Shown here in pieces: positions 1-64,000 of a stretch of DNA of 64,000 nucleotides. A program made the translations under genes and the position numbers. The notes beneath the pieces were generated by a model, which saw only the letters and a program-made list of their open reading frames with translations, searched no databases and was not told the origin of the DNA. The stretch is taken from assembly GCF_001194135.2 (NCBI RefSeq), contig NC_069001.1, forward strand, positions 3,784,368 through 3,848,367, given 5' to 3'. Within the stretch, counting starts at the first letter, position 1; each line of letters begins with the position of its first letter. Source of the stretch: Octopus bimaculoides (lineage: Eukaryota).

Positions 1-120
1 TATATATATATATATATATATTTATTTATATATATATATATTTATTTATATATATATACATATATATATTTATTTATATATATATATATTTATTTATATA
101 TATATACATATATATATATA
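1..120. repeat. (TA)n microsatellite with TTTA/TACA interruptions
   Basis: Directly visible; abuts the left end of the satellite. Confidence 0.95.
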
Positions 121-3100
121 AAGAAAGAACCAACGACGAATTATCGAACGTACGTACTAACGGACCAATGAACGAACTATCGAACAAAGAAAAGAAAGAA
201 CGATTGAAGGAACGAAAGTATGTACGTAGGTACGAACGTATGTAAGTACGTACGTACGATCGATTGAACGAATGTACGTACGGACGAGCGGACGAAAGAA
301 TAAACGAACGAAAGCATCTACGTACCTCCGTACGTACGAAAGAGCGAATGAACGTATGTACGAACGAACGAAATGAAGGAGCAACCGAACGTACGTACGA
401 ACGAACAAATGTACGAACGAACTAACGAATGAAATTACGTACGTACGTAAGTTCGAAAGAACGAAATATCGTACGAACGAACGCAAGAGCGACTGTAAGA
501 ACGTACATTCGTACGAATGAAATAACGAACGAACGTACGTACATACGTATCTGCGAACGAACGAAGGAAAGAACTAGCTAACGAACGAATGTACTTTCAT
601 ACAAACGTACGTACGATTGAAGGAACGAACGAATGTAAGTATGTACGTAGGTACGAACGAACAAACGAGGAAACGAACGTACGTACGAAAGAACGGACGA
701 TCGAACGAAAGAAACGAAGGAGCAAGCGAACGTACGTACGAACGAACGAACTAACGAATAAACTCACGTATGTACTTACGTATTTACGATCAAACGAACG
801 AACGAATGTACTTAAGTACGTACAAATGAACGAACGAACAAACGCAAGTGCAACCGTAGGAGCGTACGTTCGTACAAATGAAATAACGAACGAACGACCG
901 AACGGACAAACGAACGAACGTACGTAAGAAGGAACGTACGGACGGACGAACGAACGAAAGATCGAAACGAATAAACGTACGTAGATACCTACGAACGAAC
1001 GAGGAAACGTACGTACGTACGAAAGAACGAACGATCGAACGTATGTACGAACGAAGGAGCAAGCGAACGTACGTACTAACGAATAAACTCACGTACGTAT
1101 TACGTATTTACCATCAAACGAACGAACGAATGTACTTAAATACGTACGAACGAACGAACGCAAGTGCGACCGTAGGAGCGTACGTTCGTACGAATGAAAT
1201 AACGAACGAACGTACAGACATACATACGTACGTACGAACGGACAAACGAACGTACGTACGTCCGAACGGACGGACGGACGAACGAACGCACAAACGAAAG
1301 ATCGAAACGAACAAACGTATGTAGGTACCTACGGACGTACGAAGGAACGAACTAACGAACGTACGAAGGAACGAACTAACGAACGTACGAAGGAACGAAC
1401 GTACGTACAAACGAAAGAAGGAACGTACGGACGGACGAACGAACGCACGAACGAAAGATCGAAACGAATAAACGTACGTAGATACCTACGAACGTACGTA
1501 CGAATGCACAAAGGAACAAACGAACGATCCAACGAACGAACGTAAGCACGTACGTACGTACGTACAAACGAACCAACGTACATAAGTACGTATGTACGTT
1601 TGAAAGAACAAACATACGTACATACGTAAGTAAGATCGACCGAACGAACGAATGAAACTACGTACGTATGTACGTTCGAACGAACGAAATATCGTACGTA
1701 CGTAATTACGTATTTACGATCGAACGAACGAACCAACGTACGTATGTAAGTACGTACGAAAGAAAGAACGAGCGATCGAACGAACGAACGCAACAGCGAC
1801 CGTAGGAACGTACGTTCGTACGAATGAAATAACGTACGTACGTACGAACGGACGGACAAACGCACGAACGTACGTACGAACAAAAAAATGAACGTACGAA
1901 CGTAGAAACGTACGTACGAATGAACGAACGAACAAAAGAACGAACGTACGTACGTACGTACGTACGAACGGACCAATGAACGAACGATCGAACTAACCAA
2001 AGAAAGAACGATTGAAGGAACGAACGAATGTAAGTATGTACGTAGGTACGAACGAACGAACGAACACACGAGGAAACGAACGTACGTAAGTACATAGGTA
2101 CGAAACGATCGCACAAATGAAAGAACGTACGTGCGTACGGACGGACGGAGGGACGAAAGAAAGCATCTACGTACCTCCGTACGTGCGAATGAACGTATGT
2201 ACGAACAAACGATAGTAAGTACGTACGTACGAACGAACAAAGTAAACAACGAACGAAATGAAAGAGCAAGCGAAAGTACGAACAAACGTACGTACGAACG
2301 AACGAACGAACTAACGAATGAACTTACGTACGTACGTATGTACGTACGAACGAACAAGATATCGTAGTACGTAATTACATATTTACGATCGAACGAAAGT
2401 ACGTACGTAAGTACGTACGAACGAACGAACGAGTGATCGAACGAACGAAAGCAAGAGCGACCGTAGGTACGTACGTTCGTACGAATGAAATAACGAACGA
2501 AAGCACGGACGGACGAACGAACGTACGTACGTAAGCACGAACGAACGCTCGACCGAACGTATGAACGTACGTACGTACCTACAGACGTACGTACGAACGT
2601 ACGTACGTACGAATGCACAAAAGAACAGACGAACGATCCAACGAACGAACGTACGTACGTCCACACGTATTTAAGTACGTACGTACGAATGAACGAACGA
2701 AAGAACGAACGTACGTACTTTCGTACGAACGAAAGAACGAACGAAGGATCCAACGAACGAACGAACGTACATACGTACGTACGAACGGACCAATGAACGA
2801 ACGATTGAACAAACAAAAGAAAGAACGATTGAAGGAACGAACGAACGAGGAAACGAATGAACGAACGAACGTACGTACGGACGGAGGAAAGAATAAACGA
2901 ACGGAAGCATCTACGTACCTCCGTACGTACGAACGAACGAACGAGCGAATGAACGTATGTACGAACGAACAACAGTACGTGCGTACGTACGAAAGAACGA
3001 AGTAATGAACGAACGAATTAACGAACGAACGAAATGAAGGAGCAAGCGAACGTACAAGCGAACGAACGAACGTACTTACGTACGTACGTATGTACGTACG

Positions 3101-6100
3101 AACGAACGAAATATCGTACGTACGTAATTACGTATTTACGAACGAACGAGCGATCGAACAAACGAACGCAAGAGCGACCGTAGGAACGTACGTTCATACG
3201 AATAAAATAACGGACGAACGCACGTACGTACGAACGACCGAACGGACGGACGAACGAACGGACGGACGAACGAACGTACGTACGTAGGTACGTACGTACG
3301 TACCTACGAAGGAACGAACTAACTAACGAATGTACGTACGTACGAATGCACAAGAGAACAAACGAACGAAAGCATCTACGTACCTCCGTACGTACGAACG
3401 AACGATAGTACGTAAGTACGTAACGAACGAACGAAATGAAGGAGCAAGCGAACGTACGAACTAACGTACGTACGAACGAACGAATGTACGAATGAACTTA
3501 CGTACGTACGTATGTATGTACGTACGAACGAACGAAATATCGTACGTACGTAATTACGTCTTTACGATCGAACGAACGAAGGAAAGTACGTACGTAAGTA
3601 CGTAGGAACGTACGAACAAGCGATCGAACGAACGCAAGAGCGACCGTAGAAACGTACTTTGGTACGAATGAAATAATAAACGAACGTACGTACATACGTA
3701 AGAACGGAACAATGAACGAACGATCGAACAAACAAAAGAAAGAACGATTAAAGGAACGAACGGATGTAAGTACGAACGTACGTAAGTACGAAAGAACGAA
3801 CGATCGAACGAACGATGGTACGTGCGTACGTACGTTCGTACGGACGGACGGACGAAAGAATAAACGAACGAAAGCATCTACGTACCTCCGTACGTACGAA
3901 CGAACGATAGTACGTAAGTACTACGAACGAACGAACAAAATGAAGGAGCAAGCGAACGTACGTACGTATGTACGTACGAACGAACGAAATATCGTACGTA
4001 CGTAATTACGTATTTACGATCGAACGAACGAACGAAAGTATGTACCTAATTACGTACGAACGAACGAACGAGCGATCGAACGAATGCAAGAGCGACCGTA
4101 GAAACTTACTTTCGTACGAACGAAAGAACGAACGTATGTACGTAAGCACGAACGAACGTAGGAACGTACGTACATACCAACGAACGTACGAAGGAAGGAA
4201 CTAACGAACGAACATACGTACGAATGCACAAAAGAACAAAGGAACGGTCCAACGAACGAACGTACGTACGTACGCACGTAGTACAAACGAACCACGTATA
4301 TACGTACGTACGTACGTACGAAAGAACGAACGATCGAACGCAAGAGCGACCGTAGGAACGTACGTTCGTACGAATGAAATAACGAACGAACGAACGTACA
4401 TACGTACGTACGAACGAAAGAACGAACGCATGAACGAACGATCGAACGAACGAACGTAGGAACGTACGTACATACGAACGTACGAACGAAGGAAATAACG
4501 GACGAACGTACGTACGTACGAATCACAAAAGAACAAACGAACGATCCAACGAACGTACGTACGTACAAACGAACCAACGTATATACGTACGTACGTAAGT
4601 ATGAACGAACGTACATACATAAATACGAACGAATGAACGAACATACTTTCGTACGAACGAAGGATCGAATGTACGTACGTACGTACGAATGAACGAACGA
4701 TCCAACGTACGAACGAAAGAATGAACAAACGACGAACGGACGAACGGACCAATGAACGAACGATCTAAGAAACAAAAGAAAGAACGATTGAACGAACGAA
4801 CGCATGTAAGTATGTACGTAGGTACGAACGAACGTACGGACGAACAAACGAGGAAACGAACGTACGTACGAAAGAACGAACGATCGAACGCAAGAGCGAC
4901 CGTAGGAACGTACGTTCGTACGAATGAAATAACGAACGAAAGTACGTACATAGGTACGTACGAACAACCGAACGGACAAACGAACGTACGTACGTACAAA
5001 CGAAAGAAAGAACGTACGTACGTACGAACAAACCAACGTATATAAGTACGTACGTACGAATGATCGAACGACCGAACGAATGAATGTACTTTCGTACGAA
5101 CAAAAGAACGAACGTAAGTACGAATGAACGAACGATCCAACGAACGAACGAATGACGAACGAACGAACGGACCAATGAACGAACGATCGAACAAACAAAA
5201 GAAAGAACGATTGAAGGAACGAACGAATGTAAGTATGTACGTAGGTACGGACGAATGAACGAACGAACAAACGAGGAGACGAACGTACGTACGAAAGAAC
5301 GAACGATCGAACGTATGTACGAAAGAAAGAAACGAAGGAGCAAGCGAACGTACGTACGAACGAACGAACTAACGAATAAACTCACGCATGTACGTACGAA
5401 CGAACGAAATATCGTACGTACGTATTACGTATTTACGATCAAACGAACGAACGAATGTACTTAGGTACGTACGAATGAACGAACGAGCGATCGAACGAAC
5501 GAACGCAAGTGCGACCGTAGGAGCGTACGTTCGTACGAATGAAATAACGAACGTACGTACGAACGACCGAACGGACAAACGAACGAAGGTACGTACAAAC
5601 GAACGAAGGTACGTACAAACGAAAGAACGAACGTACGTATGTACGTACGAACGACCGAACGGACGGACGAACGAACGAACTAACCCACAAACGAAATATC
5701 GAAACGAACAAACGTACGTAGGTACCTACGAACGTACGAAGGAACGAAGTAACGAAGGAACGAAGTAACGAATGAACGTACGAAGTAACGAACGTACGTA
5801 CGTACGTACGAATGCACAAAGAACAAACGAACGATCCAACGAACGAACGTAAGCACGTACGTACGTATGCACAAACGAACCAACGTACATACGTACGTGT
5901 GTACATATGAAGGAACGAACGAAAGAACGAACGTACGTACATACGTAAGTAAGATCGACCGACCGAACGAACGAATGAAACTACGAACGTACGTATGTAC
6001 GTTCGAACGAACGAAATATCGTACGTACGTAATTACGTATTTACAATCGATCGAACAAACGAGCGACCGAACGAACGTACGTACGTACCTACGAACGTAC

Positions 6101-9100
6101 GAAAGAACGAACTAACGAACGAACGTACGTACGTACGTACGAATGCACAAAAGAACAAACGAACGATCCAACGAACGAACGAGAGTACGTACGTAGGTAC
6201 GAACGAACGAAGAAAATGAAGGAGCAAGCGAACGTACAAATGAACGAACGTACGAAGGAAATAACGAATGAACTTATGTATGTACGTACGAACGAACGAA
6301 ATAGCGTACGTACGAACGAACGAAATATCGTACGTACGTAATTACGTATTTACGATCGAACGAACGAACCAAAGTACATACGTAAGTACGTACGAAAGAA
6401 AGAACGAGCGATCGAACGAACGAACGCAACAGCGACCGTAGGAACGTACGTTAGTACGAATGAAATAAACTACGTACGAACGGCCGAACGAACGGACGGA
6501 CAAACGCACGAACGTACGTACGAACAAAAATATGAACGTACGCACGTAAGCACGAACGAACGTAGAAACGTACGTACGTACCTACGAACGAACGAACGTA
6601 CGTACGTACGAATGCACAAAAGAACAAACGAACGATCCAACGAACGAACATACGTATGTAAGTACGTACGTGCAAACGAACCAACGTATATACGTACGTA
6701 CGTACGTACGTACGTACGTACGTACGTACGTACGTACGAATGAACGAACGATCCAACGAAAGAACGAACAAACGACGAACTAACGAACGTACGTACGAAC
6801 GGACCAATGAACGAACGATCGAACAAACAAGAGACAGAACGATTGAAGGAACGAACGAATGTAAGTATGTACGTAGGTACGAACAAACGAGGAAACGAAC
6901 GTACGTAAGTACATACGTACGAAAGAACGAAACGACCGCACAAATGAAAGAACGTACGTGCGTACGGACGTACGGACGGCCGAAAGAATAAACGAAAGAA
7001 AGGATCTACGTACCTCCGTACGTACGAACGAGCGAATGAACGTATGTACGAACGAACGATAGTAAGTACGTACGTACGAACGAACAAAGTAAACAACGAA
7101 CGAAATGAAAGAGCAAGCGAACGTACGTGCGAACGAAAGAACGCACGAACGAACTAATGAATGAACTTACGTACGTACGTATGTACGTACGAACGAACGA
7201 GATATCGTAGTACGTACGTAAGAACGTACGAACGAACGAACGAGTGATCGTACGAACGAACGAGATATCGTAGTAAGAACGTACGAACGAACGAACGAGT
7301 GATCGAACGAACGAAAGCAAGAGCGACCGTAGGAACGTACGTTCGTACGAATGAAATAACGAACGATCGCACGTCCATACGTACGTACGAACGACCGAAC
7401 GGACGGAAGGACAAACGAACGAAAGAACGAACGTACGTACGTAAGCACGAACGAACGCTCGAACGAACCTACGTACCTACGAACGTACGAACGAACGTAC
7501 GTACGTACGAATGCACAAAAGAACAAACGAACGTCTGCACGTACAAACGAACCAACGAATATACGTACGTACGTACGTATGTATGTACGAATGAACGAAC
7601 GAAAGAACGAACGTACGTACATACGTAAGTACCTACAACCGAACGAACGAACGTACCACGTAAGCACGAACGAACAAACGAACGTAGTAACGTACGTACG
7701 CACCTACGAACGAACGAAGGAACGAACGTACGTACGTAAACACGAACGAACGCACGAAAGAACGATCGAACGAACGAACGTAGTAACGTACGTACGCACC
7801 TACGAACGAACGAAGGATCCAACGAACGAACGAAAGAACGAACGAACGACGAACGACGAAAGTACATACGTACGTACGATCGGACCAATGAACGAACGAT
7901 TGAACAAACAAAAGAAAGAACGATTGAAGGAACGCACGAACGAACAAACGAGGAAGCGAACGTACGTAAGTATGTACGTACGAAAGACGAACGATCGAAT
8001 GAACGAACGAGCGTACGTACGGACGGACGGATGGACGGACGAAAGAATAAACGAACGAAAGCATCTATGTACCTCCGTACGTACGAACGAAGGAGCGAAT
8101 GAACGTATGTGCGAACGAACAACAGTACGTACGTACGGACGAACGAACGAAGTAACGAACGAACGAAATGAAGGAGGAAGCGAACGTACAAACGAACGTA
8201 CGTACGTACGTATGTACGTACGAACGAACAAAATATCGTACGTACGTAATTACGTATTTACGATCGAACTAACGAACGAGCGATCGAAGAAACGAACGCA
8301 AGAGCGACCGTAGGAACGTACATTCATACGAATAAAATAACGAACGAACGCACGTACATACGTACGGACGAACGAACGAACGTACGTACGAACGAAAGGA
8401 CGAACGTACGTTCGTGAGCACGAACGAACGCATGAACAAACGCACGAACGAACGATCGAACGAACGAACGTAGGTACGTACGTACGTACCTACGAACGAA
8501 CGAAGGAACGTACGAATGTACGTACGTACGAACGGACCAATGAACGAACGATCGAACAAACAAAAGAAAGAACGATTAAAGGATCGAACGGATGTAAGTA
8601 CGAACGAAAGAACAAACGAACGTACGAAAGATCGAACGAACGATCGTACGTGGGTACGTACGGACGGACGGACGAAAGAATAAACGAACGAAAGCATCTA
8701 CGTACCTCCGTACGTGCGAACGAACGATAGTACGTAAGTACGTACGAACGAACGAACGAAATGAAGGAGCAAGCGAACGTACGAACAAACGTACGTACGA
8801 ACGAACGAACTAACGAATGAACTTACGTATGTACGTACGAACGGACGAAATATCGTACGTACGTAATTACGTATTTACGATTGAACGAACGAAAGTACGT
8901 ACCTAATTACGTACGAACGAACGAACGAGTGATCGAACGAACGAAAGAGCGACCGTAGAAACGTACTTTGGAACGAATGAAATATAGAAAGAACGTACGT
9001 ACGTACGTACGAACGACAGAAAGGACAGACGGAGGAACGAACAAACGTACGTACAAACAAAAGAACGAACGTATGTACGTAAGCACGATCGAACGCACGA

Positions 9101-12100
9101 ATCAACGAACGTAGGGACATACATACGTACCAACGAACGTACGAAGGAAGGAACTAACGAACGAACGTACGTACGATTGCACAAAAGAACAAAGGAACGA
9201 TCCAACGAACGAACGTGCGTACGTACGCTCGTACGTACAAACAAACCACGTACATATGTATGTACGAATGAACGAACGAAAGAACGAACGTACGTACATA
9301 CGTAAGTACGAACGAACGTACTTTCGTACGAATGAACGTACGTACGAACGAACGAACAAACAAGGAAACGAACGTATGTAAGTACGTACGTACGTACGAA
9401 AGATCGAACGATCGAACGCAAGAGCGACCGTAGGAACGTACGTTCGTACGAATGAAATAACGAACGAACGTACGTACGAACGACCGAACGGACGGACGGA
9501 CGAACGAACAAAGGTACGTACGAACGAGAAGAACGAACGCATTAACGAACGATCGAACGAAAGAACGTAGGAACGTACGTACCTAAGAACGTACGAACGA
9601 ACGAAATAACGAACGAACGTACGTACGTACGAATCACAAAAGAACAAACGAACGATCCAACGAACGAACGTACGTACTTGCGTACGTACGTACAAACGAA
9701 CCAACGTATATACGTACGAACGTACGAATGAACGTTGGTACATACGTAAGTACGAACGAATGAACGAACGTACTTTCGTACGAACGAAGGAACGAACGTA
9801 CGTACGTACGTACGTACGAACGATCCAACGTACGAAGGAAAGAACGAACAAACGACGAACGTACCAATGAACGAACGATCGAAGAAACAAAAGAAAGAAC
9901 GATTGAAAGAACGAACCTACGGACGAACAAACGAAGAAACGAACGTACGTAAGGAAGGAAGGACTGAAGGAACGAACGAATGTAAGTGTGTACGTGGGTA
10001 CGAACGAAAGAACGAACGAACGAGGAAACGAACGCACGTAAGTACGTACGTACGAAAGTACGCAGGGACGTGCGTGCGTACGTACGGACGGACGAAAGAA
10101 TAAACGAACGAAAGCATCTACGTATCTCCGTACGTACGAACGAACGAGCGAACGTACGTACGAACGAAATGAAGGAGCAAGCGAACGTAAGAACGTACGT
10201 ACGTACGAACGAACAAACGTACAAACGAACTAACGAATGAAAACAATATCGAACGTACAAAATATCGTACGCACGTAATTACGTATTTACGACGGAAGGA
10301 ACGTACGTTCGTATGAATGAAATAATGAACGAATGTACGTACGTATGTATGTACGAATGAACGAACGAAAGAACGAACGTACATACGTAAGTACGAACGA
10401 ACGAACGTACTTTCGTACGAACGAACGATCGAACGCAAGAGCGACCGTAGGAACGTACGTTCGTTCGAATGAAATAAAGAACGAACGTACGTACGAACGA
10501 AAGAACGAACGCATGAACGAACGATCGAACGAACGAACGAACGTAGGAACGTATGTACCTACGAACGAAAGAAATAACGAACAAACGTAAGTACGTACGA
10601 ATCACAAAACGAACGATCCAACGAACGAACGTACGTCCGTACTTGCGTACGTACGTACAAACAAACCAACGTATATACGTACGTACGTACGAATGAACGT
10701 ACGTACATACGTAAGTACGAACGAATGAACGAACGTTCTTTCGTACGAACGAAGGAACGAACGTACGTACGTACGAATGAACGAACGATTCAACGTACGA
10801 AGGAAAGAACGAACAAATGACGAACGTACGAACGGACCAATGAACGAACGATCGAAGAAACAAAAGAAAGAACGATTGAAAGAACGAACGTACGGACGAA
10901 CAAACGAGGAAACGAACGTACGTAAGTACGTTCGTACGAACGATCGAACGCAAGAGCAACCATAGGAACGTACGTTCGTACGAATGAACTAACGAACAAA
11001 CGTACGTACATACGTACGTACGAACGACCGAACGGACGGCTGGATGAACGAACAAATGTACGTACGTATGAACGATCGAACGAACGAACGAACGAACGAA
11101 CGAACGTAGGAACGTACGTACGTACCTACGAGCGTACGTAAGTACCTATGAACGTACGTACGTAACAACGTACGTAACAACGTACGTACGTACGAACGAA
11201 AGAACGAACGTACGTACGTAGGCACGAACGAACGCTCGAACGAACGTACGTACCTACGAACGTACGAACGAACGATCCAACGAACGAACGTACGTACGTC
11301 CGCACGTACAAACGAACCAACGAATATACGTACGTACGTATATATGTATGAATGAACGAACGAAAGAACGAACGTACGTACATACGTAATTACGTACAAC
11401 CGAACGAACGAACGAACGAAAGAACGTACGTACGTACGTAAGCACGAACGAACGCACGAACGAACGTAGTAACGTACGTACGTACCTACAAACGAACGAA
11501 GGAACGAACGAACGTACGAATGCACAAAAGAACAAACGCACGATCCAACGAACGAACGTACGTACGTACGCACGTATTTAAGTGCGTACGTACGTATGTA
11601 CGTACGAATGAACGAACGAAAGAACGAACGTACGTACGAAGGAACGTAAGTACGAACGAACTAAGAAACAAGGAAACAAACGAACGTACGTACGTACGTA
11701 CGAAAGAACGAGCGATCGAACGCAAGAGCGACCGTAGGAACGTACGTTCGTACGAATGAAATAACGAACGAACGTACGTACGTACGAACGACCGAACCGA
11801 CGGACGGACGAACGAACAAACGTACTTACGAACGAAAGAACGAACGCATGAACGAACGATCGAACGAACGAACGAACGTAGGAACTATGTACCTACGAAC
11901 GAAAGAAATAACGAACAAACGTACGTACGTACGAATCACAAAAGAACAAACGAACGATCCAACGAACGAACGTACGAACGACCGAACGAACGAACGAAAG
12001 CACTTTCGTACGAACGAAAGAACGTACGTACGTACGTAAGAATGAAAGAACGATCCAACGAACGAATGAACGAACAAACGACGAACGAACGTACGTATGA

Positions 12101-15100
12101 ACGAACGATAGAACAAACAAACGAAGGAAGGACTGAAGGAACGAACGAATGTAAGTATGTACGAAGGTACGAACGAAAGAACCAAGGAACGAACGAACAA
12201 ACGAGGAAACGATCGCACGTAAGTACGTACGTACGAAAGTACGAACGAACGTGCGTGCGTACGTACGGACGGACGAAAGAATAAACGAACGAAAGCATCT
12301 ACGTACCTCCGTACGTACGAACGAACGAGCGNNNNNNNNNNNNNNNNNNNNNNNNNNNNNNNNNNNNNNNNNNNNNNNNNNNNNNNNNNNNNNNNNNNNN
12401 NNNNNNNNNNNNNNNNNNNNNNNNNNNNNNNNNNNNNNNNNNNNNNNNNNNNNNNNNNNNNNNNNNNNNNNNNNNNNNNNNNNNNNNNNNNNNNNNNNNN
12501 NNNNNNNNNNNNNNNNNNNNNNNNNNNNNNNNNNNNNNNNNNNNNNNNNNNNNNNNNNNNNNNNNNNNNNNNNNNNNNNNNNNNNNNNNNNNNNNNNNNN
12601 NNNNNNNNNNNNNNNNNNNNNNNNNNNNNNNNNNNNNNNNNNNNNNNNNNNNNNNNNNNNNNNNNNNNNNNNNNNNNNNNNNNNNNNNNNNNNNNNNNNN
12701 NNNNNNNNNNNNNNNNNNNNNNNNNNNNNNNNNNNNNNNNNNNNNNNNNNNNNNNNNNNNNNNNNNNNNNNNNNNNNNNNNNNNNNNNNNNNNNNNNNNN
12801 NNNNNNNNNNNNNNNNNNNNNNNNNNNNNNNNNNNNNNNNNNNNNNNNNNNNNNNNNNNNNNNNNNNNNNNNNGAACGAACAAACGACGAACGAACGTAC
12901 GTATGAACGAACGATAGAACAAACAAACGAAGGAAGGACTGAAGGAACGAACGAATGTAAGTATGTACGTAGGTACGAACGAAAGAACGAACGAAGGAAC
13001 GAACGAACAAACGAGGAAACGAACGCACGTAAGTACGTACGTACGAAAGTACGCAGGGACGTGCGTGCGTACGTACAGACGGACGAAAGAATAAACGAAC
13101 GAAAGCATCTACGTATCTCCGTACGTACGAACGAACGAGCGAACGTACGTACGAACGAAATGAAGGAGCAAGCGAACGTGAAAACGAACGTACGTACGAA
13201 CGAACGAACGTACAAACGAACTAATGAATGAAAACAATATCGTACGTACAAAATATCGTACGTAATTACGTATTTACGACCGAAGGAACGTACGTTCGTA
13301 TGAATGAAATAATGAACGAATGTACGTACATACGTACGTACGAACGAACGCACGAACGAACGAACGTACGTACATACGTACAAAAGAACCAACGCATATA
13401 CGTACGTACGTACGTATGTACGTACGTACGTATGTACGTACGTACTTATGTACGTACGTGCGTATGTACGTACGTACGTATGTACGTACGTACGTATGTA
13501 CGTACGAATGAACGAACGAAAGAACGAACGTACGTACATACGTAAGTACGAACGACCGAACGAGCGAACGAACGTACGATTGCACAAATGAAGAAAGGAA
13601 CGATCCAACGAACGAACGTACGTACGTACGTACGTACGTACAAACAAACCACGTATATACGTACGTACGTATGTATGTACGAATGAACGAACGAAAGAAC
13701 GAACGTACGTACTTACGTAATTACGAACGAACGAACGTACTTTCGTACGAACGAACGACGAACGAACGTACGTACGAACGAACGAACGAGGAAACGAACG
13801 TATGTAAGTACGTACGTACGTACGTACGAAAGAACGAACGATCGAACGCAAGAGCGACCGTAGGAACGTACGTTCGCACGAATGAAATAACGAACGAACG
13901 TACGTACGAACGACCGAACGGACGGACGAACGAACGAACAAACGTACGTACGAACGAAAAAACGAACGCATGAACGAACGATCGAACGAACGAACGAACG
14001 TAGGAACGTACGTACCTACGAACGAACGAAATAACGAACGAACGTACGTACTTGCGTACGTACGTACAAATGAACCAACGTATATACGTACGTACGTACG
14101 AATGAACGTACGTACATACGTAAGTACGAACGAATGAACGAACGATCGAAGAAACAAAAGAAAGAACGATTGAAAGAACGAACGGACGGATGAACAAACG
14201 AGGAAACGAACGTACGTAAGTACGTACGTACGAAAGAACGAACGATCGAACGCAAGAGCGACCATAGGAACGTACGTTCGTACGAATGAACTAACGAACG
14301 AACGTACGTACATACGTTCGTGCGAACGACCGAACGGACGGGTGGATGAACGAACAAATGTACGTACGAACGCATGAACGAACGATCGAACGAACGAACG
14401 AACGAACGTAGGAACGTATGTACCTACGAACGAAAGAAATAACGAACAAACGACGAACGTACGAACGGACCAATGAACGAACGATCGAGGAAACAAAAGA
14501 AAGAACGATTGAAAGAACGAACGTACGGACGAACAAACGAGGAAACGAACGTACGTGAGTACGTACGTACGAAAGAACGAACGATCGATCGCAAGAGCGA
14601 CCATAGGAACGTACGTTCGTACGAATGAAATAACGAACGAACGTACGTACATACGTACGTACGAACGACCGAACGGACGGCTGGATGAACGAACAAATGT
14701 ACGTACGAACGAACGATCGAACGAACGAACGTAGGAACGTACGTACGTACCTCCGAACATACGTAAGTACCTATGAACGTACGTACGTACCTACGAACGT
14801 ACGAACGAACGTACGAACGAACGTACGTACATACGAATGCACAAAAGAACAAACGAACGATCCAACGAACCAACGTATATACGTACGTATGTACGTTCGA
14901 ATGAACGTATGTACATACGTAAGTACGAACGACCGAACGAACGAACGAACGCACTTTCGTACGAACGAACAAACGACGAACGAACGAATGATAGAACAAA
15001 CAAATGAAGGAAGGACTGAAGGAACGAACGAATGTAAGTATGTACGAAGGTACGAACGAAAGAACCAAGGAACGAACGAACAAACGAGGAAACGAACGCA

Positions 15101-18100
15101 CGTAAGTACGTACGTACGAAAGTACGAACGAACGTGCGTGCGTACGTACGGACGGACGAAAGAATAAACGAACGAAAGCATCTACGTACCTCCGTACGTA
15201 CGAACGAACGAGCGAATGAACGTATGTATGTACGAACGAACGAACGTACGTACGTACGAACGAACGTACAAACGAACTAACGAATGAAAACCATATCTTA
15301 CGTACAAAATATCGTACGTACGTAATTACGTATTTACGATCGAACGAAAGTATGTACGAACGTGCGATCGAACGAACGAACGCAAGAGCGACCGAAGGAA
15401 CGTACGTTCGTATGAATGAAATAATGAACGAATGTACGTACATACGTGNNNNNNNNNNNNNNNNNNNNNNNNNNNNNNNNNNNNNNNNNNNNNNNNNNNN
15501 NNNNNNNNNNNNNNNNNNNNNNNNNNNNNNNNNNNNNNNNNNNNNNNNNNNNNNNNNNNNNNNNNNNNNNNNNNNNNNNNNNNNNNNNNNNNNNNNNNNN
15601 NNNNNNNNNNNNNNNNNNNNNNNNNNNNNNNNNNNNNNNNNNNNNNNNNNNNNNNNNNNNNNNNNNNNNNNNNNNNNNNNNNNNNNNNNNNNNNNNNNNN
15701 NNNNNNNNNNNNNNNNNNNNNNNNNNNNNNNNNNNNNNNNNNNNNNNNNNNNNNNNNNNNNNNNNNNNNNNNNNNNNNNNNNNNNNNNNNNNNNNNNNNN
15801 NNNNNNNNNNNNNNNNNNNNNNNNNNNNNNNNNNNNNNNNNNNNNNNNNNNNNNNNNNNNNNNNNNNNNNNNNNNNNNNNNNNNNNNNNNNNNNNNNNNN
15901 NNNNNNNNNAACGAACGAACGTACCTACGAACAAAATGAAGGAGCAAGTGAACGTGAGAACGAACGTACGTACGAACGAACGAACGTACAAACGAACTAA
16001 CGAATGAAAACAATATCGTACGTACGTAATTACGTATTTACGACCGAAGGAACGTACGTTCGTATGAATGAAATAATGAACGAATGTACGTACATACGTG
16101 CGTACGAACGAACGCACGAACGTACGAACGTACGTACGTACTTACGAACGTACGTACGTATGAATGCACAAAAGAACAAACGAACGATCCAACGAACGAA
16201 TGTACGTACATTCGTACAAAAGAACCAACGCATATACGTACGTACGTACGTACGAATGAACGAACGAAAGAACGAACGTACGTACATACGTAAGTACGAA
16301 CGACCGAACGAGCGAACGAACGTACGATTGCACAAAAGAACAAAGGAACGATCCAACGAACGAACGTACTACGTACGCACGTACGTACAAACAAACCACG
16401 TATATACGTACGTACGTGTGTATGTACGAATGAACGAACGAAAGAACGAACGTACGTACATACGTAAGTACGAACGAACGAACGTACTTTAGCACGAACG
16501 AACGACGAAGGAACGTACGTACGAACGAACGAACAAGGAAACGAACGTATGTAAGTACGTACGTTCGTACGTACGAAAGAACGAACGATCGAACGCAAGA
16601 GCGACCGTAGGAACGTACGTTCGTACGAATGAAATAACGAACGAACGTACGTACCAACGACCGAACGGACGGACGAACAAACGTATGTACGAACGAAAAA
16701 ACGAACGCATGAACGAACGATCGAACGAACGAACGTAGGTACCTACGAACGAACGAAATAACGAACGAACGTACGTACGTACGAATCACAAAAGAACAAA
16801 CGAACGAACGTACGTGCGTACTTGCGTACGTACGTACAAATGAACCAACGTATATACGTACGTACGTACGAATGAACGTACGTCGTTACGTAAGTACGAA
16901 CGAATGAACGAACGTTCTTTCGTACGAACGAAGGAACGAACGTACGTACGTACGTACGAATGAACGAACGATTCAACGTACGGACCAATGAACGAACGAT
17001 CGAAGAAACAAAAGAAAGAACGATTGAAAGAACGATCGAACGAACGTACTTTCGTACGAATATAAGAACGAACGTACGTACGTACGAATGAACGAACGAA
17101 AGAACGAACGAATGAACGTACGTACGTACGAATGGACCAATGAACGAACGATCGAACAAACAAAAGAAAGAACGAATGTAAGTAGGTACGAAGGAAAGAA
17201 CGAATGAACGAACAAACGAGGAAACGAACGTACATAAGTACGTACGTACGTAGGAACGAACGAACGATCGAACGCAAGAGCGACCGTAGGAACGTACGAA
17301 ATAACGAACGAACGTACGTACATACGTATGTACGAACGACCGAACGGACGGACGGACGGACGGACGAACGAAGAAACGTACGTACGAACGAAAGAACGAA
17401 CGCATGATCGAGCGATCGAACGAACGAAAGAACGTAGGAACGTACGTACCTACGAACGTACGAACGAACGAACGGACCAATGAACGAACGATCGAAGAAA
17501 CAAAAGAAAGAACGAATGAAAAAACGATCGTACGGACGAACAAACGAGGAAACGAACGTACGTAAGTACGTACGTACGAAAGAACGAACGATCGAACGCA
17601 AGAGCGACCGTAGGAACGTACGTTCGTACGAATGAAATAACGAACGAACGTACGTACATACGTACGTACGAACGACCGAACGGACGGCTGGATGAACGAA
17701 CAAATGTACGTACGAACGAACGATCGAACGAACGAACGTAGGAATGTACGTACGTACCTACGAACGTATGTAAGTACCTATGAACGTACGTACGTACATA
17801 CGAATGCACAAATGAACGTACGTACGTACATACGAATGCCCTAATGAATGATCCAACGAACGAACGTACGTACGTAAGAATGAACGAACGATCCAACGAA
17901 CGAATGAACGAACAAACGACGAACGAACGTACGTATGAACGAACGATCGAACAAACAAATGAAGGAAGGACTGAAGGAACGAACGAATGTAAGTATGTAC
18001 GTAGGTACGAACGAAAGAACGAACGAAGGAACGAATGAACAAACGAGGAAACGAACGCACGTAAGTACGTACGTACGAAAGTACGCACGAACGTGCGTGC

Positions 18101-21100
18101 GTACATACGGACGGACGAAAGAATAAACGAACGAAAGCATCTACGTATCTCCGTACGTACGAACGAACAAACGAATGAACGTATGTATGTACGAACGAAC
18201 GATAGTACGTACGTACGAACGAACGAACGAAATGAAGGAGCAAGCGAACGTAAGAACGAACGTAGGTACGAACGAACGAACGTACAAACGAACTAACGAA
18301 TGAAAACAATATCGAAAGAACGAACGTACGTACATACGTAAGTACGAAGGAACGAACGAACGAACGAACGAACGTACTTTCGTACGAAAGAAAGAAGGAA
18401 CGTACGTACGTACGTACGTACGAATGAACGAACGAAAGAACGAACGAACGTACGTACGTACGAATGGACCAATGAACGAACGATCGAACAAACAAAAGAA
18501 AGAATGATTGAAGGAACGAACGAATGTAAGTACGTATGTACGTAAGTACGTAGGAACGAACGAACGATCGAACGCAAGAGCGACCGTAGGAACGTAAGTT
18601 CGTACGAATGAAATAACGAACGAACGTACGTACATACGTACGTACGAACGACCGAACGGACGGACGAACGAACAAACGTACGTACGAACGAAAGAACGAA
18701 CGTATGAACGAACGATCGAACGAACGAACGAACGTAGGAACGTACGTACCTACGAACGTACCAACGAACAAAATAACGAACGAACGAACGTACGAACGGA
18801 CCAATGAACGATCGATCGAAGAAACAAAAGAAAGAACGAATGTACAGACGAACAAACGAGGAAACGAACGTACGTAAGTACGTAAGCACGAAAGAACGAA
18901 CGATCGAACGGAAGAGCGACCCTAGTAACGTACGTTCGTACGAATGAAATAACGAACGAACGTACGTACATACGTACGTACGAACGACCGAACGGACGGC
19001 TGGATGAACGAACAAATGTACGTACGATCGAACGAACGAACGTAGGAACGTAGGAACGTAGGAACGTACCTACGAACGTACGTAAGTACCTATGAACGTA
19101 CGTACGTACCTACGAACGTACGTACGTACCTACGAACGAACTAACGAAAGAACGTACGTACATACGAATGTACAAATGAACAAACGAACAATCCAACGAA
19201 CGAACGTACGTACGTAAGAATGAACGAACGAACAAACGAGGAAACGAACGCACGTAAGTACGTACGTACGAAAGTACGCACGAACGTGCGTGCGTACGTA
19301 CGGACGGACGAAAGAATAAACGAACGAAAGCATCTACGTATCTCCGTACGTACGAAGGAACGAGCGAATGAACGTATGTATGTACGAACGAACGATAGTA
19401 CGTACGTACGAACGAACGAACGAAATGAAGGAGCAAGCGAACGTAAGAACGAACGTACGTACGAACGAACGAACGTACAAACGAACTAACGAATGAAAAC
19501 AATATCGTACGTACGTAATTACGTATTTACGATCGAACGAAAGTACGTACGAACGTGCGATCGAACGAACGAACGCAAGAGCGACCGAAGGAACGTACGT
19601 TCGTATGAATGAAATAATGAACGAATGTACGTACATACGTACGTACGTACGAACGAACGCACGAACGAACGAACGTACCTACGAACGAACGTACGTACGT
19701 ACGAATGCACATAAGAACAAACGAACGATCCAACGAACGAACGTACGTACATACGTACAAAAGAACCAACGCATATACGTACGTACGTACGAATGAACGA
19801 GCGAGAGAACGAACGTACGTACATACGTAAGTACGAATGAACGAACGAAAGAACGAACGTACGTACGTACGAATGGACCAATGAACGAACGATCGAACAA
19901 ACAAAAGAAAGAATGATTGAAGGAACGAACGAATGTAAGTATGTACGTAGGTACGAAGGAAAGAACGAATGAAAGAACAAACGAGGAAACGAACGTACAT
20001 AAGTACGTACGTACGTAGGAACGAACGAACGATCGAACGCAAGAGCGACCGTAGAAACGTACGTTCGTACGAATGAAATAACGAACGAACGTCCGTACGT
20101 AAGAAGGAACGAACGATCCAACGAACGAATGAACGAACAAACGACGAACGAACGTACGTATGAACGAACGATCGAACAAACAAATGAAGGAAGGACTGAA
20201 GGAACGAACGAATGTAAGTATGTACGTACGTACGTACGAAAGTACGCACGAACGTGCGTGCGTACGTGCGGACGAAAGAATAAACGAACGAAAGCATCTA
20301 TGTATCTCCGTACGTACGAACGAACGAGCGAATGAACGTATGTATATACGAACGAACGAACGAAAGAACGAAATGAAGGAGCAAGTGAACGTAAGAACAA
20401 ACGTACGTACGAACGAACGAACGTACAAACGAACTAACGAATGAAAACAATATCGTACGTACGTAATTACGTATTTACGATCGAACGAAAGTACGTACGA
20501 ACGTACGAACATGCGATCGAACGAACGAACGCAAGAGCGACCGAAGGAACGTACGTATAAACGAACCAACGTATATACGTACGTACGTACGTACATACGT
20601 AAGTACGTACGAATGAACGTACGTACATACGAACGAATGAACGAACGTACTTTCGTACGAAGGAAGGAACGAACGTACGTACTTACGAATGAACGAACGA
20701 TCCAACGTACGAAGGAAGGAACGAACAAACGACGAACGTACGAACGGACCAATGAACGAACGATCGAAGAAACAAAAGAAAGAACGAACGTACAGACGAA
20801 CAAACGAGGAAACAAAAGTACGTAAGTACGAAAGAACGAACGATCGAACGCAAGAGCGACCATAGGAACGTACGTTCGTACGAATGAAATAACGAACGAA
20901 CGTACGTACCAACGACCGAACGGACGGACGAACGAACGAACAAACGTACGTACGAACGAAAAAACGAACGCATGAACGAACGTAGGAACGTACGTACGTA
21001 CCTACGAACGTACGATATAACGAACGAACGTACGTACGTACGAATGAACGAACGATCCAACGTACGAAGGAAAGAACGAACAAACGACGAACGGACCAAT

Positions 21101-24100
21101 GAACGAACGATCGAAGAAACAAAAGAAACAACGATTGAAAGAACGAACGTACGGACGAACAAACGAGGAAACGAACGTACGTAAGTACGTACGTACGAAA
21201 GAACGAACGATCGAACGCAAGAGCGACCGTAGGAACGTACGTTCGTACGAATTAAATAACGAACGAACGTACGTACGAACGACCGAACGGACGGGTGGAT
21301 AAACGAACAAATGTACGTACGAACAAACGATCGAACGAACGAACATAGGAACGTACGTACGTACGAACGTACGTAAGTACCTATGAATGTACGTACGTGC
21401 CTACGAACGAAAGAACGAACGTACGTACGTAAGCACGAACGAACGCTCGAAGGAACGTACGTACGTACGAACAAACGAAGGTACGTACGAATGCACAAAA
21501 GAACAAACGAACGATCCAACGAACGAACGTACGTCCGCACATACAAACGAACCAACGAATATACGTACGTACGTACGAACGTATGTACGTATGAATGAAC
21601 GAACGAAAGAACGAACGTACGTACATACGTAAGTACCTACAACCGAACGAACGAACGTACGTTAACACGAACGAACGCACGAACGATCGAACGAACGAAC
21701 GTAGTAACGTACGTACGTATCTACGAACGAACGAACGAACGAACTAACGAACGAATGTACGAATGCACAAAAGAGCCAACACACGATCCAACGAACGAAC
21801 GTACGTACGTACGCACGTACGCACGTATTGAAGTACGTACGTACGTATGTACGTACGAATGAACGAACGAAAGAACGAACGTACGTACGAACGAACGAAC
21901 AAACGAGGAAACAAACGCACGTAAGTACGTACGAAAGAAAGAACGATCGAACGCAAGAGCGACCGTAGGAACGTACGTTCGTACGAATGAAATAACGAAC
22001 GATCCAACCAACGAACGAACGTACGTACGTACTTGCGTACGTACGTACAAACGAACCAACGTATATACGTACGTACGTACGAATGAACATACGTACATAC
22101 GTAAGTACGAACGAATGAACGAACGTACTTTCGTACGAACGAAGGAACGAACGTACGTACGTACGAATGAACGAACGATCCAACGTAAGAAGGAAAGAAC
22201 GAACAAACGACGAACGGACCAATGAACGAACGATCGAAGAAACAAAAGAAAGAACGATTGAAAGAACGAACGTACGGACGAACAAACGAGGAAACGAACG
22301 TACGTAAGTACGTACGTACGAAAGAACGAACGATCGAACGCAAGAGCGACCGTAGGAACGTACGTTCGTACGAATGAAATAACGAACGAACGTACGTACA
22401 TACGTACGTACGAACGACCGAACGGACGGCTGGATGAACGAACAAATGTACGTACGAACGAACGATCGAACGTAGGAACGTACGTACGTACCTACGAACG
22501 TACGTAAGTACCTATGAACGTACGTACGTACCTACGAACGTACGTACGTACCTACGAACGTACGTACATACCTACGAACGTACGTACATACCTACGAACG
22601 TACGAACGAACGAACTAACGAACGATGAACTAGCGAACGAACGTACGTACATACGAATGCACAAAAGAACAAACGAACGATCCAACGAACGAACCAACGT
22701 ATATACGTACGTATGTACGTACGTATGTACGTACGAATGAACGTATGAACGAACGATCGAACAAACAAATGAAGGAAGGACTGAAGGAACGAACGAATGT
22801 AAGCAAGTACGAAGGTACGAACAAAAGAACGAACGAACGAACGAACAAACGAGGAAACGAACGCCCGTACGTACGTATGTACGTACGAAAGAACGAACGA
22901 ACGTGCGTGCGTACGGACGGACGAACGAAAGAATAAACGAACGAAAGCATCTACGTACCTCCGTACGTACGAACGAACGAGCGAATGAACGTATGTATGT
23001 ACGAACGAACGAACGAAATGAAGGAGCAAGCGAACGTAAGAACGAACGTACATACGAACGAACGAACGTACAAACGAACTAACGAATGAAAACAATATCG
23101 TACGTACGTAATTACGTATTTACGATCGAACGAAAGTACGTACGAACATGCAATCGAACGAACGAACGCAAGAGCGACCGAACGAACGTACGTTCGTATG
23201 AATGAAATAATGAACGAATGTACGTACATACGTACGTACAAACGAACGTACGTACCTACGAACGTACTACCGAACGTACGTACGTACGAATGCACAAAAG
23301 AACAAACGAACGATCCAACGAACGAACGTACGTACGTACGTACAAAAGAACCAACGCATATACGTACGTACGAATGAACGAACGTACTTTCGTACGAATG
23401 AAAGAACGAACGTACGTGCGTACGTATGAATGAACGAACGAAAGAACGAACGAACGAACGTACATACGTACGAATGGACCAATGAACGAACGATCGAGCA
23501 AACAAAAGAAAGAACGATTGAAGGAACGAACGAATGTAAGTATGCACCTAGGTACGAAGGAAAGAACGAATGACCGAACGAACGAACCAACGTACTTTCG
23601 TACGAACGAAAGAACGAACGTACGTACGTACTTTAATACGAACGATCCAACGAACGGACCAATGAACGAACGATCGAACAAACAAAAGAAAGAACGATTG
23701 AAGGAACGAACGAATGTAAGTATGTACGTAGGTACCAACGAACAAACGAGGAAACGAACGTACGTAAGTACGAAAGAACGAACGATCGAACGAACGTACG
23801 GACGGACGGACGGACTAAAGAATAAACGAACGAAAGCATCTAAGTACCTCCGTACGTACGAACGAACGAACGAGCGAATGAACGTATGTACGAACGAACG
23901 ATAGTACGTAAGTACGTACGAACGAACGAAATGAAGGAGCGAGCGAACGTACGAACGAACGAAATATCGTACTTACGTAATTACGTATTTACGATCGAAC
24001 GAACGAACCAACGAGCGATCGAACGAACGTACGTACGAACGACCGAACGGACATACGGACGACCGAACGGACTGACGGACGAACGAACGAAAGAACGTAG

Positions 24101-25690
24101 GAACGTACGTACGTACCTACGAAGGAGCGGACTAATGAACGAAAGTACGTACGTACGAATTCACAAAAGAACAAACGAACGATCCAACGTACGCAAGGAC
24201 GTACGTACAAACGAACCAACGTATATACGTTCGTACGTATGTACGTACGAATGGACGAACGACGGACCAATGAACGAACGATCGAACAAACAAAAGAAAG
24301 AACGATTGAAGGAACGAACGAACGAACGAACGAACAAACGAGGAAACGAACGTACGTAAATATGTACGTACGAAAGTACGAACGATCGAACGAACGAACG
24401 CAAGAGCGACTGTAATAACGTACGTTCGTACGAATGAAATAACGAACGAACGTACGTACATACGAACGACCGAACGCACGGAAGGACGAACGAACAAACG
24501 TATGTACGAACGAAAGAACTTACGCACGAATGAACGAACGAACGTAGGAACGTACGTACGTAAATACGAACGTACGTACCTACGAATGCACAAAAGAACA
24601 AACGAACGATCCAGCGAACGAACGTATGTACGTACGCACGCACGTAAGTACGTATGTACAAACGAACTAACGTATATACGTACGTACGTACGAATGAACG
24701 TACGTACGTATATACGTAAATACGAACGACCGAACGAACGTAGTACGAATGAACGAACGATCCGACGAACGAATGAAAGAACGAACGAACGACGAACGAA
24801 CGTACGTATGAACGAACGATCGAACAAACAAATGAAAGAACGAACGAATGTAAGTATGTACGTAAGTACGAACGAAAGAACGAACGAACGTACGTACGTA
24901 TGAAAGAACAAACGATCGAACGAACGAACGTACGTGCGTACGTACGTACGGACGAAAGAATAAATGAAAGAAAGCATCTACGTACCTCCGTACGTACGAA
25001 CGAACTAACGAATGAATTTACGTACGTACGAACAAGATATCGTACGTACGTAATTACGTATTTACGATCGAATGAAAGTACGTACGTACGAACGAACGAG
25101 CGATCGAACGAACGAACGCAAGTGCGACCGTAGGAACGTACGTTCGTATGAATGAAATAACGAACGAACGCACGTACATACGTACGTACGAACGACCGAA
25201 CGGACGGCGAACGAAAGAACAAACGTACGTACGTAAGCATGAACAAACGCACGAACGTACGTACGTACCTACGAACGAGCGTACGTACTAATGCACAAAA
25301 GAACAAACGAACGATTCAACGAACGAACGTACGTACGTACAAACGAACCAATGCATATACATACGTACGTATGTACGTACGAATGAACGAACGAACGTAC
25401 GTAAGTACGAACGAACGTACTTTCATACGAACGAAAGAACGAACGTACGTACGAATGAACGAACGAACGAAAGAACGAACGAACGACGAATGGACCAATG
25501 AATGAACGATCGAAGAAACAAAAGAAAGAACGATTGAAGGAACGAACGAATGTAAGTATGTACGAACGAACAAACGAGGAAACGAATGTACGTAAGTACG
25601 AACGAACGTAGGAGCGAACGAAAGCATCTACGTACCTCCGTACGTACGAACGAAGGAGCGAATGAACGTATGTACGAACGAACGATAGTA
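121..25690 (+). repeat. Complex CpG-rich satellite on a 4-nt lattice (CGAA/CGTA variants) with higher-order modules
   Basis: Continuous ACGA/ACGT-type tetramers. Recurring modules include CGCAAGAGCGACCGTAGGAACGTACGTTCGTACGAATGAAATAACG (about 35-40 copies by eye), AAAGCATCTACGTACCTCCGTACG (about 19) and GACCAATGAACGAACGATCGAACAAACAAAAGAAAGAACG. N gaps at 12332-12873 and 15449-15909. Confidence 0.95.
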
Positions 25691-25855
25691 TATATATATA
25701 TAAATATATATAAATATATATATATATAAATATATANNNNNNNNNNNNNNNNNNNNNNNNNNNNNNNNNNNNNNNNNNNNNNNNNNNNNNNNNNNNNNNN
25801 NNNNNNNNNNNNNNNNNNNNNNNNNNNNNNNNNNNNTATATATGTATTTATATAT

Positions 25856-25886
<31 letters not shown>

Positions 25887-25905
25887 CATACATACACACA
25901 CATAT
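25691..25905. repeat. (TA)n/(TACA)n microsatellite spanning an N gap
   Basis: Directly visible; begins immediately after the last satellite module (...CGATAGTA|TATATA). Confidence 0.9.
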
Positions 25906-26229
25906 ATTCCAGTGATATTTACCATCGCTGTTGCAAGCAGGATTAATTCCATGGCATTAGATCTTCAGACTTGAAGTGTGCTAAAACTATGCTGAACCTG
26001 GACCCCTTGACTGACATGATATTCTACTTCTAATTGTTCTCGTATTTGTTTTCTATCTCTGTTTTGATTAATCACACATAATGTGTGGTATTTTGTTTCC
26101 CACTTCTGCAACGCATTGTCCTAATAATGGTATCTAATCTAGGCACAGGGCCAGTAGTTCAGAATGTTGACCGTGGCATGATTTGAACTCAGACTATAAA
26201 GAAGTTGAAAAGTATGCGCTAATCACCTT

Positions 26230-26230
26230 G

Positions 26231-26266
<36 letters not shown>

Positions 26267-26850
26267 GTCCTTTCTACTATAGGCATAAGGCCTGAAATTT
26301 GAAGGAAAGTAGTAAATTGTCCCCAGTACTTGACTGGTACTTATTTCATTGACCCTCAAAAGGATGAAAGGCATAGTCAACCTTGGCGGAATTTGAACTC
26401 AGAATGTAAAGACAGATAAAATACTGCTAACCATTTTGCTTAGCATGCTAATGATTTCACCAGTTTGCCGCCTTAACTTTGATAATAGTCCTTTCTACTG
26501 AAGGCATGAGGCCTGAAATTTGTGGGGAGGGGACTAGTTGATTATATTGACTCTAGTGTTTCACTGGTACTTAATTTATCTACCCTGAAAGGAAGAAAGG
26601 CAAGATTAATTTTGGCAGAATTTGAACTCAGAATGTAAGGAAAGGTGAGACACCACTAAGCATTTTGACCGGTGTGCTAAAGATTCTACCAGCTCACCAC
26701 CATAACAGAAGGCTTTTGATGGGAGTAAATTAGTTGACACCATAAAACCCAGTACAAAATTGATAATGTATTTTGTTGATTTTTGAAAGGATAAAATTGA
26801 AGTTGAACTCAGAACGTAAAGAGGCAAAACAAAAAAACTATTCGAATGCT
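26230..26850 (-). mobile_element. Three tandem copies of a tRNA-type SINE (family A) with (TTA)n tail
   Basis: Three similar units at about 26264, 26485 and 26720. The minus strand carries a B-box-like GAGTTCAAATTCC and a central CCTTTCATCCTTT...GGGTC..TAA...AAGTACCAG block. The (ATA)n run on the left is the tail. The central block resembles Deu/Nin-type SINE domains (recollection, unverified). Confidence 0.8.
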
Positions 26851-28494
26851 CTAACAAACCAAAAATATAAATGGCTAAGAGCTTACCCCTGGCAAAATTT
26901 GAACATGGAATCTGATGAATTGAAAGAAATACAGCCTTTTTTTTTTTTGTGCTCAAACCTTTCTGATGGCTCATCATGAACAGTAATTACGATTTTCTTT
27001 AATGGAGCAATGTCAGAAAATTAAAAGCGAAGTGAAGAAGCCAACTGAAGTGATACCTAAATATATTACTGCTATTTGTTTTACAAACTAGCTGGCCCAA
27101 TGCCATCAGAAATGATGGCAGATTGGAGTATTTTATATATAAATATGGTACATAAAACATTCACATACTTCCCTTGTACATACACACAAATACTCACACA
27201 GAGTTGAAACGCTGTTTGATTTTTCTTTCTAGCGTTGAATGGTCATCATCCCACTTCCCTTGCACACATACACATTCACATGACTCCCTTTTACATACAC
27301 ACACAGAGTTGAAATGCTGCTTTTTCTATTTCACTGTAGAACTTCTAATCATCCAACTACCAAGTTTGCTATCACCCATTCTTTTCTCATTCATATGGTG
27401 TGACAGAGAAAAACACAAGAGTATTATTATAGCAGATACTCTGGTAGGGACTCACTATATAAAGCCAAGTATTTCTGCTGTTTATAAATGTTAAACCCTT
27501 TTTCCTGAGCATATTTCTAGTGAAGTATACTCCACGAATGTTTGAATTTACTTTGAAAAATAATTAAAAAGTGGAAGGATTTATTAAAATTAGTTTTTTG
27601 ACCCATAATGAATCTGGTGTTCAGAATATGATTTAACAGAAAGAACTTAGAAATTATTAATATAATTCGTTGAGTTCTCTGATGGACAGTTAACACAAGA
27701 GAGATAATTATGTTTGGCAGGATTCGAAGTTTGAATAAGATACACAGAATGTTATTAAAGGTATAACATGATTATCTTTATATAGTTACAAGGCAAGACA
27801 TTTCGATGAGGAGAGCAGATTTCAACTACTCTACTGGTATTAATATAAACATTAGAAAATTAAAAAAGAAAATCAACTCTGGCAGGATTCAAACTGGCAA
27901 TATCAAGGGAGATAACTAAGTACTACGTAACTTTCGACTGAATGTTCTACATCAGAGTGACGTCCCTTAGTTATTCTCCAGACTCAGTCTTAGTTACAAA
28001 ATTTTAATCCGAATGTCATGGGTTTGAAGCGATGCTCTAATCTACGATTCTGCCTGCTCGCCACCAAATATCATTTCCTGTATAAATGTAGGCAATTTCT
28101 AGAACTTTCAATGGTTAGAGGCGATCAGCTCTATTGATTGGGGAGGGGTGTTTGGAAGAGTTGACTACATCGATGTTATTTTCTCTTAGTCTACCATCCT
28201 TAGTGAATATGCGAGCGTGTGTATATATCAGTTACAATCGGTGCATCCTGGCCGATATCCTGGGGTTCCTACTATCACAACAGATCTTTTAATAATTCCA
28301 ATAATGTTACAAAGCAAGGAATCCTACAACCACAATAGAGTGGTTTGTCAAGAAAAGTTGACAGAGGCACAAATATACGTACGTGTGTGTTTACAAGTTG
28401 GTGATTTTTCCATTGCTTCAAGTTTTTGGATAAGTGGCAATCATTACAAAGAAACGTTTCCATTGCTTATACATACATAAATATATATATATAT

Positions 28495-28815
28495 CTTTTA
28501 GCTTTTACTCGTTTCATTCATTGCACTGTGGCTATGCTAGGGCACTATCTTGAAGGTTTTAGTTGAACAAAACGACCCTAGTACTTTTTTAAAAGCCTGT
28601 TACTTATTCTATCGATATATTTTGCTGAACCGCTAGCTTAACAAACCAACATTGGTTATCAAGCAGCAGTGGGACACACATGACAGATCTTTCAGTTTTT
28701 GTCTACCATATCCACTCAAGAAGGCTGTGGTCAACCTAGGGCTATGATAAAAGATAAACACACATACACCCAACTGCAGATTTGAACCCATAACTTGTGA
28801 GCAACCAGCTGCTGA
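28495..28815 (-). mobile_element. SINE family B copy
   Basis: Shares TCATTGCACTGTGGCTATGCTAGGGCAC...CTGAACCGCTAGCTTAAC...AAACCAAC with the copies at about 49465 and 58815. Confidence 0.65.
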
Positions 28816-29714
28816 ACCTCTCCCAACAGAAGAATAAAAATCCTGCTAAGAGCTATTGTATAAAAGTGGTGGTGGTGGTGATGGTGGTAATGTCGGTGTT
28901 GAAAGACAAATGTCTCTGGTTGGCATGATAGGGCTCTACACAGCAGAATTAAAATAAATTAACCAAGAGTTTGCTGTTTTCAAATAATAAATCATCGAAC
29001 ACTTTGTAGTTTTAAAATAAATAATACAACATTTTCTGGATAATTCTGAATCAACTAGAATTTTGACATATACTATATTGTTTTAACAGAATAACAGAAT
29101 ATGAAGACAAACTAAAACCATTGCTCTTTCTCATATATGTATATATATATATTTATGTATATAATACATACATGCATGACTGAACAAAATGTTAGCCTGT
29201 AATCTCATTCATTCATTCATATGCACTTACAAGCACACAAGAATAGATAATTCCTTGTGCTAACAGGACATTGAAGAAAAAGCTGTGAAAAGTTTTGCTT
29301 TACAAATATTTCGATAATGGCATAATGACTGTCCAGTGAACTTATATTATGAAAGACTATTAATATTATTAATATTATTATCATCATTATTATGTAAAAA
29401 ATTCGATTATTTAGATGGGGGAATTTGGGCTTATGTGTTGGCGATTAAAAAAAAAAAAATTCTCTTTGATGGTTTTAAGTTGAATTTTGAAATTCGTATA
29501 ATACATTTAGTTTCTGCTCAGCTTTGTGGGCTTTCATCCATGGCTCTGACTAGTCTTATGATGATGATGATGATGAATGAAATTAACGAAGATAATGTTG
29601 TACCAGGGAGAGTGAAAAACCAGTATACAAAGCTGTCCATGGCACTTGTAGCATAAAGTCTTAGTTTCTTTTTAAAGAAAAAAAAAAAAAGCAGGGGAAT
29701 ATAACATTCTCTCG

Positions 29715-29945
<231 letters not shown>

Positions 29946-30342
29946 CATTTGTTATCAAAATATACATTTATCAGAAAATACACAAAAATGAAAGCAAGAA
30001 ATCTATATCCAAGCTGAAGCTGCATATAATATATATATATATATATATAAATATTTTTTTTTTGTAAACAAAAAAAAAAAGAAGAAAATTAACAATGCTA
30101 GAAGGCAAAAGTGCAACATTGAATTGTCTTGCAAAGACAACTGGCAGACGTTACAAAAATCTAGTTGCACCAATAGTTCAGAGTACATATAATATTGCTA
30201 TTGTCATTAATTCTGGTAGACGACTACATCAAGCTCATTATCATCAAAGTTTCACACAGACTTGGTAGCTTTTCTATTCTTTTCTTTTCCATATTTCTTA
30301 ATAACAAAAGCTATCTAAAAAATATTGATTTGACACAAAAGC

Positions 30343-30373
<31 letters not shown>

Positions 30374-30952
30374 GCAAAATGAGAGTGATGTTTTTCTCCA
30401 TAAGCCGCAAAAAAAAAAACAAAAAAAAACACAGCAGATTATGAAAATATGAAGCAATTTTGATTCTAGAAATCATTGTTCAAAACGAATGATAACTGAT
30501 AGGTCACCAGAATATATCGATTGATTTTTTTTTTTTATATTAAAAAAAACATGAAAAAAGAACCAATAAACCCCAAATAACACCATTCTTCTCCCCCAAT
30601 GGAAAGACAATATTATACAATAGACTGTGTGATTTGTACAATCTAGGGAATTCTCTTCATAAACGTTTTATTATTATAAATATTATTATAATTATTTACA
30701 TTTTGTCAGGAGGTTCAAATAAAAAATTTCTTGTACGAAGTTATTTTTCATACAATATTCAATCAACCAAGGTTTAGGGGACATTTTTTCACTTTGTTGG
30801 TTTATATTGTGCACTACATATTATTTTGGTGGAGTTTTTTTTTGAGGGGGAGGGCATTGTATTGGGTTCTCTTTTCTTTGGATTGCTTTATAATGTTGTA
30901 TATCTCCTCCCTTCCACACGAAAATCAATGTATGTATGTATGTGTATATATA

Positions 30953-30986
<34 letters not shown>

Positions 30987-31317
30987 AACATATTAAATAA
31001 ACATACATATATGTATATACACATACACGTATCTATCTATATATATTATATATATACACACACGCATACATATATGTATACATATGTACAAATACATATA
31101 CATATATATATGCACATACACACACACACATATATATGCATGCATGTATATGCATATACACATCCATGTACATATATACACACATGCATGTATATACATA
31201 TACACATGCATGAACATACATTTATATATATATATGCATATATGCACACATACATATATGTATATATATATATATATATATCCGTGTATATTTGTATGTG
31301 TGGAGAGACATACAAAC

Positions 31318-31400
31318 ATAGTTGTGTGGTTAAGAACTTTGCTTCACAGCCATTGGGTTCCTGGTTCAATCCCACTGTGCCAGCACCTTGGACAAGTGTT
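31318..31400 (+). mobile_element. SINE family B 5' head (tRNA-like)
   Basis: GTTGTGTGGTTAAGAACTTTGCTTCACAGCC...GGTTCAATCCCACTG...CACCTTGGACAAGTG has A- and B-box-like motifs; reverse-oriented homologs at about 56380-56460 and 63190-63298. Confidence 0.6.
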
Positions 31401-31527
31401 ACAAATAAAATTACAAAAAACAGAAACTACACAGAAGCCTGTCATAAATATACATACAAGTCTGTGTTGGTGTTACATCCTTTTATGTCCCACAACTTAG
31501 TGGTTTCACATATGTATATATCTATAT

Positions 31528-31747
31528 ACAAAAGAATGAATGAGACCTCAATACTATGTAAATAGAGGAATTTATCTGTAATATGTGACAACTATTCGGT
31601 TGCCATAATAAAACTCCAAGATGCCGGAGCAGATTTCCACCCTGACATCCGAAACTTGGAGTTTTATTATGGCAACCGAATAATTGTCACATATTACAAA
31701 TAAATTCCTCTATTTACATAGTATTGAGGTCTCATTCATTCTTTTGT
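31528..31747. repeat. 93-bp inverted repeat with 34-nt spacer
   Basis: 31528-31620 is the reverse complement of 31655-31747 with only two mismatches (31576/31699 and 31592/31683). Confidence 0.95.
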
Positions 31748-31760
31748 TGTCATACTATTA

Positions 31761-31793
<33 letters not shown>

Positions 31794-31814
31794 ATAAGTA
31801 CCATGCATGTATGG

Positions 31815-32155
31815 GTTGTTGCCACTGCCGCCTTACACGTAAAAAGCACCATCCGAACATGGTCGATGCCAGCCTCCCCACTCCGAGTGGCTCCTGTGTT
31901 GGTAGCACATAAAAAGTACCACCCGAGTGTAGCCGATGCCAGTGTCGTTTGACTGGCTCCTGTACCGGTGGCACATAAAAAGCACCCACTACACTCTTGG
32001 AGTGGTTGGCATTAGGAAGGGCATCCAACTGTAGAAACACTGCCAGATCAGATTGGAGCCTGGTGCAGCCTCCTGGCTTGCCAGTCCCCAGTCAAACCGT
32101 CCAACCCATGCCAGCATGGAAAACGGACGTTAAATGAAGATGATGATGATGATGA
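31815..32155 (+). mobile_element. (GAT)n-tailed retroposon (family C; SINE or LINE 3' end)
   Basis: Internal repeats of GGCACATAAAAAGCACC, core GGTTGGCATTAGGAAGGGCATCCAACTGTAGAAAC, end CCAACCCATGCCAGCATGGAAAACGGACGTTAAA followed by (GAT)n. At least five copies in the window. RTE-clade affinity is a recollection only. Confidence 0.75.
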
Positions 32156-32363
32156 AGGTGTGTGTGTGTAGGTTCTTGAAGGCACTGATGATAGAAAGTA
32201 GAAACTGCGAAGTTCACATAATGTTGGGTGTTTGTTTGTGGGGGCAGGGAATTTAGATTTAAATATTTTCTGTTTTATAGGGCAACAGCAACACTAACAG
32301 GCATGAGAAGGTATTAGGAGTTACACGATGGACAAAACAAACACACAAACAAAACATATTTAA

Positions 32364-32505
32364 CCCTTTAGCATTTAAAACCAGCCACATCCGGCCCAAA
32401 TATTCTACCCATCTTACCTATATTACAATATCATTCTAAAAAGATAAACAGTCAAATCATTGAAATGATGAAGCTATGAGACAAGGCATGATTCATTCAA
32501 GACTA
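32364..32505 (+). mobile_element. Truncated piggyBac-like MITE
   Basis: Starts TTAA|CCCTTTAGCATTTAAA, a TTAA target plus CCCT terminus typical of piggyBac; no matching right end seen. Confidence 0.4.
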
Positions 32506-32549
32506 AGTGGTGGTGGTCATGATGGTGTTGGAGGTAATAATGAAGATCA

Positions 32550-32770
32550 TTAGTTCTAATTTAGGCACAAGGCCAGCAATTTTTGAAGTGGGTGGACCAT
32601 TTGTTGAGACCATCGGCTCCAGTACTTAATTTGTATTTTATTTTATCAATTCCAAAGAGATGAAAGGCAAATTTGAACCTCAGTGAGATTTGAACTCAAA
32701 AGAAAGATCTACAATGAATACTAAAAGGTATTTTTCTCAATGCTCTAACAACTTTGCCAATACACCGGCT
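32550..32770 (-). mobile_element. Degenerate SINE family A copy
   Basis: TTAGGCACAAGGCCAGCAATTTTT...ATGAAAGGCAAATTTGAACCTCAGTGAGATTTGAACTC matches the family A units. Confidence 0.6.
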
Positions 32771-33013
32771 GTGATTTAACGATAAGAGTAATTATTTCTA
32801 TCAGTTGCACAAGGTTAATTAAGATGGACACAAATATAGATCACGTGTGTGATGGGAGATGTGAAACACAAACGAGGATGTTGTGAAATGAAAGAAAAAA
32901 ACATAAGATGCTAACACAGATAAAAGGAAAAAGAAGAGAGAGTGAGGGAAAGAGAGAGAGAGACATTACACATACAGACATAACTTGATGCTCACACATA
33001 AACAGAGAGAGGC

Positions 33014-33053
<40 letters not shown>

Positions 33054-35553
33054 GGGGAGAGAAAACGAAATATTAAAACATCTGATACCAAATAAGGCAG
33101 CATCAAATCAGGGATGCCAAACAGAACCAAAATAGCTGAACCAAAATGTCTCATACTCAAGATATTCTACATGCCATTGTCAACTCTAACAAACAACAGA
33201 AGATGCAAAGGAAGCGCGGGGAGGGGGAGGCAGGAAGTGACTGATAATCAATATGATAATGAGGCGCTGTCGATGTTGCGATGAGCTACAAATGCATATT
33301 CATGATACAATACAGACAAGCATTCTTGTAATCAAAACAACCAGTACCTTGTAGTTCCGGTGGAGGTAACACAAATACAATAAATACAACACACATTTGG
33401 CAATATGGACCAACTTACAGATTCCAGGATGCTGGCACAAACTCCTCCAAACTAAATCATTTTTTACTTTCTCTTCTTCACCATTTACTGCTTCTTCAGC
33501 TGTATTTAAAAACCATTCCAGTTGATCTCTCTCTGTCTCCATCTTGCAAATCATTTAAATAAAACAGTTTGCATCTCTGTTGATGAGACTCTTTGTGCAT
33601 GTGTATACATATGTATGGATGGATATATAGAATAGCTATATAGCTATGTATGTATGGATATGAATATATATACATATACATATATGTGTGTGTGCATTCT
33701 GAGTTCAAACTGACACCTCATCTCACTGAGAAAAACTGATGCTTGTGAGACCTGGTGACTACAATGACATTCTTAGGTAGTTCTTCAACAACTTTGCAAT
33801 TGCTTCAGCCAATCATTGCTGTTCCTTGCCACACTACATACTGGCAGGACAGAACCACAAGGGAACTGCAAATCCAGAGTACAGAGAGCAAAAGAAGACT
33901 ATATAGATGTGTGTGTGTTTGTGGATATGTGTGGCTGTGAGAAGTGATGTATAAATGCTTATCAAAGCTATTCGGTGATGCTATAACCCTTCTGATAAGA
34001 CATATTTTGCCAACACAAAATATTGTGAGTCCATTATTGACACTGAAGCCATCTGCTTCCAGAACAAGCACTTCCAAATATATATGTGGTATGCCTCTAT
34101 ATGCATCTATGCATGTGTATGAGTGTGTGCATATAAATATATATATATATATATACACACAAGTGTATATATATCTATTAATATATATATACATACATAT
34201 ATTTATGCACATACACACACACACACATATATATATATCTGCATACATACATACAAACAAAAAAACTACACTTAGAACACTGTGTGAAGTCTTTGGCAAT
34301 ACAAAGGGCATCTGGCCATAGCAACTCAGCCTAAATTGGAATGTATGAGGACGGGGAGAATTAATTGTAAATAGGAAATTATTCTTGTTATAATGCCCCA
34401 TCCAACCCCTAACATATAATATACATACACACAAACATATATACTCATATATATATATATAAATGTATATATATATGTGTGTGTGTGTGTATTTAAATTA
34501 TATAAATGTTTGAAAAATACTTTGAGAAAAGCAGGTGAGAAATTAGGGAGAATATGTAAGGGAACGTAAATAACTGTAAAAGAAAAAGAAAAGATATTGT
34601 ACTTGGTTACATAAGTTGTTAAATAATCCAACAATATTTTGGAAAAGATTCCCCTTTTCAAACAGGAGAAAAAAATTAAAAAAAATTTTTTTCTTCGACT
34701 TTGCTCAAAGGTTTTTTCAAACATTTACACACTGTACATCCACTGCAATGCTTCAAGAAAATTACAATACTCCTTTTTACACACACACACACACACATGG
34801 TTGAGTGTGTCCAAGTGCATGTGCACATATACATGTGCATATATCTACATAATATATACATATGTATAAATAGATATATATAAATGTATATAAACACACA
34901 CAAACACACACATATATATATATATGGATATAAATGTATGTATGTATATATATATATATATATANNNNNNNNNNNNNNNNNNNNNNNNNNNNNNNNNNNN
35001 NNNNNNNNNNNNNNNNNNNNNNNNNNNNNNNNNNNNNNNNNNNNNNNNNNNNNNNNNNNNNNNNNNNNNNNNNNNNNNNNNNNNNNNNNNNNNNNNNNNN
35101 NNNNNNNNNNNNNNNNNNNNNNNNNNNNNNNNNNNNNNNNNNNNNNNNNNNNNNNNNNNNNNNNNNNNNNNNNNNNNNNNNNNNNNNNNNNNNNNNNNNN
35201 NNNNNNNNNNNNNNNNNNNNNNNNNNNNNNNNNNNNNNNNNNNNNNNNNNNNNNNNNNNNNNNNNNNNNNNNNNNNNNNNNNNNNNNNNNNNNNNNNNNN
35301 NNNNNNNNNNNNNNNNNNNNNNNNNNNNNNNNNNNNNNNNNNNNNNNNNNNNNNNNNNNNNNNNNNNNNNNNNNNNNNNNNNNNNNNNNNNNNNNNNNNN
35401 NNNNNNNNNNNNNNNNNNNNNNNNNNNNNNNNNNNNNNNNNNNNNNNNNNNNNNNNNNNNNNNNNNNNNNNNNNNNNNNNNNNNNNNNNNNNNNNNNNNN
35501 NNNNNNNNNNNNNNNNNNNNNNNNNNNNNNNNNNNNNNNNNNNNNNNNNNNNN

Positions 35554-35588
<35 letters not shown>

Positions 35589-35783
35589 CACACATAAAAT
35601 GCATATACCATAAACTCAACACGTACATATGTATCTACATATAGTATTTTATATGTATTATATGTACATACTATATTTATGTATATGTTGCTATATATAT
35701 GGTGTTGCATGTTTCATATATAAAAATATACATCATATGATTAAATATACAAACATATACATACATAGATATATGTATGCATA

Positions 35784-35843
<60 letters not shown>

Positions 35844-37317
35844 TGTACATACAGGAAAAGGAACAAATATTGAAAAAAACAAAACAAAATAAAACTAAAT
35901 AAACTAAAGCAAAAAGAACAAAGCAAATGTGGAACTGAATCTTGTAATTATTCCTTGTTTTATATTCTTCCTCTCTTCCTCTCTCTCTCTTTCTTTTGTT
36001 TGAAATACTAATGTTTATGAAAGTGGTTTTATGTTGAAACTTTAATGGCTAAATATGGTACGGGTGAAGCATAAATATTAACCAATATCTATACACATGT
36101 GTATGCATGTATACACACATATATACATATGCATATACTACGTATCCTATACGATGCATAATATAAACCTATAATATATATTTTATATATATACAATGAT
36201 ATATGCTATACATATATATATATATATATATACATACATAACGCATACATATATATATATATATATAATAATAATATTAGGGACAAAATTTATTTTCCCT
36301 AAAACTATATATTTTATATATATATATATATATATANNNNNNNNNNNNNNNNNNNNNNNNNNNNNNNNNNNNNNNNNNNNNNNNNNNNNNNNNNNNNNNN
36401 NNNNNNNNNNNNNNNNNNNNNNNNNNNNNNNNNNNNNNNNNNNNNNNNNNNNNNNNNNNNNNNNNNNNNNNNNNNNNNNNNNNNNNNNNNNNNNNNNNNN
36501 NNNNNNNNNNNNNNNNNNNNNNNNNNNNNNNNNNNNNNNNNNNNNNNNNNNNNNNNNNNNNNNNNNNNNNNNNNNNNNNNNNNNNNNNNNNNNNNNNNNN
36601 NNNNNNNNNNNNNNNNNNNNNNNNNNNNNNNNNNNNNNNNNNNNNNNNNNNNNNNNNNNNNNNNNNNNNNNNNNNNNNNNNNNNNNNNNNNNNNNNNNNN
36701 NNNNNNNNNNNNNNNNNNNNNNNNNNNNNNNNNNNNNNNNNNNNNNNNNNNNNNNNNNNNNNNNNNNNNNNNNNNNNNNNNNNNNNNNNNNNNNNNNNNN
36801 NNNNNNNNNNNNNNNNNNNNNNNNNNNNNNNNNNNNNNNNNNNNNNNNNNNNNNNNNNNNNNNNNNNNNNNNNNNNNNNNNNNNNNNNNNNNNNNNNNNN
36901 NNNNNNNNNNNNNNNNNNNNNNNNNNNNNNNNNNNNNNNNNNNNNNNNNNNNNNNNNNNNNNNNNNNNNNNNNNNNNNNNNNNNNNNNNNNNNNNNNNNN
37001 NNNNNNNNNNNNNNNNNNNNNNNNNNNNNNNNNNNNNNNNNNNNNNNNNNNNNNNNNNNNNNNNNNNNNNNNNNNNNNNNNNNNNNNNNNNNNNNNNNNN
37101 NNNNNNNNNNNNNNNNNNNNNNNNNNNNNNNNNNNNNNNNNNNNNNNNNNNNNNNNNNNNNNNNNNNNNNNNNNNNNNNNNNNNNNNNNNNNNNNNNNNN
37201 NNNNNNNNNNNNNNNNNNNNNNNNNNNNNNNNNNNNNNNNNNNNNNNNNNNNNNNNNNNNNNNNNNNNNNNNNNNNNNNNNNNNNNNNNNNNNNNNNNNN
37301 NNNNNNNNNNNNNNNNA

Positions 37318-37482
37318 TACTACACTCTTGGAGTGGTTGGCGTTAGGAAGGGCATCCAGCTGTAGAAACTCTGCCAAATCAGATTGTAGCCTGGTGTAGC
37401 CATCTGGTTCACCAGTCCTCAGTCAAATCGTCCAACCCATGCTAGCATGGAAAGCGGATGTTAAACGGTGATGATGATGATA
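37318..37482 (+). mobile_element. Family C retroposon, 5' end lost in gap
   Basis: TACACTCTTGGAGTGGTTGGCGTTAGGAAGGGCATCCAGCTGTAGAAAC...GTTAAACGGTGATGATGATG. Confidence 0.8.
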
Positions 37483-37852
37483 CATGTGTGTGTGTATGTA
37501 TGTACATAGCTAATATCTGAGTACACTGAGTACAACCTGATGTGGCTTTTTCTGAGTGTCCAGTAATCCTAGGAAACTGTATCTCTGGTACATGATAGAT
37601 CAATTCGTGGTGTTGAAGGTGTACTCGGATGATCCCTAGTTTCCGTAGAGTAATCAGTGTGAAGGACCTTTGCATATGATAGACAGTCTTAGTCTGTTAA
37701 ATATTGAAGGGCGTAATATATTTATTTGTAAGATAATCCTTGATTTATAGAGTGTAGTATATTTACTAAAAATAAACAAATTGTTTACAAACTCAAGTTT
37801 CTTCTTGAAAGTTATTGCTTTGAAGATTATCAAGAAAAATATGAATATAAGT

Positions 37853-37918
37853 TAAACAATTTAATCAGTTATAATTAATATATTCAACTCCAGTGTATTG
37901 TAACCTTGAATTGTATTC

Positions 37919-37962
<44 letters not shown>

Positions 37963-38028
37963 GAACACAATTCAAGGTTACAATACAGTGGACTTGAATA
38001 TATTAATTATAACTGATTAAATTGTTTA
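37853..38028. repeat. 176-bp palindrome centred on a (TA)n tract
   Basis: 37853-37918 is the reverse complement of 37963-38028 with three mismatches; the centre is self-complementary TA repeat. Confidence 0.93.
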
Positions 38029-38559
38029 TATATATACATACACACACACACACACACACAGACACATCCTGTCTTGTTTTTTGTCCGCCACTACATTCCT
38101 CCATGGCTAGATTTAATTTGCGTATACAAATTTAATCTGCGGTCCATGGGATGAGCCGTTTTAACGATGNNNNNNNNNNNNNNNNNNNNNNNNNNNNNNN
38201 NNNNNNNNNNNNNNNNNNNNNNNNNNNNNNNNNNNNNNNNNNNNNNNNNNNNNNNNNNNNNNNNNNNNNNNNNNNNNNNNNNNNNNNNNNNNNNNNNNNN
38301 NNNNNNNNNNNNNNNNNNNNNNNNNNNNNNNNNNNNNNNNNNNNNNNNNNNNNNNNNNNNNNNNNNNNNNNNNNNNNNNNNNNNNNNNNNNNNNNNNNNN
38401 NNNNNNNNNNNNNNNNNNNNNNNNNNNNNNNNNNNNNNNNNNNNNTATATATATACATCATTCCTCAGAATTTCACACACAAGCACTGTTACATGCACGA
38501 GATCCTTCAGACAGTCTTGTGGATAAATATGACAGAATGGTGGAAGGGGTTATGTCTAT

Positions 38560-39990
38560 GGGGGGGGGGGAGCATTTATGTCGTGAATTTTTACTGGTTA
38601 AGTCGGATGATATAGTTTTAAAGGGAGATTACTCGGGCAACCGTTACTGCTGTTGTCAAGGGAAATCACTCCAAGAAGTTGGTCAGGATTGGCTGAAGTT
38701 GATGCTTATGAATTGTTACCTTTGGTAGATATTGTGCAAATATTTGCAATTGTCAGTGGTGGCAATTAGACAATAATTCTGGTTTAGTTGCCTGAGGATC
38801 TGAAACTTTGCAGTTTAGCAAACATACAGTTCCAGAAACTGTTAGAGTTTGTGGTGGCAGCACTAGCAACAATAATCCATGTTATTGGAGGATGCACCGA
38901 TATGTAATCTCTGAATTTCCGGATGTATTGTGACATGGAAGTTTTCCTGCTCTTTGACTTCAAATAATGGAAATACTGAAGGAAGAGTTTTGTGAAATGA
39001 TTGACCGTTCAACCAATATATTTCCTTTCAATACTTCTGAGATGTTGTGATTACTTAATATTGGTACAACATGGACTTTCCAGACACTGATGGTCTGGAA
39101 ACTCTTGTAATCTGCAATAATTTATGAGCAGAAACTTCAAATTCTTTGCTTATTTTAACTTAAAAGTTCCATGGAAGATTAAACCAGATTATTTCTCTCT
39201 TTCTACTTTTACACAACTGTATGATGGACAGTATTTTATCAATATAAACCAATATCTCACAGAAGTTAGTGCATCACTATAATTAGGGATACCCTGATGG
39301 AACCATCCCTGGTTGAGTTCAGATCAGAGACTTTCCTACTCACTATGTTATGCCTAGTGGGTGACTGGAATTCATATGAATGTAAATGGTAATCTCATTT
39401 AGCTTTCTGTAGGAGTGATGTTTGCTTGTCTTAAAGTGCAATGTCTAAGGAATTGGCAGTCATTTAGTCAGTGGTAATGGCTATGTTTAAGCCCAACTCC
39501 TTAAATATTTTTATTAAATCCCTTCTAAGTGTAGCCATGGTGTGGCCATTCATACTGTATGAGATTGTTAAGCCAATACAGAGCTATGAACAGAGGATTA
39601 ACTTTATCAGGATAAATAATTACATGGGAATTCTCACTTCAGCGCAATTATAACTTCCTAAGGAGACATCAAACAAAGAGTCTCTTTTCTTATTGACCAA
39701 GTAGAAATCAGCAGAGCATAAAAACCACATTCTAGGGCTCATTATGATTCTTACATCCAGGTCAGTTAATTGTGGCGAATCTCTTACCAATAATTAGGGC
39801 TTTCAGGAGGAGGAACACTTAAGATATAGAAGGGGAGAAATCCACAATGTCAAATCTTTTTGAAACTGGTGGATACTTGGTGTACCATGCTGTGAAACCA
39901 TTTAATAATGGTAACACTTCAAGTCTTCTGTAGTAGTCTCATTGTCCACAAACCATTTGCAGGATCACAAGATTATATCTCTTGTGCATA
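38560..39990 (-). mobile_element. Decayed Penelope-like retroelement (RT plus GIY-YIG remnants)
   Basis: Minus-strand translation gives, in the expected order: FDIVDFSPSI (39825-39854), LFDVSLGSYNCAEV, LRRDLIKIFKELGLNI, SYRKLNEITIYIHMNSSHP, REIIWFNLPW and HIGASSN (YIG position). Interrupted by stops and frameshifts. Confidence 0.8.
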
Positions 39991-40497
39991 TGTGTAACAA
40001 TATAACAAACAATCAACCATTTTCACACACATACACACACTGGAAAACATTTGGTAATTCCATATATACATATATACACATGCATATATAAAAAGGAGTT
40101 GATGATTCATTCATGCATTACTCAACATGCATGTGTGTGAATGTGTATATACATACATACATATATAAACTCATGAACACACGTATGTTTATGTGTACAA
40201 ATGAAAGAGTGCTCAATACATTATGTAGAATTTTATATTTATAAATAAACAATTGGTGATTCACTCAATTCTCCCTTGAGAAATATGTAAATGATCACAC
40301 ACCTGAGAGGAATGCTGAGTAATGTACAAATGAATGACCAACTTTTGCATATCTATCTATCTAGCATATATATACACATATATTGACATATATATACATA
40401 TATATGTTATGTATGTGTGTGTGTATATATATATATATATGCAGATATATAGATATATATTTATTTATATATGCACATATAATGGCATATTATTCAA

Positions 40498-40530
<33 letters not shown>

Positions 40531-40574
40531 TAAATACATGCACACACATTATACATACATTATGTCTATCTCTT

Positions 40575-40631
<57 letters not shown>

Positions 40632-41366
40632 TTACATATACACGNNNNNNNNNNNNNNNNNNNNNNNNNNNNNNNNNNNNNNNNNNNNNNNNNNNNNNNN
40701 NNNNNNNNNNNNNNNNNNNNNNNNNNNNNNNNNNNNNNNNNNNNNNNNNNNNNNNNNNNNNNNNNNNNNNNNNNNNNNNNNNNNNNNNNNNNNNNNNNNN
40801 NNNNNNNNNNNNNNNNNNNNNNNNNNNNNNNNNNNNNNNNNNNNNNNNNNNNNNNNNNNNNNNNNNNNNNNNNNNNNNNNNNNNNNNNNNNNNNNNNNNN
40901 NNNNNNNNNNNNNNNNNNNNNNNNNNNNNNNNNNNNNNNNNNNNNNNNNNNNNNNNNNNNNNNNNNNNNNNNNNNNNNNNNNNNNNNNNNNNNNNNNNNN
41001 NNNNNNNNNNNNNNNNNNNNNNNNNNNNNNNNNNNNNNNNNNNNNNNNNNNNNNNNNNNNNNNNNNNNNNNNNNNNNNNNNNNNNNNNNNNNNNNNNNNN
41101 NNNNNNNNNNNNNNNNNNNNNNNNNNNNNNNNNNNNNNNNNNNNNNNNNNNNNNNNNNNNNNNNNNNNNNNNNNNNNNNNNNNNNNNNNNNNNNNNNNNN
41201 NNNNNNNNNNNNNNNNNNNNNNNNNNNNNNNNNNNNNNNNNNNNNNNNNNNNNNNNNNNNNNNNNNNNNNNNNNNNNNNNNNNNNNNNNNNNNNNNNNNN
41301 NNNNNNNNNNNNNNNNNNNNNNNNNNNNNNNNNNNNNNNNNNNNNNNNNNNNNNNNNNNNNNNNNN

Positions 41367-41424
<58 letters not shown>

Positions 41425-42170
41425 TTACATATACACGCACCCACTCACACACAGACATATATACATACACACACACACACATATATATATGTATGTACTT
41501 GTCTTTTTGTTTATTTGTTGAAATGGCAATATTGGACAGTCCCCAGTTGCTTTCATGAGTGGATTCCATGGAGGAGAGAATAATTAAAGAAATGCCATGT
41601 TTTCCATGAAATGAACCTGCCATTTACCATCAGCATCAAAACAAAATGGTATGGAGCACCTGTAGCAAGAAGAAAGAGAGAGAGAGAAAGAAGAAGAATT
41701 AATAATAATAATAATAATATTGTAATTGAAACAAAACAAAATGCTAACATTTCACCAAATTCTGGTGATTTTCTTCTGTCATCACATTTATATATCAATT
41801 GTTAGCAAAGATACAGTATTTTGGTTTGCAACCACAGTATACTACCAAGTATATTAAAGGTTTACAAGTCAATATTATGCTTTACAGTTGAGGAGTTGGA
41901 TGTGGTACTGATGAAAGAGCAATAAATCTTGAAATATGCATATACACCCACTGTCGAATTTTTCTATCTTTAATTGCATTGTTTACACAAATGTATACAT
42001 ATACAAAATGTTGTAACTTTCTATGCTGGCTCTGTATTCTATAGAAAATCAGTAGAGATAAACACATTTTTATAATGAGAGGACAACATATGGCCATTTT
42101 AAGGTCTCAAAATACTTACTTCTTAAGATTAAGTGCAGGCACTCCCTTCACCTATATATATATATACATA

Positions 42171-42857
42171 CAAAGGAAAGTTAAAAATTATCCGCCCTTT
42201 AGCCATAACATTTTTATTATTGTCACACTGCCTTCTGTGCATGCTTGCTCATAGTTGGTATTATTGTGGTCACATGATTGAAGTTTGAGCCTGATTATGC
42301 CAGTTTTCTTTCTGGCTTTACAGTGTAAGCATGGCCGCTCCACTAGCAATGTGCGCCAAAGAAGAACGAAGAGCAGTGATCTGATTTCTCTGGGAAAATG
42401 GGTGTATGATCAACAGTGCGAGATACAGTGCTTTGCTGACCAAACGCCAAAGCCTATTGTCGAAGAAAGTTTTGTTGTTGCATGACAATGCACGTCCACA
42501 CACGGATGCCCAGACCATTGAAACCATTAACCAAGTGGGTTTTGAGGTGCTGGAACACCCTGCCCTACAGCCCAGATCTTGCCCCTGCTGACTGTCATAT
42601 CTTTGGACTGCTCAAAGATGGTTTATGAGGTCATTGCTTTCCTACAGATGAAGATGTGAAGAAAGTGGTGCATAAATGGTTGCATGACCAACCAAAAGCC
42701 TTCATCTTGGAGGGAATACACAAACCGGTGGACCACTGAACCAAGTGCATCAAAGAGGAAGGAAACTATATAGAAAAATGATGTACTTGTTTATCCCCTG
42801 CTTTTGTGTAAATACATTGAAAAAACAAGAGTGTGTATAATTTTTGACTCACCCTTG
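42171..42857 (+). mobile_element. Internally deleted mariner (Tc1/mariner) transposon, transposase pseudogene
   Basis: TA-flanked TIRs of about 28 bp (CAAAGGAAAGTTAAAAATTATCCGCCCT and GTGTGTATAATTTTTGACTCACCCTTG). N-terminus MAAPLAMCAKEERRAVI starts at 42331 and is fused to C-terminal LLLHDNARPHT, HPA-fs-YSPDLAPADCHIFGLLK and ...TKCIKEEGNYIEK*. Confidence 0.92.
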
Positions 42858-42977
42858 TATATGTGTGTGAGAGCTAGAGAAATAGGGATGTACTGATGCA
42901 AGTGATATTCACCAGAAAATTAATATATGTATTTAAGGTTAAATGGTTTAGTGTAAGAGTGCCCTATTATAGATCTC

Positions 42978-43315
42978 GTTACCAACTCACCTGTGACTGT
43001 CCCAAATCTAACCTACTCAACTCACCTGAGACTACCCCATAACTGGGCTCATTATCAACTCACTTGAGACTGGCCTAATCTCATATTACCAATCGACCTG
43101 ACACTTCACTCCCAGTCTCAATACCAACTCACCTGGAACTATCCCATAACTAATCTCACATTACCAACTCACCTGAGATTGCACCATTCTGGTCTCATAT
43201 AACCAACTCATCCCAAGTTTTATATTACCACCTCATTATTTATTGTTTCACACCTGGTCTCAAATCAGCAACTCACCTGTGATTGCCAAACCCTTGGTCT
43301 TATGTTACCAACCTA
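42978..43315 (+). repeat. Degenerate minisatellite, unit about 35-40 bp, core TTACCAACTCACCTGAGA
   Basis: About eight recurrences of (T/A)ACCAACTCACCTG. Confidence 0.7.
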
Positions 43316-43762
43316 CCATCCATCCCATCTCCCCAAAAGTTACCTTAATTAATGTGTACATATTTAAATGAAAATCCAATTAAAAATTCTGTAATTACAT
43401 TAATGATGACGAGAGATTTCAGCAGGTAAAACATTTTGCTTTGTTAAAAACAGCAGATTAATTAACAGATTAATGAATGAAGAAAAATTTATGTGGTCAC
43501 ATGACATCTTCAAGAAATCATTAACCAAACCTTCCTGGAATCCTACCCTAATGTCTTAGGTCCTCCTATTCAAAGGATATGGGGGCTTGATTTACATAAA
43601 GCTATAAATAACATATACATACTGGATTGAAAAAACCTTTCGGATAGAAAAGGTCAAAGGCTGCCCTTTGACTTTTTCTACCTATAAGGGGTTTTCAACC
43701 CAATATTTCCATGTTATTATTTATAGACTTATGTGGATTGAAACCCACTGTTTTTTTTTTGT

Positions 43763-44548
43763 TTAACCCTTTTGATACCATCCTGGCTGAAACCACCACT
43801 GGCTCTGTAGTACAAATGTCTTGCTTTCATAAGTTTTGAATTAAAATCTTCCACGAAGCCTAAGTTACAATCTAAGTTCCTAACAGAAGCTTAATGATTA
43901 CTAAGTTATTTTAGTAAGTTCTTTGTTATAATTAAAATTAATTGAAAGAAACACAGAGCATCTCAAAATAAATATGGTAACGAAAGGGATAAATTCATTC
44001 TTTAATATTATACTTTTAACTTTTTGATACAAACCTACTTGAAGTTTTCCTTGGTTCTGTGATAGAAATTTCTTGTCTTAAAATTATCTAAATTAATACC
44101 TTCCATGAAAATTTCATGTTAATTTATGTTTCAAATACCAGCTTAAAAACGACAGATTTATTTTACTAAAATTCTTCATAATTTATAAAATTAACTGAAA
44201 CAAAGCATATTTCAACAGAAATATGGTAAGAAACAGCTTAAAGTGATCTAAATTATAACCTTCCCTTAAAATTTCAAGTCAACCTATGCTCCAAACATCA
44301 GCTTTAATAATTATAAAGTTATTTGACTAAATTCTTTATTATTTTCTGAATTAATTGAAATGTAAATGTATGAACAAAAGGGTTAAAGTGATCTAAATTA
44401 AGACCTGTCATCAAAATTCCATGATAATTTATGTTCCAAATACTAGATTAATAATGATAATTAGTTTAGTAAATTCTTCATAATTTACAAAATTAACTGA
44501 AACAAAGGCAGTGTATTTCAATAGAAATATAATAACAAAAAAGGTTAA
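43763..44548 (+). mobile_element. Tandem array of four piggyBac-like MITE units (two full, two 5'-truncated)
   Basis: Unit 1 runs TTAA|CCCTTTTGATACC to GTAACGAAAGGG (43767-43988). Unit 2 starts at about 44020. Units 3 and 4 both start GTGATCTAAATTA and end AAAGGG/AAGG-TTAA (44386, 44548). Confidence 0.6.
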
Positions 44549-44699
44549 TGATTCATTTACAAGTCAATTATCAAAATATGTTAATTGCAAATCTCACTTG
44601 TTGAACCCTTTATTGATGAAATGGAAAAACCAGTGAGCTATTATCATCATGCGTTAACGCAGCACAACTATAATAAGGTGGTGAATTGGTAAAATCATT

Positions 44700-44960
44700 A
44701 TTGCACCAGACAAAATGGTTAGTCCACATTACTCTGCAAGGTGCATAGAACCGGTTTCCTGGTTTCTCTGGTGAATATATTCCTTCTTGGATGGGACGCT
44801 GGTCTGTCACACGATTACTCCCTTTCGCCAGCTGAGTGGACTTGAGCCACGTGAAATGAAGTGTTTTTTTCAAGAACACAACATGTTGCCTAGTCCAGGA
44901 ATTGAAACTACAATCTTACGATCATGAGTCCAGCACAATAACCACTAAGCCATGTGCCTC
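44700..44960 (-). mobile_element. tRNA-derived SINE (family D)
   Basis: Minus strand begins GAGGCACATGGCTTAGTGGTT...GTTTCAATTCCTGG (A and B boxes), then GTGTTCTTG...CACTTCATTTCACGT...GACCAGCGTCCCATCC. Confidence 0.65.
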
Positions 44961-44964
44961 TACA

Positions 44965-45150
44965 CTGGAAAAAACGCTTAATGGCATTTCATCTGGCTCT
45001 TTGTGTTCCAAGTTCAAATTCCACTGAAGTTGAATTTGGATCTCATCCTTTCAAGGTCAATAAAATAAGTACCAGTTAACCAACAGGGTCAATGTAATCT
45101 CCTTTCATTCTCCTCAAAATTGCTGGCATTGTGTAAAAACTAGAAAGATT
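44965..45150 (+). mobile_element. SINE family A copy, plus orientation
   Basis: AAGTTCAAATTCCACTGAAGTTGAATTT...TCATCCTTTCAAGGTCAATAAAATAAGTACCAG. Confidence 0.7.
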
Positions 45151-46340
45151 AATATTGCACCATATTACAGTGGTCAAGACTGAGAAATTTGTTAATTAAA
45201 ATATGGAAGATATGATGTGTGCATGCTGGAGTGAGTGTTAATTATTTCACTTTTGCATGTGATAAATTTTAATAAAATGTATTGTTACTTGTAGTGGTTA
45301 AATAAATGATATAGAATTATTAGATATAAGAGAATTAGGAGTTTATTAATTTGGATTTAATTAAGAGCTGCTAAAGATATATTTACACATAGTTTATTAG
45401 AAATAGAGTTTGGTACAGTCTTCTGACTTGCCAACTCCCATCAAGCTTTCCAATCCATGCCAGCATGGAAAGTGGATGTTAAATGATTATGATGATGATG
45501 ACAATGTGTATGATATGTTTCTACTGAAACAATAAGACAAACAACCCACATTATTGGCATGTTAGAAAACATTCGAGCCATTTTTTTTTTTTTTATGTAG
45601 AGTCCTGAAAAGATCCAGGTATTGGATCTGACCCAGGTAACTGAACACTTCAAGGTGTATTACCCTTCCTTCTCTGTTCTAAGACATGACCAGTACTTTA
45701 TTTTATCGACCCCAGAATGATGAAAAAATGAAAAATATTGACCACAGTGAGTTTTGAACTTCAGATTGCAAAAGAGACTTGGTTAAACATCACAAGGTAT
45801 CTCAATCCTTGCCTCTGACTAATCTACACACCACCACCACCACCACCACCACCTTACGGNNNNNNNNNNNNNNNNNNNNNNNNNNNNNNNNNNNNNNNNN
45901 NNNNNNNNNNNNNNNNNNNNNNNNNNNNNNNNNNNNNNNNNNNNNNNNNNNNNNNNNNNNNNNNNNNNNNNNNNNNNNNNNNNNNNNNNNNNNNNNNNNN
46001 NNNNNNNNNNNNNNNNNNNNNNNNNNNNNNNNNNNNNNNNNNNNNNNNNNNNNNNNNNNNNNNNNNNNNNNNNNNNNNNNNNNNNNNNNNNNNNNNNNNN
46101 NNNNNNNNNNNNNNNNNNNNNNNNNNNNNNNNNNNNNNNNNNNNNNNNNNNNNNNNNNNNNNNNNNNNNNNNNNNNNNNNNNNNNNNNNNNNNNNNNNNT
46201 TCGTCCAACCCTGCTACCTGCTCCCCCCTCAAGGCGTTCGGGGAAATACTTTTGGACAAATATAGAAATTAGGGCAAATTAATGAGCGGTCCATTCTTCA
46301 TCTCTCTCTTTCACATACACATATCTATACATATATATCA

Positions 46341-46372
<32 letters not shown>

Positions 46373-46461
46373 CTATGCATATATATAGACATCTATATAT
46401 GTATATACACATAGACATACATGAATGTGTGTGTCCATGTATGTACATATATATATATGTA

Positions 46462-46517
<56 letters not shown>

Positions 46518-46854
46518 CACATAACGCATATAATATATGCAGAGACATGTATGTATATTCATACATGAATGTGTGTGTGTGTATTTGATTAGAGGATATG
46601 TTAACCTTGTGAAGGGATGATTGCATCCAAAGAAATACTGGTTCAGTACCTAGTATTATTGGGAAATGAAATTCCATTAAAACAATAGGTATATATTAAG
46701 CATATAGTTTATATCCAGTTAAATGAAGACAAGAAAATGGGGATAAGGAAGTTAACAATTATTATAACAATGTTATAAGTTTTCCAAAAAAATCAAAACA
46801 GTACGAGTAAGAAGAGAAAAGATAAAGCAATGGTTTTTGTACAGAGTAATTTTA

Positions 46855-47050
46855 AGAGAAAGAGGTCAGTAGATACAACTGGTCACAATACTTGACTGGT
46901 ACTTTTATTTTATTGCCCCTTGGGAATGAAAAGCAAAGTTCATGTCAGTCGGATTTGAACCCAGAAAGTAAAGAGCTAGAAACAATAGTGCAGAGCATTT
47001 TTCTGACACTTTCACAGTCCTGCCAATCTACTACCATAATAATAATAATA

Positions 47051-47091
<41 letters not shown>

Positions 47092-47280
47092 AATAATGAT
47101 AATANNNNNNNNNNGGGAATAATCAATTACATTGACCCTGGTACTCAACTGGTACTTATCTTATTGACCCTGAAAAGATGAAAGGCAAAGTTGACCTCAG
47201 TGGAATTTGAACCTAGAATGTAAAGACGGACGAAATGCTGCTAAGCGTTTTGCCTGATGTGCTAACGATTCTGCCAGCTA
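46855..47280 (-). mobile_element. Two tandem SINE family A copies separated by an (ATA)n/(ATG)n tail
   Basis: Units at about 46855-47030 and 47117-47280; the second is well preserved (GATGAAAGGCAAAGTTGACCTCAGTGGAATTTGAACC...CTAACGATTCTGCCAGC). Confidence 0.75.
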
Positions 47281-47302
47281 ACAACAACAACAACAACAAC
47301 AA

Positions 47303-47795
47303 GCAAACCCCAGAAGGAGTCACTAAGAATGAGAACTGCAAAATCCTGTGGGATGCAATGATCCAAGTGCTATCACCTGACCAGACATCGGAAACTGGAC
47401 ATTGTTGTGGTGAATAAAAACGAAAGAACATGCATGATAATCGACAAAGCATGCCCCAGTGACAACAGGATCAATGTGAAAGAAGAAGAAAGAAAAATAA
47501 ACAACTATGATGATTTAAAGTGGGAAATGCGAAGGTTGTGATCAATGAAGAGAATAGACGAGATACCAATAGTAACTGGTGCAGTTGGGAGTATCGGCAC
47601 TCAACTACCAGCATGACTGAAAAAGACTGGTGCAAGTGTGAAGATAGAACACGTACAAAAATCAGCATTGCTTAGAACTGCAAGAATTCTTCGCAGGGTC
47701 CTTGAAGCATGACCAGTAAACGTATGACACCTTAGTCTGCTGGCTGGGGACAGCTGACACTTTCCATCATACCCAGCATATTAAGCTGTGACGTT
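47303..47795 (+). mobile_element. 5'-truncated R4/Dong-clade non-LTR retrotransposon (restriction-like endonuclease end plus 3' UTR)
   Basis: KILWDAMIQ-fs-RHRKLDIVVVNKNERTCMIIDKACPSDNRINVKEEERKINNYDDLKWEMRRL*...IPIVTGAVGSI...VQKSALLRTARILRRVLEA* (stop 47710-47712) matches the PD..D..K..KY RLE C-terminus. Followed by a (TAC)n tail. Confidence 0.8.
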
Positions 47796-47865
47796 TTACT
47801 ACTACTACTACTACTACCACTACTACTATCACTACCACCACCACCACCACCACCACCACCACCAT

Positions 47866-47931
<66 letters not shown>

Positions 47932-47950
47932 GACAACAACAGCAACAACA
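47796..47950. repeat. (TAC)n/(CAC)n/(AAC)n trinucleotide microsatellite
   Basis: Directly visible. Confidence 0.95.
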
Positions 47951-47954
47951 AAAA

Positions 47955-48340
47955 TAATTGTTTCAAAGTTAGGTACAAGACCGGCAATTTTTTTTAAGAG
48001 TTCGGGGTAGAGGTTAGCTGTTTATATTGGCTCCAAGAGGACAAAAAGCAAAGTTGACCTTAACAGAATTTGAACTCAGAACATAAAGAGCAGGAAGAAA
48101 TGTTACTAAGCATTTAGTCTGGCATTGTTAATGCTTATGGTTTCTAAGATAGACACAAAGCCAAATATTTTGAGGGGAGGGTTTAGTTTATTACATTAAC
48201 CTCAATAGTTGACAGGAACTTTATTTTATTGACTGCCCCCCAAATGGATGAAAGGTAGAGTTGACCTCGGCAGGATTTGAACTCAGAGCATAAAGAGCCA
48301 AAACAACCACTGCACAGTACTTATGTCCTATACTAACGGT
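47955..48340 (-). mobile_element. Two tandem SINE family A copies
   Basis: AAAGCAAAGTTGACCTTAACAGAATTTGAACTCAGAAC (about 48045) and GATGAAAGGTAGAGTTGACCTCGGCAGGATTTGAACTCAGAGC (about 48250). Confidence 0.7.
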
Positions 48341-49023
48341 TGTACCAAATAATTACAACCAGTCAAGGTTTCACCTTGATCTGTAACAGTTTAGATGAGT
48401 CAGTCGGTCTCCAGGATGAAGAATATTCTATTTACAACAGACTTTGATCAAAGAATATTCCAACAGGCTGTTTAGAAATGGATATCCAGATTGCTCCAGC
48501 ATTTTGCCAAATTTCTTAGACAAAACAGAAATGCTGTTGCTTATTTCTTTTTTTTTCCTTCTCTTTATTAAATTTAATTTTAAAACATTGGTAATTTGTT
48601 TATTTATTTGTTTGTTTTGGCATCATTTGCTTTCTGAAACATTATCAGAATATAAAAACAACAAAACAACATCAAACACAGCAAAAATGGGGGAGAAAAA
48701 AAAAAAAAACCCTCTGGTGACTCTTCTACCTGTCAGAAATAGCAGCCAAATCTCNNNNNNNNNNNNNNNNNNNNNNNNNNNNNNNNNNNNNNNNNNNNNN
48801 NNNNNNNNNNNNNNNNNNNNNNNNNNNNNNNNNNNNNNNNNNNNNNNNNNNNNNNNNNNNNNNNNNNNNNNNNNNNNNNNNNNCCTTAAAGCGGCAGGGG
48901 GGGGGGGAATTTGTTAATGAAGTCATTAATACAGTTTCTATAAAGGCATGAGTGCCACATTGGAACGTCTTTGTTAATGGGTCTGCTTGATCAGTGGCTA
49001 ACAACAATTAATGCTGTTGCTGT

Positions 49024-49060
<37 letters not shown>

Positions 49061-49464
49061 GTGTAATTACTGTTGCTGCTACTACTACTACTACTGATGG
49101 GATGGCCATGGGTGGAATATCTTTTCTCATGGGTCTGTCTAATCAGGACTGATCTGAAGCTTACACAACGACAACTTCCTTGGTGGAGGTGGGTGGGTGG
49201 GTGAAGATTACAGAGAAAGAAAAAGGAGGCATGGGGAGGGGTTGTTGGGGGTGGAGAGGCAGAACAGATGTATAAGGCATGGAGGATCTGTAAAGTGGGG
49301 CAGAGAAAATATGTACAGGGATGGGGTGGAATACATTAGTGTTATAGGGTAAGGAAGGAGTGCTGTGGGGTGGAAGTATGAATAAGACAAGTCCCAGACG
49401 TATACGCAGGTTATTATTACTTAACTATTTAACCTTCCTGATAAACACGTGACTCAGTGGGTTT

Positions 49465-50030
49465 TTTTTCTTTATGATTTGTGTTAGTCATTGGACTGTG
49501 GCCATGCTGGGGCACAACCTTGATAGGTTTTAGTCAGACAAATTGGCTCCATGTACTTATTCTATTGGCCTCTTTTGGCAAATTGCTGAACTGCTAAGTT
49601 ACAGAGACATAAACAAACCAATACTTGTTGTCAAGAGGATAAACACACACACACACACATACATTTATATGAGGGGCTGCTGAAAAGTCCCTGGCTTTAA
49701 GGATATCACAAAAGGCCTGGTTGGAGGCCCCCAACCTTCCAAGTTCTTTTACAGGGCTTAGAAAAAGTGAAGGACCACTGCAATAAGTCTGTGAATCTGA
49801 AAGGTGGAATACGTTGAATAAAACCATAATTAACTGATCCTCCTGTATTTTCTTTTACCCAAAACCAGGAACTTTCCAGCACCCCCCCCCCCATGTGAGT
49901 AGCTTCCACACAGTTTCTATCTAGCAAATTCATTCACAAGGTACGGGTTGGGCCGTGGTGCCGTGCAGTGGGGCATAAATTGAAACTACAAGGTTGCGAA
50001 GTGAGCGTCTTAACTACACAGCTATGATTG
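49465..50030 (-). mobile_element. SINE family B copy split by a MITE
   Basis: Tail half at 49465-49640 (GTCATTGGACTGTGGCCATGCTGGGGCAC...), head half at 49895-50030 (...GTGCAGTGGG...CTTAACTACACAGCTATG). Confidence 0.65.
49670..49894 (+). mobile_element. mariner-derived MITE
   Basis: TA|TGAGGGGCTGCTGAAAAGTCCCTGG and CCAGGAACTTTCCAGCACCCC form TIRs; the interior retains a transposase C-terminal remnant ending ...YVE*. Confidence 0.8.
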
Positions 50031-50192
50031 CTTATAACAGAAACCATAATAAAAATTGGGACTTTGCAGTGAAATGAAAACTGACTCAACATTTTGAATT
50101 ATTGTTCATAGACAAAAACACAAATAAAAAAGAAAAATATATACACATGATCCAAAAATAGTTGGAAAAGAGAAAAAAATACCAAAACAAAA

Positions 50193-50201
50193 ACTCACCT
50201 T
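50193..50201 (-). other. Predicted splice donor AAG|GTGAGT, 8 nt after the Kir stop codon
   Basis: Minus strand reads TGA CAAAAAAG|GTGAGTTT; exon end at 50199. Full match to the GT-AG donor consensus. Confidence 0.6.
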
Positions 50202-50206
50202 TTTTG

Positions 50207-51622
50207 TCAAAGTAGAGTTTCTGATTCTTCTTTGCCATCATTATCTGAAGATAAGTTTTGTCTACTACGTATGGAATCTCGATTAGAAAAAGACTCCTGG
50301 TCATCATCAGGAAAGTCTGTCTGAACGGCGCCATGCCTTTTAACAATATAAGGGCTTGGGTATTTTTCAGCTTTTGACAGCAGAGAGGTATTTTCATCCT
50401 CATCAATTGAGGCTGTTTCCTGCATTGCATTATCCAACTCTGCAAGTTCTTTTGCACTGCAAAGCGGCGTTTCAACTTTAACGGTGTTATGAAAACGAGA
50501 AAAATCTATTTGATATTGTCCATTTTCTTTTTGGAAAGTGATAAGGCGTTCGAATCGATGACCCCAGAGGATCTCTCCGGGTAAATAAGAGCTCCTCGCT
50601 TGAGTTGTCATACCGGTCGATTCTACGATACCTTCTAAAATTACTACAAATTCAAATTGTTCTCGATGAAGATCTTCAGCAGATATTTCCCAAAATGGAC
50701 TATCGTCTTCAATTTTGTGAACTATAATCACAGGCCACACTAGAAATAATCTATCACGACCATCTTCATAACCAAGATTAACATCAAATTGAAAAAGAGG
50801 GAGAATTTCTCCCTCTTTTGTGGTCTTTCGTCTAATTAAAACACCGCGTACATGAGCTTCAACAATATGAGACTTACGCATGTCTCCTACTCTAAACAAT
50901 AAACACATATCTCCATCTTGCTTGCAAATGCAAGCGTTTTTACTGAACATTAACGTTTCAGCTCGCTTTTTTGGACGAGAAAGTTTAGCAAACACAATAC
51001 CAGTCATAAGGGCCTGGCAAATAACACCAAAACACGATTGGATCATCATGACTACAACTGCTTCGGGACATTCCTCTGTTGTGTGTCTTGATCCATAACC
51101 AATTGTGTGCTGTGTTTCAATGGAAAATAGCAAAGCAGATGTAAATGAGCGTATTTCTACAACACAGCGCTTCCAGTTCTTGTCATCAAGATGATCCAAA
51201 TCCCCGTGTGAAAAACAAATCAACCACCAAATTAAGGCAAATATCAACCAACTACATATAAACGCCATGGCAAAAATCATTAAATTATAACGCCACTTAA
51301 TGTCAACAAGGGTTGTGAAGATATCCGCAAGATACCGCCGCCGTCTTTTGCGTATGTTAGTCTGAGTAATGTTTACTTCCCCATTTTTGTAAATAAGGCG
51401 TCGCCTCAATTTCTTTGAAAAGTGCCGTTCAGCTCTCCGATGGACGATAGGTCCGTTAGGCTGACGCTGTTGGTTTCGCGATGCATATTCTGCAAATGAG
51501 TCTTCTGAAGTGCGCCGCTGATCGAGTTTCCCAGAAGAAGTCAGGATGTCCGGTTCGACTTGTGGAGACAAGCCATGTCCTGGTATTGGACTATACCCAG
51601 TCTCCATGACCATAGCCTGCAT
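50207..51622 (-). CDS. KCNJ: Inward-rectifier potassium channel (Kir/KCNJ family; invertebrate Irk1/Irk2-like), 471 aa, uninterrupted ORF
   Basis: Motifs: slide helix DIFTTLVDIKWR, M1, pore LFSIETQHTIGYGSR (TIGYG at 51092-51106), Cys pair KRCV/EECP, M2, KLSRPKKRAET, RKSHIVEAHVR, G-loop VILEGIVESTGMTTQARSSY, WGHRF. An in-frame TGA three codons upstream fixes the start at M1 (51622) or M4 (51613). One-to-one orthology to a vertebrate KCNJ cannot be assigned by eye. Confidence 0.97.
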   Translation of the reverse strand: MQAMVMETGYSPIPGHGLSPQVEPDILTSSGKLDQRRTSEDSFAEYASRNQQRQPNGPIVHRRAERHFSKKLRRRLIYKNGEVNITQTNIRKRRRRYLADIFTTLVDIKWRYNLMIFAMAFICSWLIFALIWWLICFSHGDLDHLDDKNWKRCVVEIRSFTSALLFSIETQHTIGYGSRHTTEECPEAVVVMMIQSCFGVICQALMTGIVFAKLSRPKKRAETLMFSKNACICKQDGDMCLLFRVGDMRKSHIVEAHVRGVLIRRKTTKEGEILPLFQFDVNLGYEDGRDRLFLVWPVIIVHKIEDDSPFWEISAEDLHREQFEFVVILEGIVESTGMTTQARSSYLPGEILWGHRFERLITFQKENGQYQIDFSRFHNTVKVETPLCSAKELAELDNAMQETASIDEDENTSLLSKAEKYPSPYIVKRHGAVQTDFPDDDQESFSNRDSIRSRQNLSSDNDGKEESETLL

Positions 51623-51677
51623 GAGTCTTCAAAAAGATAGGCTCTGACACAGATGACAATAAGCCAGTGATTTGCGT

Positions 51678-51731
51678 TTAGCTTGCCTCCTTATCCGCAG
51701 CTCCAGTCATCATCATCATCATCATTGTCAT
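51678..51731 (-). promoter_or_regulatory. Upstream ORF MTMMMMMMTGAADKEAS* in the Kir 5' UTR
   Basis: ATG ACA (ATG)6 ACT GGA GCT GCG GAT AAG GAG GCA AGC TAA; out of frame with the main ORF and ending 55 nt before it. Confidence 0.5.
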
Positions 51732-51750
51732 CTGAAACGATGAATAAAAC
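51732..51750 (-). other. Predicted splice acceptor for the Kir coding exon
   Basis: Minus strand reads TTTTATTCATCGTTTCAG|ATGACA (pyrimidine-rich tract plus CAG). Confidence 0.6.
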
Positions 51751-52511
51751 CAAGATGTAAATTGCTGTTGACAATGTGTAAGCAATAATAGCATTGTCAA
51801 TGACAAAACTACAGATCTACATTCACACCGAGTGCTAACATACATCGACTACATTATAATATGTACACCAACAGACCTTCTCCCCTCCTCCCACAGAAGC
51901 ATTTATTACAAAGCCAAAACGTACAAGATAAACTCATGTTTCAGGAATAAGAACTGAACTGGTGTGGTAGGTCAATTGCAGAGGTAACACACTTTAGCTT
52001 TCAAATACTTATCCATAATAGATAGCTGGTAATTCCTTGTGTTAGCAGCTTGATTGATTGCTTGCTTGCTGCTGTAGGACCAGAACAATCTAGAACAATC
52101 GCAAATGCCTTTCACTGTAACATTCACCGCATCAAATATACATGAGATTAAAGGAGAGGACATTTTGTCAGTCTCGATAGCTATACATGTTTGGTTTGCG
52201 TGGGTCAGTGTTTCTAATGAATTTAATACAAATACACAACAGGGATCAGAGTGTTAAGTACTAAAGATATTGATACACCATCTGAAACCTATTAAGCCAT
52301 AAAATAATAAAACAGTCGAGGTAGGATAAATATTTATTATGACATTGAAACATTCAGTTAAAAACAGAATTCTCTGAATAAATCAACATTTAAAAGATTT
52401 CATAAGATTTTTGTTTTCATCTCAAATGTAAAACACTTTTTATTTCTTTTCTTGGTTATTTTGTGAGATAAGGACCAGATACAGAGTTTCAAATACATGG
52501 CAGAAAAGTTT

Positions 52512-52581
<70 letters not shown>

Positions 52582-52584
<3 letters not shown>

Positions 52585-52808
52585 TCATCATCATCATCAT
52601 CATCATCATCGTCATTAAAGTCTGCTTTCCATGCTAGCATGGGTTGGACGATTTGACTGAGGACTGGTGGACCAGGAGGCGACACCAGGCTCCAATCTGA
52701 TCTGGCAGAGTTTCTACAGCTGGATGCCCTTCCTAACGCCAACCACTCCGAGAGTGTAGTGGGTGCTTTTACGTGCCACCTGCACGAGGGCCAGTTAAGC
52801 GATACTGA
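52582..52808 (-). mobile_element. Family C retroposon
   Basis: (ATC)n followed by TTTCCATGCTAGCATGGGTTGGACG...TTTCTACAGCTGGATGCCCTTCCTAACGCCAACCACTCCGAGAGTGTAG. Confidence 0.82.
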
Positions 52809-53524
52809 TAAAAGAAGAGTGTTGATAATTATGAATAACTCACAGTTATAATGGAGAGGGTTGCAAAAACCCTTACATGTTTAGAAATAGCAGTCAAAAC
52901 CCACTATAAAGCCACTATTATCACTCAATATGTTATTACATGTTTGGGCATTGATATATTCATAAATAATTATTAATTGTTTATATATCCTTTGTAATGT
53001 ATTTTATATTCCCTTTTAATTATACACACACACACACACACACACATATAGAAAGAGAGAGATATGGTAACACAAAGAGAAAAAATAGTACTTAAAATGT
53101 GTGTTTGTGTGTGTGTGTGTGTGCATACATGTTAATTCAAATTTGGTGATTAATCCAGTTACTAGTCCAAGTTTTGCATACCTGTATGCCCTTCCTGTTT
53201 CAGGTGACAAATCAGAATGAATTTTGGAAATGTAACAAAGTAAATTGTCTAGTTTTGAAAGAATATATATAAACTTCATTACAACTATTCGCTAATTCTT
53301 TCTCTAGTTTGTACACCCAAATCTGTACCTGCACGCNNNNNNNNNNNNNNNNNNNNNNNNNNNNNNNNNNNNNNNNNNNNNNNNNNNNNNNNNNNNNNNN
53401 NNNACCTGTCCAGCAAGGTGGCATCACTTAAAAGCAACAACAATGCACGCAAAGAAGCACATTGGGACAAGCAATGTTTAACAACATCAAACAGTCTGGT
53501 CGATACAGGGGCACATACATACAT

Positions 53525-53567
<43 letters not shown>

Positions 53568-53983
53568 AACTCTACACAAGGTGATTCTCTGCAAATGAAT
53601 AAAGGCTGGACAGTAAAACTGCCATAATTTCTGTTTCCACTATTCAACTTCTGTCAAACTGTGAAACTCTGCAAAAAGTGGGGTGGTGGTGGTGGTGGTG
53701 GTGATGGTGTTGGGGGAAGGGGGCGTTGGTAGAGGGGAAACTAAGTAAATTGCTATGGCAGGGTGGGGGGTGGAGGTAACAAGTTGTTTTTGAACTTTTG
53801 GGGGGTTTTCTTTTCAAAATAGATTATTGACTGACATGACGCACACACACAAGAAGCTAATGCATTTGTTAGTAAAAAGTATACCTACACACACATATAT
53901 ATATACACACACATACATACATACATACAGACACATACATACATACATACAGACACACATTAACACAAACATACATACTCATA

Positions 53984-54018
<35 letters not shown>

Positions 54019-54933
54019 GCAATCATACATACATACATATATAGGGTACAGTAATTACCCTTTATATGTATATACATATAGATACATACACACAAACATA
54101 AATATACACGCATACAAACGTTTAAACACACATACACACACAGGTGTATGTATATACATATAACTTAGTGAATGCATGTCACACATGCACACATACACAC
54201 ACACATACGTACATTTGTACATGTATAAACATTCAAACTCAAACTCACACACATATAGAGGAGGAAGATGGACAGAAAGAGAGAGAGAGAGAGGGGGGGA
54301 TAAAGAGACGGAGAAAGAGAAGGAGTAAAGATAGAGATACAGAGAGGGGCATATATATAGAGAGAGAGAGAGAAAGAGAGAGGGGAGAGGGAAAGCAGAA
54401 ATAAATAGATAGAAAGAAAGAGCAGTAGAGATAGATAGACAGATAAAGAGAGAGAGAGAATGAAAGGGAGAGGCAGAGATAGAGATAACCTATTCAATTA
54501 CCAATAAACAACAGACACTCGTTAACATTCAATCATTACCTCCACACACACACACACACATTCTCAAATCCATCCCCCTGCCACCTACCCACCCAAAACA
54601 CAATCCTTATAGTCAAGATGCTACCTGTGACTTGACAAACTAAATTACCTGTCACTTTTGTCTTGTCCAACCCCAAATATCCTTCCAGACTTTTCCCTTG
54701 CTCATACACCACAGCCTACCCCCACTAACCCCCTCCCCCGCGCCATCCGTGTATTTAGTCATAGTTTGGTTGACAAGGAGTCAGGAGTACAAAGCTACTC
54801 ACTTCTCTCAGTTCACTTGATTGAGGTAAAGAAATCTTCTTTGAGNNNNNNNNNNNNNNNNNNNNNNNNNNNNNNNNNNNNNNNNNNNNNNNNNNNNNNN
54901 NNNNNNNNNNNNNNNNNNNNNNNNTCCTTAAAG

Positions 54934-55144
54934 CAGTCATTCCCAACCTTTTTATTTATGCCCCCGCACCCCTAAAATCTTTTAATATGTTCTTGCACCC
55001 CTTAAAGCAATAATTCATATAAGAATAAAGGGGCCCAGGGAAATTTCCCTCTTTGACCTCCAATAAATCCGGCCCTGCTCGCAGCCCCTGTAATGCTATC
55101 TCACACCCTCAAGGGGTGAGAGCACCCCTGGTTGGAAAACCCTG
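54934..55144. mobile_element. hAT (Charlie-type) MITE
   Basis: Imperfect TIRs CAGTCATTCCCAACC and GGTTGGAAAACCCTG; 8-bp target duplication CCTTAAAG (54926-54933) / CTTTAAAG (55145-55152). Confidence 0.75.
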
Positions 55145-55219
55145 CTTTAAAGGATCTGAATGTAGAAAAGAAAGAAAGAAAAAAGGAGGGTGAGGACACT
55201 CACTGTTATGCTGATATAT

Positions 55220-55500
55220 ATCATCATCATTCAATGTCCTTTGTCCATGCTGGCATGGGTTGGACAGTTTGACCAGGGCTGGCAAGCTGAGGAGCTGCAC
55301 CAGACTCCAGTCTGATTGGTCATGGTTTCTACGGCTGGATGCCCTTTTCATAATGCCAACCATTCTGAGAGTATAATGAGTGTGTTTACGTGCCACTGGC
55401 ACAGGTGCCAGCTGTGTGACATCGTTATCTGCCACACTGGCTTTCACTTGGGTCTTCTACTGAAGCACAGCATATTGCCGAAGGTCTTGGTCATTCATTT
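55220..55500 (-). mobile_element. Family C retroposon
   Basis: (ATC)n, CCATGCTGGCATGGGTTTGGACAG...TTTCTACGGCTGGATGCCC...ATGCCAACC. Confidence 0.72.
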
Positions 55501-55939
55501 GTCACAGCCTCCATGAGGCCCAATGCTCAAATGTATATACAGATATATACATACCCATGTACACATCCATACCTGTGTACACACAGCACACTCACTTGTA
55601 GAATATACATGTACATATATACACATGTATGTATGTATGAGATGGAGAAAGCGTGGGACAAATATAGAGAGAAAGGGAGAGAGAAAGTGAGAGAATGAAA
55701 CTGAGAGAGAGAGAGAGAGAGAGAAAAGAGGGAAAGAGAATCTGGGAGAGGATGAGGTGGAAAGAGTAAGGGTGATAAGATTAGAATTAGAAAGAAGGGT
55801 CAGTTTATGAAAGGGAGCAGGTATTTTTGTTTGCTGTTCATTTTCCTTGATCACAAGAGGCTTGTCAGCAATAGTATTCACACACATATTGGTACACACA
55901 TAAACACATATATGGATGCTAGAGGCACAGATATGCACC

Positions 55940-55982
<43 letters not shown>

Positions 55983-56895
55983 CTCACATTATACATGTGG
56001 ATAATGGAATCTGAAATAGCAGCTGTCATGTTCTCATTTGCATGTGCAAGCACAAAATAATTAATATAGAAAGTAAAATAAAAATGAAAACTGAAATCAT
56101 AAATTGTCAAAATTAAATTTGAAAAGAAAAAGGTTAAAGCATTTATATAATGATATTTAAGATAAAAAGCTATGCAGAAAACAGGTGGAGTTAGGATAAA
56201 GTTAAGAGGAAAGGAAGGAAGAAAAAACAAATCTTCATTCAGACCTAGAAGGGAAGATGTTTTGAGGTTGAATATGATGTTTATTTTCTTTGATGTTTCC
56301 TGCTGTGCTGCAGCAGACCCATTCAACTTATGCAAGCTGAGGAAGATGCAAACATGATGATCACATACACTCACATGCAAAGCAGAAGACACTTGCCTAA
56401 GGTGCTGCATGATGTGATCAAACCTAAAATTCTGTGGTTAAGCCAAAACCTTAACCACACACCTAGAGTTGCTGTTTGATTAATAGGAAAGGTAAAACAT
56501 TAAGTCTGCATCTAGAAGTTAGCTTAGAGTATTCGTTTGCAGTCAAGTTGAGGAAGTAGGAAGATGTTGATGGAGAAATAGAGAGTGAGTGAGTAACAGT
56601 TGGAGAAGTAAAATGAATGTGAGTGGCAAGACGAGGTGGTTACTGTCATGCTTGCCTGGAGTAGTAAATGGGGATAGGGGAGAGAGTGAGCAAGAGTTAA
56701 AATGAGAGGGGGTGGTGGAGTAAGTGGTGTAACAAGGAATAACAAGTGTCATTGACATTTGTTTATTTGTTGACAGGAGATACAGCTGTAGAATAATTTC
56801 GATGGTTTTTGGTTCAAACAGTACTTGAATTATCCTGCATTTTATGTGTACACACAGACACAGAAATACATACACATACATATATACATCTACAC

Positions 56896-56962
<67 letters not shown>

Positions 56963-57254
56963 TGAACACACATATACAGACATGCACATATATATACATA
57001 CATATACACACAAATATTTTAAAGTGAACATTATTTTGACAATTTTTTCCACTTTTGTAAATAAATCATGTAAAATAGTAAGCACGTGTGTGTGTGTGTG
57101 TGTGAATTTGTAGTAATTATTATAGAAACAAGAAACATTTGGTTACTTTTGATGACATGGGCACACTAGTATGGTAATGTCAGACCATGGAATAGAGCAG
57201 AGGTGCTTATGGTGGCTTCATGGTATAGTAAGTGTTGTATATAATTGGTAATAA

Positions 57255-57298
<44 letters not shown>

Positions 57299-57562
57299 GC
57301 TGTTGTTTTATAACTACTAACCACTCTTGAATCNNNNNNNNNNTTGGAGCAACTTCACAAAAGACAAATCTTTCATAAATCAATAAAAATCTGGAGCAAT
57401 CAATCCCTTGATTAAACAAAGAAAGTTGCTGATACTCTCCGTAGGTCATAACTCTTGAGAGAAGGGTGACCATTTCTTTTGGCGAGGGGGTAGGATGGGA
57501 TTCCAAACCTAGAATGCACAAAGCCAAAACAGACACAGCAAGCTTGCCAATCCAATGCTCCA

Positions 57563-57722
57563 TGAGGGAATGCTAAAAAAGTCCTGGCTTTGGGTAAAAG
57601 AAAATACAAGAGGATCAGTTAATTATGATTTTATTCAACATATTCCCCTCTCAGATCCACACCCTTATAGCAGCGGTCATTCAGTTTTTCTAAGCCCTGT
57701 AAAAGAACTTGGAAGGTTGGAC
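57563..57722 (-). mobile_element. Second copy of the mariner-derived MITE, inverted and truncated
   Basis: Reverse complement aligns to about 49735-49894 (CCAACCTTCCAAGTTCTTTTACAGGGCTTAGAAAAA...TAATTAACTGATCCTC.TGTATTTTCTTTTACCCAAA). Confidence 0.8.
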
Positions 57723-57992
57723 CTTTGTGTTTGATGGTATGTGTGTGATGGTGTGTGTACATGTGTGTATGATGGTGCCTATGTCTGATAATGTGTGTAT
57801 GATGGTGCATGTGTGTATGTGTGTAAGATGGTATGTGTGGTAGAGGATAATAGTGCATGTGTGGTGATTGTGTGAGTGGGGGTTTGATTGTGTGTGTGTA
57901 CATGTGTGACAATAATGAATATGTGTGTGTGTGTATGTATGAGATGATGAATGCGGTTGCAGTGTATGAGAGTGTGCGCGTGAGCATGTGTA

Positions 57993-58026
<34 letters not shown>

Positions 58027-58411
58027 TATGGTAGTGGTAGTGGTGGTGATTAATTAAAGCAATATCTGGAATGTTCTGGTTATTTCCTGTTAACCTTTAT
58101 ACAATTGTCTGCTTCAGTAATTACCCTCACTCACTCATACCCTCACTCACTCATTCACTTGCTCTCCACTTCAGGCATTAACTCTTATACATACACACAC
58201 CCATACATACCTGTATACACACCCACATACATACATATTACACACAGATGTAAGAACTGACATATGCTTATACTTAAACACACACATACACACAAATACA
58301 CAAGCACCTCCGTAAGTACATAACAACCACACTAACGAGCATACACACACACACATGTACACATCAACATACCATCATGCACACACATACATCAATATAT
58401 ACATGCCAACA

Positions 58412-58443
<32 letters not shown>

Positions 58444-58814
58444 NNNNNNNNNNNNNNNNNNNNNNNNNNNNNNNNNNNNNNNNNNNNNNNNNNNNNNNNN
58501 NNNNNNNNNNNNNNNNNNNNNNNNNNNNNNNNNNNNNNNNNNNNNNNNNNNNNNNNNNNNNNNNNNNNNNNNNNNNNNNNNNNNNNNNNNNNNNNNNNNN
58601 NNNNNNNNNNNNNNNNNNNNNNNNNNNNNNNNNNNNNNNNNNNNNNNNNNNNNNNNNNNNNNNNNNNNNNNNNNNNNNNNNNNNNNNNNNNNNNNNNNNN
58701 NNNNNNNNNNNNNNNNNNNNNNNNNNNNNNNNNNNNNNNNNNNNNNNNNNNNNNNNNNNNNNNNNNNNNNNNNNNNNNNNNNNNNNNNNNNNNCCAATTC
58801 ATTTAAAATGTTTT

Positions 58815-59035
58815 CTTTCTTTTTATCTTTCACTTGCTTCAGTCATTGGACTGCAGCCATGCTGGAGCAACTCTTTGAAGGGTTTTAAGTCAAACAAATC
58901 ATCTCCCCAGTACTTATTTTTCTACTGGTCTCTTTCACCAAGCTGCTAAGTTATAGGGACATAAACAAACAAGTTTCTTCTACTATAGCTTCAGGCTGCC
59001 CTAAGCCTTGAGTGGATCTGGTAGATGGAGGCCCA
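58815..59035 (-). mobile_element. SINE family B tail, joined to a short opposite-strand family B fragment
   Basis: CAGTCATTGGACTGCAGCCATGCTGGAGCA...CTGCTAAGTTATAGGGACATAAACAAAC, then TTCTACTATAGC...GAGTGGATCTGGTAGA. Confidence 0.55.
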
Positions 59036-59509
59036 TGCAAGAAAATAGTAAATTGGGGACCCACAATAGCAGTGTAAGGACCCCTGAAAAAATTTTGCCT
59101 GAGATGTGTGTATTGGTGATGTATTGCGAGAAACAACCAGGTTTCTTTCTCTCACATTTCACACAGTTCAACCTACACCACAAGTTAATGTAAGAAAAAC
59201 AAAATAGGAATTCTGAAAGAAGTTTCTATAAAACAAGTTTTTAAACATTGAATGGCTATGGGGGTCCACCCAGAATAAAAGAGTAATCAAAGGGGTCCAT
59301 AGATTAAAAAAAAATGGTTGAGAACTCTTGAGATTGAAAGATACTGCAAAAAGGAATATGAAGGGGAAAAGAATTGATCATAATAAATGGCAAACTTAAG
59401 TGAAAAATCGACCACAATGGAGAAAGCTTATGATGTCATGGTAAAGTCATGAATAGTCATAGTCTCGACAACTGACTGCAAATAATAATAATAATAATAA
59501 TAATCTGCA

Positions 59510-59546
<37 letters not shown>

Positions 59547-60224
59547 CAAATGGGAAGATTGATTTCCAATATAGAATGTGGGGCGATCTTCTGAGACATT
59601 TTTTTGCCATTAAATATGGTACTTAGCTAAAGTTATTTCACCTCTCTTATGTCATTATTGAATTTATTGGGATTTGTGTCACAGCTCTCATCATCGCATC
59701 TCTGACAGAGATTTTGCATGTCATGCCGACCCGGTAAGTGTAAAAGGAGAAACCAACTCCAGTGTGATCCACATGGATACAGTATTATGATGTAGTAAAA
59801 ATAGACACGGGTCGAGATATGTGGCTGTGGGTAAACAAGAGCTGGAATGAAAATGGAAAGAGAGGAATGGAAAGAGCAGGATTCTCAGGAATGTAGTGTA
59901 TGTGTGTGTGTGTGTGTGTGTGTGTTTGTGCATGCGTGTGAATGTGTATGTGTGTGTATATGTATGAGTTTTTGGTATGTGTGTGTGTGCTTACATGCAT
60001 GCATATACATGTGTTTGTCAAGTGCCCGTGTGTGTGCATGCGCTTGCATGTATGTATGTACATATGTTTGTGCATGTGTGTATATGCAAGTGTGTGTTTG
60101 TAAGTGCATGTGTTTATATGTGTGTGTACGTGTTTCAGTATGTAGTGGGTGACAAATGTGTTGGAATGGACCAGCAGTTTCCAAGTCATGGGTGTTGTAT
60201 AATTTTGAAAGCAATTTCAGAGGA

Positions 60225-60400
60225 AGGGGTAAGTTGATTACACTGACCCCAGTATTCAACTGGTACTTACTTTATTGACACCCCAAAAGGATGGAAAGCA
60301 AATTCAACCTTAGCAGAATTTGAACTCACAACCTAAACACAGACAAAATGGCACTAACCATTTTGCCTGGCATATTAACGATTCTGCCAGCTCACCACCT
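60225..60400 (-). mobile_element. SINE family A copy
   Basis: GACCCCAGTATTCAACTGGTACTTACTTTATTGAC...CAACCTTAGCAGAATTTGAACTC...TAACGATTCTGCCAGCTCACCACCT. Confidence 0.78.
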
Positions 60401-61427
60401 TACAGACAGCCATTAATAATAACATCTCTCTCTCTCTCTCCAATGACCACTAATATGGCTCTCTCTTATAAGGATGTTCTCCAGACCAAGAATCTCTCTC
60501 TCTCTCTCTTTCTTTCTCTCCTCAATGTCAGATTCACTGGAGACATCATCTCTTATGTCACTCACCAGGGGGCTTTCTGCTTCAGAGAGGTTCAGTGAAA
60601 GTAATGCAGTGCTTCACATCAGTAAAGTGTTTGGCTGCGTCCAACATGTAAACCTCGTACTGAAGCTTTCTACCTGGATGCTCCACCTATCTCTCATCTT
60701 TTGGTTCCATAGTCTTCCATCATTCTTACCAGACAACACTGTCATGGCATGTACTGGCAGAGCTCTTTCTGTTCCACACTTAATAAACTCTGATGTGGAC
60801 ATACACACACATATACACATGTATATATGATGCTTCCATCAACCAGATTCACTTGCAAAGTACTGGTTGGTCCACGGCTACAATAGAAGATAATAATTTT
60901 TTATTTCTATTATAAGCACAAGACCTGAAATCATATAGAGTAGGGGTCAGTCAATTACATCAACTGAATGTGAAACCATGTGGTTGGGAGGCAAACCACT
61001 TAACCATGCCTGTTGTTTTTCTTCACCTTTCCAACTCTGACCTCTCCTACCTATAACGTAACTTACCCCATTTCATCCAGACACCCATATCCTGGTTGTA
61101 ATGTGATATCCATTATTGTTGGAATTCACATTTTTCAGATGTAAGTCGATTTTGCCACCTTCATAGAAATTATCATTTCTGTATCATGTTCTTCCTTAAA
61201 ATTATAAATATTTTCCTAATCGGAATCTTCCATATTATTTTCACAACTATCTATCATTGCAGCTAGCATTTATTTCCGTTTCTAGCTAACAATTTTACTA
61301 ACCAGCAAGTTAGGAAGCCTTTGCTACACCTGATGCAAATAGCAGTTGCATTTTCATCAGTTCACATGTTACCAGCTTGCCAAAAGTAAGGACACCTTAG
61401 ATAACGTAGTCCTCTGTGTGTGTGTGT

Positions 61428-61860
61428 TTGTAGCACTAGTGATGGTACCATGTAAAAAGCACTGGTGCTGGTGTCACTCAGTAAAGTGATTGGTGTAAGG
61501 AAGGGCATCCATATGTAGAAACTAAACCCAAACAGACTATGGAACCTGGTGCAGCACTCCAGCCTTGGCAGCCCCTGTCAAACAGCCCAGCCCATACTAG
61601 CATGGAAAACGGGTGTTAAATGATATATAGCATCATCATCATCATCATCATTTTAATGTCCTCTGTTCCGTGCATGCTTGGGTTGGATGGAGCTTACTGA
61701 GGCAGATTTTTTTTTTCCAGCTGGAGGCCTTTCTTATCACCAACCCTCACCTGTTTCCAAGCAAGGTAATATTTCCCCCATGACCAAACAGGTTTTCACA
61801 GAATAACACAGCTTGTATGACAGTGACATTCATTTGCAATGACCATTTGATGACAGCGCA
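61428..61860. mobile_element. Tail-to-tail pair of family C-like retroposons
   Basis: Plus copy about 61428-61622 (GTAAGGAAGGGCATCC...GCATGGAAAACGGGTGTTAAATGAT), then (CAT)n and a minus-strand variant starting at about 61630. Confidence 0.6.
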
Positions 61861-63060
61861 AGGAGACACCATCACTATATTGGATGATATCACACCAACA
61901 GTCATGCTTCTACTCACTGATAACAATATCCAATTTATATTTTAACCTTAGAAAAGATTGCTTTTTTATTTTTTTTTCAAGAATGTAGTTAAAATATAGA
62001 TATTATAACTAGTTTAAATATTTTATTTCTAAGAAAAACCACAACCCTCTCTTCAGAACCACCACACTTCTACCTTTCTTAATTGTTATAGTAAAAGCTG
62101 TCCATCATGGGCTTGACCAATATTTAGAATTCTGTAAAACAATCTACAGTAATTACTTTACACATCACATGACTGCCCATCCTACCATACCATACCATAC
62201 CATTGATGACCAGTTCAGTGGGTGGGTGTGTAGGCTTGATGCGATTTCATTAAGTAATCTTGTTGTCAGTCAAGTAGTCGCATTAGTATGAATTTACTAT
62301 GAAATACCAAGGTTAAGAGTGAATGACTATTAGCTGATTAGTAGTAAAATACAGCCAGCCATTACTAAATGACAAAAAACAAACCTCTTGCCTCCTTCAT
62401 TTAACCTCCATTTCTCTCTTGCTTAATGTTTTGACTCTCCTCACCTCCCCAACCTGATTTGGAAAGATTGCAGCTCAGAAAAAAATTGCCTTTTATATAT
62501 ATATATATGTTTTTTTTTATAATTCTGTTTTAGATTTAACTGTTTTTTGCTTTCTTTTTGTTCTTTGTAAATGTTACATTTTATATTGTTTTACTTAATA
62601 CATAAAGTGCAACGGACCACAGTCGTGACTGTCAGGCACAGGTCAACAGGCCATGATCATGGCCCAGATAGATGTATCTAATTTATGGGCATTTGTGAGG
62701 GTCTAATGTCACTCAAATGTTCCGATACCCCTCAGAATGCAAGAGGACTAATAGTTCAACTAATGACTTTTCATATGATGTAAAACTTGCCACCATTATA
62801 TACTAAGAAGATATTTTAACTTTTTTGTTTTCCATGTGTGCATGGTAGTCTCATTTTCATAAAATTTGCTCAGCAGTCCATGCTATGTAAGTGCAAATCC
62901 CAGCGATTTATGGGTTAATCAGAATCCTTTTTTGAAAACATTATCCTCTTTTACATTGCTTTATAGGGTTTCATTGGTCAAACTGAGCTCAGTATTTATC
63001 TTTTAAACCTGTAGTTTTGCTACATAGACAGGTATAATAAATAGGTTGCTCGAAACAATT

Positions 63061-63150
63061 GGCGAACTTTCCTATCGCTAGCTTTCCTACAGCCAAAAAT
63101 CCTAAGACGAATTTTCCTGTGGTAAAAATGTTTGCGGCAAACTTTCCGGA
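63061..63150 (+). repeat. Six degenerate 15-bp tandem units
   Basis: GGCGAACTTTCCTAT, CGCTAGCTTTCCTAC, AGCCAAAAATCCTAA, GACGAATTTTCCTGT, GGTAAAAATGTTTGC, GGCAAACTTTCCGGA, in exact 15-nt register. Confidence 0.6.
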
Positions 63151-63189
63151 TATGACAGTTTCCATATCCCAAATTTACTCATATGGTTT

Positions 63190-63298
63190 TGGTTGGCCCA
63201 GGGCCGTGGTAGAAAAGACTTGTCCAAGGTGCTGCACAGTGGGAATAAACCCGAAACAACATGTCTGCAACACAAGCTTCTTAACCACACAGCTATGC
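63190..63298 (-). mobile_element. SINE family B head
   Basis: AGACTTGTCCAAGGTGCTGCACAGTGGGA...AAGCTTCTTAACCACACAGCTATG. Confidence 0.65.
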
Positions 63299-63554
63299 TG
63301 GTGTCTGATTCTTACAATCTGCTACTTTTGGTGATTGAACAACTAAGTAAAAACCTACTTGTAAACAGTTAGATGTACTTCACAGATCACAGAAACAAAA
63401 GGCAGTGGTGCTTACACAACAGTTAATGTTGCTGCTGTTGTTGTTATTGTTGTTGTGTTTTTGACTTTTAGACAAAATAGAAATAGACTTTTTTTTTCTC
63501 TTTAAGATTTACACATTTTTTTTTTCAAAATCTCTTCTATGAAACTAACACCTT

Positions 63555-63606
63555 TGCCATCACCACCACTACCACTGATTACTACTACAGCCACCACCAC
63601 CACTGA

Positions 63607-63648
<42 letters not shown>

Positions 63649-63855
63649 CACCACTACCACCACCACTCCTATACTACTACAACCATAACTACAGTCACTC
63701 CCACCACCACTACAATCACAACTGTTGCCGCCACCACCACTATCACTACTACTACTAACACCAACCACCATTACTACTACCACCGTCACCACCACCACCA
63801 CTACTACTATTACTACCACTACTACTACTACTACTGCTACTACTACTACCACTTC
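63555..63855. repeat. (CAC)n/(TAC)n low-complexity repeat
   Basis: Directly visible. Confidence 0.9.
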
Positions 63856-64000
63856 GACACACCGTCAATACAAGTACAACCATTTCAATACAAACAAGCC
63901 ACTATCACCACCTCAACATACCATCGTTGTTACAAATATGCCACCACAATCACCACCACTACAACCCACCCACCCATACATACAGAGACACACAAACATT

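What the first reader, a model, noticed from the sequence alone, without database searches (positions are those of the whole stretch)
121..25690. 25-kb satellite written in a 4-nt 'alphabet' on an almost unbroken lattice
Seen: the apparently complex modules parse cleanly into tetramers one or two substitutions from CGAA/CGTA. Examples are cgaa-cgca-agag-cgac-cgta-ggaa-cgta-cgtt-cgta-cgaa-tgaa-ataa and cgga-ccaa-tgaa-cgaa-cgat-cgaa-caaa-caaa-agaa-agaa-cgat-tgaa-ggaa. Position 4 is nearly always A, position 3 is mostly A/T, and positions 1-2 carry most variation. One recurrent 1-nt register shift occurs (cgaa-A-tgaa-ggag-caag). Orientation never switches over 25.6 kb. Inference: this is a snapshot of a simple microsatellite maturing into a complex satellite by point mutation then block amplification, with indels strongly disfavoured. 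That would fit either slippage in multiples of 4 or a structural or binding constraint. I do not recognise it as a described satellite family.
Basis: partly seen in the sequence, partly recalled or inferred. Interest (0 to 1): 0.72.

Follow-up and report, generated by a model that had tools for sequence, protein, structure and literature searches.

The report
Octopus satellite built from 4-base units
A 25.6-kb stretch of the California two-spot octopus genome is a one-directional, CpG-packed tandem repeat that grew out of a CGAA/CGTA four-base microsatellite by mutation and block copying; it is a tidy, apparently undescribed example of a long-known kind of satellite DNA, not a new mechanism.

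Summary
The lattice is real. From 121 to 25,692 the lag-4 match is 0.68-0.70, and 53% of in-register tetramers are exactly CGAA or CGTA. A further 36% are one substitution away. Orientation never switches. The lattice is not "almost unbroken": phase tracking finds 73 register shifts, all ±1 nt, about one per 337 nt. They fall into about 8 module-linked recurrent classes plus about 20 singletons. Indels are common between repeat copies, and 73% are multiples of 4. Modules recur in a conserved order (P-Q-T-X-U-W-Y-Z-R-S-M-V) with irregular spacing. Blocks of 0.2-1 kb share 78-99% identity, and the youngest lie centrally, where both assembly gaps sit. The origin by mutation plus block amplification is supported. 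"Indels strongly disfavoured" and a binding constraint are not needed, because 4-nt slippage, AA-run slips and GC→AT bias explain the pattern. The window is Octopus bimaculoides chromosome CM046621.1, about 3.78 Mb. No described match was found, but Repbase/Dfam and cephalopod genomes could not be searched. It is a new member of a known kind, analogous to human HSat2/3.

The parts
1..120 (.). Left flank: TA-rich microsatellite (48-nt periodic TATATA.../TTTATTTA). The window starts inside it.
   Evidence: TRF period 48, 2.4 copies; sequence read.
121..12331 (+). Array segment A (12.2 kb): CGAA/CGTA lattice with 46 register shifts. It is the older part, with best-paralogue identity mostly 80-89% up to about 9.5 kb.
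12332..12873 (.). Assembly gap 1 (N, estimated length). Its flanks dovetail: 12068-12331 matches 12874-13141 at 96-97% identity with one 4-nt indel.
12874..15448 (+). Array segment B (2.6 kb), with 6 register shifts. It lies in the youngest zone.
15449..15909 (.). Assembly gap 2 (N, estimated length). The flanks are diverged paralogues of the same unit segment. The S-to-W distance across the gap (528 nt) is close to the canonical value of about 557 nt.
15910..25692 (+). Array segment C (9.8 kb), with 21 register shifts. It ends abruptly in ...CGAACGAACGATAGTA followed by TATATA.
25693..25905 (.). Right flank: TA/TAAATA microsatellite interrupted by a 100-N gap (25737-25836), followed by unique sequence.
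4335..4382 (+). Example of module R-S (CGAA-CGCA-AGAG-CGAC-CGTA-GGAA-CGTA-CGTT-CGTA-CGAA-TGAA-ATAA). It has 8 exact copies and 33 within 4 mismatches.
5168..5219 (+). Example of module P-Q (CGGA-CCAA-TGAA-CGAA-CGAT-CGAA-CAAA-CAAA-AGAA-AGAA-CGAT-TGAA-GGAA). It has 3 exact copies and 23 within 4 mismatches.
3030..3046 (+). Example of the recurrent +1 register shift in module W (CGAA-A-TGAA-GGAG-CAAG). About 19 copies exist.
12065..12096 (+). Example of the recurrent -1 register shift (CAAA-CG_A-CGAA, one A lost). About 15 copies exist, usually just upstream of module P.
6693..6740 (+). Longest perfect run: (CGTA)11 plus CGAA. The (CGTA)n part is self-complementary and alternates pyrimidine and purine.
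9600..23500 (+). Young, more homogenised core. Best-paralogue identity reaches 96-99%, and partners typically lie 2.7-3.6 kb or 5-8 kb away.

Best explanation
This is a non-coding satellite array in Octopus bimaculoides, on chromosome CM046621.1 at about 3.784-3.810 Mb. It descends from a compound tetranucleotide microsatellite, (CGAA)n/(CGTA)n.

Four ordinary processes shape it.
1. In-register replication slippage and unequal exchange add and remove sequence in 4-nt quanta. This keeps the lattice locally intact (shown).
2. Point substitutions with a GC→AT bias erode mainly the C and G of each unit (shown).
3. Occasional ±1 slips occur, mostly in the AA run (shown).
4. Repeated duplication of blocks from 0.2 kb to several kb copies the mutated stretches. 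This produces module families in a conserved order but with irregular spacing, and a younger, more homogeneous core (shown).

The extreme CpG density persists most probably because octopus intergenic and repeat DNA is almost unmethylated, so CpG is not hypermutable there (inferred). No sequence-specific function is indicated. The array is most likely neutral satellite DNA (inferred).
For: Lattice and alphabet.

Quantised indels: 598 of 814 alignment gaps, and 498 of 678 distinct inserted segments, are multiples of 4. P-to-S copy lengths are mostly congruent mod 4.

Register shifts:
- There are 73 shifts, all ±1 nt. 61 of them are the gain (27) or loss (34) of one base in the AA run.
- The shifts recur with their modules, which shows that amplification followed mutation.

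Modules and blocks:
- Module order P-Q-(T)-X-U-W-(Y)-Z-R-S-M-V, plus a short variant P-Q-X-V-R-S.
- No fixed long period.
- Blocks of 78-99% identity, with the youngest in the centre.

Mutation bias:
- Young paralogues differ at lattice positions 1-4 at rates 0.086/0.059/0.069/0.031.
- The CpG positions show 68 transitions against 96 transversions, so there is no CpG-transition excess.
- The overall spectrum is GC→AT biased.

CpG: observed/expected is 3.21 in the array against 0.32 in the rest of the window.

Organism and position: with PMC8967140.

Same principle elsewhere: a roughly 950-nt (CGAA)n-derived compound minisatellite sits in an unrelated metagenome contig, L072 1040-1995.

Human HSat2/3 are described as diverged arrangements of an ancestral 5-bp repeat, and such arrangements are called a common feature of satellites across taxa (PMC4022460).
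Against: - Frame-breaking indels occur at about 0.02 per substitution. That is 2-5 fold below a generic 0.05-0.1 small-indel ratio (my background knowledge). No octopus-specific neutral control could be built, so mild selection for register is not excluded.
- PMC9476566 reports relatively higher methylation on satellites than on other repeats. The unmethylated-CpG argument is therefore inferred, not shown for this array.
- Genome-wide copy number, chromosomal context left of the window and presence in other species are unknown.
- C↔A at position 1 is the commonest recent difference, and this is unexplained.
Confidence: 0.8

Rival explanations
1. The lattice is maintained by selection. In this reading the array is a functional platform, for example centromeric or pericentromeric chromatin, or a binding array for a CpG-reading or sequence-specific protein. 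Out-of-register or CpG-destroying changes would be purged.
For: - ±1 shifts are only about 0.02 per substitution.
- Position 4 (A) is the most conserved, both overall (0.89) and among young paralogues (0.031 differences per site).
- CpG observed/expected is 3.2 in a flank with 0.32.
- Orientation is strictly uniform.
- Human HSat3 has been proposed to act as a transcription-factor binding platform (bioRxiv 10.1101/2024.10.22.616524; title and abstract only).
Against: - 73 shifts are tolerated, and all four phases are occupied.
- Frame-shifted modules are among the most amplified.
- 47% of units are already mutated, and 38% have lost CG.
- The position-specific pattern matches plain GC→AT bias.
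- There is no regular monomer or nucleosome-scale period.
- Only one 25-kb locus has been seen.
Confidence: 0.1
2. The array is largely an assembly artefact: a short-read assembly has stitched together or collapsed reads from many dispersed (CGAA)n-type loci, so the 25-kb mosaic does not exist as such.
For: - The window carries 14 N gaps, with estimated gap sizes typical of a scaffolded short-read assembly.
- Both gaps inside the array sit in the most homogeneous zone, and their flanks dovetail or are paralogous.
Against: - Contiguous gap-free stretches of 12.2 and 9.8 kb are made of copies diverged by 5-20%, which short reads can resolve.
- Module order is collinear and consistent throughout.
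- Orientation and composition are uniform.
- Collapse would make the array shorter than it really is, not create it.
Confidence: 0.06
3. The array is the internal tandem-repeat region of a transposable element, or derives from a transposable-element fragment, rather than from a microsatellite.
For: Some transposable elements carry internal minisatellites (my background knowledge). The array has sharp ends.
Against: - 89% of all units lie within one substitution of CGAA or CGTA across every module, so no non-lattice core exists.
- Translated ORFs give only low-complexity matches, at most 53% identity.
- There are no Rfam hits.
- The ends abut TA microsatellites, with no terminal repeats noticed in the sequence read at either end.
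Confidence: 0.03

Closest known systems
Human satellites 2 and 3 (HSat2/3), derived from the pentamer CATTC
   Same: - Large tandem arrays made of diverged arrangements of a very short ancestral unit.
- The short-unit lattice is still detectable.
- Subfamily-specific longer blocks arise by amplification of mutated stretches.
- Orientation is uniform within arrays (PMC4022460).
   Different: - The unit here is 4 nt with two co-dominant letters (CGAA and CGTA), unrelated in sequence to CATTC.
- Only one 25.6-kb locus is known, against megabases in human.
- The array is extremely CpG-dense (observed/expected 3.2).
- Heterochromatic location and copy number are unknown.
Cryptically simple sequence, and the classical mutation-plus-amplification model of satellite origin (Southern's guinea-pig alpha-satellite; Tautz, Trick and Dover's 'cryptic simplicity'). 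Cited from my own knowledge, not from a paper read here.
   Same: A short repeat accumulates substitutions, and longer mutated blocks are then re-amplified. Slippage generates scrambled arrangements of related short motifs.
   Different: None in principle. This is a new example in a cephalopod, with an unusually legible lattice.
Compound or interrupted tetranucleotide microsatellites, e.g. the (CGAA)n loci found in metagenome contigs
   Same: Same motif, and the same slippage in 4-nt steps. 114 of 120 sampled loci are pure (CGAA)n, and locus L072 shows a 950-nt compound derivative.
   Different: - Those loci are at most 164 nt of pure repeat, or about 1 kb when compound. This array is 25.6 kb.
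- Only 53% of units here are perfect, and the longest perfect run is 12 units.
- This array has kb-scale duplicated blocks.
Higher-order-repeat satellites of the alpha-satellite type
   Same: Head-to-tail array; a younger, more homogeneous core with more diverged edges.
   Different: There is no fixed monomer of about 100-200 bp and no regular higher-order period. Module spacing is irregular.

Membership tests
Simple-sequence-derived complex satellite (HSat2/3-like kind) | Long head-to-tail tandem array in a single orientation | tested here: met
   25.6 kb; 0 minus-strand self-hits out of 916; uniform A>>T.
Simple-sequence-derived complex satellite (HSat2/3-like kind) | An ancestral unit of a few bases is still detectable as a lattice across the whole array | tested here: met
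   Lag-4 match 0.68-0.70; 89% of units within 1 substitution of CGAA or CGTA.
Simple-sequence-derived complex satellite (HSat2/3-like kind) | Longer mutated blocks re-amplified, giving shared variants in many copies | tested here: met
   Module families of 15-35 copies in conserved order; shared frame shifts; blocks of 78-99% identity.
Simple-sequence-derived complex satellite (HSat2/3-like kind) | High genomic copy number and/or heterochromatic location | not testable with these tools
   Only this window is available. Protein-level and metagenome or viral DNA searches found no further copies. Cephalopod genomes and reads are not searchable here.
HSat2/3 family proper | Derivation from the CATTC/GAATG pentamer | tested here: not met
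   The period is 4, not 5, and the consensus is CG[A/T]A.
Microsatellite (tetranucleotide, compound or interrupted) | Repeat unit of 1-6 nt | tested here: met
   Period 4.
Microsatellite (tetranucleotide, compound or interrupted) | Short array (tens to hundreds of bp) of high purity | tested here: not met
   25.6 kb; 53% perfect units; longest perfect run 12 units.
Regular higher-order-repeat satellite (alpha-satellite type) | Fixed monomer length and a regular higher-order period | tested here: not met
   No autocorrelation peak beyond the multiples of 4; a broad offset histogram; TRF finds only period 4.
Centromeric satellite | Association with CENP-A chromatin or a cytological centromere | not testable with these tools
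   The position is about 3.78 Mb on a 40.06-Mb chromosome. No chromatin or cytogenetic data are available.
CpG island (vertebrate-style definition) | CpG observed/expected above 0.6 together with GC of at least 50% | tested here: not met
   Observed/expected is 3.21, but GC is only 44.8%. No promoter association was tested.

The most novel reading that the evidence does not exclude
The array may be a functional, CpG-dense chromatin platform. With 3,944 CpGs in 24.6 kb it carries roughly ten times the genome average, which I derived from the genome-wide CpG count in PMC9476566 and a genome size taken from my own knowledge. In this reading its 4-nt register and CG cores are kept by selection or biased conversion. 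It could be, for example, a cephalopod centromere-associated or pericentromeric repeat, or a docking array for a CpG- or methyl-CpG-binding or sequence-specific factor. That would be analogous to the proposal that HSat3 is a transcription-factor binding platform.
Probability: 0.07. Interest if true: 0.65.

Novelty: new member of a known kind. Interest (0 to 1): 0.3.

Why it matters
The searches of the paper library made here turned up no description of a cephalopod satellite DNA, and one coleoid repeat survey explicitly discards simple repeats (PMC8967140). This array is a clean, readable record of how a microsatellite becomes a satellite. Each step can be read off one locus: unit slippage, point mutation, ±1 slips and block duplication. 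It could serve as a teaching or modelling case for tandem-repeat dynamics. It is also a natural probe for FISH, for methylation studies, and for asking what octopus centromeres and heterochromatin are made of. The contrast in CpG density (observed/expected 3.2 against 0.32) makes it a local test of whether CpG decay in octopus depends on methylation. It does not reveal a new mechanism.

Tried and rejected
1. Looking for the family elsewhere at protein level.
- The translated 547-aa satellite ORF against 5.8 billion proteins gave only low-complexity hits, at most 47% identity over at most a third of the query.
- The exhaustive search of 1.84 billion representatives with ORF 9102-10037(-) gave 915 hits, none above about 53% identity.

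2. Exact-ORF look-ups, intended to extend the locus leftwards or to find other contigs. None was on record.

3. Module R-S 28-mer in metagenome and viral contigs: 0 hits.

4. Generic (CGWA)10 in metagenomes: 120 loci, nearly all short pure (CGAA)n, with none sharing modules.

5. Building an octopus-specific neutral indel:substitution control from the Kir-gene flanks of a related Logan sample. Only the coding region aligns (84% nt identity), so no control was possible.

6. Testing whether 4n insertions are exact tandem copies of their neighbours. This was uninformative because gap placement is arbitrary.

7. A more sensitive self-BLAST failed. One run had invalid gap costs and one timed out.

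8. Rfam scan of the window: no hits.

9. Literature searches for a described cephalopod satellite or an AACG/ACGT repeat: nothing specific.

10. Rejected on the evidence: a regular higher-order repeat, a transposable-element origin, and coding potential. The long minus-strand ORFs follow from stop-poor composition, 9 against 29 stop triplets per kb.
Full report
**Origin of the window.** The window's intact 471-aa inward-rectifier K+ channel ORF (50207-51622, minus strand) is recorded exactly once. The record is NCBI assembly GCA_001194135.2, chromosome CM046621.1 (40,062,750 bp), at 3,834,574-3,835,989. GCA_001194135 is Octopus bimaculoides (PMC8967140). The window therefore starts near 3,784,368, and the array lies at about 3.784-3.810 Mb. 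The window has 14 runs of N. Three concern the finding: 12332-12873, 15449-15909 and 25737-25836.

**Is the lattice real?** Yes.
- Inside 121-25,690 the fraction of identical bases at lag 4 is 0.68-0.70. It is about 0.20 at lags 1 and 3 and 0.12 at lag 2. This holds in every 1-kb window. The rest of the window shows no such signal apart from TA-type microsatellites.
- TRF sees only period 4, with 68-70% matches.
- A four-state Viterbi parse gives the position matrix C 0.75, G 0.83, A 0.58/T 0.36, A 0.89.
- It yields 6,109 in-register tetramers. CGAA is 29.5% and CGTA 23.3%. Overall 52.8% are exact, 36.5% are one substitution away, 9.8% two and 0.9% three. Base composition alone predicts 1/10/33/40/16%.
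- Orientation never switches. Of 916 off-diagonal self-BLAST hits, none is on the minus strand. A stays at 0.39-0.44 and T at 0.11-0.16 in the 1-kb windows that lie wholly within the array; the two end windows, which include the TA flanks, reach T 0.20.

- The parse finds 73 register shifts, all ±1 nt: 46 in segment A, 6 in B and 21 in C. That is one per roughly 337 nt, or 84 units. All four absolute phases are occupied.
- The count is 73 for any penalty from 6 to 12 nats. Five shuffled, perfectly in-register token strings gave 0 false shifts. A simulation shows the parser recovers about 85-98% of planted 1-nt indels, more at lower indel density.
- 61 of the 73 shifts are the gain (27, CGAA+A) or loss (34, CG_A) of one base in the AA run.
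- By context they fall into about 8 recurrent, module-linked classes:
  - CAAACG_ACGAA, about 15;
  - AGATCGAA-A-CGAATAAACGTA, about 5;
  - CGAATC_ACAAAAGA, 4-5;
  - CAAACAAACC_ACGTATATA, 4-5;
  - GATATCGTA_GTACGTAATTAC, 3-4;
  - two classes with two copies each.
- About 20 singletons remain, so there were roughly 28-30 independent events.

**The gaps.**
- Gap lengths are only estimates, so register across them cannot be known.
- With the nominal lengths, the absolute phase changes by one at each gap. That carries no information.
- At gap 1, the last 264 nt before the gap (12068-12331) align end-to-start with the first 268 nt after it (12874-13141). Identity is 96-97% with one 4-nt indel. Other copies (14961-15214, 17906-18168) are just as similar.
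- So either the contig ends overlap and the gap is spurious, or the assembler broke at a young repeat.
- At gap 2, the two flanks are more diverged paralogues of one unit segment. The module distance across the gap (S to W, 528 nt) is close to the canonical 557 nt.
- Both gaps sit in the most homogeneous part of the array. The real array is therefore probably somewhat different in length from the assembled one.

**Higher-order structure.**
- There is no fixed long period. Autocorrelation simply decays over a few hundred bases as phase is lost. The histogram of self-hit offsets is broad.
- Distinctive modules nevertheless recur in a conserved order, P-Q-(T)-X-U-W-(Y)-Z-R-S-M-V and back to P. 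This long unit is roughly 0.9-1.3 kb. A short variant, P-Q-X-V-R-S, is about 0.34-0.4 kb. Spacers vary in length.
- Self-alignments give blocks of 0.2-1 kb at 78-99% identity.
- Best-paralogue identity is 80-89% in the left 9 kb and the last 2 kb. It reaches 96-99% between about 9.6 and 23.5 kb, with partners typically 2.7-3.6 or 5-8 kb away.
- This is the usual picture of a satellite with a younger, homogenised core and older edges, built by repeated segmental duplication.

**Indels.**
- Indels are not rare. In 352 paralogous alignments of at least 150 nt there are 814 gaps against 7,467 mismatches.
- 598 gaps (73%) are multiples of 4: 293 of 4 nt, 154 of 8, 115 of 12 and 32 of 16. The other 216 are not, and 132 of those are 1 nt.
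- Counted as distinct inserted segments, the split is 498 against 180.
- Homologous U-to-S segments range from 189 to 609 nt. P-to-S segments range from 148 to 300 nt, and most P-to-S lengths are congruent mod 4.
- The lattice therefore survives because the dominant length-changing process is quantised in units, not because indels are excluded.
- Frame-breaking shifts amount to about 0.02 per substitution: 73 shifts against about 3,590 substitutions from the ideal lattice.
- Generic small-indel:substitution ratios of 0.05-0.1 (my background knowledge) would give about 160-300 shifts. The depletion is at most a few-fold.
- The sequence has no homopolymer longer than the AA/AAA runs, and that is exactly where the shifts occur.
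- I could not build an octopus-specific control. The nearest relative available, Logan contigs carrying a 95%-identical Kir protein, aligns only in the coding region at 84% nt identity.

**Substitution pattern.**
It has a plain explanation.
- Among single-substitution units, changes of the C or G towards A or T number 1,229, against 327 C↔G changes. Position 4 shows 199 A→G/C changes.
- Among non-overlapping young paralogue pairs (at least 88% identity), the per-site difference is 0.086, 0.059, 0.069 and 0.031 at positions 1-4.
- Position 3 is dominated by A↔T (51 of 77), which is the interchange of the two letters CGAA and CGTA.
- A↔T is 3.4 times commoner at position 3 than at position 4. 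This suggests replacement of a unit by its neighbour through in-register slippage or conversion. That is an inference.
- CGTA and CGAA units are each clustered. The chance that a CGTA unit is followed by another CGTA is 0.37, against its overall frequency of 0.23.

**CpG density.**
- The array holds 3,944 CpGs in 24,569 bases, with observed/expected 3.21 and GC 44.8%. The rest of the window has observed/expected 0.32 and GC 35.5%.
- At the two CpG positions, young paralogues differ by 68 transitions and 96 transversions, so there is no CpG-transition excess.
[quoted passage not shown] Methylation is concentrated in gene bodies and is very low in intergenic DNA and transposons, although satellites are reported as relatively higher (PMC9476566).
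- The simplest reading is that these CpGs are not hypermutable because they are unmethylated in the germline. That is inferred and directly testable with the published bisulfite data.

**Related sequences elsewhere.**
- None of the family was found.
- Translated satellite ORFs gave only low-complexity matches. The minus strand is stop-poor, with 9 against 29 stop triplets per kb.
- Exact look-ups found nothing.
- The R-S 28-mer is absent from the metagenome and viral collections.
- A generic scan for ten perfect CGWA units found 120 metagenome loci. 114 are pure (CGAA)n of at most 164 nt and 3 are mixed.
- One locus, L072 1040-1995, is a roughly 950-nt compound minisatellite (AGAA-ACAA-CAAA-CGAA...) on the same lattice but with unrelated modules. 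This shows the same maturation process acting independently in another organism.
- Cephalopod genomes, raw reads, Repbase and Dfam are outside the tools.

**Comparison with known systems.**
- The array works like the classical simple-sequence-derived satellites. [quoted passage not shown]
- The mutation-then-amplification model and "cryptic simplicity" are decades old (my own knowledge).
- It is not a member of HSat2/3, because the unit differs. It is not a regular higher-order-repeat satellite, because there is no fixed period. It is not an ordinary microsatellite, because it is far too long and impure.
- Literature searches found no described cephalopod satellite of this kind, and one coleoid repeat survey discards simple repeats.

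**Verdict.** The origin story is supported. The "indels disfavoured" and constraint inference is not needed. This is an apparently undescribed, unusually legible and CpG-dense example of a well-known class. A functional reading, such as a chromatin or centromere platform, cannot be excluded but has no positive support.

Noticed in passing
window 50207-51622 (-): Intact single-exon 471-aa inward-rectifier (GIRK-like) K+ channel ORF with Pfam IRK + IRK_C. The best named relatives are gastropod 'GIRK3-like' proteins at 72-75% identity. An unnamed Logan protein (P0001) is 95% identical at protein level and 84% at nucleotide level, and its flanks do not align to the window.
   Followed up: partly
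window 25900-64000 versus 121-25692: CpG observed/expected is 0.32 (GC 35.5%) in the ordinary part of the window, against 3.21 (GC 44.8%) in the array. That is a ten-fold contrast across a sharp boundary.
   Followed up: partly
window 12068-12331 and 12874-13141: The contig ends on either side of assembly gap 1 dovetail at 96-97% identity with one 4-nt indel. The gap may be spurious, with overlapping ends, or it may be a break at a young repeat copy.
   Followed up: yes
L072 1040-1995 (metagenome contig Ga0126343_10093646): An independent compound minisatellite of about 950 nt on a CGAA lattice, with repeating AGAA-ACAA-CAAA-(CGAA)n, in an unidentified organism. It shares the principle but not the modules.
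   Followed up: partly
window 121-25692, young paralogue pairs: C↔A at lattice position 1 (CGAA↔AGAA) is the commonest recent difference (41 of 97), ahead of the CpG transition C↔T (32). A↔T at position 3 is 3.4 times commoner than at position 4. Both are unexplained.
   Followed up: no
window 29724-29940, 30965-31281, 34900-35600, 36160-36280, 40366-40612, 41397-41489, 46315-46511, 56866-57016, 58390-58440: There are many (TA)n/(TATACA)n-type microsatellites. Most of the window's other N gaps open directly in them, so short-read assembly evidently broke at these repeats.
   Followed up: no
window 47051-47100, 47797-47931, 57255-57297, 59481-59544, 63561-63853: Trinucleotide runs: (ATG)n, (TAC)n, (AAT)n, and an (ACT)n/(CACTAC)n tract of about 290 nt at the right end of the window.
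   Followed up: no
window 121-25692, minus strand: The minus strand is stop-poor, with 9 against 29 stop triplets per kb. It therefore carries dozens of spurious ORFs of 150-950 codons (FVRS/YVRT-rich), which could be mis-called as genes by prokaryote-style gene finders.
   Followed up: yes
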